Source of the DNA: a virus
Lineage: Duplodnaviria > Caudoviricetes
Virus record (IMG/VR): IMGVR_UViG_3300000530_000004
Location: 1-61,971 of that record
Length of the DNA: 61,971 nucleotides
Direction: 5' to 3' (one strand)
The notes under the pieces are model-generated. The model was not told the DNA's origin. It was given only the letters and a program-made list of their open reading frames with translations, and searched no databases. The translations under genes and the position numbers were made by a program. Of this stretch, positions 1 to 61,971 are shown one piece after another. Within the stretch, counting starts at the first letter, position 1. Each line of letters begins with the position of its first letter.

Positions 1-141
1 AATGGAAATCCAATTTATCAGCAAATGGAATATGGCTCACCAGCTTGGTGTGCAAACATGACTGCATTTGTACAAAACCTACAAAATACGATTACCAACC
101 TAGAAGCTAAACTAAAAGCTGCTGGCGTAGCAGGATTCTAA
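1..141 (+). CDS. 3' end of a tail fibre protein (peptidase S74-like intramolecular chaperone tail), partial
   Basis: Frame 1 reads NGNPIYQQMEYGSPAWCANMTAFVQNLQNTITNLEAKLKAAGVAGF*, resembling the coiled-coil end of tail-fibre chaperone domains. Confidence 0.6.
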   Translation, partial: NGNPIYQQMEYGSPAWCANMTAFVQNLQNTITNLEAKLKAAGVAGF

Positions 142-151
142 AGGAATAAAT

Positions 152-244
152 ATGACCTACGGAAACTTATCAGTAGACCAACTAACATCAAGCACAGGAC
201 AATCACTTAGTCCAGCCAGTTCTTCTGCGACTATGAAAGGTTAA
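152..244 (+). pseudogene. Orphaned 30-codon 5' fragment of the tail gene that restarts at 899
   Basis: RBS AAGGA precedes ATG; translates as MTYGNLSVDQLTSSTGQSLSPASSSATMKG*, matching the N-terminus of 899..1933 (MTYGTISADLISTSTGRTIGASSSATMKN). Confidence 0.75.
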
Positions 245-245
245 T

Positions 246-902
246 ATGCAAGCTCAAGTTTATCTAGTAACTAATCAGATCAACGGAAAGCATTATGTTG
301 GTCAAACCATTAACCCTCATCTTAAAAGAGGGCATGGTAGGTTATTAAAAACCGCTTACAGGTATCATGGATTTAATAATTTTAGTTATGAGCCAATTAT
401 TACTGGAATTGATAATAGAGACTGTTTAAACCTGCTAGAACGATTTTGGATTGGCGTTTATGATTGTGTTGTACCTAATGGTTATAACATTGAATTAGGC
501 GGTTCAGAGGGAGTCAAATGGACCGAAGAACGCAGAAGAAAGCATGGGTTAGCTTTAAAAGGACATAGAGGTTGGCGTAAAGGATTAAATTTGCCAAGCC
601 CTAATAAAGGAAAAAAGTATCCCGAAGAAGGAAAGCGTAAGTTATCTGAAGCATTAAAAGGCAGAGTTGGTACCAATTTAGGTAAAAAGGCTTCTGAAGA
701 AACAAAAGCAAAAATGACAGCAAGCCAAAAGGCTTATTGGGCAACTCATCCAAGCCCTAATTTGGGTAGAAAACATACTGAAGAATGGAAACAGCAAGCT
801 AGTGAAAGAATGAAAAAACAAGTTCAATCTATTGAAACAAGACAAAAGCGTAGCGAGTCAATTAAGGCTTGGCACGCTAAACGCAAGGAGCAATTAGCAT
901 GA
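246..902 (+). CDS. GIY-YIG homing endonuclease with NUMOD3-like repeats
   Basis: QVYLVTNQINGKHYVGQT, LLERFWI and NGYN motifs, followed by repeats GKKASEETKAKM and GRKHTEEWK. Confidence 0.9.
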   Translation: MQAQVYLVTNQINGKHYVGQTINPHLKRGHGRLLKTAYRYHGFNNFSYEPIITGIDNRDCLNLLERFWIGVYDCVVPNGYNIELGGSEGVKWTEERRRKHGLALKGHRGWRKGLNLPSPNKGKKYPEEGKRKLSEALKGRVGTNLGKKASEETKAKMTASQKAYWATHPSPNLGRKHTEEWKQQASERMKKQVQSIETRQKRSESIKAWHAKRKEQLA

Positions 903-1933
903 CATATGGGACTATATCTGCGGATTTAATCTCTACATCTACTGGGCGAACTATAGGAGCAAGCTCATCCGCCACAATGAAAAATCGTATTTTGAACGGC
1001 GATATGAGGATAGATCAGAGGAATAATGGGGCTAGTATTACCCCAACTACTAGCCAGTATTCGGTTGACAGATGGCTTGCAAACCTTACGGTTGCTTCAT
1101 TATATAGCGCACAACAAACAACATCCGCCCCTGCAGGCTTTACAAATTCTTTGCTTGCAACTTCTTTATCTGCGCATACAGCCACATCAGGTGATTATGA
1201 GAGTTTTCAGCAAAGAATTGAGGCTTATAATATGCAAGATGCAGGCTGGGGGACAGCTAACGCAAAAACATTTACTTTATCTTTTTGGGTACAAAGTTCT
1301 TTGACTGGAACATTCGGTGGTTCAGTATATTTTCCGGGGAGCGTGGTTGTCAGGTCTTACCCGTTTAGCTATTCTATTCCCACAGCAAACACTTGGACAT
1401 ATGTATCAATAGTTATTCCCGGAGATACCTTTTCAAATACTGCGCCTACAACTAACAACCTTTATGCAATTATCCAATGGGCTTTATGTGCCGGTTCTAA
1501 CTACGAAACATCTGTTTCTGGTTGGCAAAGTGGAAATTATTTAGCTCCTACCGGAACTGTTAATATTTTAGGCACATCAGGAGCTACATTCTACCTGACA
1601 GGCGTACAACTCGAAGTAGGAACAGTCGCAAGTAGCTTTGATTACAGAGATTATGGTCGTGAATTGATAATGTGTCAGAGGTATTATGAATATGGCAATT
1701 TTAGAATTGATGGTTATGGAGCAAGTGGAACTAGATTATCAACTACATACGGATATAAAGCAAATAAAAGAATTAATCCTACTGTAACATTTACAGGCAC
1801 TGGATTTATTAATGGTTCTGGTGTAGGAATCGATGGTGCATCAGATGTTTATGGATTTATAGGATATTTTTCTGTGACTTCAACTGGAGGGGCAGCAATG
1901 GCTACTGGTTGGAATTCTTCTGCGGAGCTATAA
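899..1933 (+). CDS. Tail fibre / receptor-binding protein (beta-rich)
   Basis: KNRILNGDMRIDQRN, TGVQLEVG and ELIMCQRYY motifs typical of phage tail-fibre domains; located in the tail region. Confidence 0.7.
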   Translation: MTYGTISADLISTSTGRTIGASSSATMKNRILNGDMRIDQRNNGASITPTTSQYSVDRWLANLTVASLYSAQQTTSAPAGFTNSLLATSLSAHTATSGDYESFQQRIEAYNMQDAGWGTANAKTFTLSFWVQSSLTGTFGGSVYFPGSVVVRSYPFSYSIPTANTWTYVSIVIPGDTFSNTAPTTNNLYAIIQWALCAGSNYETSVSGWQSGNYLAPTGTVNILGTSGATFYLTGVQLEVGTVASSFDYRDYGRELIMCQRYYEYGNFRIDGYGASGTRLSTTYGYKANKRINPTVTFTGTGFINGSGVGIDGASDVYGFIGYFSVTSTGGAAMATGWNSSAEL

Positions 1934-2143
1934 ATGATATACAAACAAATACTAGATAATTTATCAAATAAAATAGCAATTATTCAGCGTTTGTCTGATA
2001 CAGCATTTATTCCCCTTGCCAAAGCCAACACTGATTACCAACAATTTAAAAAAGACTTGTCTAACGGTGCAGAACTACAAGACAGCACAGGCGCTGTAAT
2101 GACAGCTAGTCAGATTCAAGCGTTTATAGCGACACTGCCATGA
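1934..2143 (+). CDS. Small tail-fibre-associated protein
   Basis: FIPLAKANTDYQQF motif; directly follows the fibre gene. Confidence 0.55.
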   Translation: MIYKQILDNLSNKIAIIQRLSDTAFIPLAKANTDYQQFKKDLSNGAELQDSTGAVMTASQIQAFIATLP

Positions 2144-2562
2144 TCTGGAATAAAGAAACTGACCCTAGACTACCAAGCTGGCTTAATGCAGTTCTTAACA
2201 CGCCACCTTTTCTATTACCCCAAGAGTTTGTAATTCCTGTTATCTGTATTGTTCTGGGGTTCAAGCGTAATGGTAAATGGATGCTTGGTAAGATAGGTCG
2301 TGGCCCTAATAATCCTGCGTATATTGGACAGATGTTCTGGAATGGCATATTCGAGTGCAGATTCATGTTGCCATTTTATGTGAATTTTATGATTAGATGG
2401 TCAGCAACTGCTAGTCCAAGTTACTTTCAGTTTCAACTGGGCTGGAAACGCAATGGACGCTTTGCTATTGCATTTAGATTCTTAACCGATGCCTCTGCAA
2501 GGGCTGGTGTATTAAGCCCTAACACAGACCAAGCTGGTGGGTTTAATGAGGGTACGGCATAG
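2140..2562 (+). CDS. Hypothetical protein
   Basis: 140-aa ORF coupled to both neighbours by overlapping start/stop codons. Confidence 0.55.
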   Translation: MIWNKETDPRLPSWLNAVLNTPPFLLPQEFVIPVICIVLGFKRNGKWMLGKIGRGPNNPAYIGQMFWNGIFECRFMLPFYVNFMIRWSATASPSYFQFQLGWKRNGRFAIAFRFLTDASARAGVLSPNTDQAGGFNEGTA

Positions 2563-3128
2563 TGTTTGCAATAACTGCCCTTGCTCAGTCACCCTATGCT
2601 TCGCTTGGCGGTAATACTTACCTTGTGTCCATTTCAGATTCTGTAACGTCTACTGATACATTAAGTTCTTTTGCTAATTTTGTGGGTACAACAAGCGAGT
2701 CATCATCATTTACAGATTCAGATGTAGGGCAGTTTAATTTCTTTGAGACTGTTGCAGATACTCAATTCTATTCGGATCAGTATTTTGGATACTGGAATAC
2801 TAATGCTTCAACCTTAGAATCTCAAACTTTAACAGACAGCTTATCAGCTACACAGAATTTTCCAGTCGCAGTTACAGATACTGCAACTTATTTAGATTCA
2901 TTGCTTAATACGGGTTGGGCTAAGATTAATGATAATCAAACAGTTACTTGGACTCAAGTATATAATGTTCAAAACGAAACATGGCAGCAAGTAGTTGATG
3001 TACAGTCATCTGCAAATACGGGTGGCCTATTCTTTGGCGCGGCAGCTTTTGGACAAAGCCCATACTCGGGATCATCTACTACAGGTGTCACTGGGCCTAA
3101 TTGGACAGATATAAACGATATACAGTAA
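2562..3128 (+). CDS. Virion structural protein (Ser/Thr-rich)
   Basis: MFAITALAQSPYASLGG N-terminus and WTDIND C-terminus; tail-region context. Confidence 0.55.
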   Translation: MFAITALAQSPYASLGGNTYLVSISDSVTSTDTLSSFANFVGTTSESSSFTDSDVGQFNFFETVADTQFYSDQYFGYWNTNASTLESQTLTDSLSATQNFPVAVTDTATYLDSLLNTGWAKINDNQTVTWTQVYNVQNETWQQVVDVQSSANTGGLFFGAAAFGQSPYSGSSTTGVTGPNWTDINDIQ

Positions 3129-3152
3129 AATATTAAAAACTAAGGAGTTTTT

Positions 3153-4223
3153 ATGGCCTCAACATATTCACCATCGCTTAAGTTAGAGCTAATGGGTAAC
3201 GGCGACCAAGCTGGTACTTGGGGTACGACTACCAACAATAACCTTGGTACACTCCTTGAACAGGCTATTACTGGCGTACAGACTATTACGCTTTTAGATG
3301 CTGATCATACTCTAACAAATATTAACGGTGCATCAGATGAAGCTCGTAATGCGGTTTTAGTCGTTAATGGTACTACTTCTGCTATTCGTAATATTATTGC
3401 ACCAACATCCCAACAGAAAACATATATTGTAACTAATAGTACTGTCGGTGGGTTTGGTATAACAGTTAAAACAGCTTCTGGAGCTGGAGTAACAATTCCT
3501 TATGGTGCGACACAGATTGTTTATACCGACGGCACCAATTTTTATCTTGCAGCTTCCCAAACAGTAGTTGCCGCAGGTACCGGCATAAATGTGTCAACAG
3601 TGGGTACTACTGCTACAGTATCTAATACTGGGGTCGTAACTGTAACACCAAGCACAGGGATATCTGCCTCTACCACAGGCACTAACGTTACTATAGCTAA
3701 TACTGGAGTCACTTCAATAACTGGTACAGCGAATCAAGTTACAGCGTCTGCTAGTACTGGTGGAGTCACTTTAAGCCTGCCTTCTACTATTAACGTGAAT
3801 ATTTCTGGTAATGCTGCTACCGCTACAAATGCTAATTATGCAACAAATGCGGGTAATGCTAACTATGCAAATAGTGCTGGTTCAGCTAATAACGGTCTAG
3901 TAGCTGATTCTTTAGGCGGTAGTGGTTATGCACAGGTAGGCGGTTTAATTATTCAATGGCTTACTGTTACTGTTGGCACTACTGGGGGTAATGGTATGCA
4001 AGGTCCTTATGGGTTTAATTGGCCTAGAGGGTTTCCTAATACGTGTCTTTTTGCATCATGTAGTACACTTTTAGGGGGTAGTTTAAACTCTAGTGGTACT
4101 GGGCATATGGATATGTATTCTTATAATGGCTCAAATTTTGAAGTATTTTATAACGCTACAAATAATGGTAATGGCGGGACAGGGCAAAACTTACAGGCTA
4201 CAGTTTTTGCCGTAGGTTATTAA
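3153..4223 (+). CDS. Tail fibre protein
   Basis: MASTYSPSLKLELM start, Gly/Thr/Asn-rich shaft, C-terminal GGLIIQW...FPN...AVGY domain; RBS AAGGAG. Confidence 0.75.
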   Translation: MASTYSPSLKLELMGNGDQAGTWGTTTNNNLGTLLEQAITGVQTITLLDADHTLTNINGASDEARNAVLVVNGTTSAIRNIIAPTSQQKTYIVTNSTVGGFGITVKTASGAGVTIPYGATQIVYTDGTNFYLAASQTVVAAGTGINVSTVGTTATVSNTGVVTVTPSTGISASTTGTNVTIANTGVTSITGTANQVTASASTGGVTLSLPSTINVNISGNAATATNANYATNAGNANYANSAGSANNGLVADSLGGSGYAQVGGLIIQWLTVTVGTTGGNGMQGPYGFNWPRGFPNTCLFASCSTLLGGSLNSSGTGHMDMYSYNGSNFEVFYNATNNGNGGTGQNLQATVFAVGY

Positions 4224-4233
4224 GGAGATTAAT

Positions 4234-4722
4234 ATGAACTGGCTTGAACAAATCGCGCCTACTATAGCAACTGCCATTGGCGGTCCTTTAGGCGGTATTG
4301 CTTACGAAGTTATCTCTAAAGTAATGGGCGTTAGCCAAGATGATGCTAAACAAATGCTTGAGACCGGAAAGCTGTCCTCAGATCAGATAGCACAAGTTAA
4401 ACAAGCTGAGATCGAGCTTAAAAAGACCGAAGAAACGCTAGGATTAGACTTTGCATCCTTAGCTGAAAAAGATCGTGAATCAGCTAGGAATATGCAGTCT
4501 GTTACTAAATCATGGATACCAGGCTTTCTTGCTATATTCATTACCGCAGGGTTCTTTGGGATCTTACTTGCCCTTATGTATGGACAAGTACAGAAAAGTA
4601 ATGAGATTATGATTATGCTTGGATCTCTAGGAACTGCATGGGCTGGAGTGGTATCGTTTTACTTTGGCTCCAGTGCTAGTAGTCAGAATAAAGACGCTAC
4701 AATACATAACCTGAGTAAATAA
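4234..4722 (+). CDS. Holin-like membrane protein
   Basis: N-terminal APTIATAIGGPLGG, two C-terminal hydrophobic segments, FYFGSS motif; adjacent to the endolysin. Confidence 0.7.
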   Translation: MNWLEQIAPTIATAIGGPLGGIAYEVISKVMGVSQDDAKQMLETGKLSSDQIAQVKQAEIELKKTEETLGLDFASLAEKDRESARNMQSVTKSWIPGFLAIFITAGFFGILLALMYGQVQKSNEIMIMLGSLGTAWAGVVSFYFGSSASSQNKDATIHNLSK

Positions 4723-4723
4723 C

Positions 4724-5185
4724 ATGACACCTAATGAAAAAGCTTTTTTAGATATGCTAGCCATCAGTGAGGGAACTTATGGGAAGGGAGACAACGGATA
4801 CAACGTACTTGTGGGAGGTACTTTGTTTAGCGGCTATAGCGATCATCCCAATATATTGGTGGACTTGGGGCATGGACTTAAATCAACAGCTGCAGGCCGT
4901 TACCAACTCCTCTACCGCTGGTGGGAGCCATACAAAAAACTCTTGAACTTACCTGACTTTTCTCCCGAGTCTCAAGATAAAGTAGCACTTCAACAGATCA
5001 AAGAAAGAAATGCTATTGACGATATTAATAGTGGTAATATTAAGTCAGCGATTCAAAAATGTTCAAATATCTGGGCTTCACTGCCCGGTAATGATTATGG
5101 GCAGCATCAGAATAGTATGACTGCATTAATTGAAGCATATACTAATATGGGTGGGACCGATGCCTCTCCAGAAGCTACAGTTTAG
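4724..5185 (+). CDS. Endolysin, lambda R-type transglycosylase (GH104)
   Basis: AFLDMLAISEGT, STAAGRYQLL, DFSPESQD and WASLPG motifs of lambda-type lysozymes. Confidence 0.93.
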   Translation: MTPNEKAFLDMLAISEGTYGKGDNGYNVLVGGTLFSGYSDHPNILVDLGHGLKSTAAGRYQLLYRWWEPYKKLLNLPDFSPESQDKVALQQIKERNAIDDINSGNIKSAIQKCSNIWASLPGNDYGQHQNSMTALIEAYTNMGGTDASPEATV

Positions 5186-7280
5186 GCCGGGAGTCAACAG
5201 AGAAGCGACATCATATTCAAACGAAGGTGGTTGGTTTGATGGGGATAAGGTTCGTTTTCGTTCAGGATTCCCAACTAAAATTGGTGGCTGGCAGCAAATA
5301 TCTAATAGTCAGTTTCTTGGTACCGCTCGTTCATTATGGGTTTGGGCTGATGGGGATGGTAGCGCGGGATCTTTATATTATGGTGTCGGCACTAACTTAA
5401 AATATTATATCTATTCAGGTGGTATTTATTACGATATTACTCCTATTATACAAACGGATACTTTAACAAATGCGATTACAGCAACTAGTGGGTCGAGTTA
5501 TATTACTATTACTGACGGTACTTACAGCCCTAGTGTTGGCGATTATATTACTATTTCTGGCGCATCTTCTCTCGGCGGTAATTTAACATCTACTGTTCTT
5601 AACCAAGAATTTGTTGTTACTTCAATTTTGAGTGCTACTCAATATCAAGTTAATGTCGGCGTTACTGCTAATGCATCTGATACTGGTAATGGTGGTACGA
5701 TCACTGTGCAATATTATTACCCCTCTGGTCTTGATGTATTTTCTATTGGTACTGGCTGGGGTGCGGGGCCATGGAGCCGCGGTACTTGGGGTAGTAGTTA
5801 TTCCGCTGGTATTGGTGAGCAATTACGCCTTTGGTCAAATGATAATTTTGGTTTTAACTTAGTTATTGCTCCTCGTGGGGGGCCAATATTTTATTGGCAA
5901 GATAGCCTTGGTGTTAATACTCATGCGCAATCTTTAAGTAGTGTCGCTAACTCGACAACGGAGTTAACCGATACCTCTACGTTTACTAGCGGTGCTAATT
6001 TTATTACAGTAACAAGTGCTAACGCTCCATATATAGCAGCGTATATGTATATCACTGGAACAGGGCTACCTGCCGGTACTCAAGTTGCATCAACTTATGT
6101 TTTAGGCTCAACTACTGTGCCGATTACAACCACAACTACAAGTGCTAGTTCTGGTAATTATTCATTCTCCTACCCCGGCGCTTTTGTTCCTAACGCAACA
6201 TATCAAGTTATCACGTCTGCTATACAGGAATTTGTTATCACCTTTGGGTCTAACTCATATAACCCCAATAACTCTAATACACCATTTGACCCAATGTTAG
6301 TTCGTTGGTCAGATCAGGCTAATCCTTATCAGTGGGTTCCAGCAATTACTAATCAGTCTGGTGAGTATACACTTACTAACGGCTCGTACATTATGGGTGC
6401 TAGGGCTACTCGCCAAGAGATATTAGTTTGGACCGATCAAGCAATTTATTCCATGCAGTATATTGGCACGCCGTATGTCTGGGGTTTTCAGATCTTAATG
6501 GATAACATATCTGTTATGTCTCCCAACTGCATGATAACCATTAACAATATTACTTATTGGATGGGAGTAGATAAGTTCTACATGTATACAGGTACTGTGC
6601 AGACATTACCCTGTGCTATTTGGCAGTATGTGTTTGATGATATAAATACTGAGCAGGCGTATCAGATTTTTGTTGGATCGAATGAAGCATTTAATGAAGT
6701 ATGGTGGTTCTACGTTAGTAAGTCCAGCGGCGGCACGATCATTGATAAGTACATCGTATATAACTATTTAGAACAAGTTTGGTATTACGGTACGATGAAC
6801 CGTAGTGCATGGATTCAGTCCGGTACAATTCAATACCCCCTTGCTGCCGACTACAATAGCCGTTTACTCTATCACGAGCTTGGTAACGATGATAACTCCA
6901 CTCAGACAACACAACCTATTACGGCGTATATTCAGTCTTCTGATTTTGATATTGGAGATGGTCATAACTTTGCTTTTGTATGGCGCATGTTACCTGATAT
7001 TAATTTCAACGGTTCTACGGTTAACGACCCTACTGTCACTATCCAGCTAAATGCAAGACAAGATTCTGGGTCAGCATATCAACCCGCTGGTGTGCCTACT
7101 GTTGCGAGTACTCAAAACTATCTTACTGTACCGGAGTATACAGTTCAGCAATTTACAGGACAGGTTTACACTAGGCTGCGCGGACGTCAGATGGCGTTTC
7201 AAATTCAGTCTACGGGAGTGGGCGTTGCTTGGCAGTTAGGTAGTCCACGAATTGATGTCCGTCCGGACGGCAGACGTTGA
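5160..7280 (+). CDS. Podovirus tail / DNA-stabilisation protein (P22 gp10-like beta-propeller)
   Basis: Likely start MPLQKLQFRPGVNRE; VRWSDQ and EVWWFY motifs; ends DVRPDGRR; precedes the ejection proteins. Confidence 0.65.
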   Translation: MPLQKLQFRPGVNREATSYSNEGGWFDGDKVRFRSGFPTKIGGWQQISNSQFLGTARSLWVWADGDGSAGSLYYGVGTNLKYYIYSGGIYYDITPIIQTDTLTNAITATSGSSYITITDGTYSPSVGDYITISGASSLGGNLTSTVLNQEFVVTSILSATQYQVNVGVTANASDTGNGGTITVQYYYPSGLDVFSIGTGWGAGPWSRGTWGSSYSAGIGEQLRLWSNDNFGFNLVIAPRGGPIFYWQDSLGVNTHAQSLSSVANSTTELTDTSTFTSGANFITVTSANAPYIAAYMYITGTGLPAGTQVASTYVLGSTTVPITTTTTSASSGNYSFSYPGAFVPNATYQVITSAIQEFVITFGSNSYNPNNSNTPFDPMLVRWSDQANPYQWVPAITNQSGEYTLTNGSYIMGARATRQEILVWTDQAIYSMQYIGTPYVWGFQILMDNISVMSPNCMITINNITYWMGVDKFYMYTGTVQTLPCAIWQYVFDDINTEQAYQIFVGSNEAFNEVWWFYVSKSSGGTIIDKYIVYNYLEQVWYYGTMNRSAWIQSGTIQYPLAADYNSRLLYHELGNDDNSTQTTQPITAYIQSSDFDIGDGHNFAFVWRMLPDINFNGSTVNDPTVTIQLNARQDSGSAYQPAGVPTVASTQNYLTVPEYTVQQFTGQVYTRLRGRQMAFQIQSTGVGVAWQLGSPRIDVRPDGRR

Positions 7281-7927
7281 GTATGGCTACCGTTTATTAT
7301 CGTATTAAGCCGACTTCAGCGCCTAACTTATCGGTGCCACCTGTTAAGTATGATCAGCAGTACTTTAATATGCTGGTTAACTTATTACGGCTTTACTTTA
7401 ATCAGAACGATGCAGACTGGCGAGCGTTGACAAGTACTACTGGTGGGTTGTCAATTAATTTCCCTCATGGGGATTTTTCGTCCAACGTATCTCAAACGGC
7501 TTTAGCTAATACGCCAACTCGTATTTTATTGGATACGAATGAAGTTAGTAATGATATTACTTTTAGCTCTGCTGGAACGATTACAGTAAAACAAGCAGCG
7601 GTGTATAACGTTCAATTTAGTATTGAAGCACAAAATACTGATACAACTATTCATACTATATATGTATGGGTTCGGCAAAACGGAATAGATGTACCTCGCT
7701 CTGCTAGCGCATGGGCAGTTCCTAATAGCCATGGGGGTACGCCGGGGTATGCAGTTTTAGCAGCTAACTTTAATCTTTCGATGAATGCGGGAGACTATGT
7801 TGAGCTATGGTGGGCCATAAGAAATACTCAAGTTTCTATACTTTATCAGCCTGCGCAGACAACTCCATTTGTTATGCCTGCTATACCATCTGTAATAATT
7901 ACAGTTAATTATGTATCTGAATTATAA
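7277..7927 (+). CDS. Virion protein with C1q/TNF-like beta domain
   Basis: LRLYFNQ helix followed by a beta-rich domain (VYNVQFSIE...GDYVELWW). Confidence 0.55.
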   Translation: MSMATVYYRIKPTSAPNLSVPPVKYDQQYFNMLVNLLRLYFNQNDADWRALTSTTGGLSINFPHGDFSSNVSQTALANTPTRILLDTNEVSNDITFSSAGTITVKQAAVYNVQFSIEAQNTDTTIHTIYVWVRQNGIDVPRSASAWAVPNSHGGTPGYAVLAANFNLSMNAGDYVELWWAIRNTQVSILYQPAQTTPFVMPAIPSVIITVNYVSEL

Positions 7928-7983
7928 GTAGTAAATACTGGGTAATATGTTATTATTTATCAAACGAACAAAAAGGTGACATT

Positions 7984-9447
7984 ATGTCTGGAGGCGGCGG
8001 AACAAGCAGTATGCTAGCTACGGCAGCGGGCCTTGGCGCTAGCGCATTTTTAGGTCCAGAAGCTACTCTGGGCGAACAAGCTCTCTTAGGTGCAGTAGCT
8101 GGTGGAGCAACTTCTGCTTTAACCGGTGGTAATGCCATGAGCGGTGCGCTTCTTGGTGGTGCTGGTGGTGGCATAGGGCAGTTAACCGGTGGGCTTGGCG
8201 GATCACTTTATAACCTTTCTCCTACCGCTATTAGTGGGGGTAGTTTAGCCACTGCTGGTAATCAAGCTGGGGCGGCTGCTTTAGGTGGGGGTATTGATCC
8301 AAGTACTCTTGCCGGACAACAATCTTTAGGTAATGCGCTTAGTACCGCGGGGTTAGATCCATCTAGCGCGGCTTACCAACAAGCTCTTGCTAATCAAGCT
8401 ACTTTCGCTCAAGGTGCAGGAAGTCAAGTTGCGGGGATGCAAGCAGCTAATCCTATGTCGACTGCTTCTTCTACTGTCGGTAACTTTATTGGTAATCATC
8501 CTTATATGACAGCGGGGCTAGCACTAGCTGGGCTTCCTCTAATTCAAAATATAATGACGGGGCGTGGTAATAATTACTTACCTAATTATGTACAACCAAC
8601 CTATGGGTTAATGGGCGCAGCTCCGGGGGGTATTCAAGTAGCAAGACCTATGGCAGCAGGTGGTAGTGTAACTCCATCTGTATCACCTACTTATACACCT
8701 ACTAGTTATGGGAGCATTATGCCAACAGGTGGTGTAGCTCCAGCCGATTTAACTGCAGCGCCACAAACTAATAATTTACAGTCTTTAATTGCTTCGGCTT
8801 TACCAAGTAATACACCTCAATCAACGCTTCAAAGCTTAACATCTCAAGCACAGTCAGGTTTATCTGCTTATGGATTAGCTGAAGGTGGTATTACATCTCT
8901 TCCTCAAGCTCAGCGTTTAACGCAATCTAATTCATATAATATGCCCGCACAGTCTCCTGTTAGTGCACAGCAAGCAATGGCAAATACAGCGACAAATGTA
9001 AATCCATTAACCGGTATGCCTGTAAAAGCGATGGCAGTGGGTGGTATGGCAGCTCCTGCTTATAATCCTAATTCAGAACTGATGACTCAGTATATGATGC
9101 AGAATATGTCTGGTATGCCGAACATAGTACCTACTGGTAATGCGAAAGGCGGCCCAATTAGTGGGAATGGTAATCTTGGTAGCTACTCAGATGGTGGACA
9201 GATGTTACAAGGCCCCGGCGATGGTATGAGCGATTCTATCCCTGCAACGATTGGCGGTGCTCAACCTGCACGATTAGCACAGGGCGAGTTCGTGGTTCCA
9301 GCTGATGTAGTTTCTCATCTTGGTAACGGATCTACCGATGCAGGCGCTAAACAGTTATATGCAATGATGGATAAAGTAAGAAAGGCAAGAACAGGGAATC
9401 CTAAACAGGGTAAACAAATTAACCCAAGTAAATATATGCCTGCATGA
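7984..9447 (+). CDS. Internal virion / DNA ejection protein (Gly/Ala-rich)
   Basis: Gly/Ala-rich; C-terminal GPGDGMSDSIPA...ARLAQGEFVVPADVVSHLGNGS domain; several xxGG motifs. Confidence 0.6.
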   Translation: MSGGGGTSSMLATAAGLGASAFLGPEATLGEQALLGAVAGGATSALTGGNAMSGALLGGAGGGIGQLTGGLGGSLYNLSPTAISGGSLATAGNQAGAAALGGGIDPSTLAGQQSLGNALSTAGLDPSSAAYQQALANQATFAQGAGSQVAGMQAANPMSTASSTVGNFIGNHPYMTAGLALAGLPLIQNIMTGRGNNYLPNYVQPTYGLMGAAPGGIQVARPMAAGGSVTPSVSPTYTPTSYGSIMPTGGVAPADLTAAPQTNNLQSLIASALPSNTPQSTLQSLTSQAQSGLSAYGLAEGGITSLPQAQRLTQSNSYNMPAQSPVSAQQAMANTATNVNPLTGMPVKAMAVGGMAAPAYNPNSELMTQYMMQNMSGMPNIVPTGNAKGGPISGNGNLGSYSDGGQMLQGPGDGMSDSIPATIGGAQPARLAQGEFVVPADVVSHLGNGSTDAGAKQLYAMMDKVRKARTGNPKQGKQINPSKYMPA

Positions 9448-9857
9448 CGATACATGTACAATATGTAGAACCAGAGTTTGCAGCCCAGTCGTGGCATCTG
9501 GTAGAAAAATATATAGAAGCGGCCTTAGTGCACGGACACGGTGACTACACGCTAGATCAAGTCAAGCTGTTAGTAAATATGGGACAGTGGCTTTTGTTAG
9601 TGGCAGTAGATGAAAGTGGAAGTGTACATGGAGCAGCAACAGTATCCTTCCTAAATTACCCCAATAGTCGGGTAGCTTTCATTACATCAATAGGTGGTAG
9701 ATTAATTAGTAGTCCTGATACTTTTAAAGAGATGACTATAATTCTTAAAAGTCGTGGTGCAACAAGAGTACAGGGACTTGCAAGACCATCAGTAGCACGA
9801 TTATGGAAACGCTACGGGTTTGAAGAAATATCTGCCATGGTGGAAGTTAAAATTTAG
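9444..9857 (+). CDS. GNAT-fold-like virion assembly protein
   Basis: C-terminal ARPSVARLWKRYGF resembles the acetyltransferase fold; lies between ejection-protein genes. Confidence 0.45.
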   Translation: MTIHVQYVEPEFAAQSWHLVEKYIEAALVHGHGDYTLDQVKLLVNMGQWLLLVAVDESGSVHGAATVSFLNYPNSRVAFITSIGGRLISSPDTFKEMTIILKSRGATRVQGLARPSVARLWKRYGFEEISAMVEVKI

Positions 9858-9868
9858 GAGTAACTATT

Positions 9869-10948
9869 ATGGGTGGCGGCGGAAGCAGCGGCGGAACAAC
9901 ATCAGCATCGAATCAGTATTCAAGCTTAGCATCTTGGGCGCAACCGTATGTTACGTCTATGCTTGGTGCTGGGCAGGCTGAAGTATTTAATACTAACCCA
10001 CAAGGACAAATTACTGGGGTTAATCCTTATAATGCCTTTGGTTCCTATAATCCTACAACTGGTGGGCAGTATGGGATGACACCTAGTGATCTTACTGCCG
10101 CACAATCATCCGTGGCTGGGTTTACTCCATTACAAAATCAAGCATTTACTGGCGCATCTAATTTACAAACCCCCGGGCAGTTTGGACAGGCTACTAACTT
10201 TGCAGGGGCGTCAGGTTTAGGTAGTTTAGGTACAGCACAACAAGCTGCACAAACAGGGCAAAATTATCAATCAATGGCAACAAACCCCGGCACTGTTGGC
10301 GCTTACATGAATCCTTATGTACAGCAATCGTTAGCGCCTCAACTACAACTTTTAGGGCAACAAACAGGTATTAATACAGCAGCAGAGCAAGCTGCAGCAA
10401 CATCTCAAGGTGCGTTTGGTGGGTCTCGTGAAGCACTAGCTAATGCTCTTGCTCAACAACAAGGAAATCTAGCAGCACAACAAGCTATCGGTCAAGGTTA
10501 TAACACTGCTTATAACACCGCGCAACAAAATATGTTAGCTGGACAACAGTTAGGATTACAAGGTCTTAACACCGCATTGGGTGGATACGGCCAATCAGGT
10601 CAGGCTGCAGGTACATTAGGAAACTTAGGCACATCACAACTTGCTGCTCAACAAGGTATTTTAGGTATGCAGAATACTTATGGTACTCAACAACAGCAAC
10701 AGCAACAAAATATTATTAATCAAGCAATGCAGAACTACAGCACTGCTATGAATTACCCAATGACACAGCTTTCTAACCTGAAGAATTTAATCGCTGGTAT
10801 TCCAGTTAGCAACGTGACAACTACACAACAACAGGCTGCTCCAAGTCCGACATCAGCTCTTGCAGGTCTTGGTACAGCGGGTATTGCAGGGCTTGGTTTA
10901 TACAATGCTTCACAACCATCTGCAAAAACTACAACAGCGCCTGCTTAA
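9869..10948 (+). CDS. DNA ejection / internal virion protein
   Basis: Gln/Ala/Gly-rich; YMNPYVQQ and GAFGGSR motifs. Confidence 0.6.
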   Translation: MGGGGSSGGTTSASNQYSSLASWAQPYVTSMLGAGQAEVFNTNPQGQITGVNPYNAFGSYNPTTGGQYGMTPSDLTAAQSSVAGFTPLQNQAFTGASNLQTPGQFGQATNFAGASGLGSLGTAQQAAQTGQNYQSMATNPGTVGAYMNPYVQQSLAPQLQLLGQQTGINTAAEQAAATSQGAFGGSREALANALAQQQGNLAAQQAIGQGYNTAYNTAQQNMLAGQQLGLQGLNTALGGYGQSGQAAGTLGNLGTSQLAAQQGILGMQNTYGTQQQQQQQNIINQAMQNYSTAMNYPMTQLSNLKNLIAGIPVSNVTTTQQQAAPSPTSALAGLGTAGIAGLGLYNASQPSAKTTTAPA

Positions 10949-10957
10949 GGAGTTAAC

Positions 10958-13063
10958 ATGATTGGCGATCTTTTAAGTACTTTAGCTAACTCAAATAAAC
11001 TTAGCATAGAACAATTACAACAAGCTGTGCAGGATGGGACTGTACCAAGTTATATCGGTATCCCTATGATTAGTCAAAAAGTACAGCAACGCCAACAAGC
11101 TATGAGTTTGTTGCAAGGTATGCAACAACAAGGGCAACCTCCTATTGGTCAACAAATAATGGACCAAGCAAGTCAAATTACCCATGGTGGTATGCCACAA
11201 CAACCACCTATGGCTCCCCCTCAACAAATGCCACAACAACCACCTATGGCTGCCCCACAACAACCTCAAGGTATTGATGCTGCTCCTACTAATTTACCCC
11301 AACAAGGGTACGCACCGGGGGGTATTGTTGCTTTTGCTGATGGGGGAAATTTACCTGAAGATGATCCTGAATATGATCCATCCAAAAGTGACCCTGCCGA
11401 AACAGGTGGAATGTCTAATGCAGATCGGTATTTACAAGCTAGCCTAAATGCACCTACAAGAAGTGGGCAGTACTTACAAACAATGTTATCGAATGACACA
11501 GGTGGTGATTCCGAAGGTACTAATGATACTGATTTTGATGAACTCGATGAAGGTAATAATCAGTCCTCTAGTGGTATGGGTATTGATACTTTAGGTGCAC
11601 CCAAAGCAACAAGTTTATTAGGCGCTAACCATGTCTATGCAAGTAAAGCTATTGCCGCTGCTAACAAATATGGCTTACCCCCAGCATTAGGTTTAATGAT
11701 TCTTCACAACGAAACCGGTGGTATGAAGGATCCTGCTAATGCAGTATCTAAAGCCGGTGCTATCGGCCCTATGCAGATTATGCCTGCAACAGGAAGAGAT
11801 TTAGGTATTAAAGATTTGCACGATGTTAATCAAAATATTGATGGTGGTATGCGTTATGCTGCTATGTTATACCATCGCTATGGTGGCAACCCTCAACTAA
11901 CTCTTGCTGCTTATAATGCTGGACCCGGCCGTGTTGATCAATACCTACAGTCAGGTCAGGGATTACCTCAAGAAACAAACCAATATTTATCTAAAGCCGG
12001 AATGAAAAAAGGTGGTAAGGTTAAAAAGTTTAGTGGTGCAGATGGTAAAAGCAAAGTGGATAGTGGAGAAGATATACCAATAGAACAAACACAAATAGAA
12101 ACAGCTCCTCTTTCGAATGCTCTTACCCCATCTGTTTCTAGTTTATATAATCTAGTTACTGATTTTGGGCCTTTAGGTAGTAAACTTAGAGCACAAGCTG
12201 GTGTTCCTACTCCTACTACTTTAGCTTCTCCTGATCCAACCTTAAACATGGGTGATGCTGGTTCTATTCCGCAAGACCAATTACAAGCTTGGGCAGATGC
12301 GATGAATACTTCTACTGCTCCAGCAGGCACTCCTCCAGCAGGTGGTGCTCCTAATGTAACGCCACCTACATCGCCACAACAACCTGCTACTCCGCAGTCG
12401 CCTATAGAGCAGTATTTACTGAAGTCTTTACAGGAAAATGATCCCGGCGGTTGGACAAGTTGGCAAAAACAAAACATTCTTAGCAATCAAGCTGAACTTG
12501 ATCAGCAGAAAAAACTTGACCCATGGCTATCATTATTAAGCGGATCTCTTGGTGTTATGGGTGGTACATCTCCTTTTGCCGCAGCAAATATTGGTAAAGG
12601 TGCACAAGAAGGAATAGGCACTTACGCTGGGTTAAGGAAAATGGAAGCCGCACAAGATCAAGGTATTACAAGCGCTATTGCTATGGGCGCACGTGCTCAA
12701 CTATATGATCAAGAACGTAAAGGCCGTATAGCTGATATGTTGTTAAATCAACAAATGCTAAATCAAAATCGCCAAGCTCAATTAGGTTTAGGGCAACAAC
12801 GTATTGATGTTTTAGGCGGTCGAGTCGCTACAGCTCAACAAGCTAATCAGTTAAAACTACAACAATTATGGGAATCTAATCCTTTTGGATCCGCAGCTAT
12901 TCGTCAATATCAAACAGATATGAAAGCTGCAGGAAACGACCCAATGCAACAACAAGCTGCGTATAATAAATACCTAACTGCTTACGGTAACTATTTAAAA
13001 ATGAATTCAAATTTAAGTGGGGCTAAAGCTACTAATTATCCTAGTTACGACAGTCTTAAATAA
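10958..13063 (+). CDS. Internal virion protein with soluble lytic transglycosylase (SLT) domain
   Basis: HNETGG (catalytic Glu), AGAIGPMQIMPAT, NIDGGMRY and LAAYNAGPG motifs. Confidence 0.85.
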   Translation: MIGDLLSTLANSNKLSIEQLQQAVQDGTVPSYIGIPMISQKVQQRQQAMSLLQGMQQQGQPPIGQQIMDQASQITHGGMPQQPPMAPPQQMPQQPPMAAPQQPQGIDAAPTNLPQQGYAPGGIVAFADGGNLPEDDPEYDPSKSDPAETGGMSNADRYLQASLNAPTRSGQYLQTMLSNDTGGDSEGTNDTDFDELDEGNNQSSSGMGIDTLGAPKATSLLGANHVYASKAIAAANKYGLPPALGLMILHNETGGMKDPANAVSKAGAIGPMQIMPATGRDLGIKDLHDVNQNIDGGMRYAAMLYHRYGGNPQLTLAAYNAGPGRVDQYLQSGQGLPQETNQYLSKAGMKKGGKVKKFSGADGKSKVDSGEDIPIEQTQIETAPLSNALTPSVSSLYNLVTDFGPLGSKLRAQAGVPTPTTLASPDPTLNMGDAGSIPQDQLQAWADAMNTSTAPAGTPPAGGAPNVTPPTSPQQPATPQSPIEQYLLKSLQENDPGGWTSWQKQNILSNQAELDQQKKLDPWLSLLSGSLGVMGGTSPFAAANIGKGAQEGIGTYAGLRKMEAAQDQGITSAIAMGARAQLYDQERKGRIADMLLNQQMLNQNRQAQLGLGQQRIDVLGGRVATAQQANQLKLQQLWESNPFGSAAIRQYQTDMKAAGNDPMQQQAAYNKYLTAYGNYLKMNSNLSGAKATNYPSYDSLK
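11192..11251 (+). repeat. In-frame duplication with 36-nt period (MPQQPPMA twice)
   Basis: ATGCCACAACAACCACCTATGGCT occurs at 11192 and 11228. Confidence 0.85.
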
Positions 13064-13081
13064 AAAATTGAGGTATCGGTA

Positions 13082-16000
13082 ATGCTTATCAATTTACCAA
13101 AGTTAGGTCCAGTCGATTTTGATGACTCCCTTACCCCTGAACAATTTCATTCTCAATTAGAACATTTAGCAACTAAATATGACTTTGATATTCCTGTTTC
13201 TGATGAAACCCATTCCCTATGGAGTGCAGCTAAGTCTGGTGTAAAAGAGTTTGGTGGTTCTGCTGAGCAAGCCTTTGGGCATATATTTAATTTACCCGGG
13301 GTTGAAGAATCAGGTAAAAAATTAGTATCTGACTCGCAACAAGAATATCAGCCTTATTCTGATAAAGAACTAACTAGTTTAGAAAAACAGGGCCTTGGTT
13401 CATGGCTTGGTGCTGAAGCTAAAAATGTAGCGGGTGAAACTCTACAAGGGCTTGGTCGTTACGCAGTCCCCACTATTGCAGGTGGTATAGGATCTTTGGC
13501 TGCGGGTCCGATTGGAGGTGTAGCAGCTTTCGGTGCAACAGATTTTGCTGCTAATCTTGGTGAAAACATAAACTACCAACAACAGGCTAACCCTAACCAA
13601 GATGTTAATACAGGGCAAGCAGCTGCCGCCGCTTTAGGGCAAACGGTTTTAGATCGTGTTGGTATTCCATTTTTACATGTATTACCTAAAAGTATCCGTG
13701 AAAAGTTTGGTACAGATGTAGCAGGATTAGCATCAAAAATTGAATCCGGTGATATAAAACCTGAAGATGCCATTAACCAATTAGGTAGTAAATTTGGCCC
13801 ATATTTAAAAAGCGTTGCCTCTAACTATACTGGTCTTGTTGGTATGGGTGTTGGTGATGAAGCTTTACGCCGTGCACAGGCAGGGCAAAATGTTACTAGC
13901 CCTGATGCATTACAGGCATATAAAGATCAATTAGTTGGTGCCGCTGCTCCCGCTGCTTTATTTGGTGGTATAGGTGGGTACTTTGGTGCACGAAACTTAG
14001 AGCGTAACAGAGATCTTTTGCGTAATGTTGCAGTGCCTGATTTACAAGATCAAACTGCAGCAGCTCCACCTCCACCAGCTCTACAAGATCAAACTGCAGC
14101 AGCTCCACCTCCACCACCTCAAACTAATGTATCACCACCCGTTCGTCCCGGCGAAGGTCCAACCCAGCTCAACATACCATTCACACCAGAAGATGTTAGT
14201 GGAGTTGCCGGTGCCCAACGAGCTTATGATCAGCAATTAGTGGCTGATAGAATCAAACAAGAAATGTTGCAAAAGCAACAACCCGCGCCTTTAACCCCAG
14301 AACCTATTAAGGGAACACAAGGACAGTTAGATTTAGGTACACCACCTACACAAGGTGAGTTAGATTTCAATGCACCTGCTGCTCCAACTACTGCACCTGT
14401 TAATACTGTATTAACACCCGATGCATTAAAAGCAACAGGACTTAAACCACAATCGGCTTTCTTCAAACAACTTGTTAATAAAGACTTAGCCAACCCTGAC
14501 CATGTGCAAGATGTCGCAGATATATTGGCTAATGTACGTCAGAATGATCGTCTAGCGCAATCGACTAAAGACTCAGTGCATCAACTAGCAGGGCAGTTAT
14601 TTAATGCTGCTGCTACTCAAGGCGAAATGTTTGGGCCTCGTGGAGGCGTTTTAAAAGGAGCAGAGAGTGGAAAACTTCGAGCTAAACCTGACACTGGAAC
14701 AAGTGGAGACGGCGTTCAAGTATCTAGCGGGACCGAGCCATCAGGAACTACCAACACAACTGGAGAACCTACAACAGGGGGATTGGGAAGTACTGCAGAG
14801 CCTACTACTCAGCTTGGAGCAGGAGAAACAACAGAGCCAAGTACATTAACTAAACCTACTACACCACCAACAGAGCCAAGTACATTAACTACCCCCCCTG
14901 CTGAAGCCCAACCTACTACGCCACCAACAGAGCCACTTAAGTCTCAAGCTGAAGTTGTTGAAGACCATAAGCAAAACCTAAGTGATTTACAGTCTAATGC
15001 CAACGACTTACTTAATAATCGTCTTGGTGATGCTTTAGAAACAGTAGGAGATGAACGTCCTGAACCTACCGATCTAAGTGATACACCTGAAGCTAAACAG
15101 TTACATCTTGCATCTTTATTGAATGACTATATTACTCGTGAAGCTAACCGTGGGTACTTAGACGAAAATACTCTGAATGCCCAACAAGCTGAAACTGAGA
15201 AAGCAATTTTATCTCATGGCGATAATGGTCAGATGGCTCTTGATTTTGTTAAAGAGAATCCACAGCTTGCTCGTACAGCAATTAGGGAAATGCAGCAAGA
15301 TGCATTAAGAAGTTTTGATAGCCGTGTAATTAGCCCAGAAGTAGGTGGCCGTGCACCTGTTAAAAAGACTGAAATTAAATTCTCAGAGACCCAGCCCGGC
15401 ACAGTCGAAACTAATACATCTAATGCAGATGAAGTAAACAAAGTTATTAACGACGTATTCCAATCGCCTGAACGCGCCAATAAGAAAATAGTTGTTCATG
15501 CAACGGAAGCTGATGCACGTCGAGCCGTACCAGAAGCATTTGAGGGTAAAACCCCCGGTGCTGTAAGAGCCTTTACTAAAGATGGTAAGGTTCACATGAT
15601 CGCTGAGAATATACCCAAAGGACGAGAGTTAGGCGTTCTTATGCATGAACTTGGTGTGCATGAGGGTATGGAGAAGATGGTCGGCAAAGAAAACATGAAC
15701 TGGTTAACCGACCGAATTGATGAATGGGCTAAGCGTAAAGACAATTCTTTAGAAGCTAGAATCGCCCGCCGTGCTATTGAGCGTGCTCGTCATGCTAACC
15801 CAGAACATGCACAAGAAGAAAAGTTAGCATACTTTGTTGAAGAAGCTATTAATGAGGGTGTTAATCCGACTGGTTTAAATAAAGGTCCTGTTGGTAATTG
15901 GTTCCGTCGTATGGTTGCAGGTTTAAAAATCGCCTTGCGTAAATTAGGATTTAAATCAGAAAAACTTAACGCACAGCATATTGTTGATCTTGCTCATGGT

Positions 16001-19000
16001 GCAGCGCACTTAGATCTTGAGGGTAACTTCCACGGCACAGCAGCCGACTTTAGAAAGTTTAAACAAGAATATATGGGTAGTGGTGAAGGTGCACAAGCAT
16101 TTGGATGGGGGCACTATTTTGCAGAGCGTCGTGGTATTGCTAGGGATTATAGAAAAGCAGATGTAGAAAGAAAAACAAAAATAGGTACGTCATATACATT
16201 AGATCCTACTATTAAGCTTCCTTTAAATGTAAAACAAATCCTTCATTCAATACTTAATAAATATGAATTTTTAAGTCCGGATTTAGACGCTCTAGTTAAG
16301 GACAAGGAATATCTTGTTTTTCATTACAAAAAAAAGTTAGATATATTATCTAATAAACCATATAGCAATGATGAGAAGAAAGAAAAATTAGAAGGTAGTT
16401 TAAACTATGCTAAGACGCAGTTAGAAGTTTTTTCTTATTTACACAATTTAGAGCAACAAGGTAAATTACGTTTCATTCCAGAAAAAAGTGAACCTAAAGG
16501 TTCGTTGATGCGCGTTGTGCATGATGTACGTCCCCACGAATGGTTAGATTTAAATAAGCCGCTTAGTGAACAAAGCGAGTATGTACAACAAAGATTAAAA
16601 CATCTTGAAGAAATAGCTGACAGAGCTGAGGCTGATCTTACTGGAGGAACACATAATCTTTGGGATAGTAGTATGTCGGGAGGAGAAATTTATAAATTAA
16701 TACAAAACTTAAAAACACACGATTATCTACCCTCTTTTCCTGAAGAATATAAAAGATATGTAAGTGATGATGAATATGCATCTAAATACTTAAATTCATT
16801 AGGTATTAAGGGTAATAAGTTTCTTGATCAGCCAAGTAGAGAAATACAAAAAAATATAAAGCTGTTAGAAGAAATGAAACAAGTAGAAGAAGAAGATAAA
16901 ACCAATAGGCCCACAGCTAATGGGGAGATGTCTCAAAAAGCTAGACAAAGATTAATAGATTCGTTAACACAAGAAATTAACGAGCTTAAAAATAAATTAA
17001 AACATAACTATGTAGTATTTGATGATAAGAATATTCATCGTATTGCTACTAGTTTAGGTGCAAAAGAGTCTGAGATTAAGTTCTCCGAAGCACATCCAGT
17101 AGATGATTTAAACTCTAGTGACCCAGAGCGTATAAGCCAAGGGTTTAGTAAAGTCGGCGATGCAGTAAATAGTTTACCTGCGTTTGTAGGCGACAAAGTA
17201 GAAGGACTTAAGAATGCTATATCTAATGTGCAGAATGGTGGACTAAAAAGAACGTTCTTTAAGACACAACGTCTTGAGATGTTAAACCATATGTACCCTG
17301 ATTTTGGAGTTAAAGAAACAGGCACTAAATTACTTAAGTCTTTACAAGACCTATTATCAGGACGTCAAGGTGCAATAGATAACCATATTACTGAAGCTGA
17401 TAAGATATTTACTCGTGCTAGACAGATAGCAAAAGTTAACCCTAATGCTATGAAGACGCTAGACAAACTTGCTATTGATGCTCGTCTTGCTGAAGTTGAC
17501 TTACTTAACCCTAAAGAAAGTGAGGGTGCGTGGAATGATCGTCGTAAGAAAGCACAAATTGTAGACGAAAGCACCTATCAAGATTACTCCAACGAATACG
17601 ATCGTCTAAGCAAAATATGGAATAACAAGTCTTTACTTCCTGACTACGTCAAACGCAGTTATACAGAAATGCGTGCTTACTATGACAAAGTACTTACTGA
17701 CTTTCAAAATAGCTTATTTGGTGATGGTGGTGCGTTAACTTCCGGTGCTAAAGCTAAATTACTCGGACAGTTTGAGGCTATGCGTAATGGGGTAAAAGGT
17801 TATATTCCCTTAATGCGTTTTGGTGATTGGGTAGTTAAATACATTAACCCTGAAACAGGTGAGCCTATGGCTTCCCAGTTCGAATCCTTTAGAGAGCGTC
17901 AGCGTTTTGTTGATACGCAGTTAAAAGGTGTTGAGGGTGTGCAGTTACTAAAGCGTGTACAAGACCTTAAATACTCACCGAGTGAGGTGCCTCCTACTTC
18001 TTTTATTGGCAAGATCATTACTGACCTAGCTAAAAATGGTGCACCACCTGAAGTGCTTGATTCGGTATATCAAAACTACTTACTTACATTCCCTGTCGGG
18101 TCTATTAAAAAACGCTTCTTACATGCTAAACGAGTAGGTGGTGTTGATCCGTTAGGTAAAGGTGATTATCTTGTCAAAACATTTGGTCAGGTAGCGCCTC
18201 AGTGGGGCCGCCGTATTGCCAACAGTATCTACGCACCTAAACTTGCTAATGTGTTTGCACAGGTTAAACACGTGGGGGAAACTACATCTGATCCTACAAC
18301 TTCTGATTTGGCGCAACATGTTTTAGGTCAGGCTAAGTTCCAGTACGATCCAACCTACGGGCCTTGGGTGCATAATGCTACTGCAATGAGTTACTTTGAA
18401 TATATTGCTGGAAATATATCTTCCGCTTTTGTTCACTTTATGCACGTGCCATTAACTGTATTGCCAACCCTTGGTGCTGAGCATACTTATGGCGGGGCAA
18501 GTAAAGCATTATCTAACGCGTTCAAAGTTGTTAACAAAGGATTAGAGAACAACCCTAAATATGCTGTGCTGTATCAGATGTTAAAAGACAGAGCACAGAT
18601 CGACCATACAACTCAGCGTGAGATATTACAGAATAGAAACGCGCCTTTAGATACGCTACACGGTGTATTCGGCAATGTTTCAAATCTTTTGTCTTTACCT
18701 TTTGCTGTGTCTGAAAAGTACACTCGCCGATTAACTGCTGTTGCTGCTTATGACTTAGCAAGAGAAAAAGGCATGTCCCCCGAAGCTGCTGCTGATTATG
18801 CAACAGACATAGTTATGCGCACTCAGACTTCCGGTATCGCAGCGATGGCACCAACTATTATGCAGCATCCATTTGGGCGTATGTTCTTAACCTTTAAGAA
18901 CTTTGTATGGAACACATCTTCTATGTTTGCCCGGGCTGTATATGAGTCTATTAAACATGAAGATCCTGAGACACAACGTATTGCACGTCGTCAAGCCGTA

Positions 19001-19825
19001 GGTATGTTGTTTATGGCAACTGCATTAGCTGGTGCTAAAGGTCTACCTTTCTATGGCGCAGCCGAAACAACCGCTAATATGATTAATGCATTATTAGGTG
19101 ATGGCTCACCCTATGACTTTAATGAAGAAATGAAAAAACACTTTGGTGAGTTATTTTCTAAAGGACCGTTTAATTATTTCTTAAATGCTGATTTAGCTGA
19201 TCGTATCGGTTATGGACAAGATATCTTATTCCGTGACGATCCTCGCATGATTTCGCAGGATGGATATGTATTGTGGGCAATGCGTAATATGTTTGGTCCG
19301 TTAGGTAGTTACGCAGCCAATGCAGAGCAAGCTATAAGTGAGTTTAACCAAGGGCATATAGAGCGTGGTATTGAGGGGTTACTACCTAACTTTATGCGTA
19401 ACGCCATGAAAGGATATCGCTATGTAACTCAAGGTGCTACTACTATAGATGGTATACCTATTCAACAAGATATCGGTGCTTATAACGGGTTAATGCAAGC
19501 CATTGGTTTCGCCCCCGCAGATGTAGCAAGTAAGATGGAAACTAAAGCCGCCGTTGATCTTTATCAGAAACAAGTTGAGCGTGACCGTACTAATATCGTA
19601 AGACTTTATGTTATGGGTGCTACAACAGGGGATGATAGCGCAGTTGAGATGGCTATGAGTCGTATGGATAAATTTAACGATGCTCACCCTGACTATGCAC
19701 TAAATGGTGGAGTATTATCTAAAGCCTTAAAAGCACATAATAAAGCTCTTAATGATTCCATTAATGGTATTCAGTTTAACAAGCACTTAATTAATGAAGT
19801 AAATGATAAGTTTAATGTGGAATAA
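13082..19825 (+). CDS. Giant polyvalent internal virion protein (zincin-like peptidase, ART-like and PLxRFG domains)
   Basis: 2247 aa; LMHELGVHEG; FHGTAADF...GSGEGAQAFGWGHYFAE...NYVVFDD; YIPLMRFG. Confidence 0.75.
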   Translation: MLINLPKLGPVDFDDSLTPEQFHSQLEHLATKYDFDIPVSDETHSLWSAAKSGVKEFGGSAEQAFGHIFNLPGVEESGKKLVSDSQQEYQPYSDKELTSLEKQGLGSWLGAEAKNVAGETLQGLGRYAVPTIAGGIGSLAAGPIGGVAAFGATDFAANLGENINYQQQANPNQDVNTGQAAAAALGQTVLDRVGIPFLHVLPKSIREKFGTDVAGLASKIESGDIKPEDAINQLGSKFGPYLKSVASNYTGLVGMGVGDEALRRAQAGQNVTSPDALQAYKDQLVGAAAPAALFGGIGGYFGARNLERNRDLLRNVAVPDLQDQTAAAPPPPALQDQTAAAPPPPPQTNVSPPVRPGEGPTQLNIPFTPEDVSGVAGAQRAYDQQLVADRIKQEMLQKQQPAPLTPEPIKGTQGQLDLGTPPTQGELDFNAPAAPTTAPVNTVLTPDALKATGLKPQSAFFKQLVNKDLANPDHVQDVADILANVRQNDRLAQSTKDSVHQLAGQLFNAAATQGEMFGPRGGVLKGAESGKLRAKPDTGTSGDGVQVSSGTEPSGTTNTTGEPTTGGLGSTAEPTTQLGAGETTEPSTLTKPTTPPTEPSTLTTPPAEAQPTTPPTEPLKSQAEVVEDHKQNLSDLQSNANDLLNNRLGDALETVGDERPEPTDLSDTPEAKQLHLASLLNDYITREANRGYLDENTLNAQQAETEKAILSHGDNGQMALDFVKENPQLARTAIREMQQDALRSFDSRVISPEVGGRAPVKKTEIKFSETQPGTVETNTSNADEVNKVINDVFQSPERANKKIVVHATEADARRAVPEAFEGKTPGAVRAFTKDGKVHMIAENIPKGRELGVLMHELGVHEGMEKMVGKENMNWLTDRIDEWAKRKDNSLEARIARRAIERARHANPEHAQEEKLAYFVEEAINEGVNPTGLNKGPVGNWFRRMVAGLKIALRKLGFKSEKLNAQHIVDLAHGAAHLDLEGNFHGTAADFRKFKQEYMGSGEGAQAFGWGHYFAERRGIARDYRKADVERKTKIGTSYTLDPTIKLPLNVKQILHSILNKYEFLSPDLDALVKDKEYLVFHYKKKLDILSNKPYSNDEKKEKLEGSLNYAKTQLEVFSYLHNLEQQGKLRFIPEKSEPKGSLMRVVHDVRPHEWLDLNKPLSEQSEYVQQRLKHLEEIADRAEADLTGGTHNLWDSSMSGGEIYKLIQNLKTHDYLPSFPEEYKRYVSDDEYASKYLNSLGIKGNKFLDQPSREIQKNIKLLEEMKQVEEEDKTNRPTANGEMSQKARQRLIDSLTQEINELKNKLKHNYVVFDDKNIHRIATSLGAKESEIKFSEAHPVDDLNSSDPERISQGFSKVGDAVNSLPAFVGDKVEGLKNAISNVQNGGLKRTFFKTQRLEMLNHMYPDFGVKETGTKLLKSLQDLLSGRQGAIDNHITEADKIFTRARQIAKVNPNAMKTLDKLAIDARLAEVDLLNPKESEGAWNDRRKKAQIVDESTYQDYSNEYDRLSKIWNNKSLLPDYVKRSYTEMRAYYDKVLTDFQNSLFGDGGALTSGAKAKLLGQFEAMRNGVKGYIPLMRFGDWVVKYINPETGEPMASQFESFRERQRFVDTQLKGVEGVQLLKRVQDLKYSPSEVPPTSFIGKIITDLAKNGAPPEVLDSVYQNYLLTFPVGSIKKRFLHAKRVGGVDPLGKGDYLVKTFGQVAPQWGRRIANSIYAPKLANVFAQVKHVGETTSDPTTSDLAQHVLGQAKFQYDPTYGPWVHNATAMSYFEYIAGNISSAFVHFMHVPLTVLPTLGAEHTYGGASKALSNAFKVVNKGLENNPKYAVLYQMLKDRAQIDHTTQREILQNRNAPLDTLHGVFGNVSNLLSLPFAVSEKYTRRLTAVAAYDLAREKGMSPEAAADYATDIVMRTQTSGIAAMAPTIMQHPFGRMFLTFKNFVWNTSSMFARAVYESIKHEDPETQRIARRQAVGMLFMATALAGAKGLPFYGAAETTANMINALLGDGSPYDFNEEMKKHFGELFSKGPFNYFLNADLADRIGYGQDILFRDDPRMISQDGYVLWAMRNMFGPLGSYAANAEQAISEFNQGHIERGIEGLLPNFMRNAMKGYRYVTQGATTIDGIPIQQDIGAYNGLMQAIGFAPADVASKMETKAAVDLYQKQVERDRTNIVRLYVMGATTGDDSAVEMAMSRMDKFNDAHPDYALNGGVLSKALKAHNKALNDSINGIQFNKHLINEVNDKFNVE
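14043..14116 (+). repeat. In-frame duplication with 39-nt period (LQDQTAAAPPPP twice)
   Basis: TACAAGATCAAACTGCAGCAGCTCCACCTCCACCA occurs at 14043 and 14082. Confidence 0.9.
14667..14849 (+). CDS. Candidate overprinted 60-aa helical protein in the +1 frame of the giant gene
   Basis: AAGGAG at 14655-14660, 6 nt before GTG; amphipathic product nested in a low-complexity linker of the host gene. Confidence 0.45.
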   Translation: MENFELNLTLEQVETAFKYLAGPSHQELPTQLENLQQGDWEVLQSLLLSLEQEKQQSQVH

Positions 19826-19850
19826 AAAAGCCCCCTACCGAAGTAGGGGG
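19824..19850 (-). terminator. Rho-independent terminator ending the leftward arm
   Basis: Minus strand reads CCCCCTAC-TTCG-GTAGGGGG-CTTTTTT at the convergence of the two arms. Confidence 0.85.
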
Positions 19851-19931
19851 AACAATGGACATTAACAAAGGAGAATATTACACAACACCAAGACAAAATG
19901 GAGAATGAACTGTGGTGTTAAAAGCAGTATA

Positions 19932-20204
19932 CTACAGAATCCGCCAAAATCGCATACCTAAATACCCATTTTCAATTCGTTGCATACCGTCTAACGTAAT
20001 CCCATAACGTCTCGCTATTATTTGCATTTGTTTGTTAAGGTTTATCATGTCAATAGCAGGGATAAAAAGAGACATACCAACCTCAAATTTACCCCAATTT
20101 ATTGCAAATACTACACCATCAGGGCATACATGATCAGGATTCAGCGCCGTCGACTTTATTGACGTGCTCACCCGCCGCTTTAATTTCGGCTTCAAGTTCG
20201 TCAT
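19932..20204 (-). CDS. Hypothetical protein
   Basis: INWGKFEVGMSLFIP...GMRFWR; overlaps the 3' end of the primase-helicase gene. Confidence 0.6.
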   Translation of the reverse strand: MTNLKPKLKRRVSTSIKSTALNPDHVCPDGVVFAINWGKFEVGMSLFIPAIDMINLNKQMQIIARRYGITLDGMQRIENGYLGMRFWRIL

Positions 20205-22992
20205 CTAAAAAGCCTCCACAGTTAATGTGCAATACTGGCACTGCAGGTAAATTCATTTTGGTGCCTTTACCCATACGCTTCTTAGCTATTTTAGCTTGCG
20301 ATCTACCTTTTTTAAGTGCTTCAATTAAACCGTTATAGTTAATCTGTCGCTCAATACACCAATGCTTTAATGGTGCGGGGTAAATGTAAAGCATCTTAAC
20401 ATCGTACTCATGGCGAATAACAAACTGCGCTCTGGGTTGTGCATCTGGAAGTATTAGTGTTTCAGTTAAGTCTTGCTTACCACGATTATCTTCAGTGCTT
20501 TTAATACGTAGTATGTTGTTATGGTTTTCTGCTATGAAGTTAACAAGTGTTGTCTCAGCATCATTATGTAGCTCATATGATCGGTCAGTTGCAATCTTAA
20601 CTACTCTTTTAATATGCGCTACTAAATTGCGTACGTTGTAATTAAAAAAACCTAACCGGTTGCCGACGATTACGCCCATGACGGCGTTCGTTACTATAAG
20701 TGACTGGTATCGGTTTTGTGGGCCGAAATCAAGCACCTTGTCCAAACTCTGACGGACAGTTTTATATTCGTCTTTAAGTTTAGGAATATTATTAATAACG
20801 TAGGTTAACAAGTCATACCATGCGTGTCCGTAGTTCTGTTTAATTAACTCAACCAATTCATCGGTCTTAGTCTTATCAAGATTAGGAACTGGGAATACTT
20901 CAACTTGCAATATCCGCAATGCCTCTGCTTTCGGCATAGCTTTAAACATACTCATCTTTTCAATAACGTCAGCGTTACCGGTAGTTAAAACGCTTAGTGC
21001 CCACTCTAACCCACGATAGCGTTCTTGGTTTGATGATGCTGACATACGACTTCTTTGCGTACCCATTGGAACTGAGTAAGTAAAATCGCTCAAGTCTTTA
21101 CCGGTCATATTCGTTAACTCATCAACTAATGCACCAATGTTGCAGTACAACTCTAACCGATTCATTTTAGATGCAGTGGTATCGCGTTCTTTTAACATTA
21201 ACTGCATAGGATCACCAAACGCTGCTAAGGCAGCAAGTCCTGCTGTTGTTTTACCTAGTCCACCGTCTTCACTGTATAGATGCAAGATAGCACCGTTAAA
21301 TGGTGTGAACTTAGTAAAGATAGATCCTAGTAAATAACCAATAGCCATCTGATGTGTTTCCATACCGGGCTGTTCAAAGAAACTCATCGCTTCTTTCCAT
21401 TTCTCGTACGTGCCTTTTGGTTCAAATGCTGTAAACAATCCCGCGGTAGAACTTGTTGGTGGATTATATTCGACCCTATCTGCAAAGACTTCTTTATCGC
21501 CTAATACAAATGATTCAAAATTATTACCCACCCAACCAAATTGTCTTTTGGCTACATCTGATTTTATTTTATGTTGCATATCCATTACCCATGTATTTAA
21601 GTAGTATTGAATGTCCTCAAACTTCATAAGAGTTACACCGTTTGACCCAAGGTATTTGCGTACCTCGTCTTTAGAACTTACCGATGCAAACGGCATAGTA
21701 AATTCTCTTACCCCATCTTTTGGTAAATGCAGTCTGATTACTATTGACTCACCAAACTCAGGGTCGTGTAACCTACGTGAAACGTATAGGTCATGTTGGT
21801 AAATAAGTACTTCTTGATCTTCACCATCTTTATTAATAATCCGTTTAAATATCCCACCCTGCTTACCACGAAAATAAGGTGCGGGGTATTCTGGAATCAC
21901 ATATATCTGTGATATACCACTTGGCATATTAATAGGTGTATCTTCAATTACATTGTCTTCTTCTGTTGCTTCAAGTACTTCACGTCCTAACACAATAGGA
22001 GATTTAATTATTCCTTTATTGCCACAACCATCACATCCTTTAGGATTAAACTCCTCGAACTTAGCACAGGTATACGGGCCACCTTTAATACCGTACACTT
22101 TTCGTTCTGTTTCATTGGGGTCGTATTCTGGATGTCTACATGAAATCTTATGTATAGCTATATCAGCATCGACACAAAATTTAGCAATAGACAAACCCGC
22201 CCGCCACATTGGTTCCGACATTGTTTCTTGGTTCTCAATAACATACTTAATCTGTTGGCATCCTGAGCCTTTAAGTGTCTTATCAAGTATTGTCTTGAAT
22301 CTATTGGTGTAATTACCTAGCAATGCTTTCGTTACTTCATCCATTTCCCTTGGCGGGATAAATGACTTTCGTGCTTTTACTGGTTCACCTATAATATCTT
22401 TCAGTGTGTTGTATGACTTAGGTTGTGCAGGAACACCAATCAATTCAACTGGGCGTGGGGTATCCTGTTTAAGGTTTAACGTTCCGGGAATACGTAATAT
22501 CCGTGCCGGATCCGCTGTCACTGAAGGGTCTGCAAACAAGCCATGCACATCACATAAGTATTTAAGTTTATCAGCTAGTGGTTGCCATGTTTCACGTGAA
22601 ACAGGTTCATCTAAAGTCCAATAAACGTGCACACCCCCGCCTGAATTAACAAGCGTTGGTTTAGGTAATTTTGTTGCTATACAAAATTCTTTTAATGCAT
22701 TGATAGCTTCTTGTTGATTGGTATACGGTTTCCCTTCACCACAATCTAAGTCCAAGTATAAAGATTTTAAATGGTTAACATTAACAGCTTTTCTTGATTT
22801 ACCATCTACAAAAGTTGCTAGCGCATAGTAGGCGTTATATCCCTCTTTAACTAATGATTCCGCAGCGGATACAACATTTTCTATTGTCTTATAAAATTTT
22901 TGGATTGGCCTGTCGGCTTCTGTCTTTAACCCTACTACGCAATAAAACCCTTCCTGTCCAAGGACTTGTTCTAAAAATTTATTATTGTCCAT
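20134..22992 (-). CDS. Primase (prim-pol) fused to DUF927 / P-loop helicase
   Basis: LDLD, NSGGGVHVYW and ARILRIPGT primase motifs; C-terminal GLGKTT Walker A and LVDE Walker B. Confidence 0.85.
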   Translation of the reverse strand: MDNNKFLEQVLGQEGFYCVVGLKTEADRPIQKFYKTIENVVSAAESLVKEGYNAYYALATFVDGKSRKAVNVNHLKSLYLDLDCGEGKPYTNQQEAINALKEFCIATKLPKPTLVNSGGGVHVYWTLDEPVSRETWQPLADKLKYLCDVHGLFADPSVTADPARILRIPGTLNLKQDTPRPVELIGVPAQPKSYNTLKDIIGEPVKARKSFIPPREMDEVTKALLGNYTNRFKTILDKTLKGSGCQQIKYVIENQETMSEPMWRAGLSIAKFCVDADIAIHKISCRHPEYDPNETERKVYGIKGGPYTCAKFEEFNPKGCDGCGNKGIIKSPIVLGREVLEATEEDNVIEDTPINMPSGISQIYVIPEYPAPYFRGKQGGIFKRIINKDGEDQEVLIYQHDLYVSRRLHDPEFGESIVIRLHLPKDGVREFTMPFASVSSKDEVRKYLGSNGVTLMKFEDIQYYLNTWVMDMQHKIKSDVAKRQFGWVGNNFESFVLGDKEVFADRVEYNPPTSSTAGLFTAFEPKGTYEKWKEAMSFFEQPGMETHQMAIGYLLGSIFTKFTPFNGAILHLYSEDGGLGKTTAGLAALAAFGDPMQLMLKERDTTASKMNRLELYCNIGALVDELTNMTGKDLSDFTYSVPMGTQRSRMSASSNQERYRGLEWALSVLTTGNADVIEKMSMFKAMPKAEALRILQVEVFPVPNLDKTKTDELVELIKQNYGHAWYDLLTYVINNIPKLKDEYKTVRQSLDKVLDFGPQNRYQSLIVTNAVMGVIVGNRLGFFNYNVRNLVAHIKRVVKIATDRSYELHNDAETTLVNFIAENHNNILRIKSTEDNRGKQDLTETLILPDAQPRAQFVIRHEYDVKMLYIYPAPLKHWCIERQINYNGLIEALKKGRSQAKIAKKRMGKGTKMNLPAVPVLHINCGGFLDDELEAEIKAAGEHVNKVDGAES

Positions 22993-23112
22993 TCTCCACC
23001 CAAAGCGTAGGGTGGGGTTACTTACAGACTATTGTTTACAATCATATAACTAACAAATAGGATACAGGCTATTTAAAGTCGCCGAGCCGACTCGTCTGTG
23101 TTCACCCCGAAG
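22993..23112 (-). ncRNA. Candidate structured 5' leader of the primase-helicase gene
   Basis: Nested stems GGGGT/ACCCC, ACAGAC/GTCTGT, AGTCG/CGACT and AAATAG/CTATTT, plus a CCACCC/GGGTGG hairpin overlapping the RBS. Confidence 0.4.
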
Positions 23113-23119
23113 TTATATT

Positions 23120-24052
23120 TTATACATCATCCCATTCGTTTACCAAGTCACCAAGACTAGATTCTTGCACTACAGGTGCCGGTTTCTTGGTTGCTACTTT
23201 TTTGGGTTGTTCAACTTCTGGTTCGGACTCTTCAACTTCCTCTGCTTGTGGTTCTGGTTCAGCAACTTTAGGTTTAGCTATAGCGTTCTTAGCTTTTGGT
23301 TGAGCCTGTTCAAACTCTTCATTGTGTGTTTTCACATTGTCAGTCTGAGCCACAGTCATAGTGATTGCTTTAATCGCATCATCACTCTTCATAAGACGTT
23401 GTACTGTCTCATACTCTTCGCTAGTAACTGGACGTACAGGTTTAAAGGTTACTTTCGGCGTAGCACTGCTTGTATCAAAACGCATCTCAGTTACAACACC
23501 AATGATAGGCACACCGTTGTTCTGCAAGAACTTAGCATATGCGTTCAATGGCATTTTGTTTTTCTCACCATCACCAAAGATAGACTTGGCGGGTAATACT
23601 AATTGATATACGTTCTCGTTTTCATCACCCTCAATAATTACTGCTAAACGGCGTTGATGTCTACAAGCACGACTATTCTCTTGCCCACTACCTTTAATAT
23701 TCTGTGGGCAGTTTAAACAAGTTAATGATTGTTTCTTTTCTGCTGACTCATCTGGACGTTGCCCATCTGCTGACCAACATGCGGGACTTAATACTTCACC
23801 CTCTGTATAGGTCTTGTCATAGTAAGTACGTGATACATGTGGCGCAGCATTAATAATAATGATGTTCATAGCACGTTCTTCTGATAAACGTACTTCTTCA
23901 CCACCAACTAACTCACGGAATACACCACCTTTGATACTAATACGGCGCATGCCACCGCCTGTACCGCCCGCTAATGAAGATGTAACTGGATCTACTGCAT
24001 CCTTAAGATAGGCGGGTAAACCACCTTTAAAAATTGCTATATCGTTACTCAT
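23120..24052 (-). CDS. Putative single-stranded DNA-binding / annealing protein
   Basis: RRISIKGGVFR, Cys cluster (CWS..CLNC..C) and acidic tail ending EWDDV; replication module. Confidence 0.5.
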   Translation of the reverse strand: MSNDIAIFKGGLPAYLKDAVDPVTSSLAGGTGGGMRRISIKGGVFRELVGGEEVRLSEERAMNIIIINAAPHVSRTYYDKTYTEGEVLSPACWSADGQRPDESAEKKQSLTCLNCPQNIKGSGQENSRACRHQRRLAVIIEGDENENVYQLVLPAKSIFGDGEKNKMPLNAYAKFLQNNGVPIIGVVTEMRFDTSSATPKVTFKPVRPVTSEEYETVQRLMKSDDAIKAITMTVAQTDNVKTHNEEFEQAQPKAKNAIAKPKVAEPEPQAEEVEESEPEVEQPKKVATKKPAPVVQESSLGDLVNEWDDV

Positions 24053-24064
24053 TGTAAATTCTCC

Positions 24065-24313
24065 TTAAATGTCATCGTCTGGGTTAAAGTTCATTTCTAA
24101 TTGTGTACCTTCGGGTAACGGAATACCGTCTGTACTTTCATCTCCACCAAGCTTACGCAGTGCTGACTCAACTTCACTTATCTTAAACCGATATACACCA
24201 CCGATTTTTAAAGACGGTACTAAGTTTTGCCTAATCCACATACGCACAGTTGAGACTGATACAGAGAAATAGTCCGCTACACCCTCTATTGGTACAAAGG
24301 GTTCGTCAGTCAT
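24065..24313 (-). CDS. Excisionase-like helix-turn-helix DNA-binding protein
   Basis: VADYFSVSVSTVRMWIRQNLVPSLKIGGVYRF matches the MerR-like/HTH_17 pattern. Confidence 0.85.
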   Translation of the reverse strand: MTDEPFVPIEGVADYFSVSVSTVRMWIRQNLVPSLKIGGVYRFKISEVESALRKLGGDESTDGIPLPEGTQLEMNFNPDDDI

Positions 24314-24725
24314 TTTTGCTCCTTTTTATTGTTACTGAATACTCCATACTTGAATTAAGCCCGGGAGGTAGTACCTCTGGGTTCTCTTCAAGATAAGCCT
24401 TGATGTTGCCTTGGTTTAAACGCTTTTCTAATAACTGTGGCATGTTATTGTCCACAATAAACTTGTGCATTGCATCCCAATCATTTGTCGAATAAGTCGT
24501 GCGTACAGTACGGTAGACTAACCCCGATGATGTACGGATACTTTCGGCATTGAGGGATTTCATGTGCTCAAGGATAGCGAATTTCACTTGGTTCATATCA
24601 GCCTCAATACCTTTTATCTGGGCCTCAAGTTCCTTAGAGATTTCCGCTTTTTTGTCCCGCATCTTGATATAGACACGAGTCAGTTTTTCGAGGGAAATAT
24701 CCCCCATTGCTTCATTATCAGCCAT
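24306..24725 (-). CDS. Phage replication-module protein (coiled coil)
   Basis: LTRVYIKMRD...DWDAMHKFI...LPPGLN; RBS AAGGAG. Confidence 0.6.
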   Translation of the reverse strand: MADNEAMGDISLEKLTRVYIKMRDKKAEISKELEAQIKGIEADMNQVKFAILEHMKSLNAESIRTSSGLVYRTVRTTYSTNDWDAMHKFIVDNNMPQLLEKRLNQGNIKAYLEENPEVLPPGLNSSMEYSVTIKRSKND

Positions 24726-24783
24726 AATATTCTCCTTAATATGTCGTAGCAGTACCTATTGGTTTTCTTGCTACATGTCCATT

Positions 24784-24812
24784 ACAATACTATCAAAGTT
24801 TATTTTAGTCAA
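24784..24812 (-). promoter_or_regulatory. Sigma70-like promoter
   Basis: TTGACT-17-TATTGT upstream of the gene starting at 24725. Confidence 0.45.
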
Positions 24813-26343
24813 GCAAATTCTTGTAAAGATCAACTAATTTTTCGTGGTCATTTATTTTATTATCTAACATGTTATAGAGTCTATTCTCAACTTGTGACCC
24901 CTGCAGTCTGACCACTGTGACTGGATGTTTCTGACCCGCTCTATGCGCCCTTGCATTAGCTTGCGCATATATTTCTAAACTGGACGTAGGACCCCACCAA
25001 ACGATTGTATCGGCAGCGGTGAGTGTTACCCCATGCGCCGCAGCTTGTGGTTGTATAACCAATATACGAGGGTCTGGCGTTGTCTGAAACCGACTAAATA
25101 TCTCTGCCCTTTTAGACGCTGATATCTGACCATTTATTATCTCTGTTGAGAAACCATCACTAACTAATTTACTAGAAAGAATTTCAATCGTATTCCTAAA
25201 CGGAACAAAAATCAAAACCTTTTGCTGAGTTTCGTCTATGACTTCACGCAACACTTTGTATCTATTAGATATATCAAATTCTAATGTTTCACCTGAATCA
25301 GAATATACTGCACCGCACGATAACTGCAGTAACTTATTAATAGCTACTCCCGCGTTTACAGCCGTAATCTGCTCACCTGATGCTTCCATAATCAAGCGGT
25401 TCTTAAACAAGGTATAGTATTTTTTCTGTTGTGGTGTTAGTTCAACTTTCCGGGTGACGTACGTCATGTCAGGCAAATCAAGACATTCATCCTTGGTATA
25501 ACGTATTGCAGGCTGAAGTGCCTCATGCACTATATGTCGTGCGTTCTCTCTGGGCATCCACTTAAATTTACTAACCTGTGTCATCACCATATCTCTAAAC
25601 GCACCACGAAATTTGGGCACACCTGTTGGATTAACTAACTTAGCTAAACCATATGCATCCATAGGCGACTGCGCTGCCGGTGTTCCCGTCATCATCCACA
25701 ACCAAGTATCAGGCTTTAATATCTTATTAAGCGTTTTCCATCTGGTAGTCTGGTTATTCTTATATGCATTAGCTTCGTCGATAATAATTAAATCGAACCC
25801 CGCGTCTGCAATAATATCTTGTACGATCTCAACCCCATCATAGTTAATAATGACGTACTCTGACTGTGAGTTAATTACTGCTTCTCGCTTTTCTTTTTTG
25901 CCGTGAGCAATATCCACGGTGCGGTGCATAGCAAAACGGAATAAGTCTGCTCGCCATGCCGAGTCCATAATCGACAACGGGCATATCACAAGTACACGCT
26001 TAATTCGCCCAAGTTTCAGTAAGTAGTCTGACGCCCATATAGCTGATGCAGTTTTACCTGTACCTTGTTCATTCAAACAAAAAGCTCTTCTGTTCAAAGT
26101 AAGAAAAGACGCTGTAACACGTTGGTGTGCAAATGGTTGATGCACTCCGGGCCAGCTATAATCTTTATATATTGGTGATGGTACATCTCGTATCTTTAAG
26201 TTCTTGAGAACCTGAGCTTCATCTAAAGACCATTTTACTAGTACTCTATTGTCACCAATGTCTTTACTATTAGGTATAACTGTCGTAACCCTCTGTGGGT
26301 TTTTTAATCTAAGCAGTAGGGCTTTATTCTCTATTATCTCCAT
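24805..26343 (-). CDS. SNF2-family (SF2) helicase
   Basis: EQGTGKT, IIDEA, MTGTP and QANARAHRAGQ helicase motifs. Confidence 0.92.
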   Translation of the reverse strand: MEIIENKALLLRLKNPQRVTTVIPNSKDIGDNRVLVKWSLDEAQVLKNLKIRDVPSPIYKDYSWPGVHQPFAHQRVTASFLTLNRRAFCLNEQGTGKTASAIWASDYLLKLGRIKRVLVICPLSIMDSAWRADLFRFAMHRTVDIAHGKKEKREAVINSQSEYVIINYDGVEIVQDIIADAGFDLIIIDEANAYKNNQTTRWKTLNKILKPDTWLWMMTGTPAAQSPMDAYGLAKLVNPTGVPKFRGAFRDMVMTQVSKFKWMPRENARHIVHEALQPAIRYTKDECLDLPDMTYVTRKVELTPQQKKYYTLFKNRLIMEASGEQITAVNAGVAINKLLQLSCGAVYSDSGETLEFDISNRYKVLREVIDETQQKVLIFVPFRNTIEILSSKLVSDGFSTEIINGQISASKRAEIFSRFQTTPDPRILVIQPQAAAHGVTLTAADTIVWWGPTSSLEIYAQANARAHRAGQKHPVTVVRLQGSQVENRLYNMLDNKINDHEKLVDLYKNLLD

Positions 26344-26591
26344 TACTTCTTCTTTTTATGTCCGTTCCTAGCACGGTTGACGCTCGGTGATACAAGGCGG
26401 ATACCGTCTTTATTCGAGCCACCTTTGCTAAGCATTTTTATATGGTCAATGTCTTTACCTTTACGGTCGACACCCTCTTTATCTAACTTACGTCTTGCAC
26501 GTTGGCGTTCCATACGTGCCGGTAATTCACCTCTTTCTTTCTGTTGCTTGTACTCTTTCTTGTAGGGTCTGGGCTTGTTCACATAAGGCAT
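26343..26591 (-). CDS. Small HNH endonuclease
   Basis: DIDHIKMLSKGGSN...NRARN. Confidence 0.75.
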   Translation of the reverse strand: MPYVNKPRPYKKEYKQQKERGELPARMERQRARRKLDKEGVDRKGKDIDHIKMLSKGGSNKDGIRLVSPSVNRARNGHKKKK

Positions 26592-26610
26592 GGTCGTCTC
26601 CTGAGTAACG

Positions 26611-26946
26611 TTACCTTATTATACCCATACTCCCTTTTAATTGTTCTCTCACTTCGTTTTCAATCATAGTGTTTAATTGATACTGAAAGTTACTCATCGA
26701 AAATAGCATAGTAGATAAGTTTTCTCTGATTGTTTCTAATATCAAATACCTAATATCGGGTTCACGTAAGTGGGATTTAAGTATTGAGCCAAACCGTATA
26801 CGTGCGTTATATATTGGGTCACTACTTGATAGTGACGGTTTTTCATTCTCATACAATAACAACTCCACTAATACAGTCATTACTCTCTCATTAATGTCGT
26901 GATGTAGCATCAAGGCTACATCTGCTGCGTCTTCATTTTTGTCCAT
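26611..26946 (-). CDS. Hypothetical protein
   Basis: 111-aa ORF in the leftward operon. Confidence 0.5.
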   Translation of the reverse strand: MDKNEDAADVALMLHHDINERVMTVLVELLLYENEKPSLSSSDPIYNARIRFGSILKSHLREPDIRYLILETIRENLSTMLFSMSNFQYQLNTMIENEVREQLKGSMGIIR

Positions 26947-27119
26947 TATGCTTCCTCTTCACACATCCAATGGCTTGGTTTAAAACAAAGTCCGCCAAGC
27001 AAAATAGCCAATGCAAACCACCAACCACTATGATTAAGCACAAATACCGCGTAGCCAGTCCCGCCAAACAACATTCCCTCCCAAAAGATAATGTAGATTA
27101 AATAGGTTAAATATCTCAT
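26946..27119 (-). CDS. Small membrane protein (57 aa, not in the ORF track)
   Basis: MRYLTYLIYIIFWEGMLFGGTGYAVFVLNHSGWWFALAILLGGLCFKPSHWMCEEEA*; TAATG coupling at both ends. Confidence 0.55.
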   Translation of the reverse strand: MRYLTYLIYIIFWEGMLFGGTGYAVFVLNHSGWWFALAILLGGLCFKPSHWMCEEEA

Positions 27120-27346
27120 TATTTATTCTCTTTTGGTTCAAACCACTTACCCTCATAGCCACACCGATGCGTCTCTTTAATATCACGCAAGGTAGCTAAT
27201 TCCCAACACTCAGGTGCTCCAGTTATACGACTATATAGTTGTGGGTGTGCACAAACAAACTCAGTAACTTTACGTTGACCGAATAGTGTGGTTCGAGTAA
27301 TAACTTCTTTACAGTGTTTACAGTCATGGCATGCACGAATTTCCAT
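27119..27346 (-). CDS. Small Cys-rich (zinc-binding) protein
   Basis: CHDCKHC...CAHP...CGYEGKWFE. Confidence 0.6.
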   Translation of the reverse strand: MEIRACHDCKHCKEVITRTTLFGQRKVTEFVCAHPQLYSRITGAPECWELATLRDIKETHRCGYEGKWFEPKENK

Positions 27347-27425
27347 TATTTACTCCACTCTCTAATCAATAAAATAATAAAGATAACTGCTGTTATATAT
27401 TTAGCGAAGTGTATAAATGACTCCA

Positions 27426-27728
27426 TTATGCAACCTTACTTGCTTTAATAACTGATCTAGCAAAAGCATACATTACTTCTTTAGCATCTAAACTTGATTG
27501 GTTAAGAGTCAACATATTTGTATAACCATCTTGAATACACTCTTGCCAAATTTTATGTATTTCCTCGTCAGTTAATTCCACGTATTTTTTCTCTAACTCA
27601 GCAACTCTTTCTTTTAAAGCATTTACTTCATAGTTAAGCATATTTAATGTTGGTTCAACGAGTTCAAATAGCTTTGAGATAATTTCTTTATTTACATCTT
27701 TTAGTGTTAGTGAGTCTTTTTTAAACAT
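27426..27728 (-). CDS. Hypothetical protein
   Basis: Likely start MFKKDS; LTDEEI...FAR motif common in phage early proteins. Confidence 0.55.
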   Translation of the reverse strand: MFKKDSLTLKDVNKEIISKLFELVEPTLNMLNYEVNALKERVAELEKKYVELTDEEIHKIWQECIQDGYTNMLTLNQSSLDAKEVMYAFARSVIKASKVA

Positions 27729-27934
27729 TATTCTTCCTCCGCTGGTGGGGTTATTGGTGTCCATAATTTATAATCGTCTATTGGTTTACTACCATCGCTA
27801 GTGGACCATTCAAAATAATCTTGATAATCATATTTTTCTAGATAAGCTATTTCTGGAGCTTTATACTTTTCGTCCCATACTATTACCCAATCAGTAAATT
27901 CAGGTAATCTCTCACTTGTCTTAATCCATTCCAT
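27728..27934 (-). CDS. DUF551-like protein
   Basis: MEWIKTSERLPE...WTPITPP pattern. Confidence 0.7.
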   Translation of the reverse strand: MEWIKTSERLPEFTDWVIVWDEKYKAPEIAYLEKYDYQDYFEWSTSDGSKPIDDYKLWTPITPPAEEE

Positions 27935-28254
27935 TATTTATTCTCCTCTGCTGGTTTAGCGTATTTATAACCTGTAACCCCAGACTGAGTCCAAGATGTT
28001 CTTCCGTAAGCAAAAGTATAAAAAAGCCCATCTTTAAAGTGAGAAAAATATCCTTTATGCCAGCGTTCCCCATCAATGCTAAGTAATAGCTTTTTATCTA
28101 CTTCCCATGATTTTGCTGGGTGCAGTTCTTCTTTACTTTTTAATTCTGCAATCTCTTTTTCTAACTTAGTTACTCGATCAATTAAGCCCGTTAAAATTCC
28201 ACTTATAAAATGTTGTTCATAAGCTGTTGCTGTTGGTGTTGGTGTTGGTGTCAT
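27934..28254 (-). CDS. Hypothetical protein
   Basis: RBS GGAG; GYFSHFKDG...GRTSWT. Confidence 0.55.
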   Translation of the reverse strand: MTPTPTPTATAYEQHFISGILTGLIDRVTKLEKEIAELKSKEELHPAKSWEVDKKLLLSIDGERWHKGYFSHFKDGLFYTFAYGRTSWTQSGVTGYKYAKPAEENK

Positions 28255-28263
28255 AATTTTCTC

Positions 28264-28929
28264 CTAGTTTTGTCCGTTGTGTGGGCACTCAAGTACTAAA
28301 CAGTGTTTTCGGCATAGTCCGCTTGGTCGTGGGTTCCATACGTCATTAGCGAACGCACTCTTTAATTTGTTATAGCTTGTCATCCATTTAAGCCATAATT
28401 TATCTTCATGTTCTATATTGTATTTAGATGTTAAAAAACTCTTGCTAATTACAAATAGCAGTCCACCTTTGACGACTTTAACTTGTGGAAAGTGCTTGAA
28501 TATCGCAAGTGCAGTTAACTCTAACTGTGCATGGTCAGCGTACTTGTCTGACTTACCTGTCTTGTAATCTACATAACGTGCTTCTTCGCCATTGATAATA
28601 AGTAAGTCGGCAATACCACGCCACCAAACGTTGTCAGCCATAAACGCACAAGGCTCAAGGTTTTCAGTTAAACCCATCTCATATTCACACAACTTCTCAC
28701 CTTGCAACTGCTTCAAGTTATCCAGCGCCTCTTTAACAAACGCAAACTGTTTTGGTAGGTTTTTACCGTCCCTAACATATTCCTCTGCACACTTATGAAA
28801 CAACTTCCCGTAGGTAATCGCTTCAGTTTCTGGCTCCTTAACATCTTTGGCTACACGCAAGTGATAGTACTTACGAGGGCACTGCTCAAACAATTTAATA
28901 CTTGAATATGACCATGTTGGATTCTTCAT
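28264..28929 (-). CDS. PD-(D/E)XK exonuclease (Cas4/RecB-like)
   Basis: WSYSSIKLFEQCP, RGIADL..DYKTGK, QL and C-terminal CRKHC..C; likely start MKNPTW. Confidence 0.85.
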   Translation of the reverse strand: MKNPTWSYSSIKLFEQCPRKYYHLRVAKDVKEPETEAITYGKLFHKCAEEYVRDGKNLPKQFAFVKEALDNLKQLQGEKLCEYEMGLTENLEPCAFMADNVWWRGIADLLIINGEEARYVDYKTGKSDKYADHAQLELTALAIFKHFPQVKVVKGGLLFVISKSFLTSKYNIEHEDKLWLKWMTSYNKLKSAFANDVWNPRPSGLCRKHCLVLECPHNGQN

Positions 28930-29135
28930 TCTTGTTCTCTCTTTATTTGACCAACCTTGAGCGCCGCACGATAACCACTTTCCCAACCTCTATCCCATAC
29001 TCCCGCAAGGATAAAAGCCCACCATGTAAACGGTCGTTCATGTCCCGCACGTAAAACATTTATTAGATTATTAGCGTAGGTTTTAGTCCACACCAACTTT
29101 GCTCTGTATTTTGTATCTTGCTTAGCAGTCCCCAT
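28926..29135 (-). CDS. Hypothetical protein
   Basis: Fills the gap between polymerase and exonuclease with overlapping ends. Confidence 0.4.
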   Translation of the reverse strand: MGTAKQDTKYRAKLVWTKTYANNLINVLRAGHERPFTWWAFILAGVWDRGWESGYRAALKVGQIKREQE

Positions 29136-31785
29136 AGCTTTTCCCATAACCTGATTCACAATTAACAGGTAGACCTGTCGCCCAGTCTGGTACCCAACGC
29201 ATACACTCCTCAACATATTTCTGTGCGTCAGCTACTTCGTCCTCACGAGCTAGACATGCAATAGCGTCGTGTACAGTTAATACCACGTCATACTTCTTAG
29301 CTATCTTAATCATCTGCTCACCGATAACGCATCGGGCAATCGCTTGGCAAACATTCTCAATAACTTTACCGCCGTAGATTTTATTCCAACCTGTGCGGGT
29401 CTTATATCTAAACTCAACGTAACCTGATTCGGCCTCATAACTATGCAGTGTGTCGTAACGTAGTAATAACCCACTTGGTAATTGTATGGCTCGTTCTTTA
29501 GGCACCAACTTCAATACACCCTCTCTACCTAATTCAGTAAAGTTCTCCTGTGCAAGTGCAAAGATCGCTGTATGTGCTTGTTTCCATAGTGCTGTTATCT
29601 GAGGATATGTTGCTCTGTATACGTTAATGATATGCCGCGATTCGTCCTCTGATATTTCTACACCAAACGTCTTAAGCTGTGCTCTGAACTTAACAGCCCC
29701 CATTCCGTATCCGCAGTTATGAACTATAATTGGCCCTACACTTGTCGCAACTGTGTATCTGTTCCTCGGCCCTGCGTAGGCGATGTCGTAAGTCATCAAT
29801 TTCTTTTTGCATATCGGATACTCGTCGTTTGTTTCTAGCATTTTCTGAGCGAGTCGCAAATCGTAAATTATTGGGTTCATACCCTTTGTTGTTGTCGATT
29901 CTATCAAGGTCTCGTTCTGGGTCATCCCATCCAGTGAGTGAAATAAGGTAGCGTAAGAAGTCTGCACGATTGGTACGCCAAGGCTCGTATACGGTAATAC
30001 CTCTACCCCCATATTGAGAATAGGTTTTACAAGTTTTTGTATGACAGCGTGATATGCAACTTGATATGCGGTTAAGCAACCGTTCACGATGTTCCCAATT
30101 TGGTACGATATCTGCATACCCCAAATACTTCTTACGAGTTTTGTTACTAGCGACCTTAGCACACGTATTGCATCTAGTAGTTTTTTTGGAGTTAAAGTTA
30201 TGCCTATCAACTCGTCCTTCCCACCCACACGTGCATCGTACGGTAGGATGGTACCCTCTGTTATACCTAACCCATCCTGTAATGGTAAGTTCACCTTGTT
30301 TAAAGCCGATTGGAAAAGGGAACGGTTTGTAATTACCTCTTTCCATTCCCGCCATCCATGTTCCGTCAGGATTTCGTGATCCGCTGTGGCGTCTAACCCC
30401 CAAGCTGTTATCACTTCTTTTTCGCCTTGTGGTATTACTCCTTGATGTGTTACCCATTCTTTACCGTCCCATAACATATCCGTAGCTTGTACTTCTACGA
30501 TACGCTTCCAACCTGAGTCAGTCAATACTTTTGTATCTTCTCCGAAACACCCAAGAATTGTTGTCTTACCAACGAACCGCTCGTCCTTAGTAATCTCTTC
30601 AACTGGTTTGTTATAAATAGCTGACGCCATAATCTTATAAACGTCTTCACCATTTTTAAATGCAGTAACTAAATCATCTTGTCCCGCTAACCATGCAAGC
30701 ACACGTGCTTCGATCTGGCTTGAGTCTGAGTCAATAATCACATAACCCTCTGGTGCGATAATCGCTTTCTTAAGTTTCCCACCATTAGCGCCACGTGATG
30801 GCAAGTTTTGCAAATTCAAATTGTCTGAACCACCCCACCGTCCAGTGTGCGCAGCGTAATATTTCAAGGGAACTGGCATCAATCCACGATTAGCAATCCC
30901 AATAAATCGTTCTGTTCTGGTTTCTTCCAAGGTCGACTTGGTTCCAAGTCTGGCACTGACTAACGCTTGTATACGCTCGTCTTCATGGTTCGCCAACGCT
31001 TTAAACTCTTCATCATTCTTAGCTAACGCAAAGGTATCTTTTCCTGTGGCAGGACTGGTCTTCATTGGAGGTTCAACGCCATAACTTCTTAACAGTTCAG
31101 CAAACTTGGGATTGCTTGCTAAGTCTTCTTTTGATACGCCCGCATCAACCAGCAGTTTTTCTTTACGTTGTCTAACCTCCATAAGATGTTGCTCTAAGAG
31201 AGTCAGATCAAGGTCTAGTTTCGGCTCAACAAACATACGCAAAGTTAAATCGATTAACTTCATTTCTTTTTTAGGAAAGCCACGTTTAACCATCAGGTTA
31301 AACAACTTATAGGTTAACTCCACATCATTAACGCAGTAGTCACCATAACGACTTAATGCTTCTTCGTTAAAATCAAGTCTGTGTTTACCAAGTGCGTTTA
31401 ATACCTCAGTACCTTTTTTACCAATGCCGTAACGCTCAGTTAACGCAGCGAGACTACCACCAACTTCAACACCATGTAACGCACGTGCCATACATAACGT
31501 ATCTGCATATGCTTTCGGTTTAATGCCAAGTATTTGAGTCAGGATAAACCCATCAAACATTGTGTTGTGGGCAACGAGCATTGAGTCACTCCAAGGATAT
31601 GTCTCAAGAAACTCCTTAAGTTCTTCGTGTGTACCACTAGCCCATGCGGTTTCTTCATCATTTAATTTAACTGCTAAACCAATGATCTCAAACTGATCGC
31701 CACGTATATACTCTTCGGTTGTCATTTTTGACAACGAGTATTGCTTATCGTAATAAGTCTCTATGTCTAATGTAATAAAATTCAT
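29122..31785 (-). CDS. polA: Family A DNA polymerase containing an intein
   Basis: 3'-5' exonuclease LDIET; HTGRW, NLQNLP; motif A DSSQIEAR; motif B RFVGKTTILG|CGYGMG split by the intein; motif C TVHD. Confidence 0.95.
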   Translation of the reverse strand: MNFITLDIETYYDKQYSLSKMTTEEYIRGDQFEIIGLAVKLNDEETAWASGTHEELKEFLETYPWSDSMLVAHNTMFDGFILTQILGIKPKAYADTLCMARALHGVEVGGSLAALTERYGIGKKGTEVLNALGKHRLDFNEEALSRYGDYCVNDVELTYKLFNLMVKRGFPKKEMKLIDLTLRMFVEPKLDLDLTLLEQHLMEVRQRKEKLLVDAGVSKEDLASNPKFAELLRSYGVEPPMKTSPATGKDTFALAKNDEEFKALANHEDERIQALVSARLGTKSTLEETRTERFIGIANRGLMPVPLKYYAAHTGRWGGSDNLNLQNLPSRGANGGKLKKAIIAPEGYVIIDSDSSQIEARVLAWLAGQDDLVTAFKNGEDVYKIMASAIYNKPVEEITKDERFVGKTTILGCFGEDTKVLTDSGWKRIVEVQATDMLWDGKEWVTHQGVIPQGEKEVITAWGLDATADHEILTEHGWREWKEVITNRSLFQSALNKVNLPLQDGLGITEGTILPYDARVGGKDELIGITLTPKKLLDAIRVLRSLVTKLVRSIWGMQISYQIGNIVNGCLTAYQVAYHAVIQKLVKPILNMGVEVLPYTSLGVPIVQTSYATLFHSLDGMTQNETLIESTTTKGMNPIIYDLRLAQKMLETNDEYPICKKKLMTYDIAYAGPRNRYTVATSVGPIIVHNCGYGMGAVKFRAQLKTFGVEISEDESRHIINVYRATYPQITALWKQAHTAIFALAQENFTELGREGVLKLVPKERAIQLPSGLLLRYDTLHSYEAESGYVEFRYKTRTGWNKIYGGKVIENVCQAIARCVIGEQMIKIAKKYDVVLTVHDAIACLAREDEVADAQKYVEECMRWVPDWATGLPVNCESGYGKSYGDC
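29716..30549 (-). mobile_element. Intein (278 aa) in polymerase motif B
   Basis: Begins CFGEDTKVLTDSGW; block B ATADHEILT; ends TYDI...IIVHN followed by Cys+1; removal restores KTTILG-CGYG. Confidence 0.93.
29717..30457 (-). CDS. HNH-type (His-Me finger) endonuclease overprinted in the -1 frame inside the polymerase intein
   Basis: RCTCG..RCNTC, YGGRGITVYEPW and LDRIDNNKGYEPNNLRFATRSENARN motifs; true start may be 30355 or 30346. Confidence 0.85.
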   Translation of the reverse strand: MGNTSRSNTTRRKRSDNSLGVRRHSGSRNPDGTWMAGMERGNYKPFPFPIGFKQGELTITGWVRYNRGYHPTVRCTCGWEGRVDRHNFNSKKTTRCNTCAKVASNKTRKKYLGYADIVPNWEHRERLLNRISSCISRCHTKTCKTYSQYGGRGITVYEPWRTNRADFLRYLISLTGWDDPERDLDRIDNNKGYEPNNLRFATRSENARNKRRVSDMQKEIDDLRHRLRRAEEQIHSCDKCRANYSS

Positions 31786-31964
31786 TTTGTTATATCGTAT
31801 GGTTCTGTTGGAATAATTACTGTGCCTAACGGCTGTTCTTTTTTATGTGGGTACACGTCATGCAATCTACCCTTTATTAATAATGCTTCTCGCTCTAGTG
31901 GTTTTTTTAATTTATCTACTAAGTTTGGATATAACACTTTTGCGAGAATTTTATTAAACATCAT
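31782..31964 (-). CDS. Hypothetical protein
   Basis: Short ORF with ATGA overlap into the polymerase gene. Confidence 0.45.
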   Translation of the reverse strand: MMFNKILAKVLYPNLVDKLKKPLEREALLIKGRLHDVYPHKKEQPLGTVIIPTEPYDITK

Positions 31965-32188
31965 TTATTTAACACCTCATATAGTTTTTGTTTGTAGTGT
32001 TTGGCTTTCTCAAGGTCGGTTACTGCATCACCCTTGTGTCCCGCTCTCATGCTGTACTTAATAATATTGCCTTTTAAAAACCCGATAAATTCTTGCTCGG
32101 TTAATATGCACTCCATAACGTCCCATGGTTGCATTGGCATATCTTTATAATGTGAACCACCTACTTGTCTTTCATCTGCCTTACTCAT
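31961..32188 (-). CDS. DUF3310 (SaV-like) protein
   Basis: QVGGSHY...QPWD...FLKGNIIKY..RAGHK...DLEKAKHY. Confidence 0.85.
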   Translation of the reverse strand: MSKADERQVGGSHYKDMPMQPWDVMECILTEQEFIGFLKGNIIKYSMRAGHKGDAVTDLEKAKHYKQKLYEVLNK

Positions 32189-32229
32189 ATCTTTAAATAC
32201 CTCTAATAATAAATTTGCCATACTAAACC

Positions 32230-32415
32230 TCACATTAAAGCTACGTCGTCGAAGGGTATGCTGGTGGCTTGTGTCTTAACACGTTTGTATGTCCAGCCCT
32301 CCCTGATCCGACATAAGTACTCAGCTTCTGCTTTGCTGAATACAACACGCATTAAGTCGTTTAGTTCGTCAAATACATTAAACTTAACTACGTGGTTTCC
32401 GTTTTTTAATAGCAA
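32230..32415 (-). CDS. Hypothetical protein
   Basis: Short ORF in the leftward operon. Confidence 0.45.
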   Translation of the reverse strand: MLLKNGNHVVKFNVFDELNDLMRVVFSKAEAEYLCRIREGWTYKRVKTQATSIPFDDVALM

Positions 32416-32566
32416 CTATGCCACCCTCAGTCTCGTCCATAGCATCAATCATCTTGTCGGCAATAAACCAACAATCTTTAGCATCATCAGATTCTTCACC
32501 TCTGTGCCATGTCATTTTGAGCATAGCAAATGACGCAAACAAAACTCGTAATTCGGCTTTGTCCAT
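32384..32566 (-). CDS. Hypothetical protein
   Basis: LRVLFASFAM...CWFIADKMI pattern common in phage early proteins. Confidence 0.55.
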   Translation of the reverse strand: MDKAELRVLFASFAMLKMTWHRGEESDDAKDCWFIADKMIDAMDETEGGIVAIKKRKPRS

Positions 32567-32814
32567 TAATGCACCACGCCATCGTCTGGTTCATTTAGAC
32601 CCTCTCTTTCTTTTAGTATTTCGATACCCGCTAATAATATTATTCTTTCTGCTTCATCTGTATCTGAACCAAGGGGTATGATCTTATATTTTGTATTATC
32701 GCCTAGTGGTGTTGGCGTTGCGGTGATTAATACACCCTCAATGTTAGTATGCGGATCAAAACAATAAGCAATTGTCCTAATAATTTTTTGTGCTTTTTTA
32801 ATTTCGTCGCTCAT
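32566..32814 (-). CDS. Hypothetical protein
   Basis: Coupled ORF; shares GVLITA and a C-terminal DGxVH with the upstream gene. Confidence 0.55.
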   Translation of the reverse strand: MSDEIKKAQKIIRTIAYCFDPHTNIEGVLITATPTPLGDNTKYKIIPLGSDTDEAERIILLAGIEILKEREGLNEPDDGVVH

Positions 32815-33086
32815 CAGTGCACCGTCCCATCTATTTCTTGCTCGGCTTCCATGCGGGCTTGGTCTCTGATTAGCTTGAGGGAAATGTCCATTAATAACTT
32901 AACAGTATGTTCTTCATCTAATCCCATAGAGCGCACACCATACTGCACGTTATTGTCCACAATCTCAGCAGTAATTAATACGCCCATAATTTTAGTTTCT
33001 GGGTCAGTACATCTGTTGATAGTTTCAATTAAATCTTTTTTTGTGTCTTCTAGGTTTTTACCTCTTATCCACCCATTTGTGTCCAT
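32814..33086 (-). CDS. Hypothetical protein
   Basis: RBS GGAG; likely paralog of 32566..32814. Confidence 0.55.
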   Translation of the reverse strand: MDTNGWIRGKNLEDTKKDLIETINRCTDPETKIMGVLITAEIVDNNVQYGVRSMGLDEEHTVKLLMDISLKLIRDQARMEAEQEIDGTVH

Positions 33087-33101
33087 TCTCCAATCTCCTG
33101 T

Positions 33102-33392
33102 TTATTTAAATACTTTCTTTTTAATACCCTCAGCTTTACGTAAGTCTGAGGAGTGTAACTTCTTAATCTTTGTATCTTTAATTTGTCCTGCTTTCTTAGC
33201 AATCTTCGCTGCTTTTTTACGTCCTACAAACTTATCTTCGGTTGTTACAAACCCACGCTGTACTTTCTTATCAGGTATATGCTCTTTAGCTTCTAACTGA
33301 TCGTGCGCCCATGCCTTGCTTGGTGCTTCAACAATAACGCCGTCTTTCTTTTTCTTAAGTGCGGGTGCAACAATTTTCTTTGTAACCATCAC
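33102..33392 (-). CDS. Basic hypothetical protein
   Basis: Lys-rich; RGFVTTEDKFVGRKKAAKIAKKAGQ motif. Confidence 0.55.
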   Translation of the reverse strand: MMVTKKIVAPALKKKKDGVIVEAPSKAWAHDQLEAKEHIPDKKVQRGFVTTEDKFVGRKKAAKIAKKAGQIKDTKIKKLHSSDLRKAEGIKKKVFK

Positions 33393-33399
33393 AGTCTCC

Positions 33400-33888
33400 T
33401 TAACGAATAAGAGACTTTATTATACCTTTAACTTTCTGGGTAAACCCTTGTTTCGGCACATTTATATTCATGGTTACAGAATAGTCTTGATGATTAAAAT
33501 TTGTTACTGTATTGCTGGCATAACCCACCGCACTACCCTCTGCTTTAATATTAGTTAGACAAAAAGAATATGGTATTAGATTGCCTCTTAGATCTCTACG
33601 TTCACCTACCTCACTCTCATCTACATAACATACCTCAACTTGTTCTGGTGTGTAGTCTGAAAAAACTATGGTCTCATCATTAACAAACGTTTTCTCAGTC
33701 GCACCCGCTAACGGCACTTCATTAGGTAATAACGATCTAGGATCTGTCCACCCATACCCAAAGTGTTCACTTGTTTTAATACTATTCTGCAATGACTGCG
33801 CCACTTTCATACTAAATTGTTGCTGTGCGCTTTGCAGTTGGGCAATAGTATTATCTATTGCTTCTTGAGATATCTCAGCCTTATCCAT
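33400..33888 (-). CDS. Hypothetical protein
   Basis: 162-aa ORF with an RBS-like GAGGA upstream. Confidence 0.5.
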   Translation of the reverse strand: MDKAEISQEAIDNTIAQLQSAQQQFSMKVAQSLQNSIKTSEHFGYGWTDPRSLLPNEVPLAGATEKTFVNDETIVFSDYTPEQVEVCYVDESEVGERRDLRGNLIPYSFCLTNIKAEGSAVGYASNTVTNFNHQDYSVTMNINVPKQGFTQKVKGIIKSLIR

Positions 33889-34031
33889 TGGTTTCGTCCT
33901 CGTCTTTCACTTCTACTAGGTCTCTATCGTTAATCTCAATGCTTCCTTGCATATAGATTGTCTCTACCGACTTATCGTACTCATCACCAAATAGTTTATT
34001 AAGTGCGGGGGTTAAAGTATCAACTATATCT

Positions 34032-34499
34032 TTACGATTTATTGCCATTTAATTTACTTTCTAAGTACTCAACTAAACCCTCTGCTTTAATTGCTCTGTC
34101 GTAGTTTAGTCTGGCGATACGTTTAGCTTCATCAAGTCTTTCTTTATATTCACCGCTCATCTCATCAGCACGTAACTTAGCTAATTCTTCTTGCAGTGCG
34201 TCTATGCGTCTGATTGCATTGTTATACAAGACACGTAAGTCTGGTTGGCTTTCATTAACTTGTTGTGCTGTGATTGGCGCATCAAAGTCAAAGCTCGCCT
34301 GTATAGATTTTAATGACTTTCTCTTACGCTTTTGTCTATTGATCGTACCCTCAATGATGCCTTGACGTTTTAATTCGTAACGTAAGCCTGAGATATAATC
34401 TTTAGTTAGATTAGTTATTGAGGATAATTCTGCCGTTGTAACCTTTGGGTTTTCCAATAGCATTTTCAGAATCAGTTGATTCTCTGGTGTTTGTCTCAT
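34032..34499 (-). CDS. Winged-helix DNA-binding protein with coiled coil
   Basis: ILKMLLENPKVTTAELSSITNLTKDYISGLRYELKRQGII; RBS GGAG before MRQTPE. Confidence 0.6.
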   Translation of the reverse strand: MRQTPENQLILKMLLENPKVTTAELSSITNLTKDYISGLRYELKRQGIIEGTINRQKRKRKSLKSIQASFDFDAPITAQQVNESQPDLRVLYNNAIRRIDALQEELAKLRADEMSGEYKERLDEAKRIARLNYDRAIKAEGLVEYLESKLNGNKS

Positions 34500-34788
34500 T
34501 GCAATTCTCCATTTGTTGTTTAAGTCTTTGTACGTCGTCCTCACGCACTACGAGTGCTATACCACCCGCTTGTTGTATTTCTTTTAAGTTCTTATCTTGT
34601 AGTGCGGTGACTTGTCCACGTCCCGCTTTTGTTTCAATGCCAAAAAACTTTCCGTTGTAGCAAACTAAAAAATCTGGTGCGCCTTGTTTGCCGTAACCGT
34701 TGGTCACTGGCATCACGTAGTATGCTTTGAGTTCATCAAGAACCTTACGCACACCACGTTTAACTTTGCTTTCAGGTGTCAGCGCCAT
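34411..34788 (-). CDS. VRR-NUC nuclease (resolvase-like)
   Basis: TPESKVK...GAPDFL...GIETKAG...QDKNL...AGGIALVV. Confidence 0.85.
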   Translation of the reverse strand: MALTPESKVKRGVRKVLDELKAYYVMPVTNGYGKQGAPDFLVCYNGKFFGIETKAGRGQVTALQDKNLKEIQQAGGIALVVREDDVQRLKQQMENCNETNTRESTDSENAIGKPKGYNGRIILNN

Positions 34789-35191
34789 CAGTAAAAACCC
34801 AAAATATATTCTCGGATATGCGACGTCCAACGTTAGCTATTATTGGTGTTGGTTTTGATAAGTCACATATCATTAACACTGCGAGTTTATCTTGCACCCA
34901 TTTCGGCAAATCGTCAACACTTTTGTAAAGATTTTTTAAGTCTGGTAAAAAGTTATAAACTATATCTAATGATTGCACATCAACTCTACCTGTTGATTGT
35001 AATATCTCAATCCTATATCCCGTACCCTCCTCACCAAATCTAACTAACTCCCCTACGTTCGCACCAGCATTTATCTGGTGCTCTTGCGTCAGTAGCCAAT
35101 CTGAATATAGCTTTATAAAATGCTTATATTCATTTATTTTTAAACGTGCTGACGTAGACCTGATGCGTCGTCTTCTTCTAGCTATCTTCAT
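34772..35191 (-). CDS. Hypothetical protein
   Basis: C-terminal LPKWVQDKLAVL...VGRRISENIFWV domain resembles the end of the next gene. Confidence 0.6.
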   Translation of the reverse strand: MKIARRRRRIRSTSARLKINEYKHFIKLYSDWLLTQEHQINAGANVGELVRFGEEGTGYRIEILQSTGRVDVQSLDIVYNFLPDLKNLYKSVDDLPKWVQDKLAVLMICDLSKPTPIIANVGRRISENIFWVFTDGADT

Positions 35192-36216
35192 GCTACCTCC
35201 AGTTCAACCCAGTAGGTTGTATCGCTGATTTTCATACCGATCTCTGGCACGTGCTGTCCATCGTTTAAGATCCTAAGCACTGATACTTTGTTTGCTATAT
35301 CTTCTGGCATGCCGTCAATCTTGCACGTAACGCTACTTGCTATATTGGCATCAAAGTCAAACTTCTTACCCGCATCATCAACACTGACAATATCTACAAA
35401 CGTCTCACCAAGATATGCTTCTGGTCTGATACGTACAAACACTGCCCTGACCTTACGTTCCTTACGTCGCTTAGCTTCTTTATGTACTTCCTCGATCTTG
35501 TCTGCTATCTCACGAAACTCACTATTCTTGAAGTTCACATTCTGTTTAATTAGGTGTAGTAGTTCATCAATAAGCATACTTGTCCCATTCATTATGGGAT
35601 TAATCAATAACTGTAAATCACCTATCGCTTCATCTTTATGTTTAATAATCTGAGTCACCATAGGTTGGTAATATGCCTTTGCTAATTCTTTGGGTGTAAA
35701 TGGTATTAAGAATTTCAATGCGTTAGTTATTGCTTTACTCACGTCATAAGACATTAACATGTGATACTGATCCCGACTTGAATTATATTTTGAGTTCTTA
35801 ATACGTCTACTATATACAGCATACGACGGCTTGCCTTGGTTCTTACTTGTGCTGTAATCAAAGTAACCAATTCGTCCAAGATCAAACGGCATGTTATCTA
35901 CAAACACAGAGTATTCTGTTATTAGGTGTAGTGATATCTGCATCTCATCTGCTGTACTATCATAACTACTAAGCCCATTACCACTACACCAATTTGTTCT
36001 GTATGGTATAAACTTAACTTTGTGTCCGACCATTATCTTCTCAAGTTCATCACGCACATGCTCTGCAAATGCCATTAATTCTTTTGATGTTGGTGTATTG
36101 TCTATCCACCATGGGTATTTAAGATCTACTGCTTTCTCCGTCACTTGTTTTATCTCGTTGATAAACCCCCCGTCGTGTATTACTGCATCATAATTTCTTA
36201 GTGTAGCCATTGTCAT
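35188..36216 (-). CDS. Hypothetical early protein
   Basis: 342 aa; RBS AAGGAG; C-terminal MPEDIANKVSVL...IGMKISDTTYWV. Confidence 0.65.
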   Translation of the reverse strand: MTMATLRNYDAVIHDGGFINEIKQVTEKAVDLKYPWWIDNTPTSKELMAFAEHVRDELEKIMVGHKVKFIPYRTNWCSGNGLSSYDSTADEMQISLHLITEYSVFVDNMPFDLGRIGYFDYSTSKNQGKPSYAVYSRRIKNSKYNSSRDQYHMLMSYDVSKAITNALKFLIPFTPKELAKAYYQPMVTQIIKHKDEAIGDLQLLINPIMNGTSMLIDELLHLIKQNVNFKNSEFREIADKIEEVHKEAKRRKERKVRAVFVRIRPEAYLGETFVDIVSVDDAGKKFDFDANIASSVTCKIDGMPEDIANKVSVLRILNDGQHVPEIGMKISDTTYWVELEVA

Positions 36217-36232
36217 TCTCCTTTATGTCCGT

Positions 36233-36251
36233 AGTTAGTCGGCGACTAACT
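36233..36251. repeat. 19-bp palindrome AGTTAGTCGgCGACTAACT, copy 1
   Basis: Perfect 9-bp inverted arms; lies 1 nt beyond the stop codon of 36253..37434. Confidence 0.95.
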
Positions 36252-36252
36252 T

Positions 36253-37434
36253 TTAATTAATATGTATACACACGCCATTGCTTGGGTGTGCTGATTTATT
36301 ATCTTTAATGCACCACAATACTGGCACTGACCATTGTCCCCATGATCCACCTAAGTAACCATCAGTCAGTACTACTACACACTCTGGTTTAATATCGTGC
36401 TCGTTCATATACTGTGGCACACACTCTACCATAGTGCCACCACCACCCATAGGTTTTGTAGACTTAGCTATGTTAGCTAACTCGTCTTGCAAGTATACTT
36501 CTTCTCGACATACCTCAGTGTCCCAGTACAAGATCCTTACTTTACTCGGTTTCAATTGCTCGCATATACCAATAAATTCGCTTACGAATGACTTTAAAAA
36601 CTCGTCATCAATAGAACCTGACATGTCGTTGGCGATTACTATCTCACCGAGCGTTTCACTTATTGCACTTGGCATTAACATGTCATAGCCTATGTATCTG
36701 CGGTTAGGTTTACGCCATGTCGAGTAATCATGTCCCGCACAAGTAGTCGATACAAACTCACGCAGTAACTCACGCCAATCACGCTGTGTAGCAAGCACGT
36801 CTTCAAACGCACGAGAACCACCTGACCCAACCTTGCTTGCTAGTGTCGCACCTTGTCGTATAGCTTCATCAATCTCACGTGCCAGTTGATCTTGTTCCTC
36901 GGCGGTCATTTCCTGTGCACCTTCCCAGTCGTGCTCGTCAAAGCCCTCGCTGTTACCCGCGCCGCCTGTCTTCTCATCTGACCCATCACGCTCTAACATC
37001 TTATAGACCTGTTGTGCGTCCATGTTGTGATACTGTGGATCTAGTAGTCCATGCTTAGGCATTGTGATCCACCCACGTTTAAACGCATCTGTCTCAGTGA
37101 GTTTAAGATTAATCACATAGTCACATGCTTTGTTCGCACGTCGTGGGTCTTCCTTATACAAGTGTCGCCACGTAGTAAGATGTCTGTATAACTTGTGATA
37201 GTTCTCATGTAGTATCAAGAATCTAAACTCTGCGTCATTCAAACTTTCTACAAACGCACGACCATAGTATTCGTTCTTACCATTGGTACAGGCAGTCGGC
37301 ACGTTATCTTTAATCTCACGTGTACCAATAACTAATATACCCGCCAATGGTAGAAACTCATCAGTACCCATCAAGTCCGTCATGGCTTTATGTAGCCGTT
37401 GCTCTGCTGTTAGTTGCTTACCTATTGATAACAT
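36253..37434 (-). CDS. DUF2201 metallopeptidase plus VWA-like domain protein
   Basis: PTACTNG, LHENYHK (HExxH), NKACDYVIN, DMSGSI (MIDAS), GGGGT and VVLTDG. Confidence 0.88.
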   Translation of the reverse strand: MLSIGKQLTAEQRLHKAMTDLMGTDEFLPLAGILVIGTREIKDNVPTACTNGKNEYYGRAFVESLNDAEFRFLILHENYHKLYRHLTTWRHLYKEDPRRANKACDYVINLKLTETDAFKRGWITMPKHGLLDPQYHNMDAQQVYKMLERDGSDEKTGGAGNSEGFDEHDWEGAQEMTAEEQDQLAREIDEAIRQGATLASKVGSGGSRAFEDVLATQRDWRELLREFVSTTCAGHDYSTWRKPNRRYIGYDMLMPSAISETLGEIVIANDMSGSIDDEFLKSFVSEFIGICEQLKPSKVRILYWDTEVCREEVYLQDELANIAKSTKPMGGGGTMVECVPQYMNEHDIKPECVVVLTDGYLGGSWGQWSVPVLWCIKDNKSAHPSNGVCIHIN

Positions 37435-37442
37435 GATTCACC

Positions 37443-38564
37443 TCACTTAACATCTGCACTAAACATATAGTTGTTAGCTATACACCAATCAGTAAACTTC
37501 TTACTCTGCATTACAATACTTTGTTTCTGATACTTGGGATTACGCACTTGCATGGCAAACAACCCTTGCACTTCCTTGTCCATACGATTTAAGTAAGTCA
37601 TAAACGGCTCGACAAACTCACGACTCATCTTAACAAGTGCACGATCAACAACCATTACTTTCGCCGACGCACTTTCAGGCACACGTGCAGTCTCTGGGTG
37701 GTTCATAATGTCATCTTGCTTAGGTAGATCATCAACCAATTTAATATACGCACCAAGGTCGACACCCGCACGATCACCAAGCGTACCAATCAACGCAGAT
37801 TTTAACGCGTTGTCGCTTAATTTGTCTTTTGCCCACAGCCAGTGTGATGCCAGTTCTAATGATCTTGGTGTAACAAACGCTGATCGTTGTGCTTTCGGGT
37901 GATAGATATACGGATTACCACCGACGTCGCCATCAGGATTTTCTACTTCTTCATAGCTTTGAAATAATATCTCGCCATGATCTTTAACCCACAAGATAAT
38001 TACTGGGTGAATACCTGAGTTGTATGCGTAACCCTCGATCCAATCTATTGCTGTCGGTTTCTTCATACGTACGACTGTTATCCTATTGCGGTGATGTGGC
38101 ATTAACAAATCACCTACACCCTCGCCACCTAAGTTAGTGGTAGCAAACACGATACTGTCTGGGTGTAACTTCTTATTGCCAATGGTGCGTTCCAACATGA
38201 TCCTCATCATGCCATTCTTAACCGACGGATTCGCCTTACCAAACTCGTCAATCATTAATATGATCGGCTTGTCATGGTGCAAGCCCAGTTCTTCGTTAGG
38301 TATAAATCTTACGTACTCATCTGACTCATCATCTGATAAGATCTTAGGTAGCATTAAGTCGCCTAAGTCTTTAGTCGTACAATCAAAATAACATGGCACG
38401 TGTGTCGGTAACTTATCTTTCAGCACCTTGAGGATACTCGACTTACCTGTACCCATATGACCTTGCACAAGAGTTGTAATCTTGTTACCTGTCGCCATAA
38501 TACTTTCAACACATTCGTCCAAGTTCATTGCAAATAATTGTTCTACTGATTGTTTCATGTCCAT
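37443..38564 (-). CDS. MoxR-like AAA+ ATPase
   Basis: GHMGTGKS Walker A, LMIDEFGKA Walker B, ATTN, NR and TPRS. Confidence 0.88.
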   Translation of the reverse strand: MDMKQSVEQLFAMNLDECVESIMATGNKITTLVQGHMGTGKSSILKVLKDKLPTHVPCYFDCTTKDLGDLMLPKILSDDESDEYVRFIPNEELGLHHDKPIILMIDEFGKANPSVKNGMMRIMLERTIGNKKLHPDSIVFATTNLGGEGVGDLLMPHHRNRITVVRMKKPTAIDWIEGYAYNSGIHPVIILWVKDHGEILFQSYEEVENPDGDVGGNPYIYHPKAQRSAFVTPRSLELASHWLWAKDKLSDNALKSALIGTLGDRAGVDLGAYIKLVDDLPKQDDIMNHPETARVPESASAKVMVVDRALVKMSREFVEPFMTYLNRMDKEVQGLFAMQVRNPKYQKQSIVMQSKKFTDWCIANNYMFSADVK

Positions 38565-38580
38565 TCTCCTTTGTTTAAAT

Positions 38581-38599
38581 AGTTAGTCGGCGACTAACT
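38581..38599. repeat. 19-bp palindrome, copy 2
   Basis: AGTTAGTCGGCGACTAACT, 2 nt beyond the stop codon of 38602..39462. Confidence 0.95.
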
Positions 38600-38601
38600 T
38601 G

Positions 38602-39462
38602 TTACCATGCAAACTCTTTTAATAACTCGTCTACCTTTTGTTTCGTTTCTAATCTAAACTCTGTATCCTCTCTGAGTGAGTCTGGTGTTACACCGAGTAA
38701 GGCAAAGTTAATCTTACGCTCTGCGTCCCGCATCTTGGGATCATCAGTAATGTTAAACGCACTGAGCAGTCCTACAATATCTCGCACGTTGCTAACAAGT
38801 GAATCTCTGAATACTTGTTTCTTTTCACCCGCTAATCGCTCTGACATGTTGCTCAGCGACTCATGTAATCTCGTCCATACATCTTTATAGGCAGTCTCAA
38901 TCTGAGACTTGTATGACTCTTCATAGCTGTCCTGTAAATATCTTAATGCTTCGTTGCCTACGTCTACTCTGAAGTCACCGACCTCTGGCACAGGGCTGTA
39001 CTTGATATTAAACGCATAGCGACTTCTAATATCGTCCTTGCTTGGGTAGTCATCAGGATTAAATAACCGACCCAGTTTAACTTGAGCACGCTGTAACATA
39101 TTGTCCCAGTCATTAAGACACGTCTCGACCAGTTCATAAAACCGCATCTGCTCGTTGGTCATATAACTGTTGTAGTCAAAGTACAATGGTGTTGTTAATA
39201 GTCGCTGACCACCATCTGACCACGGCATAGTTCTGGCATAGTGATATGTGCGTGCCATACCCACTTGTTTTTGTATCGCTTCAAAGCGTGGCTCGTCTGC
39301 AAATAGTTTCTTGTGATAGTTACCCGCACGTGTTGTGGTGTGCTTGGTTATATCTATCTCGTCACTGACTGCTCGGTCTAGTTTACGACCTGTCCATAGT
39401 GATACGTTTAACTCTACTATCATGCTACTGCTTGATATGCTCGGTGTGTTTAACTTGTCCAT
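38602..39462 (-). CDS. DUF3150-like protein
   Basis: SLWTGRKLD, TMPWSDGGQRLL, LGRLFNPDDYPS, DFRVD and FRDSLV; typical neighbour of the AAA+/DUF2201 pair; RBS TAGGAG. Confidence 0.6.
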   Translation of the reverse strand: MDKLNTPSISSSSMIVELNVSLWTGRKLDRAVSDEIDITKHTTTRAGNYHKKLFADEPRFEAIQKQVGMARTYHYARTMPWSDGGQRLLTTPLYFDYNSYMTNEQMRFYELVETCLNDWDNMLQRAQVKLGRLFNPDDYPSKDDIRSRYAFNIKYSPVPEVGDFRVDVGNEALRYLQDSYEESYKSQIETAYKDVWTRLHESLSNMSERLAGEKKQVFRDSLVSNVRDIVGLLSAFNITDDPKMRDAERKINFALLGVTPDSLREDTEFRLETKQKVDELLKEFAW

Positions 39463-39482
39463 CTGTTTATCTCCTATTGTCA

Positions 39483-39501
39483 TGTTAGTCGGCGACTAAC
39501 T
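39483..39501. repeat. 19-bp palindrome, copy 3
   Basis: TGTTAGTCGGCGACTAACT between a promoter and an RBS. Confidence 0.95.
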
Positions 39502-39537
39502 TCTAGTACTGCTGGTTACTCTCATACTGTAAGATAC

Positions 39538-39567
39538 AGTATAACATACTTTACTAGACTTTGTCAA
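39538..39567 (-). promoter_or_regulatory. Early sigma70 promoter
   Basis: TTGACA-18-TATACT with TGn extended -10. Confidence 0.7.
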
Positions 39568-39573
39568 AGTTTA

Positions 39574-40041
39574 CTACTCATCTATCTCTGTACGTGTATA
39601 CGACTCATCAGGGTGTGGGTCTATTAAACCTAGCTTGTCGCCTATGCCATCAGAAAACCTGAACGGACATGCAATACTAACCTCTGGGTATATATCTTGA
39701 GTTAAGTCCCAGTCTGTCATGTTCTCTGCATACATGTACTCAACGTCATCAATGTCCTCACCCACCCGCACAAATACCCACGACGAGTCTTCAGGAAACC
39801 GCTCTTCGGCAAACTCATGTAGCCATGTGTGTGCCTGTACATCTGGGTAACTCTCATACCACTTCACACTTGTGGTATAGAAGTTTATGCGGTACTCACC
39901 ATATTGTGTGCGCTCTATGTCGCACTCTTTTAATGCTTTGACCCGCTCACCACCCATAGCCATAACTAATGCTATGTATTTGTTGATAGTGTCTCTGTCT
40001 TTAAATGCTATCTGATAGCACACGTTACTAGTGTAGCTCAT
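39574..40041 (-). CDS. Hypothetical early protein
   Basis: MSYTSNV...VKWYESYPDV...FVRVGEDIDDVE. Confidence 0.65.
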   Translation of the reverse strand: MSYTSNVCYQIAFKDRDTINKYIALVMAMGGERVKALKECDIERTQYGEYRINFYTTSVKWYESYPDVQAHTWLHEFAEERFPEDSSWVFVRVGEDIDDVEYMYAENMTDWDLTQDIYPEVSIACPFRFSDGIGDKLGLIDPHPDESYTRTEIDE

Positions 40042-40394
40042 GTTAGTTACTCCATTGGTTAATTAAATACAATGCATACGTCAGTAGTATCAAGACGGCT
40101 ACGCACAAGATGTTAAATTTTAGTGTTTCACGTTCCACGTTTAAGTCCTCCATGTTTTTTACGGCTCACAGTTATAATCTCACCGCTTGGCAGTAAGAAT
40201 GTTAGTGTCCATCTGTTTCGGCATAGTAAGCGTCTCTTCATCTTTTCACCCATAAGTGTCTAGTTATCTTGAAGCCACGACCTATAAGCAAGTCCTGTAA
40301 CCACCAAGAGTCAGAGTTCCCGACTGGCAATGGTTTCTGGTATGCACTGCCTATTTTTACTTTGCTTGGGATTAAAACCACTCGTCTGTCATTC

Positions 40395-40619
40395 TCACGT
40401 ATTAACATCTTTTGTTACCTCCTGTATGTCGTCTAGTTCTTTACCCTCTTCGGCTATTCTTAAGTTATAAGTGTTTATTAATGTTTGATTAGGATAATTA
40501 TGGTATTTTTGTTCCGTTAATAATTCAGCAAGATCTTCAGCGTCCCTATACGTTCCGTTATGCATTAACCAAAGTAATTCATATTTAATCAATTCATATA
40601 TAAGTTCTTGTCGTGTCAT
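40395..40619 (-). CDS. Hypothetical early protein
   Basis: RBS AGGAGAATAAAC-ATG. Confidence 0.55.
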   Translation of the reverse strand: MTRQELIYELIKYELLWLMHNGTYRDAEDLAELLTEQKYHNYPNQTLINTYNLRIAEEGKELDDIQEVTKDVNT

Positions 40620-40635
40620 GTTTATTCTCCTGTTG

Positions 40636-40654
40636 TGTTAGTCGGCGACTAACT
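40636..40654. repeat. 19-bp palindrome, copy 4
   Basis: TGTTAGTCGGCGACTAACT overlapping the TAG of 40653..40865. Confidence 0.95.
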
Positions 40655-40865
40655 ATTTAACTAAGCCACCTTTATTGTTTAAACCGACTAGTAGTGTCGG
40701 GTCTGTAATTAGCATGTAACTGCTTTTATGCATAGGTGCAACGCACCAAGACGCACGCTGTAATTGTGCAATCTCTTCACCGCATAACATGCATACATGT
40801 ATGCCTAAGTCCCAACGTGCTTTGGGTACAGTTTCACCGCAGTAACTGCAATATCTGTTATTCAT
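40653..40865 (-). CDS. TraR/DksA-like C4 zinc-finger protein
   Basis: CSYCGETVPKARWDLGIHVCMLC follows the CxxCG..IP..R......CxxC pattern. Confidence 0.6.
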   Translation of the reverse strand: MNNRYCSYCGETVPKARWDLGIHVCMLCGEEIAQLQRASWCVAPMHKSSYMLITDPTLLVGLNNKGGLVK

Positions 40866-40867
40866 GT

Positions 40868-41167
40868 TTATTCTCCTATCTCATAAACCGTAAATTTATT
40901 ATCTTCTATCTCATAAACCATAAATTTATTATCTTCTGGCATGCCTAACTGCACCGAAAATGTGTTATGGCTTAACGGCTTAAACTCTTTTGCTGGTCTA
41001 TCAAGATAAAGCCATGAGCCACCCTCAAACTGCACGGCATTGGTTTTGCGTTTAATTACCTTACGCTTAACGCCTATATGCTTTCCATCAGGATACCAAT
41101 CGTGCCTAACCATGGTTATAGTCGCACCCTCTACTAATTTTCTTTTGATGTCTGCAAAAGTTTTCAT
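40868..41167 (-). CDS. Hypothetical early protein
   Basis: RBS AGGAG; C-terminal 10-aa duplication. Confidence 0.6.
   Translation of the reverse strand: MKTFADIKRKLVEGATITMVRHDWYPDGKHIGVKRKVIKRKTNAVQFEGGSWLYLDRPAKEFKPLSHNTFSVQLGMPEDNKFMVYEIEDNKFTVYEIGE
40876..40935. repeat. 30-bp tandem duplication with one mismatch
   Basis: CTATCTCATAAACC(G/A)TAAATTTATTATCTT twice, encoding DNKFMVYEIE and DNKFTVYEIG. Confidence 0.9.
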
Positions 41168-41169
41168 GT

Positions 41170-41544
41170 TTATTCTCCTATTAAGATGTTTATGTTTAAT
41201 AACATTGGTAAATCTAATGTAACGCCCTTGATGCCGTACATAGCTATGCGACGCATGCTATTGGTGTCCATGGGTAAGCAATCGGCGTCTGGTCTGCATT
41301 GGGTCATGTGCTTACTGGTTGTCGGGCTGTATTTGTCTATGTTTCTGTACCACTGTCTACTGCCGTCTGGTGCAATCTCGCATATGTACATGGGAAAGTG
41401 TGTGCCGTATGAATAGACTACGTAGCGGGTTGTATGCACGTTGTCGTTTGAGGGTTTTAGCATTGAAAAAATGTTACTACCTTTAAACAGTTCTAAGTTG
41501 TTCACATACTTGCGTGCATCTCGGTTTGCGATTACTGTTTCCAT
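41170..41544 (-). CDS. Hypothetical early protein
   Basis: YVVYSYGTHFPMY...KYSPTTSKH; RBS TAGGAG; first gene after a consensus promoter. Confidence 0.65.
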   Translation of the reverse strand: METVIANRDARKYVNNLELFKGSNIFSMLKPSNDNVHTTRYVVYSYGTHFPMYICEIAPDGSRQWYRNIDKYSPTTSKHMTQCRPDADCLPMDTNSMRRIAMYGIKGVTLDLPMLLNINILIGE

Positions 41545-41565
41545 GTTTGCATCTCCTATTGTTAA

Positions 41566-41584
41566 TGTTAGTCGGCGACTAACT
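41566..41584. repeat. 19-bp palindrome, copy 5
   Basis: TGTTAGTCGGCGACTAACT between a promoter and an RBS. Confidence 0.95.
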
Positions 41585-41632
41585 CGGCAAGTGATTGATT
41601 TATATATAATGTTCTTCTTTCACTATGACTCT

Positions 41633-41661
41633 ATTATAGCATGTTGAGGGGTAACTGTCAA
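41633..41661 (-). promoter_or_regulatory. Consensus early sigma70 promoter
   Basis: TTGACA-17-TATAAT with TGn extended -10. Confidence 0.9.
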
Positions 41662-41689
41662 AGTTTAGCAAATTGTAGTAAATAATAAA

Positions 41690-42170
41690 AGTGTATTTTG
41701 TTCTATAAAAGTTCTTTATAAGTTATTGATTTATATATATTGTTCAGAAAGTCCTAATGTTCCAAAGTTAATTGGCTGATTTCTATTTTAGTTTTTTGTT
41801 TAGAGTATGCAAAATACATGGTTTTTTAAATTTTTTCGGGAAACGCACTTTGACCCTGTGAACTTTATGAACTTTAGGACAAAGCCCTATCCATGCGGAC
41901 TCTGTTGGAACTTTCATTGGAACTTTTAACCGAATTTAGGAACTTTTAAAAAATCACGTGATAACATCTTTATAATTTAATCTTGTGATAACAAGTTATG
42001 GTGTGTGTCATACAGCAAACATGTTTTTTATTTGACGCATGTAGCAACATGTTAAGACGTAATTAAATTTTTTTTTGAAAAAAGCATGCGGAGCATGAAG
42101 CTGTTGGAACTGGTATCAATAACTTTTTGTGTGTACTACGTGATAACTTATTAAGCTACAAAAATTCAAG
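41690..42170. other. AT-rich non-coding region with short iterated motifs (candidate origin or genome-end region)
   Basis: GAACTTT at 41860, 41869, 41908, 41920 and 41940; GTGATAAC three times; no ORF of 60 aa or more. Confidence 0.4.
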
Positions 42171-42172
42171 AC

Positions 42173-42197
42173 AAAAAAAAGCCCGCTCAAAGCGGGC
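42173..42197 (-). terminator. Rho-independent terminator
   Basis: Minus strand reads GCCCGCT-TTG-AGCGGGC-TTTTTTTT. Confidence 0.88.
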
Positions 42198-42206
42198 TAG
42201 TTTGCG

Positions 42207-42225
42207 AGTTAGTCGGCGACTAACT
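42207..42225. repeat. 19-bp palindrome, copy 6
   Basis: AGTTAGTCGGCGACTAACT, 4 nt beyond the stop codon of 42230..42889. Confidence 0.95.
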
Positions 42226-42229
42226 ATTT

Positions 42230-42889
42230 TTATCCTCGATTTTTTAGTTCCTCGAGTTTCATTTTATTTAATATTGCGGTAATGGTTTTTATATCCTTTT
42301 CACAATTGCTAAAACTTGATTCTTTTAAACTATCGACGAACGTGTCGCCGTTGATTATTGCCTTTTCATTGGCGGTTTTCTTAACAGTAACTTTCTTTTC
42401 TTTCGGTTCCAGCCCAATAATATGGTTACGAATTTTGTTAAAAACCGATCCTATTTGTTGCTGTAAGTACTTGCGTGCTCTCTTTTCAAAATCGTTAAAA
42501 TCTTTTGCTAATTCTTTACTTGCTAGCACTAACACGTCGCATGCGTGTCTTATTGTGTCGTGTTGATAATCACTAGGTAACTTGCGTGTTTTAAAACCTA
42601 CGGCGATAGCGTTTTTAATATCAGAGTGTAAACGCTCGTAACTATCTTTATTTTTATTATCAAGCATGAACCCTGTTATCCCGTCAGTAGTATATAAACT
42701 CTTAGCCATATCGAGCCATTTTGCGTCAGTATTACCACTAGACTCTACTGCGTCAATTATCTTACTACGTGATATTTCTGAAATGGTTACTTGTATATCT
42801 GTAACTGTATCTGTATTTGTAACTGTATCTGTATCGATAATTAACTCATTAGCTGTAATTGCCTTTTTGTTTTGTTTACTTGTTGCCAT
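42230..42889 (-). CDS. Monocistronic early protein of unknown function
   Basis: Has its own promoter, RBS AAAGGGGA before MATSKQ, and terminator. Confidence 0.7.
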   Translation of the reverse strand: MATSKQNKKAITANELIIDTDTVTNTDTVTDIQVTISEISRSKIIDAVESSGNTDAKWLDMAKSLYTTDGITGFMLDNKNKDSYERLHSDIKNAIAVGFKTRKLPSDYQHDTIRHACDVLVLASKELAKDFNDFEKRARKYLQQQIGSVFNKIRNHIIGLEPKEKKVTVKKTANEKAIINGDTFVDSLKESSFSNCEKDIKTITAILNKMKLEELKNRG

Positions 42890-42933
42890 GATATATTCCC
42901 CTTTGTTAGTTAAGTGCAAACCGCACAATTAAT

Positions 42934-42962
42934 ACTATACAGATTTTGTCATAACATGTCAA
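42934..42962 (-). promoter_or_regulatory. Early sigma70 promoter
   Basis: TTGACA-17-TATAGT. Confidence 0.8.
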
Positions 42963-42980
42963 TATTTGATAGACTTTGAT

Positions 42981-42999
42981 AGTTAGTCGCCGACTAACT
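42981..42999. repeat. 19-bp palindrome, copy 7 (opposite orientation, central C)
   Basis: AGTTAGTCGCCGACTAACT. Confidence 0.95.
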
Positions 43000-43151
43000 T
43001 TGACGACCCCACCCCCCGAATTTGGATTTGGTTCCATGCGGTTTGTATTGCTTACTATTCTGCGCACTCACATTCCAATTTTTCAAATTCGGCCTAGCTA
43101 ATCATGTTGCATGGCAACAAAGTTTCCCAGAAGCACAAGCTCTTGGTATAA

Positions 43152-43363
43152 AAACACCCCCCGGGTAGGATTCCTAAACGTCACTGCATAAAAAAATTAT
43201 TTTGTCTAGGACCTGAGATCGTCGATTTGGGGTCCTACTGCATTAACTTGTTGCTTTTAAAACAGAAAAATTAGATTAAACCTGCAGCGTTGACAACGTG
43301 ATACATTTCTCCATAACTTGTTAACATGTGTTTATAGAAACACCCCCCGGGTAGGATTCCTAA
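43152..43363 (+). repeat. 26-bp direct repeat pair AAACACCCCCCGGGTAGGATTCCTAA
   Basis: Exact copies at 43152-43177 and 43338-43363, upstream of the terminase operon. Confidence 0.9.
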
Positions 43364-43368
43364 CATCC

Positions 43369-43397
43369 TTGACGAAAACTAATTTTTTGTATATAAC
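43369..43397 (+). promoter_or_regulatory. Sigma70-like promoter of the packaging/structural arm
   Basis: TTGACG-17-TATAAC. Confidence 0.65.
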
Positions 43398-43422
43398 TGC
43401 ACCATAACTTATTAATCGGTGC

Positions 43423-43992
43423 ATGGACACAATGCATATAATCGAACCGGACTTTTCAATACCCATACCTGACAAACCTACACCGTTGACTGATTTCACG
43501 GAAAAGGTCGAAGCCGCTTGCCGTACCATTGAAGAGTACGACATTGAAGCGGTTATTACTGAAGAGACTGCAGAAGAAGCTGAAGAAGCTATTTATCAAA
43601 TGGCTTCAAGTCCTGATCCTGATAAGATAAATAAACAACTCGCTAAGCAAAACCATCTACCTGCATATTACGTACAAGCCCGTGGCATCCTTGATGCATA
43701 CTCACACAAGGTCGTAGACCATGCGATGCAGCTACGTCTATTAGTTACTAATAAGTTAATTATTGAGACTGAGAATGAAGACGCGAAGATTCGTCTGCGT
43801 GCATTAGAACTGCTTGGTAAGATTACTGACGTTGGCTTATTTACTGAGAAGTCGGAAGTAACTATTAATCATAGATCAACCGTTGAGTTAGTTGGATCCT
43901 TAAGAGCTAAGATTCAGAAGCTTATGTATCCTGACAATGTGCAGGAAGGTGAAGTAGTCGAGCAAAAGGACGACAATGCAGACGGCGCTTGA
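43423..43992 (+). CDS. Putative terminase small subunit
   Basis: Directly upstream of TerL; RLRALELLGKITDVGLFTEK oligomerisation-like motif. Confidence 0.65.
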   Translation: MDTMHIIEPDFSIPIPDKPTPLTDFTEKVEAACRTIEEYDIEAVITEETAEEAEEAIYQMASSPDPDKINKQLAKQNHLPAYYVQARGILDAYSHKVVDHAMQLRLLVTNKLIIETENEDAKIRLRALELLGKITDVGLFTEKSEVTINHRSTVELVGSLRAKIQKLMYPDNVQEGEVVEQKDDNADGA

Positions 43993-46417
43993 TGAGTTAA
44001 CAGATAAAGAACTTGAGTTTCTTGCTAATAACTTAGACAAGTTTAGTGAAGTTGACGCTGAAGAGTTAGAAGTAATCTTAGATGAAATAGAAAAACGTCA
44101 GAGCGCTGAGCGTTGCCGCAACGACTTAATTGAGTTTTGTAAGCGTATTCAGCCGGATTATAAGGTGGGTAAACACCATAGACGCCTTGCAGATTTATTA
44201 ATGGGTCTCGCTGCTGGTACTGAGACACGTGTTTGCGTGAACATGCCCCCTCGTCATGGTAAATCTCAGCTTGTTTCTATCTATTTCCCTGCATGGTTTC
44301 TAGGTAAGTACCCTGATAAAAAGGTGCTGATGGTGTCACATACAACCGACCTTGCGGTGGACTTTGGTCGGAAAGTGAGGAATTTAATTGATACTCCAGT
44401 ATATAAAGAGATATTTCCTACAGTTGCCCTTGCTCTGGATAATAAATCTGCTGGTCGTTGGAATACTAACGTTGGTGGGGAGTATTTTGCTTGTGGTGTT
44501 GGGTCTGCCTTGGCTGGTCGTGGAGCGGACTTATTATTGGTGGATGACCCGCACAACGAACAAGACATAATTAACGGTAACTTTGATGTATTCGACAAGG
44601 CTTACGAGTGGTTTACTTATGGTGCTCGTACACGTCTTATGCCTAATGGCCGTGTGGCTATCGTGCAGTGTATGGTCGGAGATACTCAGGTTTTAATGGG
44701 AGATGGTACAGAAAAAGACCTTAAAGATATTAAAGTTGGGGACATAGTAGCTACTTATGATGCTGGGAAATTAAGTACATCTAGAGTACTAAATCATCAG
44801 TCAAACGGTATTGATCGCATATTTACAATCAAGACAACCTCACGTATACTACAAGCTAATGAAAGACATCCGTTTCTTGTACAAACTAGTGAGGGGCAAA
44901 AATGGGTACGGCTGAAAAACTTGAAACAGGGGGATACACTTGTATCGTTGAAGGGTGTGGGAGACCAAGTAGAGCAACAACAAAACCTAGTAAATGCCGA
45001 GCCTGCCAATCTAAAGACAGTTACCATAAAAAACACCCAGAGGCTCCACGCAGAGAACTTGGGCATTGGGGGAAATATAAAGGTAAAACCTGTATTGCAG
45101 ATGGTTGTGAACAACCAGCAAAGATTAAAGGATTGTGTAACTCGCACTATAACAAAACTAATTGGGCCTCTGGACATTGGCGCAGAAGCGCGGACAAAAA
45201 TAGAACTGCGCACCTTAAGCACCGATACGGCATCACGATGGAAGAGCATGATACGCTTCTTGCAAAACAAGGTGGTGTCTGTGCTATCTGTAAGCAGCCG
45301 CCAACTAAAGAAAATACCCGCGCTCATTGGAATGGAAAATTATGTGTTGACCACTGTCACGACACCGGAAAAGTCCGGGGGCTTTTATGTAATGACTGCA
45401 ACCTCGCGGTTGGATACGCAAAAACTAGAAATACCGCCCTTGCAGTTGCAGAGTATATCGGACTTCACGATAGACACGATTGAGTCTATAGAATACGCAG
45501 GGGAAGCAGAAGTATTTGATATTCAGGTCGAACACACTGAAAACTTCATTGCTAATGGAGTAGTTTCTCATAATACTAGATGGCACCAAGACGATTTAAC
45601 AGGTCGTGTCGTGCGAGACATGACTCAGAATGAAGAAGCTGATCAGTATGAGATTGTTGAGTTCCCTGCAATATTTAATGAGAACAGTGCGAATGAAAAA
45701 GCACTCTGGCCTGAACAATATTCCTTACAAGCACTGCGACAGACCAAGGCTTCTATGCCTGTGTTTCAGTGGAACGCACAGTACCAACAAAATCCCACAG
45801 CAGAAGAAGCATCTGTTATAAAGAGAGAGTGGTGGCAGATATGGAAAGGTGAGAATCCACCTCCATGTGAGTATTTAATAATGACACTTGATGCCGCTGC
45901 AGAAACTCATAACCGTGCCGACTACACTGCACTAACAACGTGGGGGGTGTTTTTAAATGAAGAAACCGACGCCTATAACGTTATTCTCCTCAACAGTATT
46001 AAGCGACGAGTGGAGTTCACTGAGCTTAAAGAGCTTGCGATTAACGAGTACACCGAGTGGCAACCTGACGCTTTCATTGTCGAGAAAAAGTCTTCCGGTA
46101 CGCCTCTCTATCAAGAACTACGACGAACTGGGATGCCCGTACTGGAGTATACTCCCCACAGAGGATCAGGGGATAAATTAGCCCGTTTAAATAGTGTGGC
46201 AGATATTGTGAAGTCAGGATTAGTGTGGGTTCCTGAGACTCGTTGGGCTGAGGAGTTAGTTGAGGAAGTAGCGGGGTTTCCCTTTATGTCGCACGATGAC
46301 TTAGTAGATACGACTTCCATGGCTCTCATGCGATTTAGACAAGGTGGGTTTATTAGGCTACCATCTGATGAACCTGATGAAGTTCAGTACTTTAAACGTA
46401 AGCGGTCTTATTATTAA
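43976..46417 (+). CDS. terL: Terminase large subunit containing an intein
   Basis: MPPRHGKS Walker A, LLVDDP Walker B, IVQ|TRWH motif split by the intein; nuclease LDAA...HDDLVD. Confidence 0.95.
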   Translation: MQTALDELTDKELEFLANNLDKFSEVDAEELEVILDEIEKRQSAERCRNDLIEFCKRIQPDYKVGKHHRRLADLLMGLAAGTETRVCVNMPPRHGKSQLVSIYFPAWFLGKYPDKKVLMVSHTTDLAVDFGRKVRNLIDTPVYKEIFPTVALALDNKSAGRWNTNVGGEYFACGVGSALAGRGADLLLVDDPHNEQDIINGNFDVFDKAYEWFTYGARTRLMPNGRVAIVQCMVGDTQVLMGDGTEKDLKDIKVGDIVATYDAGKLSTSRVLNHQSNGIDRIFTIKTTSRILQANERHPFLVQTSEGQKWVRLKNLKQGDTLVSLKGVGDQVEQQQNLVNAEPANLKTVTIKNTQRLHAENLGIGGNIKVKPVLQMVVNNQQRLKDCVTRTITKLIGPLDIGAEARTKIELRTLSTDTASRWKSMIRFLQNKVVSVLSVSSRQLKKIPALIGMENYVLTTVTTPEKSGGFYVMTATSRLDTQKLEIPPLQLQSISDFTIDTIESIEYAGEAEVFDIQVEHTENFIANGVVSHNTRWHQDDLTGRVVRDMTQNEEADQYEIVEFPAIFNENSANEKALWPEQYSLQALRQTKASMPVFQWNAQYQQNPTAEEASVIKREWWQIWKGENPPPCEYLIMTLDAAAETHNRADYTALTTWGVFLNEETDAYNVILLNSIKRRVEFTELKELAINEYTEWQPDAFIVEKKSSGTPLYQELRRTGMPVLEYTPHRGSGDKLARLNSVADIVKSGLVWVPETRWAEELVEEVAGFPFMSHDDLVDTTSMALMRFRQGGFIRLPSDEPDEVQYFKRKRSYY
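44669..45574 (+). mobile_element. Intein (302 aa) in TerL
   Basis: Begins CMVGDTQVLMGDG..IKVGD; block B ANERHPFLV; ends VFDIQVEHTENFIANGVVSHN followed by Thr+1. Confidence 0.95.
44902..45483 (+). CDS. Endonuclease VII-type (His-Me finger) nuclease overprinted in the -1 frame inside the TerL intein
   Basis: SD GAGGGG at 44891-44896; CIVEGC and CIADGC...GLCNSHY zinc motifs; RYGIT..QGGVCAIC..LCVDHCHDTGKVRGLLCNDCNLAVG. Confidence 0.92.
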   Translation: MGTAEKLETGGYTCIVEGCGRPSRATTKPSKCRACQSKDSYHKKHPEAPRRELGHWGKYKGKTCIADGCEQPAKIKGLCNSHYNKTNWASGHWRRSADKNRTAHLKHRYGITMEEHDTLLAKQGGVCAICKQPPTKENTRAHWNGKLCVDHCHDTGKVRGLLCNDCNLAVGYAKTRNTALAVAEYIGLHDRHD

Positions 46418-46426
46418 GGATAAACC

Positions 46427-49009
46427 ATGGCATCTAATATAGATAAGGGCTTATATGCAGCCCCACAAGGCATACAGGATCTAGCAGATCAGAGTGAGCC
46501 ACTACAAATTGAGATTGAGGATCCTGAAAGTGTCACGTTAGCAAATGGTGACATGGAGATAACTATTACTCCTGATCGTGGGGATGAAGGTAGCGATTTT
46601 AACGATAACTTAGCTGAGTATTTAACAGATGGTGAGTTAGCACAGTTAGCCGGCGACTTATTAGGTGACTTTGAAGCTGATGTGGCTTCACGTAAAGATT
46701 GGATTGATACATTCGTTGAAGGTATTGAGTTACTTGGTCTTAGTATAGAAGAACGTGCTGAACCATGGGAAGGTGCGTGTGGTGTGTATCACCCCATATT
46801 GGCCGAAGCAGTTGTTAAGTTTCAGGCTGAGACAATGATGTCTATCTTCCCAGCAGCGGGACCCGTGCGTACATTAATTATTGGTAACGAGACACCGGAC
46901 AAAAAAGAAGCGGCTGAGCGTGTTCAAGATGACATGAACTATCAGTTAACTGAAGTGATGCCTGAGTATCGCCCTGAAACAGAACGTATGTTATGGGGTT
47001 TAGCATTAGCCGGTAATGCGTTTAAAAAAGTTTATTACGATCCGGGCTTAGAGCGACAAGTTGCTATGTATGTCCCAGCAGAAGATATTGTGGTGCCTTA
47101 CGGAGCATCGGATCTTGCCTCAAGTCCTCGTATAACACATGTTATGAGGAAGACAGAGAACGAACTAAAACTTCTTCAGGTGTCCGGTTTCTATAAAGAT
47201 GTTGACCTAGGAGAGCCTGTTAACATCTTAGATGATGTTGAGAAGAAAATCGCAGAGAAAATGGGCTTCAGAGCCACTGCAGATGACCGGTTTAAGATCT
47301 TAGAAATGCATGTAAACCTAGATTTACCGGGATTTGAAGACAAAGATGAAGACGGAAACTTAACTGGAATAGCTCTTCCTTATATTGTAACCATTGAAAA
47401 AGGTACCCAAACAGTACTTGCAATACGTAGAAACTGGAAAGAAGACGACGAAACACGTCAAAAACGTCAGCATTTTGTCCATTATGGGTACGTTCCAGCC
47501 TTTGGTTTCTACTGTTTTGGGCTAATTCATCTGATTGGTGGGTATGCTAAGTCGGGAACATCGCTTATTAGACAGTTAGTTGATGCAGGTACGCTATCTA
47601 ACCTACCCGGAGGGTTTAAAGCACGTGGATTACGTGTAAAAGGTGATGATACACCGATATCACCGGGAGAATGGAGGGATGTTGACATCCCATCAGGAGC
47701 GTTACGTGATAACTTGTTACCACTACCATATAAAGAGCCTAGTCAGACCTTAATGGCCCTGTTAAATCAGATCATTGATGAGGGTAGACGCTTCGCAAGT
47801 ACCACAGATTTGCAGTTATCTGACATGTCTGCACAGGCACCGGTTGGAACAACGTTGGCGATTCTAGAGAGAACGCTGAAAGTCATGTCTGCTGTACAGG
47901 CTCGTGTACATTTCTCACTAAAACAAGAGTTAAAACTACTTAAAGTTATCATCGCTGACTACACACCTGACTCATATGACTATGATCCAGTAGATGGCCC
48001 ACGACGTGCGAAGAAATCTGACTACGATAACATTGATGTTATCCCTGTTTCTGACCCTAACGCTAGCACAATGGCGCAAAAGATCGTGCAGTATCAGGCA
48101 GTTTTACAGTTAGCGCAGACAGCACCACAGCTTTATAACTTACCGCTATTACATCGTCAGATGTTAGATGTTTTGGGTATTAAAGACGCACAAAAACTTG
48201 TGCAGTTGCCGGATGATCAGTTGCCGACAGACCCAGTAACAGAGAATCAGAACATCTTGATGATGAAGCCGGTGAAAGCATTTGCATATCAGGATCATCA
48301 GTCGCATATCACAGTACATATGTCTGCTATGCAGGATCCGAAAATACAGCAGATGTTAGCAGGAAACCCGATGGCACCAATGCTGCAGCAAGCAATGATG
48401 GCGCACATCAACGAGCACTTAGGATTCCAGTATCGCATTGAGATACAGAATCAGTTGGGCTTCTCTATGCCACCACAACAAGACGATGTATGGTCGCAAG
48501 AGCAAGATTTACAGTTGTCCCCACAAGATGAAGCACGTCTATCCCCTCTCTTGGCTCAAGCAGCACAGCGACTCTTGGCACAGAACCAAGCGCAAGTTGC
48601 ACAGCAACAAGCTCAACAGCAAGCACAAGATCCGATGGTTCAGATGCAACAACAAGAACTTCAGATCAAGCAAGCCGAGCAGCAGCGTAAAGCTCAGAAA
48701 GATCAGATGGACTCTCAATTGGCTCAAGCCAAACTTGCCGCTGACTCTATGTTGAAAAACAAACAGATTCAAGTGGAAGCAATGAAAGCTGCTGGACAAA
48801 TTAAACAGTCTAAAGCCGATAGAAATGTGGATGCACTACAAGCTGCTGGACAAGTTAAACAGCAGCAAGCTGATAGAAACATGGAAGCACTTAAAGCTGT
48901 AGCGCAGATGGAGCACGAGAAGAAAATGCAGCAGCGCGACAATGCGTTGGACTTACTAAAGCATGAAGACTTACTCAACCAACCACAGGGACAACCTAAA
49001 GGAGAATGA
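46427..49009 (+). CDS. Portal protein (P22-like, with long C-terminal coiled-coil barrel)
   Basis: Follows TerL; 860 aa; GNAFKKVY motif; Gln-rich C-terminal helix. Confidence 0.85.
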   Translation: MASNIDKGLYAAPQGIQDLADQSEPLQIEIEDPESVTLANGDMEITITPDRGDEGSDFNDNLAEYLTDGELAQLAGDLLGDFEADVASRKDWIDTFVEGIELLGLSIEERAEPWEGACGVYHPILAEAVVKFQAETMMSIFPAAGPVRTLIIGNETPDKKEAAERVQDDMNYQLTEVMPEYRPETERMLWGLALAGNAFKKVYYDPGLERQVAMYVPAEDIVVPYGASDLASSPRITHVMRKTENELKLLQVSGFYKDVDLGEPVNILDDVEKKIAEKMGFRATADDRFKILEMHVNLDLPGFEDKDEDGNLTGIALPYIVTIEKGTQTVLAIRRNWKEDDETRQKRQHFVHYGYVPAFGFYCFGLIHLIGGYAKSGTSLIRQLVDAGTLSNLPGGFKARGLRVKGDDTPISPGEWRDVDIPSGALRDNLLPLPYKEPSQTLMALLNQIIDEGRRFASTTDLQLSDMSAQAPVGTTLAILERTLKVMSAVQARVHFSLKQELKLLKVIIADYTPDSYDYDPVDGPRRAKKSDYDNIDVIPVSDPNASTMAQKIVQYQAVLQLAQTAPQLYNLPLLHRQMLDVLGIKDAQKLVQLPDDQLPTDPVTENQNILMMKPVKAFAYQDHQSHITVHMSAMQDPKIQQMLAGNPMAPMLQQAMMAHINEHLGFQYRIEIQNQLGFSMPPQQDDVWSQEQDLQLSPQDEARLSPLLAQAAQRLLAQNQAQVAQQQAQQQAQDPMVQMQQQELQIKQAEQQRKAQKDQMDSQLAQAKLAADSMLKNKQIQVEAMKAAGQIKQSKADRNVDALQAAGQVKQQQADRNMEALKAVAQMEHEKKMQQRDNALDLLKHEDLLNQPQGQPKGE

Positions 49010-49200
49010 TGGACTATTTAGATTATTTAATAAATCAGTATGTTGAGCGAATGGACTTCCTAACAAAAGGAATAGCCACGGGTAACTTAACTTCTTTTGA
49101 TGAATACAAATACGTGTGTGGTCAGTTACGGGGCCTTGAGGCTGCATGCGGTGTAATTAAGGACCTCAAAGATAGATTGGAGAACTCGGACAATGAGTGA
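49006..49200 (+). CDS. Small head-module protein
   Basis: YKYVCGQLRGL motif; RBS AAGGAG. Confidence 0.65.
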   Translation: MMDYLDYLINQYVERMDFLTKGIATGNLTSFDEYKYVCGQLRGLEAACGVIKDLKDRLENSDNE

Positions 49201-49600
49201 TTTAAACCTTGCACAGGCCGTTGACTTAACAGCTGTACTGCAAAAAACTGTAGAAGAGAGGGCGAAACAACTGCCCAAACCATCTGGATATCGTATTCTC
49301 TGCGCCATACCGGAAGCAGATAAAGAATTTGAAAGCGGTATTCTTAAGTCAGATGAAACGATGCGCATTGAGGAGACACTTTCCACAGTGTTATTCGTAG
49401 TCGAATTAGGTCCTGATTGTTATAAAGATACCTCACGCTTCCCTACCGGTCCATGGTGTAAGCAGGGTGACTTTATTTTAGTTAGACCTAACGCAGGGAC
49501 ACGTCTTGTTATTCACGGTCGTGAGTTTCGTATTATTAATGATGATTCTGTTGAGGGTACAGTTGAAGATCCTCGTGGAATCAAGCGTAAATTTATTTAA
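49193..49600 (+). CDS. GroES-like co-chaperonin
   Basis: PSGYRIL...ESGIL...VVELGP...KQGDFIL...GREFRIINDDSVEGTV. Confidence 0.85.
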   Translation: MSDLNLAQAVDLTAVLQKTVEERAKQLPKPSGYRILCAIPEADKEFESGILKSDETMRIEETLSTVLFVVELGPDCYKDTSRFPTGPWCKQGDFILVRPNAGTRLVIHGREFRIINDDSVEGTVEDPRGIKRKFI

Positions 49601-49611
49601 GGAGAGCGGAC

Positions 49612-50562
49612 ATGGCTGAGATGGACGAATTTAAATTCCCCGATGAGCTAAATGAACCCATTACTTTGGGGGGAGATGATAACGAATTTGATATTGAGGT
49701 TGAAGATGATACCCCTGAAGAAGATCGTGGGCGTAGCGCATCAGACCCCGATAAAGTTAAACAACTAGAGATTGAGGTCGATGACCTTGATAAATATAGT
49801 AAAGATGCTAAAGACAAGCTAATTAAAATGAAGCGTGTTTGGCATGATGAGCGTCGTGCTAAAGAGCAAGCTCTACGTGAACAGCAAGCTGCATTTGAAG
49901 CTGCACAAATGTTACTTAACGAAAATCAACGCATCAAAGCAATGCTTGAGTCTGGTAGTAAAGACTATAAAGATGCTATAGAGCAAGCTGCTGAGTTAAA
50001 ACTCAAAGCTGCTGAGAAAGCATATAAAGCCGCCCATGAAGCAGGTGATACTGAAGCGTTGCTAGAAGCACAGAAAGCAATGAATAAAGCATTGCGTAAA
50101 ATGGAGAAAGCAAAAGAATTTAAGCTACCTCCTTTACAAAATGATAATTTTCAGGTACAACAATCTCAACAGGTTCAACAAGTACCACAGCCTGATCAAC
50201 GTGTAATGCGTTGGCAACAGGAAAATCCTTGGTTCGGACAAGACAAGGAGATGACTGCAGCAGCATTAGGGCTTCACGAGAAGTTACGTGATCAAGGTGT
50301 AGTAGTTGGATCCGAAGATTACTATGCAGCGTTAGACAATACAATGCGTAGACGTTTCAGCGATTACTTCGGTGACGCTGATAGTACGACCCCACAAAAA
50401 GCGGACAAGCCTAAAACAAGGTCAGCAACTAATGTAGCACCGGCAACTCGGTCGACAGCACCGAAAAAAGTCGTGCTCAAGAAATCTCAGGTAGCGCTAA
50501 TTCAAAAACTTGGCATCACTCCTGAGCAATATGTCCGTGAATTTTTAAAAGTGGGGTCCTAA
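49612..50562 (+). CDS. Scaffolding protein
   Basis: Acidic N-terminus, coiled coil, NPWFG and LGITPEQY motifs; upstream of the capsid genes. Confidence 0.7.
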   Translation: MAEMDEFKFPDELNEPITLGGDDNEFDIEVEDDTPEEDRGRSASDPDKVKQLEIEVDDLDKYSKDAKDKLIKMKRVWHDERRAKEQALREQQAAFEAAQMLLNENQRIKAMLESGSKDYKDAIEQAAELKLKAAEKAYKAAHEAGDTEALLEAQKAMNKALRKMEKAKEFKLPPLQNDNFQVQQSQQVQQVPQPDQRVMRWQQENPWFGQDKEMTAAALGLHEKLRDQGVVVGSEDYYAALDNTMRRRFSDYFGDADSTTPQKADKPKTRSATNVAPATRSTAPKKVVLKKSQVALIQKLGITPEQYVREFLKVGS

Positions 50563-50563
50563 A

Positions 50564-51013
50564 ATGGCTGAAAACAGAGTAAGCAGAGAAGTACAAAATC
50601 GTGAGTTTGCTGAGCGTCCCAAGCAGTGGATGCCTGCTGAACTTTTACCCGAGCCAGACAAGCAGCCGGGTTTTGAATACCGCTGGATAAGGGTTTCTAC
50701 CTTAAACGCAGCTGATCCTCGTAATTTCTCCAGCAAAATCCGTGAAGGTTATGAGCCAGTTCGTATTGAAGAGCAACCTAAATTCAAACTGCTAGTTGAT
50801 CCTAATAGTAGATACAAAGATGGTATCGAAATTGGTGGTCTTTTACTATGTAAAATCCCTGAAGAATTTGTTAAACAGCGTAATGCGTACTATCGCAGTC
50901 AGTCTGATCAACAAGTAGAAGCAGTGGACAATACACTCATGCGCCAAAGCGATCCTAGGATGCCACTCTTTAATGAGCGTAAATCTTCGGTAAGTTTTGG
51001 TAAAGGTTCTTAA
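50564..51013 (+). CDS. Head-module hypothetical protein
   Basis: YRWIRVS...REGYEPV...GGLLLCKIP. Confidence 0.65.
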   Translation: MAENRVSREVQNREFAERPKQWMPAELLPEPDKQPGFEYRWIRVSTLNAADPRNFSSKIREGYEPVRIEEQPKFKLLVDPNSRYKDGIEIGGLLLCKIPEEFVKQRNAYYRSQSDQQVEAVDNTLMRQSDPRMPLFNERKSSVSFGKGS

Positions 51014-51035
51014 CTAATTAATCTAGGAGTATAAA

Positions 51036-51662
51036 ATGGCTTATCCCATCGTTAACGCTCCCTACGGCTTCAAGCCCTTGAACCGCATTGATGGTTTGCC
51101 CTATGCAGGTGCTACCAAACTATTGCCAATTCAAGCAAGCTACGCTACCCCAATTTTTAATGGTGACGTAGTGGCTTATGCCTTGGGTGGAATTGTAAAA
51201 TCCGCAGTAACAACCGACTCAACAACTTCAGCTGCTGACTATACCTTTGGTGTATTCATGGGTTGTCAGTATGTAAACAGCTTAGGTCAAACTGTTCAAG
51301 CTCAGTATTTCCCCGGCTATGGTTCAGGTGTATCTAATGCTTATGCATATGTTGTAGCTGATCCAAGTGCTGAGTTTAAAGTTGCTGTTACTACCTCTGC
51401 TAGCGCTATTATTGCTACCACAGCTAATGCTATTGGTACAAACGTAGCTGTAGTTCAAGGTACTGGAAGCACCGTAACCGGTGATTCTGGACAGTCCGTA
51501 TTACAACCTACTTCAGGTTCAGGTTCTGCTGCTGCATTACCTTTCCGTGTTGTTGAGGTTGTTCCCGCAACCGCTACAGGCCCCAATGCTTATGTGGAAT
51601 TAATTGTAAAATTAAACAACCCACAAATCACTGGCGCTGCTGAAGCTTTAAACTTCGCATAA
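51036..51662 (+). CDS. Minor capsid / head decoration protein
   Basis: NAPYGFKP and IFNGDVV motifs; immediately upstream of the major capsid gene. Confidence 0.65.
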   Translation: MAYPIVNAPYGFKPLNRIDGLPYAGATKLLPIQASYATPIFNGDVVAYALGGIVKSAVTTDSTTSAADYTFGVFMGCQYVNSLGQTVQAQYFPGYGSGVSNAYAYVVADPSAEFKVAVTTSASAIIATTANAIGTNVAVVQGTGSTVTGDSGQSVLQPTSGSGSAAALPFRVVEVVPATATGPNAYVELIVKLNNPQITGAAEALNFA

Positions 51663-51674
51663 GGAGCTACTTAA

Positions 51675-52583
51675 ATGGCTATTTCACGCGCACAACTATT
51701 GAAAGAATTGCTCCCCGGATTGAACGCTTTGTTCGGTTTGGAATACGCTAAGTATGGCGAAGAGCATAAAGAGATCTATGAGATCGAAACCTCAGAACGT
51801 AGCTTTGAAGAAGAAACCAAGTTATCAGGATTTAGTGCTGCCCCAGTTAAAAACGAAGGCTCACCAATTGCTTATGACAATGGTCAAGAAGCTTGGACTG
51901 CTCGATATACACATGAAACGATTGCTCAGGGCTTCAGCTTAACTGAAGAAGCGATTGAAGATAACTTGTATGACTCCTTGTCTGCTCGTTATACAAAAGC
52001 TTTAGCACGTTCCATGGCTTATACCAAGCAAGTTAAAGCTGCATCTGTATTGAACAACGGTTTCACCTCCGGTTATAACGGTGGTGACGGTGTACCATTG
52101 TTCTCAAATGCACACCCATTGGTTTCTGGTGGATCTAACAGCAACATTCCTTCAACCCCAGCTGACTTGAACGAAACTTCATTGGAAAATGCAGTTATTC
52201 AAATCTCTCTGTGGACTGATGAACGTAGTCTGTTGATCGCTGCTAAGCCACGTAAGTTAATCGTTCCACCTGCACTACAGTTCGTTGCAACCCGCTTGCT
52301 CGAAACTGAATTACGTGTTGGTACAAACGACAACGATATCAACGCGTTGAAAAACAACGGATCTGTACCTGAAGGTTATACAATTAACCACTTCTTGACT
52401 GATCCTAACGCTTGGTTCTTGACGACTGACGTACCTAACGGCATGAAACACTTTGTTCGTGTTCCATTGCAAAACTCCATGGATGGAGATTTTGACACCG
52501 GTAACGTAAGATATAAAGCCCGTGAGAGATACTCGTTCGGATGGTCGGACCCGTTGGGCATGTATGGTTCTGCTGGCGCTTAA
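51675..52583 (+). CDS. Major capsid protein (HK97 fold)
   Basis: MAISRAQLLKELLPGLNALFG, PRKLIVPP and YKARERYSFGWSD; strong RBS; followed by a terminator. Confidence 0.9.
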   Translation: MAISRAQLLKELLPGLNALFGLEYAKYGEEHKEIYEIETSERSFEEETKLSGFSAAPVKNEGSPIAYDNGQEAWTARYTHETIAQGFSLTEEAIEDNLYDSLSARYTKALARSMAYTKQVKAASVLNNGFTSGYNGGDGVPLFSNAHPLVSGGSNSNIPSTPADLNETSLENAVIQISLWTDERSLLIAAKPRKLIVPPALQFVATRLLETELRVGTNDNDINALKNNGSVPEGYTINHFLTDPNAWFLTTDVPNGMKHFVRVPLQNSMDGDFDTGNVRYKARERYSFGWSDPLGMYGSAGA

Positions 52584-52607
52584 GCTAGTATAATCAAGTA
52601 GTTACAC

Positions 52608-52630
52608 GGGGGGCTTCGGCCCCCTTTTTT
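52608..52630 (+). terminator. Rho-independent terminator after the capsid gene
   Basis: GGGGGC-TTCG-GCCCCC-TTTTTT. Confidence 0.9.
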
Positions 52631-52698
52631 ATTTTTGTTGTTTTTATTTGTACTTTTTGGTACATTACGTATTAAGTAGTTTTATATCGGAGATACAA

Positions 52699-53628
52699 AT
52701 GAGCCAGCAAGTTATTTATAAAATAACCAATTTAATTAATGGTAAATTCTATGTAGGCAGTACAAATAACCAAAAAGTGCGTTTTCGTGAACATAGAAAG
52801 CAGCTTCGTGGTAATCGCCATCATTGTAAACACCTTCAAGCTGCATGGAATAAATATGGGGAAACTGCATTTACTTTTAATGTTATACAAATCGTACCTG
52901 CGGAAGAATCTTTAGAAGCCGCTGAAGACAAATGGCTTAATGAGCATGTAGGTAAAAAGTATTGCTACAACTCCGGAATGCGGTCAAAAGCTCCGTGGCG
53001 TGGCATTCCAAAAGAACAGCACCCATCTTTTGGTAGACCTAAAACTGAAGAACAACGTCAAGCTATTTCTCAATCTTTAAAAGAGTTTTACGCTAAAGAT
53101 ATTACTAATCACCCACGTTACGGCAAAACTCATTCAGACGAAACTAAAAATAAAATAAGTACGGCTAAGCGTGCTAATCCTGTTGCTCCGTGGATTGGTA
53201 CAGAACGCTCAGAAGAAACTCGTAAAAAGATTGGGGATGCTCAACGAGGTAAGTCTAAAGCTAAAGGACGAGTTGTTTCTGCTGAAGGTAAAGCTAAAAT
53301 TTTAGCCGCTGCTAAAGCCGGGCATTATTCACATTGGAAAGGTAGAAAACATACAGAAGAGGCTAAAGTTAAAATGTCTAAAACCGTATTTGCTATGCCA
53401 GATGGTATTTTATTTATAAGTTTAACCCAAACATTACAGTTCTATGGATTAAAAATGCCTACTTTACGCAGGGCATTAAACTCAGGAACTCCTATAAAAA
53501 AAGGGCCTTTTAAAGGGTATTCATTTACTTATGGTGGGGTTGGTGCAACACAAACTTTGACAGATAAACAAGTGATTGAAAGTAAACTAAAAAACAAGAC
53601 AAATCTTGTTGACCAACCTAACTCTTAA
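52699..53628 (+). CDS. Free-standing GIY-YIG homing endonuclease with NUMOD3-like repeats
   Basis: VIYKITNLINGKFYVGST...RFREH...HLQAAWNKYG; GKTHSDETK and GRKHTEEAKVKMS repeats; RBS GGAG. Confidence 0.92.
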   Translation: MSQQVIYKITNLINGKFYVGSTNNQKVRFREHRKQLRGNRHHCKHLQAAWNKYGETAFTFNVIQIVPAEESLEAAEDKWLNEHVGKKYCYNSGMRSKAPWRGIPKEQHPSFGRPKTEEQRQAISQSLKEFYAKDITNHPRYGKTHSDETKNKISTAKRANPVAPWIGTERSEETRKKIGDAQRGKSKAKGRVVSAEGKAKILAAAKAGHYSHWKGRKHTEEAKVKMSKTVFAMPDGILFISLTQTLQFYGLKMPTLRRALNSGTPIKKGPFKGYSFTYGGVGATQTLTDKQVIESKLKNKTNLVDQPNS

Positions 53629-53637
53629 TGCTATAAG
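53609..53637 (+). promoter_or_regulatory. Sigma70-like promoter
   Basis: TTGACC-17-TATAAG with TGn extended -10. Confidence 0.55.
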
Positions 53638-53645
53638 GTACTTAA

Positions 53646-53720
53646 CACTGGAAAAAATTGTTAGTCAGACTGGTCCAGCAGATGCGTACACAATTGACTA
53701 ACTTAACTTTGTACGAAGGA
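53646..53720 (+). ncRNA. Candidate pseudoknotted leader RNA
   Basis: Interleaved helices CTGGA/TCCAG, GTTAGTCA/TGACTAAC and CGTACA/TGTACG, ending at the SD AAGGA. Confidence 0.5.
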
Positions 53721-53727
53721 AAATATC

Positions 53728-54213
53728 ATGGCTAGATCTACTACAGTTTCTGTATGGCGCTCCAACGGTGGAGACCAAACACGCACGTCAACCGCAGGCT
53801 CAATGATGATGTCTGCATCATTCTATATTTCTGCAACTGCTACTGCTGGAACCAATGTTTATTCTGATTCCACAATGAAGTACCCTGTGATTCTTCCAGT
53901 CGGTGCGATTGTTACTTCTGTTCTAGTTGCCGGTGCTGCAACTGGCGGTACATCTCCTACCTTTGATTTAGGTACTAAAGGTTATGTATCTGGTACAGCT
54001 AATACAACCGGTTTAGTTAACGGCGCTCCTGCATCAAGCAATAGCGCTGTATTATTCGGCGCAACCGATGCTGGTACAGAACTAGGTTTTCCTGTATCTA
54101 CCACTGAGTTAGTTTATGTGACCGGCGGTGCAGGTGCTTCTGCCCCTACAGGTGGTACTGTGTCAGGACTAATCGTTTATACCGTTGCAGATAACGGCGC
54201 AGAATCTAACTAA
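53728..54213 (+). CDS. Virion structural protein (capsid-decoration-like)
   Basis: ILPVGAIVTSV..ATGGTSPTFDLG beta-rich pattern; follows the capsid gene. Confidence 0.6.
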   Translation: MARSTTVSVWRSNGGDQTRTSTAGSMMMSASFYISATATAGTNVYSDSTMKYPVILPVGAIVTSVLVAGAATGGTSPTFDLGTKGYVSGTANTTGLVNGAPASSNSAVLFGATDAGTELGFPVSTTELVYVTGGAGASAPTGGTVSGLIVYTVADNGAESN

Positions 54214-54217
54214 TAAC

Positions 54218-54236
54218 AGGGGGATTTAGTCCCCCT
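54218..54236 (+). terminator. Hairpin / weak terminator
   Basis: AGGGGGA-TTTAG-TCCCCCT with a poor U-tract. Confidence 0.4.
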
Positions 54237-54253
54237 AATTCTGGAGATTAGTC

Positions 54254-54526
54254 ATGCAAACAGATGTCAGTTCAGCCTCGTTAGCAGCTAGTGCTCAAGT
54301 AACTGTTAATCGTACCCGCGTTAAAGGAATTGTTATTATTCCCGGATCCACAGCAGGTTCAGTTACGCTTCTTGATGGCACTTCGACAGGCGTTTCAAAA
54401 ATTAATATAGCAACTCCCGCTAATGGGCAAGGTTATACCGTAGATATACCCGGGGAAGGTGTGGTATTTACTAATGGTGTATATGCTTTATTAAGCAACG
54501 CTAGTATTGTGGTGTTCTATGGCTAA
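54254..54526 (+). CDS. Small virion protein
   Basis: MQTDV...IPGEGVVF...VFYG; RBS GGAG. Confidence 0.65.
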   Translation: MQTDVSSASLAASAQVTVNRTRVKGIVIIPGSTAGSVTLLDGTSTGVSKINIATPANGQGYTVDIPGEGVVFTNGVYALLSNASIVVFYG

Positions 54527-54791
54527 GAAGGCACCCAGTTTATCCGTAGGTAAAGGTGAGAAGTTACCTGTATCTAAGGGTGCTGGGCTTACCGCCAAAG
54601 GACGAGCAGCTTATAACAGGGCGACAGGTAGTAACTTAAAAGCTCCTGCGCCTAATCCTAAAACTAAAAAAGACGCAGCTAGACGTAAGTCTTTCTGTGC
54701 CAGAATGTCTGGCATGCCGGGACCAATGAAAGATTCAAAAGGTCGACCAACTCGTAAAGCTGCAAGCTTAAAGAGGTGGAATTGTAAATGA
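54519..54791 (+). CDS. DUF6321-like basic protein
   Basis: GLTAKGR...NLKAP...RRKSFCARM...SLKRWNC. Confidence 0.7.
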   Translation: MAKKAPSLSVGKGEKLPVSKGAGLTAKGRAAYNRATGSNLKAPAPNPKTKKDAARRKSFCARMSGMPGPMKDSKGRPTRKAASLKRWNCK

Positions 54792-55045
54792 ACGAATATC
54801 AAGCTTTAATTAACGCGGGTTTAACTATTGTTATTACAGGGCTTGGTTGGTTTTTAAAAGCTCTTTGGGATGCAGTTAAAGACTTACAAAAGAGTGATAA
54901 AGACTTAGTTGATAAAGTGTCGCACATTGAGGTTATAGTTGCGGGGCAATATGTTAGGGGCGATAAATTTGATGCTGTTGTGAACCGTATTTTTGATAAG
55001 CTGGATAAAATTGAGCTTAAGATTGATAACAAGGTAGATAAATAA
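54788..55045 (+). CDS. Single-TM coiled-coil membrane protein
   Basis: N-terminal hydrophobic helix followed by a coiled coil ending KVDK. Confidence 0.65.
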   Translation: MNEYQALINAGLTIVITGLGWFLKALWDAVKDLQKSDKDLVDKVSHIEVIVAGQYVRGDKFDAVVNRIFDKLDKIELKIDNKVDK

Positions 55046-55500
55046 TGCCAAGTAAATCAGCTAAACAACATCGTTTTATGCTTGCAATTGCACATAGCCC
55101 TGCGTTTGCTAAGAAAGCTGGTGTAGCTCAATCGGTCGGCAAAGACTTTGAAAAAGCAGATAAGGCTAAAAAGTTTGGTATGGGTGGTTCTCCTAAGATC
55201 ACTCGTGGTGGTAAGGGTATGATTAACAAACAAGAAACTAAAGAAGGTAGTTTGTTAGGGTATCAAAAGAATGTTCCTGATATTAATCTTAATAAATACT
55301 CGGGGATGAAGAAGGGTGGTTTAACTAAATCAAAGGAAACTAATATGAAAAAAACTGTTAAGAAAATGGCTGCTGGTGGCGTAGCTTCTAGTGGTAAAAA
55401 AGCATTTGGTGAACATTCTGTTCAGAAAAAAGGCCATACCAAAGGTAAAGAGGTTGTAATGGCTGGCGGTAAAGGTATGAAGAAAGGCGGGAAGTGTTAA
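55045..55500 (+). CDS. Lys-rich virion protein with KKGG motifs
   Basis: MPSKSAKQHRFM; MKKGG occurs twice. Confidence 0.65.
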   Translation: MPSKSAKQHRFMLAIAHSPAFAKKAGVAQSVGKDFEKADKAKKFGMGGSPKITRGGKGMINKQETKEGSLLGYQKNVPDINLNKYSGMKKGGLTKSKETNMKKTVKKMAAGGVASSGKKAFGEHSVQKKGHTKGKEVVMAGGKGMKKGGKC

Positions 55501-55502
55501 TC

Positions 55503-55829
55503 ATGGCTAAAGCTATGACACAAGATGATGTTAAAGATCCTGATGCGTTAGTTGCTAATCAAGAACGCGCTGATAACGCAGAATTAAAAGCGATTCCCGG
55601 TAAAGCCGTTGATGCTGTGCGACAACTTATTATGGAGTCTGACGCTAAAAACTCCGCTGCTGCTGCTAGCATGAAAGCACAAGATCAGCAAAATCCTGAT
55701 ACCTTCCAAGCCAAGGTTAATCGTTTTACTAACTATGGTGGCTATAAAAAAGGTGGTAAGGTTTCTGGCGCATCTAAACGTGCTGATGGTATTGCTATTC
55801 GCGGCAAAACTAAAGGACAGATGAGATGA
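55503..55829 (+). CDS. Small virion protein with KKGG motif
   Basis: YKKGGKV...RADGIAIRGKTKG. Confidence 0.65.
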   Translation: MAKAMTQDDVKDPDALVANQERADNAELKAIPGKAVDAVRQLIMESDAKNSAAAASMKAQDQQNPDTFQAKVNRFTNYGGYKKGGKVSGASKRADGIAIRGKTKGQMR

Positions 55830-56125
55830 GAGCTAGTCGTGGCATGGGTGATATTAGTCCTTCTAAGATGCCGTCTAAAAAGACGATTGTTAGAAAGGAT
55901 AACCCTAACGATGTTGAGGTTTATAAAAAGGGTGGTAAAGTGGCTAAAAAGAATTGGATCGCAGGAGCAGTTGGTAAGCCCGGTGCTTTACGTAAACAGT
56001 TAGGAGTTAAAGGTGACAAACCTATCCCTGCTGGAAAACTAGCTAAAGCAGCTAAGTCTTCAGGTACCTTGGGTAAACGTGCTCGTTTGGCTGAAACTTT
56101 AAAAGGTCTTCGTAAGAAGAAATAA
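55826..56125 (+). CDS. Lys-rich protein with KKGG motif
   Basis: MRASRGMG; YKKGGKV; KPGALRKQLG...RARLAETL. Confidence 0.65.
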   Translation: MRASRGMGDISPSKMPSKKTIVRKDNPNDVEVYKKGGKVAKKNWIAGAVGKPGALRKQLGVKGDKPIPAGKLAKAAKSSGTLGKRARLAETLKGLRKKK

Positions 56126-56128
56126 TCT

Positions 56129-57076
56129 ATGGCTACTAACGGAACGACAGGAACAAACGCATTTAACCTTGACATGAATGAGCTTGTTGAGGAGGCGTTC
56201 GAGCGTTGTGGTAAACAATTACGCTCTGGTTATGACTTCCGTACAGCTAGACGCTCTGTTAACTTGTTGACTATTGAATGGGCTAATAAAGGACTTAATT
56301 TATGGACTGTTCAACAAGGTCAAATCGTTATGAATACTGGGCAAGCAATTTATCCATTGCCTTTAGATACGATTGATATTTTAGATTCTGTTACTCGTAC
56401 TTATAACGGCATGCAGACTAACCAACAAGATATTAACATAACCCGCATATCAGAATCTGTTTACGCTACGATACCTAATAAAAACGCGTTAGGACGTCCT
56501 GTACAAGTCTTTGTTGATAGACAGTCAGGTAATGTTGCCACAATACCTCAAGCAACTGTAGTAGGTAATGTTGCTGCTACAGATACAACGATTACATTAA
56601 GTGATGCATCTCAGCTTCCTATTGGTGGTTTTGTAAATATAGATAATGAAACAATTGGTTATCAGAATATTGTAGGTAATCAGATTATTAACGCATGGCG
56701 TGGACAAAACGGTACTACTGCAGCTAGTCATGCATCTGGTGCGAGTGTTTACTTAAATCGTTTACCTGCTATTTATGTATGGCCTACACCGAATGCACCG
56801 GGCAATCAATATACCTTTGTTTATTATCGTATGCGTCGTATGCAGGATGCTGGTAACGGTACTAATATTCAGGATATCCCATTTAGATTTGTACCTGCTT
56901 TAGTTGCAGGGCTTGCATATCAGTTAAGTATGAAACTAGAAGGTGTAGACCCACAGCGTATTATTGGGTTAAAAGCTGTTTATGATGAGGTATGGCAAGA
57001 AGCTGCAGCAGAAGACCATGAGAAAGCAGCACTTCGTATCGTGCCTCGTAACTTGTTTTATGGTAACTACAATTAA
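56129..57076 (+). CDS. Head-tail connector / adaptor protein
   Basis: EEAFERCG..SGYDFRTARRS..WAN.GLNLWT, YVWPTP and PFRFVPALVAGLAY. Confidence 0.7.
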   Translation: MATNGTTGTNAFNLDMNELVEEAFERCGKQLRSGYDFRTARRSVNLLTIEWANKGLNLWTVQQGQIVMNTGQAIYPLPLDTIDILDSVTRTYNGMQTNQQDINITRISESVYATIPNKNALGRPVQVFVDRQSGNVATIPQATVVGNVAATDTTITLSDASQLPIGGFVNIDNETIGYQNIVGNQIINAWRGQNGTTAASHASGASVYLNRLPAIYVWPTPNAPGNQYTFVYYRMRRMQDAGNGTNIQDIPFRFVPALVAGLAYQLSMKLEGVDPQRIIGLKAVYDEVWQEAAAEDHEKAALRIVPRNLFYGNYN

Positions 57077-57078
57077 TT

Positions 57079-57513
57079 ATGTCTGATAAATACGCAACAG
57101 GCCGGTTTGCTATTGCCGAATGTGATCGGTGCGGTCAGCGTTACAAATTAAAAGAGTTACGTACACAAGTATTAAAGACAAAACCATTTAAAGTTAAAGT
57201 CTGTAGAACATGTTATGACCCAGACCATCCACAGTTACAAATCGGTATGTATCCGGTTTATGATGCGATGGCAATTTACGATGCAAGACCTGATGTGAGT
57301 TATCAAGTATCAGGTACTAATGGAGTAAGAACAAACCCATTAGGTACAGACGTATATAGTGAAAGTGAATTTGGGTACCCTGAATCAGGCAGTAGGGTAT
57401 TTCAATGGGGGTGGAACCCAGTAGGTGGTGCGATATTTTATAATCGTGCTACAACACCTAACAGCTTACTGCCGGTTGTTACAATTGGTACAGTTACTGT
57501 AATTACAACATAG
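57079..57513 (+). CDS. Zinc-binding virion-module protein
   Basis: CDRCG...CRTCYDPDHPQ. Confidence 0.65.
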   Translation: MSDKYATGRFAIAECDRCGQRYKLKELRTQVLKTKPFKVKVCRTCYDPDHPQLQIGMYPVYDAMAIYDARPDVSYQVSGTNGVRTNPLGTDVYSESEFGYPESGSRVFQWGWNPVGGAIFYNRATTPNSLLPVVTIGTVTVITT

Positions 57514-57523
57514 GAGTTTTGCC

Positions 57524-57730
57524 ATGGCTAAAATGAAACATGATGATGAAGCACAAGATAAAAAACTTATCGCTAAGATGATTAAAGATTCTGAAAAGAA
57601 AGAAGAAAAAGGTATGAAAAAAGGCGGTAAGACTAAGGTTAAAGCGATGAAAAAAGGTGGGCCAACAGGTCAAGATATGCGTACAATGGGACGTAATATG
57701 GCTCGCGCAAAAAATCAAAAAGGTGGCTAA
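57524..57730 (+). CDS. Small Lys-rich protein with KKGG motifs
   Basis: MKKGG twice; RBS AGGAG. Confidence 0.65.
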   Translation: MAKMKHDDEAQDKKLIAKMIKDSEKKEEKGMKKGGKTKVKAMKKGGPTGQDMRTMGRNMARAKNQKGG

Positions 57731-57731
57731 T

Positions 57732-58067
57732 ATGGCTAAAAATGATTTTCCTCCAGTAGAAACCAAAGACGCATTTGGCGTTCATGGTAAAGCTGCAAAT
57801 AATAAACCTGCAAGTGCCTATACCGGTTTTGAATACCCAGCGGGTGGTGGTAATGATATTGGCGTTTATAAAAACCCAATGACTAATCCTCACGCTGCAG
57901 CTCCTGATGTTATTGCGATGTCAGGTAACGCTATAAACGAATTAAATGTATCAGTTGGTGGAGTACGTAAAGGCAACATTAAGCCTGTTAACCGATATGG
58001 TGTTGGCGAGATGCGCGGTTATGGTGCTGCAAATAAGGGTAAGAAAACTAGTGGTAAGATGGGTTAA
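57732..58067 (+). CDS. Small virion protein
   Basis: Likely start MAKNDF; C-terminal MRGYGAANKG. Confidence 0.6.
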   Translation: MAKNDFPPVETKDAFGVHGKAANNKPASAYTGFEYPAGGGNDIGVYKNPMTNPHAAAPDVIAMSGNAINELNVSVGGVRKGNIKPVNRYGVGEMRGYGAANKGKKTSGKMG

Positions 58068-58070
58068 TAG

Positions 58071-58979
58071 ATGAATTACGAACAGCTTTACAACACAATA
58101 CAGGCATATTCAGAAACTACAGAACCTATATTTGTAGCGAACATTCCTGTCTTTGTGCAAGAAGCTGAAGATCGGATTTATAACTCTGTTCAGTTAACAC
58201 CACTAAGAAAAAATGTAACCGGTAATGTAAGTACAGGAGTTCCTTATTTATCATTACCTAATGACTTTTTGTCTACATTTTCTCTCGCAACAATTGATAG
58301 CACCGGTAACTATCATTACCTACTTAATAAAGACGTTAATTTTTTACGTGAAGCTTATCCTAACCCAACGCAAATAGGTATACCCTATTGCTATGCTATT
58401 TTTGGGTCACAACTTAATAATATTAATGAGTTATCTCTTATCGTAGCCCCTACTCCTGACCAAAATTATAACGTAGAGCTACATTATTTTTATTACCCAC
58501 CAACCATTGTTCAAGGCCAGATTACAACTATTTCTATTACCAATGCTGGATCAGGTTATACCAATGGGGTGTATCAAAATGTACCATTAACTGGAGGTTC
58601 CGGTTCCGGTGCATATGCAGATATTCTTGTTGTTGGTACTGTAGTAACGGTTATTGATATTCGTTTTGGTGGTAATTTCTATGTAGTTGGAGATCAGTTA
58701 AGTGCTACTTTAGGTAATACAGGTATTGGGGTAATTTTTACTGTTAGTACAGTATCTAATGCTACAGGTACTAGCTGGCTCGGGGATAACTACGATCCTG
58801 TTTTACTTTATGGCGCAATGCGAGAAGCTATGCTATTCCAAAAAGGTGAAGCAGACTTAGTACAATATTACGAACAAAAATACCAAGAAGCATTACAACA
58901 GCTTAACCGTCTTGGTACAGGGCTTGAAAGAGGTGATGCCTACAGAGATCATCAAGCCAAGATCGGAGTTAATCCGTAA
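58071..58979 (+). CDS. Head-tail adaptor / tail tubular protein
   Basis: MNYEQL..IQAY, AEDRIYN, APTPD, WLGDN..LLYGA; contains an inserted beta-rich segment. Confidence 0.65.
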   Translation: MNYEQLYNTIQAYSETTEPIFVANIPVFVQEAEDRIYNSVQLTPLRKNVTGNVSTGVPYLSLPNDFLSTFSLATIDSTGNYHYLLNKDVNFLREAYPNPTQIGIPYCYAIFGSQLNNINELSLIVAPTPDQNYNVELHYFYYPPTIVQGQITTISITNAGSGYTNGVYQNVPLTGGSGSGAYADILVVGTVVTVIDIRFGGNFYVVGDQLSATLGNTGIGVIFTVSTVSNATGTSWLGDNYDPVLLYGAMREAMLFQKGEADLVQYYEQKYQEALQQLNRLGTGLERGDAYRDHQAKIGVNP

Positions 58980-59437
58980 TGCCTATAATTCAAACAGCTA
59001 CTACTACATTTATGCAGAATTTACTGAATGGAAATGAAAACTTTTCCACCGGTACTTATTACATCGCTTTATATACTGGTAACGCTAATCTTGATAATAA
59101 TACTCAGCAATACACCACAGTAGATGAAGTAGTGGGAACCGGGTATACCGCAGGTGGGCAGCAATTACAAGTTACAGTTCCGCCCACGATAGATAGTTTA
59201 TACAACACAGTTTATATTTCTTTCGCTAATGCAGTATGGAATCCAGCAGCGTTTACAGCTCGTGGGGCCTTGGTATACAACTATATTACAAAAGCAGCGT
59301 GTTTTATTTTAAACTTTGGTAATGATAAAACTTGTACCAATACGTTTACAGTGCAGTTCCCAGCGGCAACTAGTACGTCCGCTATTTTATCCGTAGGTAG
59401 CTATACCGACGCTTATATTATTAGTTCAGGAGATTAA
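58979..59437 (+). CDS. Tail structural protein
   Basis: IALYT...EVVGTGYTAGG...FTARGALVYN. Confidence 0.65.
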   Translation: MPIIQTATTTFMQNLLNGNENFSTGTYYIALYTGNANLDNNTQQYTTVDEVVGTGYTAGGQQLQVTVPPTIDSLYNTVYISFANAVWNPAAFTARGALVYNYITKAACFILNFGNDKTCTNTFTVQFPAATSTSAILSVGSYTDAYIISSGD

Positions 59438-59438
59438 C

Positions 59439-60017
59439 ATGTTTAACGATAAATCTAAAATTGGCGATATAGTAGATGCTACTGTTACCCGAAATGGTGG
59501 TGCGGCTGAAATTGTTGGGCTAACTGGCGTATATGTTGCTGAGTGCTATGATAAAGAGGGTAATTTAAAATGGTCAGATACGATTGAAAACATAACCACT
59601 AATGTAGGACGTCAGTTATTACTAGACTCTTTCTTTGCAAATACAGGTGGCGGCGCAATCGTTATGGGCTTGATGGGAACAGGTACCCCTGCTTATACAG
59701 ATACTCAAGCTTCACACCCCGGATGGCTAGAAGTAGGTGGGCTTAATGCTCCTACTTATTCTGGTACTCGTAAGACCCCAACTTATTCTACTGCTACAAA
59801 CGCTAACCCATCAGTTCTTACTACAAGTACTCCAGTCATATTTAGCATGACAAGTTCTGGTACTGTCGCAGGAGCTTTTATTAATATTGGTGGATCATCA
59901 ACTATAGATAACACTACTGGTACATTATTTAGTGCTGGAGATTTTACTGCGGGATCTAAGATCGTATCATCTGGTGATACAATTAACGTAACATATACCT
60001 TGTCAGCTGCTGGCTAA
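59439..60017 (+). CDS. Tail structural protein
   Basis: LKWSDTIENITTNVG...GTLFSAGDF...GDTINVTY. Confidence 0.65.
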   Translation: MFNDKSKIGDIVDATVTRNGGAAEIVGLTGVYVAECYDKEGNLKWSDTIENITTNVGRQLLLDSFFANTGGGAIVMGLMGTGTPAYTDTQASHPGWLEVGGLNAPTYSGTRKTPTYSTATNANPSVLTTSTPVIFSMTSSGTVAGAFINIGGSSTIDNTTGTLFSAGDFTAGSKIVSSGDTINVTYTLSAAG

Positions 60018-60027
60018 GGAGACCTAA

Positions 60028-61233
60028 ATGGCCTTGGTTTATTACGATAGAGTCCAAGAGACTACTACAACTACGGGTACAGGACCAGTCACACTACTAG
60101 GCCCTGTTTTAGGTTTTCAGTCTTTTGCAGTGGTAGGAAATGGTAATCAAACTTATTATGCTATTGCTGACCAAGGCGGAGCTAATTGGGAAGTAGGTAT
60201 TGGTACTTATGCTAGTACTGGTCCAGCACTTTCTCGCGATACAGTTTTATCATCCTCAAATATGGGGTCATTGGTCAATTTTACTGCCGGAACTAAATCA
60301 GTATTTTTAACTTACCCATCTGAAAAAGCAGTTATATTAGATCAACTTGGTAACTCTACACCATTAGGTACCCCTGCATCTGTAACATTAACTAATGCTA
60401 CTGGACTTCCTTTAAGTACTGGCGTGACTGGAACCTTAGCTGTTTTAAATGGTGGTACGGGAACAACAACTTCTACAGGTTCTGGCTCAGTTGTTTTAAG
60501 CAACTCCCCTAGTCTTACTACTCCTAATTTAGGTACCCCATCTGCTGCGGTTTTAACCAATGCTACAGGACTGCCACTCACTACAGGCGTAACGGGCACT
60601 TTAGGAACGCCTAACGGTGGTACAGGGCTTACATCGTTTACTAGTGGCGGCGCTGTTTATGCTACATCTACTAGTGCGTTAACGACTGGTACTTTACCTA
60701 TTGCCTCGGGGGGTACAAACTCAACAAGTACTCCTACAGCTGGTGGTGTGGCTTATGGTACAGGAACAGCTTATAGTTTTTCTGCTACAGGTACAGCTGG
60801 TCAAGTATTAGTATCCGCGGGATCTACTGCTCCTACTTGGGATAATGTTTCAACCGTCGCAGTAACTTCATTTAGTGGTGGTACAACAGGACTTACACCA
60901 AGTACACCTTCTCTAGGTGCCGTAACTTTAAGCGGAACATTAAATGTAGCTAATGGTGGTACAGGACTTACTTCTGTTACTTCAAACGAAATTCCCTACG
61001 GTAATGGTACTGGGCCTTTACAAACTTCTGCCGATCTTACATTTAACCCTGCTTTAGGAACATTGTATGCAAGTCAGGTAGGGGCTAGTAATGGGTTGTT
61101 GATGAATCAAACCACGATCAATAAGAGCTATACGATTGATACAGGATATAACGCTATCTCGGTTGGACCCATAACTATTGCAAGCGGACAGACGGTTACT
61201 GTCGGGGCAGGACAAAGATGGGTTGTACTATAA
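60028..61233 (+). CDS. Tail fibre protein with GGTG repeats
   Basis: DRVQETTTTTGTG start; repeated LTNATGLPL / GTLxVxNGGTG units. Confidence 0.75.
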   Translation: MALVYYDRVQETTTTTGTGPVTLLGPVLGFQSFAVVGNGNQTYYAIADQGGANWEVGIGTYASTGPALSRDTVLSSSNMGSLVNFTAGTKSVFLTYPSEKAVILDQLGNSTPLGTPASVTLTNATGLPLSTGVTGTLAVLNGGTGTTTSTGSGSVVLSNSPSLTTPNLGTPSAAVLTNATGLPLTTGVTGTLGTPNGGTGLTSFTSGGAVYATSTSALTTGTLPIASGGTNSTSTPTAGGVAYGTGTAYSFSATGTAGQVLVSAGSTAPTWDNVSTVAVTSFSGGTTGLTPSTPSLGAVTLSGTLNVANGGTGLTSVTSNEIPYGNGTGPLQTSADLTFNPALGTLYASQVGASNGLLMNQTTINKSYTIDTGYNAISVGPITIASGQTVTVGAGQRWVVL

Positions 61234-61243
61234 AGGATAAAAT

Positions 61244-61762
61244 ATGAGCGTGACATTTAATGCAACTGTTTCCAATGGCCTTGTAATAACCCCAGATAAT
61301 TCAGGGCAGATACAATTTCAGCTTAATGGAGTTAATGTACCAAGCCCTAGTGTTGCTCCTACTTTTAGTGCTTATCAAGGGTCTACTCAAAGTTTGTCAG
61401 CTTCAACAGCTACAAAAATAATAATAAATACAAAAGAATGGGATACTAATAATAATTTTGATGCAGTTACTAACTATAGATTTACCCCAACTGTTGCTGG
61501 ATATTATCAATTTAGCTTTGCGATAAGAAGTGATAATACTTTAAGTGCATTACACGCTAAATTATATAAAAATGGAGTAGATACTAATAAAGATGCTCAA
61601 TTTACCAATAGTTCATTATCCGCTTTTATGTCATCATCCTCTGCATTATTATATTTAAATGGAACAACAGATTATGTTGAGTTATATGCGTTTTCTGGTT
61701 CAGCTATTACATTAAATCCAAGTTATTGTTATTTACAAGCCTTTCTAGCGAGACCTGCATAA
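61244..61762 (+). CDS. C1q-like tail fibre tip protein
   Basis: FSAY...WDTNNNFD..YRFTPTVAGYYQF...LNGTTDYVELY. Confidence 0.7.
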   Translation: MSVTFNATVSNGLVITPDNSGQIQFQLNGVNVPSPSVAPTFSAYQGSTQSLSASTATKIIINTKEWDTNNNFDAVTNYRFTPTVAGYYQFSFAIRSDNTLSALHAKLYKNGVDTNKDAQFTNSSLSAFMSSSSALLYLNGTTDYVELYAFSGSAITLNPSYCYLQAFLARPA

Positions 61763-61944
61763 TGACAACCCTATATCAAAAAATAATTACTATTTACCCT
61801 ACATTAACCCCTGCTGACTTTGCTCCTCCAACAGGAACAATAGTTTTACAGAATGATTCTGATGGTAAAGGGGATTATATTAAACACTGGGGGCACCCAA
61901 CACTTGCTGAACCAACTCCTGCACAGTTGGCAGCGATACCTTAA
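61762..61944 (+). CDS. XkdW-like small tail protein
   Basis: IVLQNDSDGKGDYIKHWGHPTLAEPT. Confidence 0.6.
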   Translation: MTTLYQKIITIYPTLTPADFAPPTGTIVLQNDSDGKGDYIKHWGHPTLAEPTPAQLAAIP

Positions 61945-61971
61945 GGAGTAATAGATGAGCTTGATTTTAGA

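Follow-up and report, generated by a model that had tools for sequence, protein, structure and literature searches.

Our comparisons indicate that a free-standing, intron-less GIY-YIG homing-endonuclease cassette most probably invaded a phage tail-fibre gene, and that the displaced native 5' end of this gene persists as a short stub directly in front of the nuclease gene. The locus is a phage form of a kind of element that is already known, and its footprint recurs in many related uncultured phages. All window coordinates given here refer to the full stretch of DNA that was analyzed (the window; 61,971 nt, IMG/VR record IMGVR_UViG_3300000530_000004), in which we delimited the following features:

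1..141, + strand: 3' end of the upstream gene (ending in AKLKAAGVAGF and a stop codon); resident DNA, common to the nuclease-free relative L256
141..145, + strand: AAGGA ribosome-binding motif, 6 nt 5' of the stub ATG; originally that of the tail-fibre gene, now that of the stub
152..244, + strand: 30-codon stub ORF, MTYGNLSVDQLTSSTGQSLSPASSSATMKG followed by a stop codon; displaced native 5' module of the tail-fibre gene
238..245, + strand: left junction with filler AGGTTAAT, which holds the stub stop codon TAA (242-244)
246..902, + strand: free-standing GIY-YIG/NUMOD3 homing endonuclease gene (HEG), 218 aa, identified by Pfam, PHROG, profile and fold
885..890, + strand: AAGGAG Shine-Dalgarno sequence of the tail-fibre gene, 8 nt 5' of the ATG at 899
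899..979, + strand: replacement N-terminal module (copy 2) of the tail-fibre gene, homologous to the stub and predicted to travel with the nuclease
980..1009, + strand: variant module-boundary motif KNRILNGDMR, with 12 mismatches in 30 nt to the nuclease-free consensus
899..1933, + strand: complete tail-fibre gene, 344 aa, identified by PHROG 4492 and family homology
1569..1933, + strand: 3' third of the tail-fibre gene, common to P0002-like alleles that carry a stub-type 5' end

In agreement with an initial annotation of this DNA, a 30-codon ORF with a ribosome-binding site (152-244, AAGGA at 141-145) precedes the endonuclease gene. The region with this AAGGA motif also aligns 5' of the intact gene of L256, a nuclease-free phage contig. 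Homology between the stub and intact alleles stops at 237, the stub stop codon (TAA, 242-244) lies 1 nt before the nuclease ATG, and the filler at 238..245 probably represents the final bases of the donor's upstream flank. On the other side of the nuclease gene, the tail gene restarts at 899 and is coupled to the nuclease stop codon, as had been noted, through an ATGA overlap at 899-902. Its Shine-Dalgarno sequence lies within the nuclease gene, where it coincides with conserved R-K-E codons at the C-terminal end; these codons are invariant in 11/11 aligned nucleases, and the same arrangement was present in 7/7 loci inspected. The ORF at 899-1933 matched PHROG 4492 'tail fiber protein' (8.3e-48), and its family counted 7955 members at E<=0.001 among 8000 scored. 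Phage GenBank records yielded only four matches, all of them short (61-79 bits) and within tail-fibre genes annotated 'tail fiber protein'.

The assignment of the endonuclease to the GIY-YIG type was upheld by matches to Pfam GIY-YIG (PF01541; 23.1 bits, barely over the 22.6 cut-off) and to PHROG 314 'homing endonuclease' (6.8e-35); PHROG 7168 and 5123, which it also matched, carry the same description. A profile built from 11 nuclease sequences recovered the I-TevI catalytic domain (1ln0, E 0.0012; 1mk0, E 0.0079). The GIY-YIG alpha/beta fold is predicted by an AF2 model (pLDDT ~80 for the N-domain, 65 for the whole model), whose top three Foldseek matches were again the I-TevI catalytic domain (1mk0/1ln0; E 1.4e-3 to 4.2e-3, probability 1.00, TM 0.55-0.57 on target). 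A separate DNA-binding module is recognizable in the sequence as NUMOD3 (38.8 bits, cut-off 20.4, residues 122-157), and short forms of the nuclease lack one 42-residue repeat. Work on I-TevI has defined two Tyr, an Arg, a Glu and an Asn as the catalytic residues of GIY-YIG enzymes. Across 11/11 nuclease sequences, Y6, Y17, E65 and N78/N81 show no or almost no variation, and the I-TevI Arg27 segment falls into an alignment gap, with no clear counterpart and no invariant Arg there among the 11 sequences. Relatives of the nuclease that are 44-69% identical occupy the same position, and nuclease relatives in prokaryote genomes are distant only (<=41% identity over partial matches).

Because the gene start at 899 has a nuclease-encoded Shine-Dalgarno sequence and an overlapping ATG, splicing is not needed. 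Joining at the RNA level, with 238-982 either removed as a group I intron containing the nuclease ORF or bypassed, and with the stub as first exon, would account for a stub that ends exactly where the gene body could continue, and GIY-YIG nucleases are often encoded by introns. However, we found no Rfam match at E<=1 on either strand of window 1-3000, and thus no recognizable intron RNA core. Outside the nuclease ORF there are just 8 + 80 nt, the 80 nt being a family-typical N-terminus with its own Shine-Dalgarno sequence and ATG, and 30/68 related loci have the same HEG-gene arrangement without any upstream 'exon'. We therefore regard RNA-level joining as extremely improbable. The lack of an intron match and the downstream gene's own translation signals support the earlier claim that the tail gene is functional without splicing. 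We detected no terminator-like site on the + strand of 1-2200, and no RNA run containing the stretch among the runs searched.

The first 29 codons of the tail-fibre gene are a strongly diverged second copy of the stub, as the initial annotation had recognized. The two align with 17/30 identical residues, one 1-codon gap and a nucleotide identity of 50/90, and the stub matches N-terminal modules of the tail-fibre family at 5.6e-10; on these comparisons we consider the homology to be real. Our recount also reproduced the reported codon contrast, as identical residues other than Met or Trp use different codons in 14/15 cases, Lys AAA being the sole common codon. Under the window's own codon usage, 5.0 common codons would be expected (P(<=1)=0.016, a post hoc test). 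In 11 other stub/gene pairs, 52/162 codons were common (32%), compared with 59.1 expected (P=0.13). 'Over-recoding' as a designed feature was rejected, since the window's 1/15 (P 0.016) was not repeated in these pairs. Of the description 'fully recoded', then, strong codon divergence stands, whereas an adaptation or design is not demonstrated, other pairs sharing codons at chance level. The contrast is what synonymous sites ordinarily show when donor and recipient alleles have diverged to saturation; the copies look 'recoded' because they derive from long-separated alleles, and near-identical direct repeats would also be lost through recombination.

The empty site and the probable extent of the import

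The uninterrupted state of the gene is found in L256, whose positions 2280-2520 (reverse complement) align with window 1-237 at 94.2% over 241 nt. There, a stub-type N-terminus (...ATMK) is fused directly to NRLING... of an uninterrupted 319-aa gene, with no nuclease. The identity breaks at 237|238, within an AAA Lys codon, and insertion after ...ATG AAA, as originally placed, is correct to within 1 nt. Over the last 21 codons of the stub the amino acids are the same as in L256, with 1 synonymous base difference. Flanking genes are syntenic with the window (2025-2561 at 89.8%, 61730-61971 at 93.4%), and the gene body of L256 is unlike the window's except at 1607-1683.

Metagenome contigs provided further alleles, though in short pieces of 120 nt at a depth of 2.2 and with sides measuring 20-30 nt. 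Run X1 holds both HEG+ and HEG- forms: one contig covers the passage from stub to HEG (208-492), and another links 237 to 1004 via 22 letters reading K-N-R-I-I-N-G-A. Run X2 contains window 1-66 with 0 differences; 269-1005 is uncovered in this run, and two contigs link 237 to 1010. A contig of run X4 matches the window with 0 differences at 218-237 and again at 1607-1689, the two matches being separated by 508 other letters, and contigs of all three runs depart from the window at 237. Relatives with ATMK joined straight to an NRILNG-type body, which the insertion model had predicted, therefore exist, as ATMK-NRLING in L256 and as a stub-type end running into K-N-R-I-I-N-G in X1 and X2. Presence/absence polymorphism at one site was observed in window/L256, in the locus pairs L081/L082 and L111/L088, and within X1. 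For three other stub loci (L010, L020 and L146), searches with exact 23-29-mers returned only the HEG+ contigs themselves and no empty-site partner, and the empty site is therefore directly shown for the window only. Among the loci compared, no other stub locus had a near-isogenic HEG-free partner. A degenerate DNA pattern of the stub's first codons had no match in viral contigs, and neither the direct donor nor the isogenic recipient of the window was found among the sequences compared.

Two homologous 5' ends in direct orientation, 747 nt apart, could also be produced by an in-situ tandem duplication whose copies diverged before the nuclease inserted between them. The stub, however, is 94% identical to the L256 allele, whereas identity between the stub and copy 2 is as low as 56%, with synonymous sites saturated; the separation of the two copies therefore long predates the split of the stub lineage from L256. 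Moreover, two copies were found in no HEG-free genome (0/61), and such a duplication is very improbable.

Two near-isogenic HEG+/HEG- pairs show the HEG and the gene's 5' module moving as one block. L081 (HEG+) and L082 (HEG-) have 2 differences over 1594 nt upstream and 21 over 1428 nt downstream, all of the latter in the first 68 nt of the gene. Since the motif is identical in L081 and L082, this pair is uninformative on immunity. L111 (HEG+) and L088 (HEG-) are identical from +27 of the motif onward, and their motif is canonical in L088 and variant in L111. Co-conversion is thus seen in both pairs, with differences limited to <=68 nt of the HEG in one and a block ending at +27 in the other. 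Three further loci (L002, L003 and L006) share one N-module and motif with different gene bodies behind. By analogy with L081/L082, copy 2 of the window (899..979) may be expected to move together with its nuclease.

These results support the part of the initial annotation that had the N-terminus replaced alongside the nuclease, but not an import limited to the N-terminus. The gene of P0002 is ~95% identical to the window gene over the last ~125 residues and ~45-70% identical before, and because P0002-like alleles share only about the last third with the window gene, the imported piece was probably larger. Its right-hand limit possibly lies near 1570-1607, a position that the P0002-like alleles only suggest, as donor and recipient were not found and the L256 body differs.

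Recurrence of stubs and the boundary motif

We surveyed HEG loci among the best 80 of 423 and the best 80 of 439 relatives, in lists curated by eye. Close HEG relatives lie directly 5' of a tail-fibre gene of the same family in 11/11 cases, and within the survey a tail-fibre gene comes right after the HEG in 68/101 non-redundant loci. Stubs were present in 26 of these 68 loci (17 loci with >=19 aa, in 12 junction families, 5 with 8-14 aa and 4 with 6 aa) and absent from 30, in which the HEG-gene arrangement is unchanged. The same test applied to nuclease-free genes found a stub or second copy in 0/61, after 4 raw matches had been vetted out. Nuclease-free relatives with both copies, named beforehand as evidence against an insertion, were therefore not encountered.

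Stub homology ends from ~-7 to +16 nt relative to the first base of the K/R codon in [FM][KR]NRIING, and all stub ends fall within ~25 nt at this boundary even though the modules are 19 to >55 aa long. On the left side, the stub is joined to the upstream flank of the HEG, a sequence without homology to the motif. The other stub loci have fillers of 2-11 nt with a stop codon at the same place. At every junction the donor side is <=11 nt from the nuclease ATG, which simple end joining does not explain.

One might ascribe the stubs to ordinary module shuffling at the KNRIING border, in which an illegitimate crossover left the stub and the nuclease was a mere passenger that cut nothing. Modularity is indeed pronounced in this family, in which dozens of unrelated N-terminal modules meet the gene body at one and the same motif, and compared with either P0002 or L256 the window gene has a mosaic structure. 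Shuffling of this kind would not explain, however, why stubs occur in 26/68 HEG-linked loci (among the best 80 of 423/439 relatives) but in 0/61 HEG-free genes, why the left-junction partner is a HEG flank without homology to the motif, or why the motif variants of HEG-linked alleles are confined to ~30 nt. We consider it improbable.

Retention of the stub for a function, either as a translated leader for the nuclease or as a small peptide in its own right, is compatible with invasion by a homing cassette and seems unlikely. The AAGGA site and start codon have been kept, the frame is open to 1 nt before the nuclease ATG, and in all 12 junction families the stub stop codon lies within -5..+4 nt of the nuclease start. 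Stub-free loci likewise have a nuclease start that abuts or overlaps the stop codon of the upstream gene. Yet the stub may simply be young, given its 1 synonymous change relative to L256 in the last 21 codons. There are also decayed versions, those of 8-14 aa, with an internal segment missing in L110, and that of L127, with 6 aa. Furthermore, 30/68 loci manage without a stub.

The boundary motif itself differs between the two groups of alleles. In sets that came from different searches and are phylogenetically non-independent, the canonical [KR]NRIINGxM was present in 13/70 distinct HEG-linked segments compared with 56/69 HEG-free ones (Fisher 5e-14). Mismatches to the HEG-free consensus averaged 10.8 in HEG-linked and 5.6 in HEG-free segments over +0..+29 (MWU 2.5e-13), whereas over +30..+59 the means were 4.3 and 4.75 (p 0.98), and column differences between the groups were confined to +2..+29. 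This link is statistical and not absolute, since L256 has the non-canonical KNRLING, L082 has a HEG-type motif yet no HEG, and 13/70 HEG-linked segments are canonical. We infer that window 980-1009 is a putative target region of the nuclease and a putative immunity determinant. The comparative signal for target-site immunity thus appears to lie in this motif and not in the duplicated N-terminal codons, and junction clustering together with the motif variants of carrier alleles points only indirectly to the predicted cleavage here and the predicted resistance of carriers. All stubs end at or before a C-A-A-T-G inside the motif. The cleavage motif of I-TevI is CNNNG, which the C-A-A-T-G at the stub ends would fit.

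Proposed route of invasion and related systems

In the route that we propose, the resident gene would have begun with MTYG...ATMK and continued directly with the conserved KNRIING motif, at which the variable N-terminal module meets the body in this tail-fibre family. A nuclease from a co-infecting relative would have broken the resident gene within this motif. The right-hand end would have been repaired by copying from the donor, which would have brought in the nuclease gene, the donor N-terminal module, a variant motif and probably also the central part of the tail-fibre gene, and the left-hand end would have been joined without homology a few bases 5' of the nuclease start codon. Owing to this joining without homology, the resident 5' module would have remained as a stub (152-237). 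This stub still has the original ribosome-binding site, and with its end only 1 nt away from the start of the nuclease gene it probably supplies the latter with ribosomes. The layout, the empty site, the recurrence, the clustering of junctions, the behavior as a cassette and the link between HEG and motif variants are seen directly in the sequences; cleavage position, immunity and repair route are deduced from their comparison.

A broader proposal, which we find plausible without quite favoring it, is that a clade of GIY-YIG HEGs in uncultured, mostly freshwater phages is specialized on the conserved module border of a very large tail-fibre family and drives module exchange, with stubs as ~25-nt cleavage footprints that are reused as leaders. 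Every homing event would bring in an N-terminal module of foreign origin, at times along with the central part of the fibre, so that a selfish nuclease would reshuffle host-recognition hardware; a broken left end without homology would undergo non-homologous joining and yield a 5' stub. If this is true, the HEG family homes in a tail-fibre gene and shuttles gene pieces between phages, and the spread of a selfish element is linked to the evolution of the phage attachment apparatus. Stubs would then offer a rare, sequence-only read-out of a nuclease cut site and of break repair, homologous on one side and non-homologous on the other, in uncultured phages and across at least 12 junction families.

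Among known enzymes, I-TevI of the T4 td intron is the best sequence and fold match for the N-terminal ~85 residues of the nuclease. Both proteins are built of modules; an extended DNA-binding part, in which NUMOD3 occurs, lies C-terminal to the catalytic domain. Identity is only ~20-24%, however, the Arg27 segment cannot be aligned, the target is unrelated, and I-TevI is intron-encoded whereas the window nuclease has no intron. The T4 Seg/Mob enzymes (SegF, SegG, SegB, MobE) are encoded by free-standing GIY-YIG or HNH genes located between genes; in relatives that lack the nuclease they cut a neighboring gene, co-conversion extends to flanking markers, and carriers are protected by polymorphism of the target. 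With the window locus they have in common a free-standing nuclease gene beside what is, for the window, a predicted target gene. To our knowledge, they produce clean gene conversion with no retained duplicate of a target gene end, and have no tail-fibre targets.

In the T4-type MobA/gene 60 cassette, as described in bioRxiv 10.1101/2022.08.31.505936, a free-standing homing endonuclease occupies one conserved place in an essential gene and carries a diverged homologous replacement (HomR) that spans its own nick site, together with an immunity feature; insertions were multiple and independent, and near-identical empty-site relatives exist. The phage locus resembles this cassette in its free-standing HEG, its diverged replacement segment and its repeated insertions with empty-site relatives. 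On that description, MobA differs in being an HNH enzyme rather than a GIY-YIG one, its host gene yields two polypeptides whereas the tail-fibre gene stays whole, and 55-75 nt of resident sequence are deleted where the window keeps resident sequence as a stub. Furthermore, MobA immunity needs a 50-nt translational bypass, and the tail-fibre gene needs nothing unusual from the ribosome.

Fungal mitochondrial mobile-ORF 'gene hybrids' are described in PMC3630166 for Allomyces macrogynus atp6 and Glomus atp6, atp9, cox2 and nad3. In these hybrids, the invading endonuclease ORF (of GIY-YIG type in atp9) brings along a foreign version of the gene end, and the native end persists as a diverged, displaced duplicate; the duplicates are 64-81% identical in DNA with conserved protein, which was read as horizontal transfer (PMC3630166). 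Endonuclease ORF, foreign gene end and retained native duplicate are thus all present in both systems. The fungal order, as given there, is core, foreign C-terminus, ORF and native C-terminus at the 3' end, and the phage order is its mirror image at the 5' end: native stub, ORF, foreign N-terminus and body. The fungal ORF is mitochondrial and often in frame with the host gene, whereas the phage nuclease is a separate, translationally coupled ORF. The phage locus therefore works like a fungal gene hybrid without being a member by descent, and the mirror-image parallel suggests that structures of this kind are a general result when intron-less elements home into coding sequence.

Neither 5' gene stubs next to phage homing endonucleases nor a HEG family that targets tail-fibre genes turned up in our searches of open-access text, and neither is described in the available text of PMC8778798 and PMC10448857. 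As for genome annotation, at loci of this kind gene callers will list short ORFs ahead of the nuclease gene or assign the fibre gene a wrong start.

Layout of the locus and a nuclease-free relative

The left end of the window holds three consecutive open reading frames (ORFs), arranged exactly as the initial annotation had described them, including the overlap of the second and third:

ORFs at the left end of the window
152-244: short ORF of 30 codons, preceded by an AAGGA motif
246-902: nuclease ORF of 218 codons, GIY-YIG/NUMOD3
899-1933: tail-fibre ORF of 344 codons, whose ATG overlaps the nuclease ORF stop (ATGA)

The nuclease ORF matches Pfam GIY-YIG/NUMOD3 and PHROG 314 'homing endonuclease' (6.8e-35). 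A profile of 11 nuclease homologues matched the I-TevI catalytic domain (E 0.0012), to which the top three Foldseek matches of the predicted N-domain also all belong. The 344-codon ORF matches PHROG 4492, and the few phage records that it matched call the product 'tail fiber protein'; its family is very large, with E<=0.001 for 7955 of 8000 scored candidates. The Shine-Dalgarno sequence of the fibre gene (AAGGAG, 885-890) is spelled by the invariant C-terminal R-K-E codons of the nuclease, and therefore nuclease and fibre-gene start are built as one unit. On the minus strand, window 119-2097 contains five terminator-like hairpins (1.5 ± 1.1 in shuffles), all antisense to coding sequence; no terminator-like site was found on the plus strand in window 1-2200.

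A search of the viral collection with a literal 20-base string from the end of the short ORF returned a single contig, L256. Its reverse complement is 94.2% identical to window 1-237, with the same upstream gene end, spacer and start (MSTYGTLAIDQLTSSTGQSLSPASSSATMK), and the alignment ends at base 237, within a Lys codon. The nuclease gene is absent from L256; the stub-type start runs unbroken into NRLINGGM... of a 319-aa tail-fibre gene, which is the fusion of N-terminus to gene body that the initial annotation had proposed to look for in relatives. Gene order is kept on both sides of this site, and window 2025-2561 matches at 89.8%. This empty site shows the short ORF to be a stub, the displaced native 5' end of the resident gene, rather than a separate gene.

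Short contigs from public metagenome runs (sides of 20-30 nt, depths of 2-14), which prove that alleles exist and not that the phages are isogenic, gave the following junctions. In run X1, one contig (208-492) crosses the border between stub and nuclease, and another links 237 to 1004 via 22 letters encoding K-N-R-I-I-N-G-A. Run X2 leaves 269-1005 without cover, and two contigs link 237 to 1010 via canonical-type motifs. A contig from run X4 matches 218-237 and 1607-1689 without difference, separated by 508 other letters; its protein counterpart, P0002, comes from an allele with a stub-type 5' end and has about 95% in common with the window protein over the last ~125 residues and much less before.

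The final 242 bases of the window have their match in L256 about 950 nt upstream of the point matching window base 1. One ORF starts at 61957 (61957-61971) and another ends at 141, and the L256 points matching 61957-61971 and 1-141 lie ~950 nt apart on one gene. The window covers an entire IMG/VR virus record of 61,971 bp, called linear and estimated by CheckV as 99% complete. Despite that estimate, these positions suggest a circularly permuted record from which about 1 kb is missing.

Stubs upstream of tail-fibre-linked nucleases

In the viral collection, the nuclease has 11 close relatives (44-69% identity), and each of them immediately precedes a tail-fibre gene of the same family, usually after a small conserved gene (window counterpart 61762-61944). 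Scans with an 11-nuclease alignment took the best 80 of 423 relatives in the viral collection and the best 80 of 439 in metagenome contigs. Removal of identical flanks and a requirement for at least 130 nt upstream and at least 150 nt downstream gave 101 loci, 68 of which have a tail-fibre gene directly after the nuclease.

Sequence upstream of the nuclease in these 68 loci (stub lists settled by eye, with six false matches taken out)
Stub of at least 19 aa: 17/68 loci, 12 distinct junction families
Stub of 8-14 aa: 5/68 loci
Stub of 6 aa: 4/68 loci
Nuclease directly after the small gene: 30/68 loci
Other or unclear: 12/68 loci

For the initial annotation, nuclease-free relatives with both copies would have refuted its reading that the second N-terminus arrived with the nuclease; the same test found both copies in 0 of 61 nuclease-free tail-fibre genes (four raw matches, all something else). 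Three results contradict removal of the nuclease region as an intron, or its translational bypass: 30 loci lack an upstream 'exon' altogether, no RNA model matched in window 1-3000, and there is too little non-coding room.

N-terminal modules of the tail-fibre family are very diverse, from 19 to more than 55 residues, and all meet the body at a conserved [FM][KR]NRIINGxMxIDQ motif. Judged by eye, stub homology ends about -7 to +16 nt from the first base of the K/R codon in 12/12 junction families (+1 in the window). A filler of 2-11 nt with a stop codon follows, then the nuclease ATG, which the donor side of the junction always closely approaches. Therefore, the junction has narrow limits on either side: the motif in the recipient and, in the donor, the last few bases upstream of the nuclease.

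Individual loci vary. The same stub (94% DNA identity) precedes nucleases of 216 aa in L102 and 171 aa in L135 (both 1380-1500) with different junctions (...SSVM|L* and ...SSVMR|IA*, respectively); either two hits fell on one recipient lineage or, with the stub already in place, one cassette was exchanged for another. In L105 (1420-1500), the stub (MTYGTVQANAIQGS...) is of another N-module class than the following gene (MSTVNVNRIV...), so the incoming module need not resemble the displaced one. A decayed stub in L110 (1450-1500) starts MTTSIGGTT and then has an internal deletion, with a motif piece (F-K-N codons) still left directly before the nuclease ATG.

In the window, the long ORF begins with 29 codons that are homologous to the short ORF (17/30 residues identical). 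An in-situ duplication of the gene's 5' end is contradicted by the stub being 94% identical to L256, yet the two copies being only 56% identical to each other. The initial annotation called the second copy recoded. The strong codon difference stands, as 14 of 15 identical non-Met/Trp residues differ in codon, with one shared codon against 5.0/15 expected by chance from window codon usage (P 0.016, to be read with the choice of this locus for its codon contrast in mind). However, there is no excess beyond chance in 11 other stub/gene pairs (45-62% DNA identity), where 52/162 codons coincide against 59.1 expected (P 0.13). By these comparisons, the copies differ as long-separated alleles do, and no more. 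Two ordinary reasons suffice for the recoded look: the age of donor and recipient alleles, and the deletion by recombination of similar direct repeats flanking the nuclease. The stub itself appears young, its last 21 codons differing from L256 by one synonymous base.

Motif variants and movement of the cassette

We compared motifs in 69-70 distinct nuclease-linked and 68-69 nuclease-free segments, sets that were drawn from different searches, are phylogenetically non-independent and include as 'free' one locus, L019, that is actually a carrier truncated by the end of its contig. Columns differ mainly at +2 to +29 and not at all beyond +30. The canonical [KR]NRIINGxM is found in 13/70 linked versus 56/69 free segments (Fisher 5e-14), and mismatches to the free consensus over +0 to +29 average 10.8 versus 5.6 (MWU 2.5e-13), compared with 4.3 versus 4.75 in the next 30 nt (p 0.98). 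The window motif, KNRILNGDMR (980-1009), has 12 mismatches. Exceptions are two nuclease-free loci, L082 with a carrier-type motif and L256 with a non-canonical one. We infer that the canonical motif is the putative target and that the cassette brings a variant that would escape cutting. A passenger nuclease lying beside ordinary module shuffling is contradicted both by these variants in nuclease-linked alleles and by stubs in 26/68 nuclease-linked versus 0/61 nuclease-free genes.

What appears to move is shown by the sequences of two near-isogenic pairs. Between L081, with the nuclease, and L082, without it, there are 2 differences in 1594 nt upstream and 21 in 1428 nt downstream; these 21 all fall within the fibre gene's first 68 nt. 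Carrier L111 and nuclease-free L088 are identical from motif position +27 on; before it, L088 has the canonical motif and L111 a variant with Cys for Met. In L082 (1595-1700), the motif is KNKIINGAC, of carrier type, and the locus otherwise equals that of L081, which could reflect nuclease loss or a resistant allele without nuclease. Three further loci (L002, L003 and L006) have one N-module and motif in common and different gene bodies; nuclease identity to that of L003 is 98.6% in L002 and only 71% in L006.

We consider a homing cassette a likely explanation as a whole, with less confidence in its single steps. The nuclease from a co-infecting carrier would break the resident gene within the motif, and the right end would be repaired off the donor through homology in or beyond the motif. 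On the left end, the N-module would find no partner in the donor and would be either resected to the upstream gene, giving a clean replacement (30/68 loci), or non-homologously joined beside the nuclease gene, giving a stub (26/68 loci). With a complete start brought in by the cassette, the fibre gene would stay functional. Only 1 nt separates the stub stop from the nuclease ATG, and since upstream-gene stops in clean loci are placed likewise, the stub is probably a leader for nuclease translation. The window's imported tract may reach ~1570-1607, taking in the central part of the fibre.

Known systems and nuclease diversity

Two systems are the closest known arrangements. In fungal mitochondrial 'gene hybrids', a mobile endonuclease ORF comes with a foreign C-terminus and the native C-terminus is retained (PMC3630166); the window is the 5' mirror image, in a phage. 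In the T4-type MobA/gene 60 cassette, a nuclease brings along a divergent substitute for the region that it targets itself (bioRxiv 10.1101/2022.08.31.505936). Unlike the window, this cassette has an enzyme of another family, splits the gene, deletes a resident piece and needs translational bypass. We found no phage reports of 5' stubs or of a tail-fibre-specific homing endonuclease clade in the open-access literature.

Nuclease alignment A1 contains two forms: a long one of ~217 aa, to which the window's belongs, and a short one of ~171 aa, in which a stretch of 42 residues that overlaps the NUMOD3 region is missing (columns 96-142). Each is found both with and without stubs. At the remaining 33/101 loci, most nucleases are of a more distant subgroup and are located at other sites. 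These nucleases (~40-47% identity; L129-L143, L151-L155 and L213-L250, at ~1501-2100 of each locus) directly follow genes ending ...GPITIASGQ.V.V..G.RWV[VIL]* (like window 60028-61233) or ...VFSS*/...ILGN*, and are not followed by a KNRIING gene, which suggests that the clade switched targets among tail or fibre genes. In L035 (1045-1575), an ORF of 176 aa whose N-terminal part differs occupies the same place before a tail-fibre gene; its last 44 residues are the same as in the short nucleases (82% identity), and another catalytic part could have been swapped onto a common C-terminal end.

What the first reader, a model, noticed from the sequence alone, without database searches (positions are those of the whole stretch)
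29716..45574. Two inteins whose homing endonucleases are separate genes overprinted in the -1 frame
Seen: the PolA intein (29716-30549) and the TerL intein (44669-45574) both have intact Hint N- and C-terminal motifs. Their in-frame middles show no LAGLIDADG or HNH motif. In both, a second long same-strand ORF at offset +2 (equivalent to -1) spans the middle and encodes a clear His-Me-finger nuclease, HNH type in Pol and endonuclease VII type in TerL. Established: canonical full-length inteins carry the endonuclease in frame. Inference: this is a distinct intein architecture in which the nuclease is translated independently and the intein frame is kept open only as a linker to be spliced out. 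Two different nuclease families in two different host genes suggest a recurring design rather than an accident. Standard annotation would miss these nested genes. I know of no description of this arrangement, but I could not check the literature.
Basis: partly seen in the sequence, partly recalled or inferred. Interest (0 to 1): 0.95.

Follow-up and report, generated by a model that had tools for sequence, protein, structure and literature searches.

The report
Inteins with out-of-frame homing nuclease genes
Two self-splicing inteins in this phage's DNA polymerase and terminase genes each hide a separate nuclease gene in a shifted reading frame; this is real and under selection, but the design is already described in recent intein studies.

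Summary
The PolA intein (29716-30549, minus strand) contains a 246-aa ORF at +2. The TerL intein (44669-45574, plus strand) contains a 193-aa ORF at +2. The TerL ORF is a clear endonuclease VII (Pfam 4.9e-19). The PolA ORF matches PHROG families named HNH endonuclease but no Pfam HNH model, and it has Arg where I recall the first HNH histidine.

The arrangement is neither chance nor a sequencing error. The same +2 nesting occurs in 86 of 86 TerL loci and 28 PolA loci. Pooled dN/dS over the overlap is 0.15 and 0.07 in the nuclease frame, against 1.15 and 1.45 in the intein frame. AlphaFold2 gives no confident structure for the in-frame PolA middle. The closest extein relatives lack both inteins (77 of 77 TerL, 80 of 80 PolA), which fits mobility.

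The novelty claim fails. Out-of-frame endonuclease VII in terminase inteins of actinophages is described in a 2025 preprint, and those phages are the best GenBank matches here. A +2 nuclease in the dnaX intein is in a 2026 preprint. My four searches found no report of the PolA/HNH-like case.

Verdict: new members of a known kind.

The parts
29122..31785 (-). Family A DNA polymerase precursor ORF (887 aa) interrupted by an intein in the K-TTILG|(C)GYGMG motif
   Evidence: Pfam DNA_pol_A 3.6e-35 in two stretches, and PHROG DNA polymerase families.
29716..30549 (-). PolA intein, 278 aa, class-1-like: Cys1, block B T55..H58, terminal His-Asn, +1 Cys
   Evidence: Boundaries. Invariant C1, T55, H58, H277 and N278 in 16 sequences. 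The profile hits the Mtu RecA mini-intein at E 2.2e-4. The AlphaFold2 model's best Foldseek hits, down to about rank 45, are almost all mini-intein or Hint structures (6frg E 1.4e-3, prob 1.00, rmsd 2.1 over 86 columns). All 80 closest extein relatives lack the insert.
29818..30279 (-). In-frame middle of the PolA intein (intein residues 91-244): an open linker with no confident fold
   Evidence: AlphaFold2 pLDDT is below 50 for residues 91-244, against block means of 68-93 (mostly 78-93) for residues 1-90 and 82-92 for about 251-278. Intein-frame amino-acid identity among relatives is at the level of the non-coding third frame.
29717..30457 (-). Nested +2-frame ORF, 246 aa plus stop: an HNH-like nuclease. 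It has a small beta domain at about residues 50-95, a nuclease-like domain at about 112-211 with the motif LDRIDNNKGYEPNNLRF, and a C-terminal helix.
   Evidence: Its stop codon TAA is built from the intein's last His-Asn codons (CAT AAC). dN/dS is 0.07 in this frame.
43976..46417 (+). Terminase large subunit precursor ORF (813 aa) interrupted by an intein at ...VAIVQ|TRWHQDD
   Evidence: Pfam Terminase_6N and Terminase_6C; PHROG terminase large subunit 4e-100.
44669..45574 (+). TerL intein, 302 aa: Cys1, terminal His-Asn, +1 Thr
   Evidence: Pfam Intein_splicing 6e-17, 62.3 bits against a cut-off of 35.8. NCBIfam intein_Cterm 1.1e-7, above its cut-off. Of the 80 closest extein relatives, all 77 with the junction on the locus lack the insert.
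44902..45483 (+). Nested +2-frame ORF, 193 aa plus stop: an endonuclease VII-type His-Me finger nuclease with two N-terminal Cys-rich modules
   Evidence: Pfam PF02945 4.9e-19. D150, H151, H153, N164 and N167 are invariant in 16 sequences. The profile hits 1e7d at E 9.7e-5. dN/dS is 0.15 in this frame.
44891..44896 (+). Shine-Dalgarno-like GAGGGG, 5 nt upstream of the nested endonuclease VII start codon, lying inside the intein coding frame
   Evidence: Sequence read. An SD core lies 3-12 nt upstream of the first ATG in 48 of 72 unique related loci, against a background of about 0.10.

Best explanation
Both elements are mobile inteins whose homing nuclease is a separate gene overprinted in the +2 (-1) frame of the intein's middle, rather than an in-frame domain.

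The host mRNA is read in frame 0 to give a precursor. Its Hint N- and C-terminal parts fold together and splice out the intein, including a structureless in-frame linker. That linker's only requirement is to contain no stop codon. The same mRNA is read from an internal start codon in the +2 frame to give a free nuclease. In TerL this is an endonuclease VII type. In PolA it is an HNH-like, possibly PacI-like, type.

The nuclease is inferred to cut intein-less alleles at the conserved insertion motif, so that repair copies the whole intein into them (homing). The likely origin is invasion of a mini-intein by a free-standing homing endonuclease gene, as Gosselin et al. propose.

What is shown: the anatomy, the recurrence, the frame-specific selection, and the absence of the inteins from the closest relatives. 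What is inferred: splicing, independent translation, cleavage and homing.
For: (1) Recurrence. The nuclease sits at host frame -1 inside an open host ORF with Hint similarity in 86 of 86 TerL loci (5 GenBank, 80 IMG/VR, the window). The same holds in 28 PolA loci (5 GenBank, 22 IMG/VR, the window). Of the other 54 PolA-nuclease relatives, 53 had no covering ORF and 1 showed an odd small overlap. No in-frame case was seen.

(2) Frame-specific constraint over the same nucleotides. Amino-acid pairwise identity in the nuclease / intein / third frame is 0.565 / 0.332 / 0.308 for TerL (72 unique sequences). It is 0.482 / 0.329 / 0.268 for PolA (25 unique sequences). The most variable codon position is the third position of the nuclease frame (0.559 and 0.555). 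In the flanking Hint and extein controls, the phase is that of the host frame.

(3) Pooled Nei-Gojobori over close pairs. For TerL (26 pairs), dN/dS is 0.15 in the nuclease frame and 1.15 in the intein frame. For PolA (16 pairs), it is 0.07 and 1.45.

(4) Window against its 97% relative L086. Of 21 differences in the overlap, 14 are silent in the nuclease frame but change the intein frame, and only 3 are the reverse. In the exteins, 22 of 24 differences are silent.

(5) Chance is excluded: 0 of 3000 in each resampling test.

(6) The AlphaFold2 model of the PolA intein has a confident Hint core and 154 residues below pLDDT 50. The core matches solved mini-inteins.

(7) An SD core lies upstream of the endonuclease VII start in 48 of 72 loci against a background of 0.10.

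(8) Sporadic distribution. The inteins are absent from 77 of 77 TerL and 80 of 80 PolA closest extein relatives, with clean junctions.
Against: The PolA nested ORF shows no SD enrichment (3 of 25 against a background of 0.10), so how it is initiated is unknown.

Its nuclease identity is weak. It has no Pfam or NCBIfam HNH hit and no PDB sequence hit. Foldseek found nothing at E of 0.001 or better. The only nuclease fold match is PacI at Z 3.6. The position I recall as the catalytic His is an invariant Arg.

The related sequences are not independent, so pooled counts overstate the sample size. dN/dS in overlapping frames is biased, because constraint in one frame inflates the ratio in the other.
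Confidence: 0.8

Rival explanations
1. Sequencing or assembly artefact: the nucleases are really in frame, and two compensating indel errors per intein shift them.
For: This is a metagenome-derived virus record, and reads could not be inspected.
Against: The same +2 offset is seen in 114 loci from independent records, including 10 GenBank phage genomes. The host frame is open across the whole nuclease in all of them, which in-frame nucleases with indel errors would not predict (0 of 3000 by chance).
Confidence: 0.01
2. Relics: free-standing nuclease genes once invaded the inteins and are now untranslated pseudogenes drifting inside a frame that selection keeps open.
For: One relative (L024) has a stop in the first third of the nuclease ORF. 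The PolA ORF has no clear ribosome-binding site.
Against: Purifying selection in the nuclease frame is strong, with dN/dS of 0.07 and 0.15. The nuclease ORF spans the match in 86 of 86 TerL loci. In PolA, 10 of 28 loci were flagged, 9 of them only by a short difference at the C-terminal end. Active-site residues are invariant.
Confidence: 0.04
3. Programmed -1 ribosomal frameshifting: the nuclease is made as a fusion to the N-extein and the Hint N-part, not from its own start codon.
For: The nuclease frame is the -1 frame, and the PolA ORF lacks a Shine-Dalgarno motif.
Against: A stop codon in the nuclease frame lies at most 3 codons upstream of the first ATG in 21 of 25 PolA loci, and at most 5 codons upstream in 33 of 72 TerL loci. 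That leaves no room for a shift site. I saw no conserved slippery heptamer in the upstream sequences printed. The TerL ORF has its own SD.
Confidence: 0.03
4. The nested nucleases are expressed but serve the phage, for example in DNA packaging, recombination or exclusion of competitors, rather than intein homing. For PolA, the protein may be a non-catalytic DNA-binding protein.
For: The PolA protein has Arg where I recall the first HNH histidine. From recall, HNH proteins that assist terminases are known in other phages. Selection shows that a function exists, not which function.
Against: The closest relatives of the host genes lack the whole element (77 of 77 and 80 of 80), so it is dispensable to the phage type. 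The nuclease always travels inside an intein at one conserved site. In one case the nuclease and extein similarities disagree: L029 and L030 have the most similar N-extein (627 bits) but only 47% nuclease identity.
Confidence: 0.1

Closest known systems
[quoted passage not shown]
   Same: The nuclease family, the frame ('frame 3 relative to the intein') and the host gene (terminase large subunit) are the same. The phages they name (Affeca, Keitabear, Sedona, and 'Angelicase', which I take to be Angelicage) are the best GenBank matches of the TerL nested ORF, at 52-57% identity. I confirmed +2 nesting in Angelicage, the only one of these four that I fetched. They matched the same PDB structure, 1E7D; here it was hit by sequence profile.
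   Different: The window is a 41% G+C metagenomic phage and not an actinophage. Eighty further IMG/VR loci show the family is widespread outside PhagesDB. Here there is a Shine-Dalgarno motif upstream of the nested start. I did not see in that preprint the frame-resolved selection statistics obtained here.
Cyanobacterial dnaX intein with a +2-frame LAGLIDADG nuclease (Phillips, DeSimone and Gogarten, bioRxiv 10.64898/2026.09.14.751524; abstract and section 17 read), first proposed by Gorbalenya 1998, 'Non-canonical inteins' (not held; known only through the citing papers)
   Same: An intein with the nuclease in an overlapping +2 frame. Omega is low in the nuclease frame and raised in the intein frame. 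Secondary invasion of a mini-intein is the proposed origin.
   Different: The nuclease family differs (LAGLIDADG), and the host is a cellular gene rather than a phage gene.
ShiLan domain: an out-of-frame HNH insertion in a mycobacteriophage methylase (Arsenault et al., Genes 2025, PMC11855218; abstract and section 4 read)
   Same: A hidden HNH gene in another frame of an insertion that stays open in the host frame. The stop codon lies in the last four bases (TAAC), and the PolA intein here also ends ...CATAAC. How it is translated is unclear because there is no ribosome-binding site.
   Different: ShiLan has no splicing domain and is thought to stay in the protein. Here the insertion is a full intein with Hint blocks.
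Fractured genes with split inteins and a free-standing nuclease gene between the halves (Dassa et al. 2009, PMC2677866; abstract and passages read)
   Same: A free-standing-type homing nuclease gene lodged inside an intein at the usual nuclease insertion point.
   Different: There the host gene is broken into two ORFs and spliced in trans. Here the host frame is continuous.
Canonical bifunctional inteins with an in-frame LAGLIDADG or HNH domain
   Same: A Hint splicing domain plus a nuclease at the same position between the splicing blocks, in conserved motifs of replication and packaging genes.
   Different: Here the nuclease is not part of the intein polypeptide. No in-frame relative was found among the 114 nested loci, nor among the 10 long representatives I scanned out of 150 listed.

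Membership tests
Intein (Hint domain, class 1) | N-terminal Cys1 nucleophile, and C-terminal His-Asn followed by a +1 Cys, Ser or Thr | tested here: met
   PolA: C...VHN|C. TerL: C...SHN|T. C1, H277 and N278 are invariant in 16 PolA inteins.
Intein (Hint domain, class 1) | Block B TxxH | tested here: met
   In PolA, T55 and H58 are invariant. In TerL the block reads NERH, with His present and Asn at the Thr position (my own reading). It is therefore fully met for PolA and partly met for TerL.
Intein (Hint domain, class 1) | Hint fold or profile match | tested here: met
   TerL: Pfam Intein_splicing 62.3 bits against a cut-off of 35.8, and intein_Cterm above its cut-off. PolA has no Pfam or NCBIfam hit, but its profile hits Mtu RecA, DnaX and DnaB mini-inteins (best E 2.2e-4), and the model's best Foldseek hits, down to about rank 45, are almost all Hint structures.
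Intein (Hint domain, class 1) | The insert is absent from close homologues, with a precise junction in a conserved motif | tested here: met
   77 of 77 TerL and 80 of 80 PolA closest relatives have no insert. The junctions are ...IVQ|TRWH and KTTILG|(A/C/S)GYGMG.
Intein (Hint domain, class 1) | Protein splicing activity | not testable with these tools
   This needs expression of the precursors.
Recombination endonuclease VII (PF02945), TerL nested ORF | Profile match above the curated threshold, with conserved D-H-x-H...N...N and Cys ligands | tested here: met
   68.5 bits against a cut-off of 23.6. D150, H151, H153, N164, N167 and the Cys residues are invariant. T4 endonuclease VII 1e7d is hit at E 9.7e-5. 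The catalytic roles of these residues are recalled, not tested.
HNH / His-Me finger nuclease, PolA nested ORF | Match to a curated HNH profile | tested here: not met
   There is no Pfam or NCBIfam HNH hit for the protein, for its 15 relatives, for 10 free-standing relatives or for 10 long representatives. Only PHROG families carrying the name HNH endonuclease match.
HNH / His-Me finger nuclease, PolA nested ORF | Beta-beta-alpha-metal fold | tested here: inconclusive
   The AlphaFold2 model has pLDDT 75. Foldseek placed PacI at rank 8 with E 1.5. VIA-align gave PacI 3m7k_A Z 3.6, rmsd 3.5, 81 residues aligned over residues 112-211, at rank 34. The Atlas nearest clusters include an 'HNH endonuclease family protein' cluster and clusters in which 12-53% of members carry NUMOD-type (I-HmuI-associated) domains, at scores of 0.82-0.88, below the 0.9 level.
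HNH / His-Me finger nuclease, PolA nested ORF | First catalytic His of the HNH motif | tested here: inconclusive
   The motif is L-D-R-I-D-N-N-K-G-Y-E-P-x-N-L-R-F, with D185, R186, D188, N197, N206 and N209 invariant. By my recalled alignment to I-HmuI-type motifs, R186 sits where the His would be. No tool aligned it to a characterised HNH enzyme.
Non-canonical intein with an out-of-frame nuclease (Gosselin et al. 2025 type D) | The nuclease is encoded in frame 3 (+2) of the intein, between the splicing blocks, on the same strand | tested here: met
Non-canonical intein with an out-of-frame nuclease (Gosselin et al. 2025 type D) | The in-frame middle forms no recognisable structure | tested here: met
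   For PolA, residues 91-244 have pLDDT below 50.
Non-canonical intein with an out-of-frame nuclease (Gosselin et al. 2025 type D) | Homology to the named members | tested here: met
   The TerL nested ORF is 52-57% identical to the nested region in Angelicage, Affeca, Sedona and Keitabear. The PolA nested ORF belongs to a different nuclease family from any they describe out of frame.
Fractured gene / split intein (Dassa et al. 2009) | The host gene is split into two separate ORFs by the nuclease gene | tested here: not met
   The host ORFs are continuous, with no internal stops.

The most novel reading that the evidence does not exclude
The PolA element would be a second, independently arisen and so far unreported out-of-frame homing-nuclease intein. 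Its nuclease comes from a very large phage family named HNH endonuclease in PHROGs, for which none of the members I scanned hit a Pfam model (120,014 representatives at E up to 0.001). An Arg sits where I recall the first HNH His.

Its ORF overlaps not only the linker but also the Hint N-part, including block B, and in this window the C-terminal splicing region through the terminal His-Asn. That would be true dual coding.

It sits unannotated in well-studied culturable phages (Salmonella Jerseyvirus such as SETP3 and LP31, and Pseudomonas MR14). This would make the idea that a free-standing nuclease gene invades a mini-intein directly testable as a general route to intein mobility.
Probability: 0.55. 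Interest if true: 0.55.

Novelty: new member of a known kind. Interest (0 to 1): 0.4.

Why it matters
The finding shows that out-of-frame homing nucleases in inteins are not an actinophage curiosity. They occur in at least two nuclease families and two host genes. They are found in more than 100 loci, including metagenomic phages and common Salmonella phages whose records list only an 'intein-containing DNA polymerase precursor'.

This has three consequences. Intein surveys that look only in frame will misclassify such inteins as mini-inteins or as inteins with 'unknown' middles, and so underestimate mobility. Gene callers miss real nuclease genes. The culturable carriers offer a practical system to test how an internal overlapping ORF is translated, and whether splicing and homing can be supplied by two separate gene products.

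The general idea is already in print, so the value here is breadth, quantitative support and a new nuclease/host pair, not a new principle.

Tried and rejected
DNA-level search of the PolA gene against GenBank phages found nothing. For the TerL gene it gave only short matches. Protein-level searches were needed.

Sigma-70-type promoter scans of both inteins found 4 and 3 sites, against 2.7 and 2.5 expected from shuffles. This gives no evidence for an internal promoter.

Structure of the PolA nested protein:
- Foldseek against the PDB gave no hit at E of 0.001 or better.
- The wide VIA-align search gave only Z of 4.5 or less. Tudor/SH3-like rows covered residues 45-95, and PacI scored Z 3.6.
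- Sequence and profile searches of the PDB gave nothing for this protein.

Pfam scans of 10 free-standing relatives and 10 long representatives gave no HNH or Hint domain. I therefore found neither a transitive link to a curated HNH family nor an in-frame intein fusion. Only 10 of the 150 listed representatives were scanned.

Literature: four searches found no paper on an out-of-frame HNH in a family A polymerase intein. The Felix O1 paper (passages) and Kelley et al. 2016 (passages) do not mention it. Supplementary tables of the Gosselin preprint were not seen and may list more host/nuclease pairs. Gorbalenya 1998 is not held.

I considered a frameshift fusion and rejected it (see rivals). 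I considered a formal tree-incongruence test and did not run it; only similarity scores are quoted.

Complex prediction, read laying and the metagenome and genome contig scans were not used.


Full report
**The observation**

The window is a 61,971-bp virus record that CheckV rates 99% complete, with about 41% G+C.

The minus-strand ORF 29122..31785 (887 aa) is a family A DNA polymerase. Pfam DNA_pol_A matches in two stretches, and PHROG DNA polymerase families match. It is interrupted at aa 413-690 (window 29716-30549) by a 278-aa insert that starts CFGEDT and ends IIVHN, followed by Cys.

The plus-strand ORF 43976..46417 (813 aa) is a terminase large subunit. It is interrupted at aa 232-533 (44669-45574) by a 302-aa insert that starts CMVGDT and ends VVSHN, followed by Thr.

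Each insert contains a long same-strand ORF at offset +2: 29717..30457 (246 aa) and 44902..45483 (193 aa).

**More than chance**

In the other 41 ORFs of at least 150 aa in the window, the longest open +2 stretch is 74 codons and 11.3% of +2 codons are stops. The two nested ORFs are open for 247 and 196 codons.

I kept either protein fixed and resampled synonymous codons from the window's codon usage. The other frame stayed open in 0 of 3000 trials in each of the four tests, with 6.8 to 17.6 stops expected (one search had timed out).

**The two inserts are inteins**

TerL: Pfam Intein_splicing scores 6e-17, above its threshold. NCBIfam intein_Cterm is above its threshold.

PolA: no curated intein model matches. 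However, an alignment of 16 relatives has invariant C1, T55, H58, H277 and N278. Its profile hits the Mtu RecA mini-intein (E 2.2e-4) and the DnaX and DnaB mini-inteins. In the AlphaFold2 model, block-mean pLDDT is 68-93 (mostly 78-93) for residues 1-90 and 82-92 for residues of about 251-278. The model's best Foldseek hits, down to about rank 45, are almost all mini-intein or Hint structures, for example 6frg at E 1.4e-3, prob 1.00, rmsd 2.1 over 86 columns. Residues 91-244 of the in-frame translation have pLDDT below 50.

**The nested proteins**

The TerL one is an endonuclease VII. Pfam PF02945 scores 4.9e-19. D150, H151, H153, N164, N167 and the Cys ligands are invariant in 16 sequences. 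The profile hits T4 endonuclease VII 1e7d at E 9.7e-5.

The PolA one matches PHROG families named HNH endonuclease (3.7e-27). It belongs to a very large family, with 120,014 representatives at E up to 0.001 and 472 at E up to 1e-30. Several checks nevertheless leave its identity weak:
- Neither it nor 15 relatives, 10 free-standing relatives or 10 long representatives hit any Pfam HNH model.
- It has no PDB sequence match.
- Its model (pLDDT 75) matches PacI only weakly (Foldseek E 1.5; VIA-align Z 3.6 over residues 112-211).
- Its conserved motif LDRIDNNKGYEPxNLRF has an invariant Arg where I recall the first HNH histidine.

I therefore call it HNH-like, not 'clear HNH'.

**Recurrence**

The best GenBank matches of the TerL nested protein lie inside terminase genes of Gordonia and Mycobacterium phages; 37 of the 40 listed rows lie under a terminase feature. 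Those of the PolA nested protein lie inside DNA polymerase genes of Salmonella Jerseyvirus phages, EBPR siphovirus 2, Pseudomonas phage MR14 and a Vibrio phage; 31 of the 40 listed rows lie under a polymerase feature.

In all 10 loci fetched, the nuclease is at +2 relative to the host frame, which is the annotated CDS in 9 loci and the longest open frame in the unannotated L004. None of the 9 annotated records lists a nested CDS.

IMG/VR scans added 75 and 80 loci. In total:
- In 86 of 86 TerL loci, the nuclease is nested at host frame -1, inside an open host ORF with Hint similarity.
- For the PolA nuclease, 28 loci are nested in the same way.
- A further 53 more distant PolA-nuclease relatives have no covering ORF, and 1 shows an odd small overlap.
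- No in-frame case was seen.

The nuclease ORF spans the match in all 86 TerL loci. Among the 28 PolA loci, 10 were flagged. Nine differ only near the C-terminal end, and one (L024) has a stop in the first third.

**Selection**

On codon alignments guided by the nuclease protein, the most variable position is the third position of the nuclease frame. Diversity at nuclease-frame positions 1, 2 and 3 is 0.350, 0.287 and 0.559 for TerL (72 unique sequences, 189 columns). It is 0.441, 0.348 and 0.555 for PolA (25 sequences, 232 columns).

Amino-acid identity over the same nucleotides in the nuclease, intein and third frames is 0.565, 0.332 and 0.308 for TerL. It is 0.482, 0.329 and 0.268 for PolA.

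In the flanking Hint N-part, intein tail and C-extein, the host third position is the most variable. There the host-frame identity is 0.37-0.80, against 0.19-0.36 in the off frames.

Pooled Nei-Gojobori estimates for pairs 0.5-20% apart give these dN/dS values:
- TerL (26 pairs): 0.15 in the nuclease frame and 1.15 in the intein frame.
- PolA (16 pairs): 0.07 in the nuclease frame and 1.45 in the intein frame.

The window and its 97% relative L086 differ at 47 of 2442 ungapped positions. In the overlap, 14 of 21 differences are silent in the nuclease frame but change the intein frame, 3 are the reverse, 3 change both, and 1 changes neither. In the exteins, 22 of 24 differences are silent.

The sequences are related to each other, and dN/dS in overlapping frames is biased. 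Even so, the asymmetry is large and consistent.

Along the ORFs, the first 40 or so codons of the PolA nuclease ORF and the first 17 or so of the TerL one overlap conserved Hint N-terminal sequence, and there the host frame is the better conserved one. In the window, the PolA nuclease ORF runs to one base short of the intein end. Its TAA stop is formed by the His-Asn codons CAT AAC.

**Translation**

The TerL nested ATG is preceded by GAGGGG with a 5-nt spacer. An SD core lies 3-12 nt upstream of the first ATG in 48 of 72 unique loci, mostly at a spacing of 7, against a background of 0.10.

The PolA nested ORF shows no such enrichment (3 of 25). Its start codon comes from a conserved Trp codon of the Hint domain (xxA TGG), and how it is initiated is open.

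A stop codon in the nuclease frame lies at most 3 codons upstream of the ATG in 21 of 25 PolA loci, and at most 5 codons upstream in 33 of 72 TerL loci. This argues against a frameshift fusion. Promoter scans were uninformative.

**Mobility**

The 80 closest IMG/VR relatives of each N-extein lack the inserts. For TerL this is 77 of the 77 with the junction on the locus, at 74-85% identity. For PolA it is 80 of 80, at 66-82% identity.

The TerL junctions read ...IVQ|TRWH. In PolA the +1 residue is Ala in 73, Cys in 5 and Ser in 2 of the 80 intein-less alleles, whereas the intein-bearing window allele has the required Cys.

L029 and L030 have the most similar N-extein among the intein-bearing loci (627 bits) but only 47% nuclease identity.

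**Comparison with what is known**

Gosselin, Arsenault and Gogarten (bioRxiv 2025; sections 8 and 15 and passages read) report endonuclease VII-like nucleases in 'reading frame 3 relative to the intein' in actinophages. They propose that a free-standing nuclease gene invaded an intein. They note that the in-frame middle has no recognisable structure, and they matched 1E7D. The phages they name are my best matches.

Phillips et al. (bioRxiv 2026; section 17) show a +2 LAGLIDADG nuclease in the dnaX intein with the same dN/dS asymmetry, and cite Gorbalenya 1998.

Arsenault et al. 2025 describe an out-of-frame HNH insertion that lacks a splicing domain.

Dassa et al. 2009 describe the split-gene version.

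The architecture is therefore known, and the TerL element is a new member outside actinophages. An out-of-frame HNH-like nuclease in a family A polymerase intein did not turn up in four searches. I could not see the supplements.

**Verdict**

The mechanistic reading is supported by comparative evidence. The novelty claim is not. Expression, splicing and cleavage remain untested. These are new members of a known kind, of moderate interest.

Noticed in passing
window 29713-29715 (+1 codon of the PolA C-extein); L247-L326: Intein-less PolA relatives carry Ala at the +1 position in 73 of 80, Cys in 5 and Ser in 2. The intein-bearing window allele has Cys. Homing would therefore have to co-convert this codon. 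The 5 Cys alleles could be footprints of intein loss or pre-adapted sites.
   Followed up: partly
window 29716-29721 (-): The PolA nested ORF's TAA stop is made from the intein's terminal His-Asn codons, so the intein ends ...CATAAC. The published ShiLan out-of-frame HNH insertion has the same 'TAAC' end. From the coordinates, only the three closest IMG/VR relatives (L011-L013) share this end; the other loci I compared stop 25-46 nt earlier.
   Followed up: partly
L024:2501-3142: One PolA-intein relative has a stop in the first third of the nuclease frame, while the host frame stays open. This may be a decaying nuclease on the way to a mini-intein.
   Followed up: no
L029, L030: These two have the most similar polymerase N-extein among the intein-bearing loci (627 bits), but the lowest Hint score of any nested PolA locus (117 bits) and only 47% nuclease identity. 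This suggests independent acquisition or replacement of the intein.
   Followed up: no
P0002 family: The HNH-like family of the PolA nested protein is very large: 120,014 cluster representatives at E up to 0.001. None of the 36 member sequences I scanned hit a Pfam HNH model. Its conserved motif has Arg (DRID) where I recall the HNH histidine. Some long members carry an SNF2 N-terminal part (P0051) or a methylase fragment (P0129) next to it.
   Followed up: partly
window 36253-37434 (-): A free-standing 393-aa ORF matches PHROG phrog_1314 'HNH endonuclease' at 5.3e-86. It would be a third nuclease gene of the homing type in this genome.
   Followed up: no
window 44797-45327 (-): A 176-aa antisense ORF lies opposite the endonuclease VII ORF inside the TerL intein. 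It is probably a by-product of the double constraint on the sense strand. I did not examine it.
   Followed up: no
window 13082-19825 (+): A 2247-aa ORF has a C-terminal part that matches PHROG 'DarB-like antirestriction' (1.4e-60) and an endolysin-like stretch. It follows a 701-aa protein with a lytic transglycosylase domain. These are probably ejected virion proteins.
   Followed up: no

Follow-up and report, generated by a model that had tools for sequence, protein, structure and literature searches.

Homing nucleases encoded out of frame within inteins have already been published, in 2015, 2025 and 2026, and the layout is known. In actinobacteriophages, inteins of the terminase large subunit (TerL) encode, "in reading frame 3", a nuclease resembling endonuclease VII, as described by Gosselin, Arsenault and Gogarten (bioRxiv 10.1101/2025.01.02.630785), and an earlier report describes a terL intein with an out-of-frame HNH gene in Brucella phages Tb and Pr (PMC4422536, 2015). 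Two further papers describe the ShiLan "hidden HNH" in phage methylases, which lies in the third frame, has a TAAC end and, by the authors' account, no detectable RBS (PMC11855218), and a dnaX intein from cyanobacteria whose LAGLIDADG nuclease lies out of frame in a "+2 ORF" for which SD motifs are noted (bioRxiv 10.64898/2026.09.14.751524). The frames of these last two are used here as given by their papers rather than read from sequence. The strings "start codon", "ribosom" and "tryptophan" are absent from the main text of bioRxiv 10.1101/2025.01.02.630785, and our searches of the literature, supplements aside, found no published rule placing the start on a Trp codon.

The window analyzed here, a stretch of 61,971 nt, comes from a 62-kb uncultured phage whose TerL is Pelagibacter-phage-like. 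The TerL precursor (813 aa, 43976-46417, plus strand) matches Terminase_6N/6C and the Intein_splicing family PF14890, and its frame is uninterrupted across an intein that spans residues 232-533, from Cys1 to SHN/T (44669-45574, plus strand). PF14890 matched this intein at 62.3 bits, above the cut-off of 35.8, and at 61.1 bits in a genome-wide search. The diagnostic residues are all present: a nucleophile at position 1 (C232), a block B His (ANERH, with Asn in place of the usual Thr), a terminal His-Asn (SHN) and a nucleophile at +1 (T). Removal of the intein mends the host motif, the flanks joining as AIVQ/TRWHQDDL.

Nested in this intein on the same strand is a 193-aa gene for an endonuclease VII-type homing endonuclease (44902-45483, plus strand), whose product matches PF02945 at 68.5 bits (cut-off 23.6) over profile positions 3-79 of 82 and phrog_2914, the PHROG endonuclease VII family, at E 1.4e-26. 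Its ATG is offset by 2 mod 3 from the host frame, that is, in the -1 frame. The host codons around it read AGT GAG GGG CAA AAA TGG GTA (S E G Q K W V), and, as the original prediction had it, the ATG at 44902-44904 is made of the third base of AAA and the TG of TGG (AA(A TG)G, Lys-Trp of EGQKW), the Trp codon (44903-44905) lying after block B, while the Glu-Gly codons GAG GGG supply an SD-like GAGGGG (44891-44896, plus strand) 5 nt upstream. A nested-frame TGA at 44890-44892 makes 44902 the first possible start. The gene ends far short of the intein end, at a TGA formed within AT(T GA)G. A sigma-70-like site, TTTACA-17-TATACT (10 of 12; 44822-44850, plus strand), lies 52 nt upstream of the ATG and is a possible internal promoter of the nested gene; four such sites were found against 2.7 +/- 1.6 in shuffles, and 33% of 73 relatives scored at least 9, compared with 4.9% among 810 control windows.

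The second intein interrupts motif B (ILG/CGYG) of a family A DNA polymerase (Pol) precursor of 887 aa (29122-31785, minus strand), whose frame is likewise uninterrupted across it. This intein covers residues 413-690, CFGED to VHN/C (29716-30549, minus strand), with C413, block B TADH and VHN/C as its splicing residues. No Pfam intein profile matched it at E <= 0.01; its homologues are annotated as "intein-containing DNA polymerase precursor", and its block B aligns with that of the Mtu RecA intein in a weak match (E about 0.2). In its -1 frame lies a 246-aa HNH-like endonuclease gene (29717-30457, minus strand), whose product matches phrog_374, a PHROG HNH family, at E 3.7e-27. Pfam gave no family match for this protein, with just coiled-coil noise at E <= 10, and a PDB sequence search returned nothing at E <= 1. 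Foldseek of its structural model (pLDDT 74.9) against the PDB gave no match at E <= 0.001; with VIA-align, residues 112-211 matched PacI weakly (Z 3.7, rmsd 3.3, 80 aligned), residues 46-94 weakly matched Tudor/SH3-like folds, and a wide search gave matches of Z 3.7-5.5 only. Its motif reads DRIDNNKGY, and HNH families generally have a His where this protein has DRID.

The nested Pol gene has three candidate ATGs, at 30457 (GAA/TGG), 30355 (GGA/TGG) and 30346 (GAA/TGG), every one in -1 and on xxA/TGG, and the earlier placement of two of them in HGWREW after block B was also borne out. The conserved first ATG, 30457, lies in DGKEW, upstream of block B; 30355 and 30346 are alternative starts. 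Since conservation is low over the first 45 residues encoded from 30457 (residues 1-45), and disorder is predicted there, the start is uncertain, and Met35 or Met38 (30355 or 30346) could be the true one. The TAA stop is formed within CA(T AA)C, from the terminal His-Asn of the intein.

Both nested genes fit the type D arrangement of Gosselin 2025, a same-strand, out-of-frame nuclease ORF between the splicing halves. IMG/VR holds 305 or more members of the TerL-type family; the counts of relatives given below come from kindred sequences and do not represent independent events. In every full-length relative, 80 of TerL type and 22 of Pol type, the host frame is open across the nested gene, and identity is higher in the nested than in the host frame (61% vs 33% in 79 TerL-type relatives; 59% vs 28% in 21 of Pol type). 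At all 74 TerL loci with an aligned 5' end the nested gene begins at the Trp codon, with ATG in 73 and GTG in one, and the preceding codon, although of eight types among the relatives, keeps its A. The remaining Trp codons in these genes served as background: 331 of 1353 of them (24.5%) follow an A and 195 of 1353 (14.4%) have an SD-like word upstream, whereas among 72 distinct TerL relatives the start Trp follows an A in 71 and has an SD-like word upstream in 70. The Pol-type start Trp follows an A in 15 of 16 cases (background 29%) and has an SD-like word in 16 of 16 (background 9.7%). By the TerL counts both the A before the start Trp and the SD-like word upstream are far beyond chance, and the pattern indicates that the nested TerL start is kept by selection, which renders a "silent" third base of the intein invariant.

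The Trp codon of the TerL start and its SD codons (Gly with Glu or Val) are kept from marine and freshwater metagenomic contigs to actinophages: the equivalent Trp reads ACA/TGG in Gordonia phage Angelicage and CGG/TGG, with a GTG start, in Mycobacterium phage Athena. In Salmonella phage SETP3 the nested Pol start falls on the equivalent pre-block-B Trp. The post-block-B Trp aligns with a Trp of 8w20, a HINT domain of solved structure (E 5e-4), and, in a weak match (E about 0.2), with the GW of the Mtu RecA intein. These alignments agree with the earlier statement that a G..W commonly follows block B, and they indicate that HINT domains ordinarily have a Trp soon after this block.

We consider it likely that the 44902 region is the translation-initiation site of a -1-frame homing-endonuclease gene inside the TerL intein, and that the Pol intein is organized likewise. 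The open host frame would allow the precursor to be made and the intein to splice itself out, and ribosomes would initiate the nuclease internally, at an ATG composed of the last base of the preceding codon and the TG of a conserved intein Trp, directed there by an SD drawn from neighbouring Gly/Glu codons. To judge from its family membership, the nuclease would presumably cut intein-less alleles in co-infecting phages and so spread the intein. We infer from sequence that translation begins at these ATGs, that the nucleases are active and that they promote homing. Because the nested ATG comes before any conserved nuclease motif, within DNA still coding for part of the splicing domain, it was probably taken over from intein sequence and later fixed by selection.

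The original prediction went further and took these codons as the reason for the common -1 frame: post-block-B Gly/Trp codons and a terminal CAT AAY would form a ready SD, ATG and stop, so that cargo lands in -1. That the TerL-type start and SD use exactly these codons and conserve them, that the Trp is ancestral to HINT domains, that the Pol nested gene of the window stops on CAT AAC, and that the papers cited above place ShiLan in the third frame with a TAAC end (PMC11855218) and dnaX in a +2 ORF with SD motifs (bioRxiv 10.64898/2026.09.14.751524) all speak for this idea, which we nevertheless regard as improbable and in part refuted. A -1-frame ATG can fall only on TGG, TGT or TGC host codons, which makes Trp the sole common residue able to hold one; elsewhere in these host genes 73-83% of -1 ATGs are on TGG, and with the genetic code forcing any -1 ATG onto TGG or TGY, ATGs on Trp codons are not beyond chance. 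The supply of ATGs would favour +1, in which they are about threefold commoner (2.0-2.7 vs 0.6-0.8 per 100 codons), so that supply is ruled out as a reason for -1. Gly/Trp codons as SD and ATG hold for the TerL family, but the conserved Pol-type start is on a Trp that precedes block B. The CAT AAY stop fits the window's Pol gene but not its TerL gene (ATT GAG) and is used at 4 of the 21 distinct Pol-type loci and at none of the 79 of TerL type, which rules it out as a general -1 stop. Furthermore, among the four intein lineages whose frames we compared on sequence two are at -1 and two at +1, so that homologs occur in both frames, against what the prediction implied: the HNH gene in the Brucella phage Tb TerL intein is +1 in 11 of 11 metagenomic relatives, and that in the APSE-1 Pol intein, homologous to the Pol pair of the window, is +1 in 23 of 30, the remainder being not nested or cut. 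An unused GGA/TGG, offering a -1 ATG on the equivalent post-block-B Trp, is present in 10 of 21 of these +1 inteins. Of the Gly codons in the post-block-B GW, 17 of 17 in Pol inteins with -1 genes end in A or G, against 13 of 20 in those with +1 genes, a wobble difference that is suggestive only, since the sequences are related. The frame is fixed within each lineage and differs between lineages, the recurring trait is position near block B rather than frame, and Trp codons do not account for the common -1 frame.

The -1 frame of both nested genes is best read as a historical accident with odds of one in two, perhaps tilted by a twofold lower off-frame stop load. By the latter reasoning -1 is favoured because the frame read by the host would have about half the stops and need fewer changes to keep the intein open, and 45 distinct free-standing HNH relatives do show 523 vs 1015 stops in 9856 codons (5.3 vs 10.3 per 100), the host-read frame having the lower count in 43 of the 45 (Wilcoxon p 7e-9). 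In 54 distinct free-standing endonuclease VII genes, closely related to one another, the values are 6.5 vs 14.8 per 100 codons, with fewer in 54 of 54. The better frame would still carry about 10 stops per 200-codon gene, so that both would be interrupted when the gene first arrives; lineages at +1 occur widely; and the frame tally including literature cases, 4 at -1 vs 2 at +1, is no different from 1:1. We hold such a tilt possible but doubtful, although, with four lineages compared for frame, there may be a genuine -1 bias among intein lineages. The "terminase / homing endonuclease" of Escherichia phage DrSchubert was excluded from the tally as intron-type, being a two-piece terminase join with both other frames filled with stops. 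Instead of by internal initiation, the nuclease might be reached from the intein frame if ribosomes underwent programmed -1 frameshifting, or transcription slipped, on the A-rich run GGGGCAAAAATGG. The shift needed is indeed -1, and the site does have a run of five A. The host frame (codons CAA AAA TGG) lacks an X XXY YYZ heptamer, however, a nested-frame stop lies three codons upstream of the ATG, and most relatives lack the A run (for instance GGAGTACTTGA followed by ATGGAC) but retain ATG and SD; as the run is not conserved, we rule out this highly implausible route.

Internal initiation on intein codons, the reading that we prefer, may point to something more general. Conserved block B codons (Glu/Gly/Trp or Asp-Gly) could be a recurrent, frame-independent landing pad, in which purine- and G-rich codons double as the RBS and start of an overprinted nuclease, and this solution may have been reached separately in three of the four lineages examined; we advance each of these points tentatively, as somewhat less than an even chance. 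The lineages are TerL (-1), with the ATG on Trp; APSE-type Pol (+1), with the ATG on GAT/G or a GTG two to three codons past the Trp; and window-type Pol (-1), with candidate starts on HGW. If so, nuclease expression would be hard-wired to an intact splicing domain, and intein and nuclease would be hard to separate. The start signal built from Trp and Gly codons is real and conserved, yet does not explain the -1 frame, and an attractive but wrong generalization is thereby corrected: the Trp link follows from the genetic code and the frame varies by lineage. The signal suggests how an overprinted selfish gene gets translated, by start signals carved from conserved codons of its carrier and held by selection, and it provides a simple annotation rule for hidden nested genes and a defined mutable site for experimenters.

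Compared with known systems, the TerL intein of the window is closest to those of actinobacteriophages, with the same host gene and insertion site (.../CM.GDT ... SHN/TRWH), a nuclease of the same family (52% identity to Angelicage), the -1 frame and a start on the equivalent Trp; unlike them, it resides in an uncultured phage with a Pelagibacter-phage-like TerL. The TerL intein of Brucella phages Tb and Pr shares the same-strand overlapping HNH gene and open host frame but differs in its +1 frame, Walker B insertion site and zinc-ribbon HNH, and in relatives the nested frame opens upstream of block B. By their papers, ShiLan and dnaX are like the window in having an overprinted homing nuclease and an open host frame, ShiLan being unlike it in having no splicing domain and dnaX in being bacterial and LAGLIDADG. 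For the Pol intein, Salmonella Jerseyvirus (SETP3, SE2 and others), EBPR siphovirus 2 and Pseudomonas phage MR14 carry, inside a Pol intein, an HNH-like homologue of the nested gene (44-48% identity), likewise at -1, with its first ATG on the same pre-block-B Trp; most records leave it unannotated, and that of SS3e gives it the same frame as the N-terminal half of the intein. The APSE-1 DNA polymerase P45 intein has intein blocks homologous to those of the window's Pol intein, and its nested HNH-like nuclease P46 is homologous to the window's nested Pol protein (31% identity, E 2e-16), but the intein is at a different Pol site (YGGK/EN.CQA) and the nuclease in +1 rather than -1. Relatives take their start from GAT/G or xGT/G and their SD from Glu-Val or Glu-Gly codons adjoining the same post-block-B Trp.

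The terminase large subunit gene TerL (43976..46417, + strand) of this 61,971-bp virus record, which is 99% complete, hosts a 302-residue intein (44669..45574, +) with Cys1, block B ANERH and terminal SHN|T, scoring 62.3 bits against Pfam Intein_splicing (cut-off 35.8). Within it, the host-frame codons AGT GAG GGG CAA AAA TGG GTA (S E G Q K W V) contain the start of a 193-residue endonuclease VII-type ORF (44902..45483, +; PF02945, 68.5 bits; phrog_2914, E 1.4e-26). The ATG at 44902 joins the final A of AAA to the TG of TGG and is thereby set back one base from the host reading, in the -1 frame (alias 'frame 3' or +2). It is preceded, at a distance of 5 nt, by GAGGGG, and, because an in-frame TGA occurs three codons upstream, this ATG is the earliest possible nested start. 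The family A DNA polymerase gene Pol (31785..29122, - strand) hosts a 278-residue intein interrupting motif B (30549..29716, -), in which a 246-residue ORF (30457..29717, -) is also nested at -1. The original prediction had placed the nested ATG of TerL and three candidate ATGs of Pol on Trp codons, with the Shine-Dalgarno-like (SD) word of TerL derived from GAG GGG, and this was confirmed on the sequence, every one of the Pol ATGs being xxA|TGG. It had also proposed CAT AAY as the source of the -1 stop. This holds for Pol, whose TAA lies within CAT AAC, the last two intein codons, but not for TerL, whose TGA lies within ATT GAG, and as a rule it fails (4/21 distinct Pol-type and 0/79 TerL-type loci, the relatives of the two nested genes).

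An alignment reaching residue 1 was available for 74 of the 80 TerL-type loci (L015, L018, L028, L068, L075 and L076 were left out), and all 74 start on the host Trp codon (73 ATG, 1 GTG) preceded by GAA, AAA, CAA, AGA, ACA, GTA, CGA or ACG. An A stands before the start Trp in 71/72 distinct host ORFs, compared with 331/1353 (24.5%) of their other Trp codons, and an SD-like word (GGAG, GAGG, AGGA, GGGG, GGGA or AAGG at -15..-5) in 70/72, compared with 195/1353 (14.4%). Among Pol-type loci it is the first ATG, equivalent to 30457, that is conserved as a start, with A before its Trp in 15/16 cases (87/300 at other Trp codons) and an SD-like word in 16/16 (29/300). This Trp, in DGxEW, precedes block B. 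The two HGWREW sites read ATG or GTG in most Pol-type relatives, not all; since conservation is poor and disorder is predicted over nested residues 1-45 (numbered from the first ATG), any of these sites may be the Pol start in use. The same Trp codons are used in cultured phages: Gordonia phage Angelicage, with a TerL intein at the same site, has ACA|TGG on the post-block-B Trp, where CGG|TGG of Mycobacterium phage Athena yields a GTG start, and Salmonella phage SETP3 has AAA|TGG on the pre-block-B Trp of the Pol type.

Judged from alignments, the post-block-B Trp is a general residue of the intein splicing (HINT) domain, matching a Trp of the solved domain 8w20 (E 5e-4) and, at E about 0.2, GW in the Mtu RecA intein. 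The TerL nested ATG comes about 13 codons ahead of where the conserved nuclease motifs begin, at a point where the DNA continues to code for the splicing strand W.RL..L..GD; we infer from this that the intein DNA supplied the start, which was not imported with the nuclease gene. Sigma-70-like hexamers are found 50-90 nt 5' of this start (44822-44850 in the window) and at the same place in the TerL-type set, with a best score of at least 9 of 12 in 33% of 73 relatives and 4.9% of 810 control windows from the same genes; they could be an internal promoter encoded in codons or a by-product of conserved residues (IYKIQT). In one TerL-type locus (L049, 1218-1499) MTRWGKRDLTGQ... takes the place of the intein's first 25 or so residues (CMTGDT...) and resembles the extein motif normally 3' of the intein; rearrangement or misassembly may account for this copy.

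The nested layout itself is conserved. Searching IMG/VR with the nested protein of TerL yielded 305 relatives, and in all of the best 80, which were retained, the nuclease ORF lies at -1 inside a long open frame (+1 to the nuclease). With the nested protein of Pol, 75 loci were recovered: all 22 full-length relatives are nested at -1, and the other 53 are free-standing genes with abundant stops in their other frames. As those two frames contain, per 100 codons, 5.3 and 10.3 stops in 45 distinct free-standing relatives, the open host frame across 190-250 codons is maintained by selection. Mean identity over the central overlap is 61% for the nested and 33% for the host frame in the TerL type (n=79), and 59% and 28% in the Pol type (n=21). 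The Pol nested protein, P0004 (29717-30457, -), has no Pfam match and no PDB sequence match, and its motif reads DRIDNNKGY at a position where HNH proteins have His. Its structural model predicts a small Tudor/SH3-like beta-barrel (residues 46-94, Z 4-5.5) followed by a nuclease-like part, whose match to PacI reaches only Z 3.7. In one Pol-type locus (L094, 2813-3457) a stop interrupts the nested frame, leaving just 160 codons open, and the 875-codon host frame is intact; this looks like a decaying nuclease inside a still intact intein.

The further proposal that Gly and Trp codons explain the shared -1 frame was not borne out. A -1-frame ATG can overlie only TGG, TGT or TGC, and 73-83% of the -1 ATGs elsewhere in the same host genes lie on TGG, so that finding every candidate ATG on Trp is expected from the code. 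The +1 frame offers roughly three times as many ready-made ATGs (2.0-2.7 vs 0.6-0.8 per 100 codons in four host-gene sets; 24 vs 6 in the window's TerL, 28 vs 11 in its Pol), and 10/21 of the +1 inteins described below carry an unused -1 ATG (GGA|TGG) on the post-block-B Trp. Moreover, both frames occur, two lineages being -1 and two +1 among the four checked on sequence. In Brucella phage Tb terL (2347..4893) the HNH gene (3170..3856) lies at offset 1, as does P46 in APSE-1 P45, both within host frames without stops; in IMG/VR, nesting at +1 is found in 11/11 Tb-type and 23/30 P46-type loci, with 7 of the latter cut or free-standing. The APSE-1 intein and nuclease are homologous to the window's Pol pair (31% identity, E 2e-16), but their site, YGGK|EN.CQA, differs and is uninterrupted in the window's Pol. 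In relatives of the Tb intein (L165-L174) the +1 nested frame opens 60-80 codons farther upstream than in Tb and spans block B, where one frame (KLSP.VR.LGYT.SPL) and the other (YRITT..GR.VEATG.H) therefore both appear conserved.

Any excess of -1 could instead stem from stop asymmetry: a nuclease at -1 leaves the host to read a frame with about half the stops of the alternative. This frame holds 523 stops against 1015 in 9856 codons, with fewer in 43/45 free-standing genes (p 7e-9), and free-standing endonuclease VII genes, close relatives of each other, agree (6.5 vs 14.8 per 100 codons; fewer in 54/54); the asymmetry may have shifted the odds among the four to six events counted. Counting ShiLan and cyanobacterial dnaX by the frames given in their papers, the tally is four -1 to two +1 lineages, few events because the frame is fixed within each lineage, and a common frame for two nested genes of one phage is a matter of even odds. 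Starts of the APSE-type +1 family also adjoin the post-block-B Trp (within 3 codons), in one form with ATG from GAT|G of T(N/D)DGW and GAGG from the block B His-Glu-Val codons, in another with ATG or GTG two to three codons 3' of the Trp and GAGGG or AAGGG from (E/K)-G-W codons. The common feature is thus position near block B, not frame, which suggests that the G- and purine-rich codons there easily become ribosome-binding sites whichever frame is used.

The nested out-of-frame layout is already known, and the window adds a further case. The terL intein of Brucella phage was recognised in 2015 as carrying an out-of-frame HNH gene (PMC4422536), a 2025 preprint described actinophage TerL inteins with endonuclease VII-like nucleases 'in frame 3' (bioRxiv 10.1101/2025.01.02.630785), and nucleases were reported in a 'third frame' of ShiLan (2025) and a '+2 ORF' of a cyanobacterial dnaX intein (2026). 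No statement on starts built on intein Trp and Gly codons was found in the literature searched, whose supplements might bear on the point, and 'start codon', 'ribosom' and 'tryptophan' have zero occurrences in the main text of bioRxiv 10.1101/2025.01.02.630785; this origin is a new, though modest, detail. Salmonella phage SS3e (NC_006940.2, 23850-29341; locus 2213-3022) has an HNH-like gene in frame with the N-terminal half of its Pol intein, its polymerase being annotated as orf41, orf42 ('HNH endonuclease') and orf43, which is due either to errors in the sequencing of this old record or to a genuine change of frame, of a kind proposed to lead to in-frame nucleases. The terminase gene of Escherichia phage DrSchubert (683-3113), annotated as a join of two pieces, contains an endonuclease VII-like homing endonuclease whose other two frames both have stops: an intron-type carrier, whereas the same nuclease family rides inteins in the window's TerL type.
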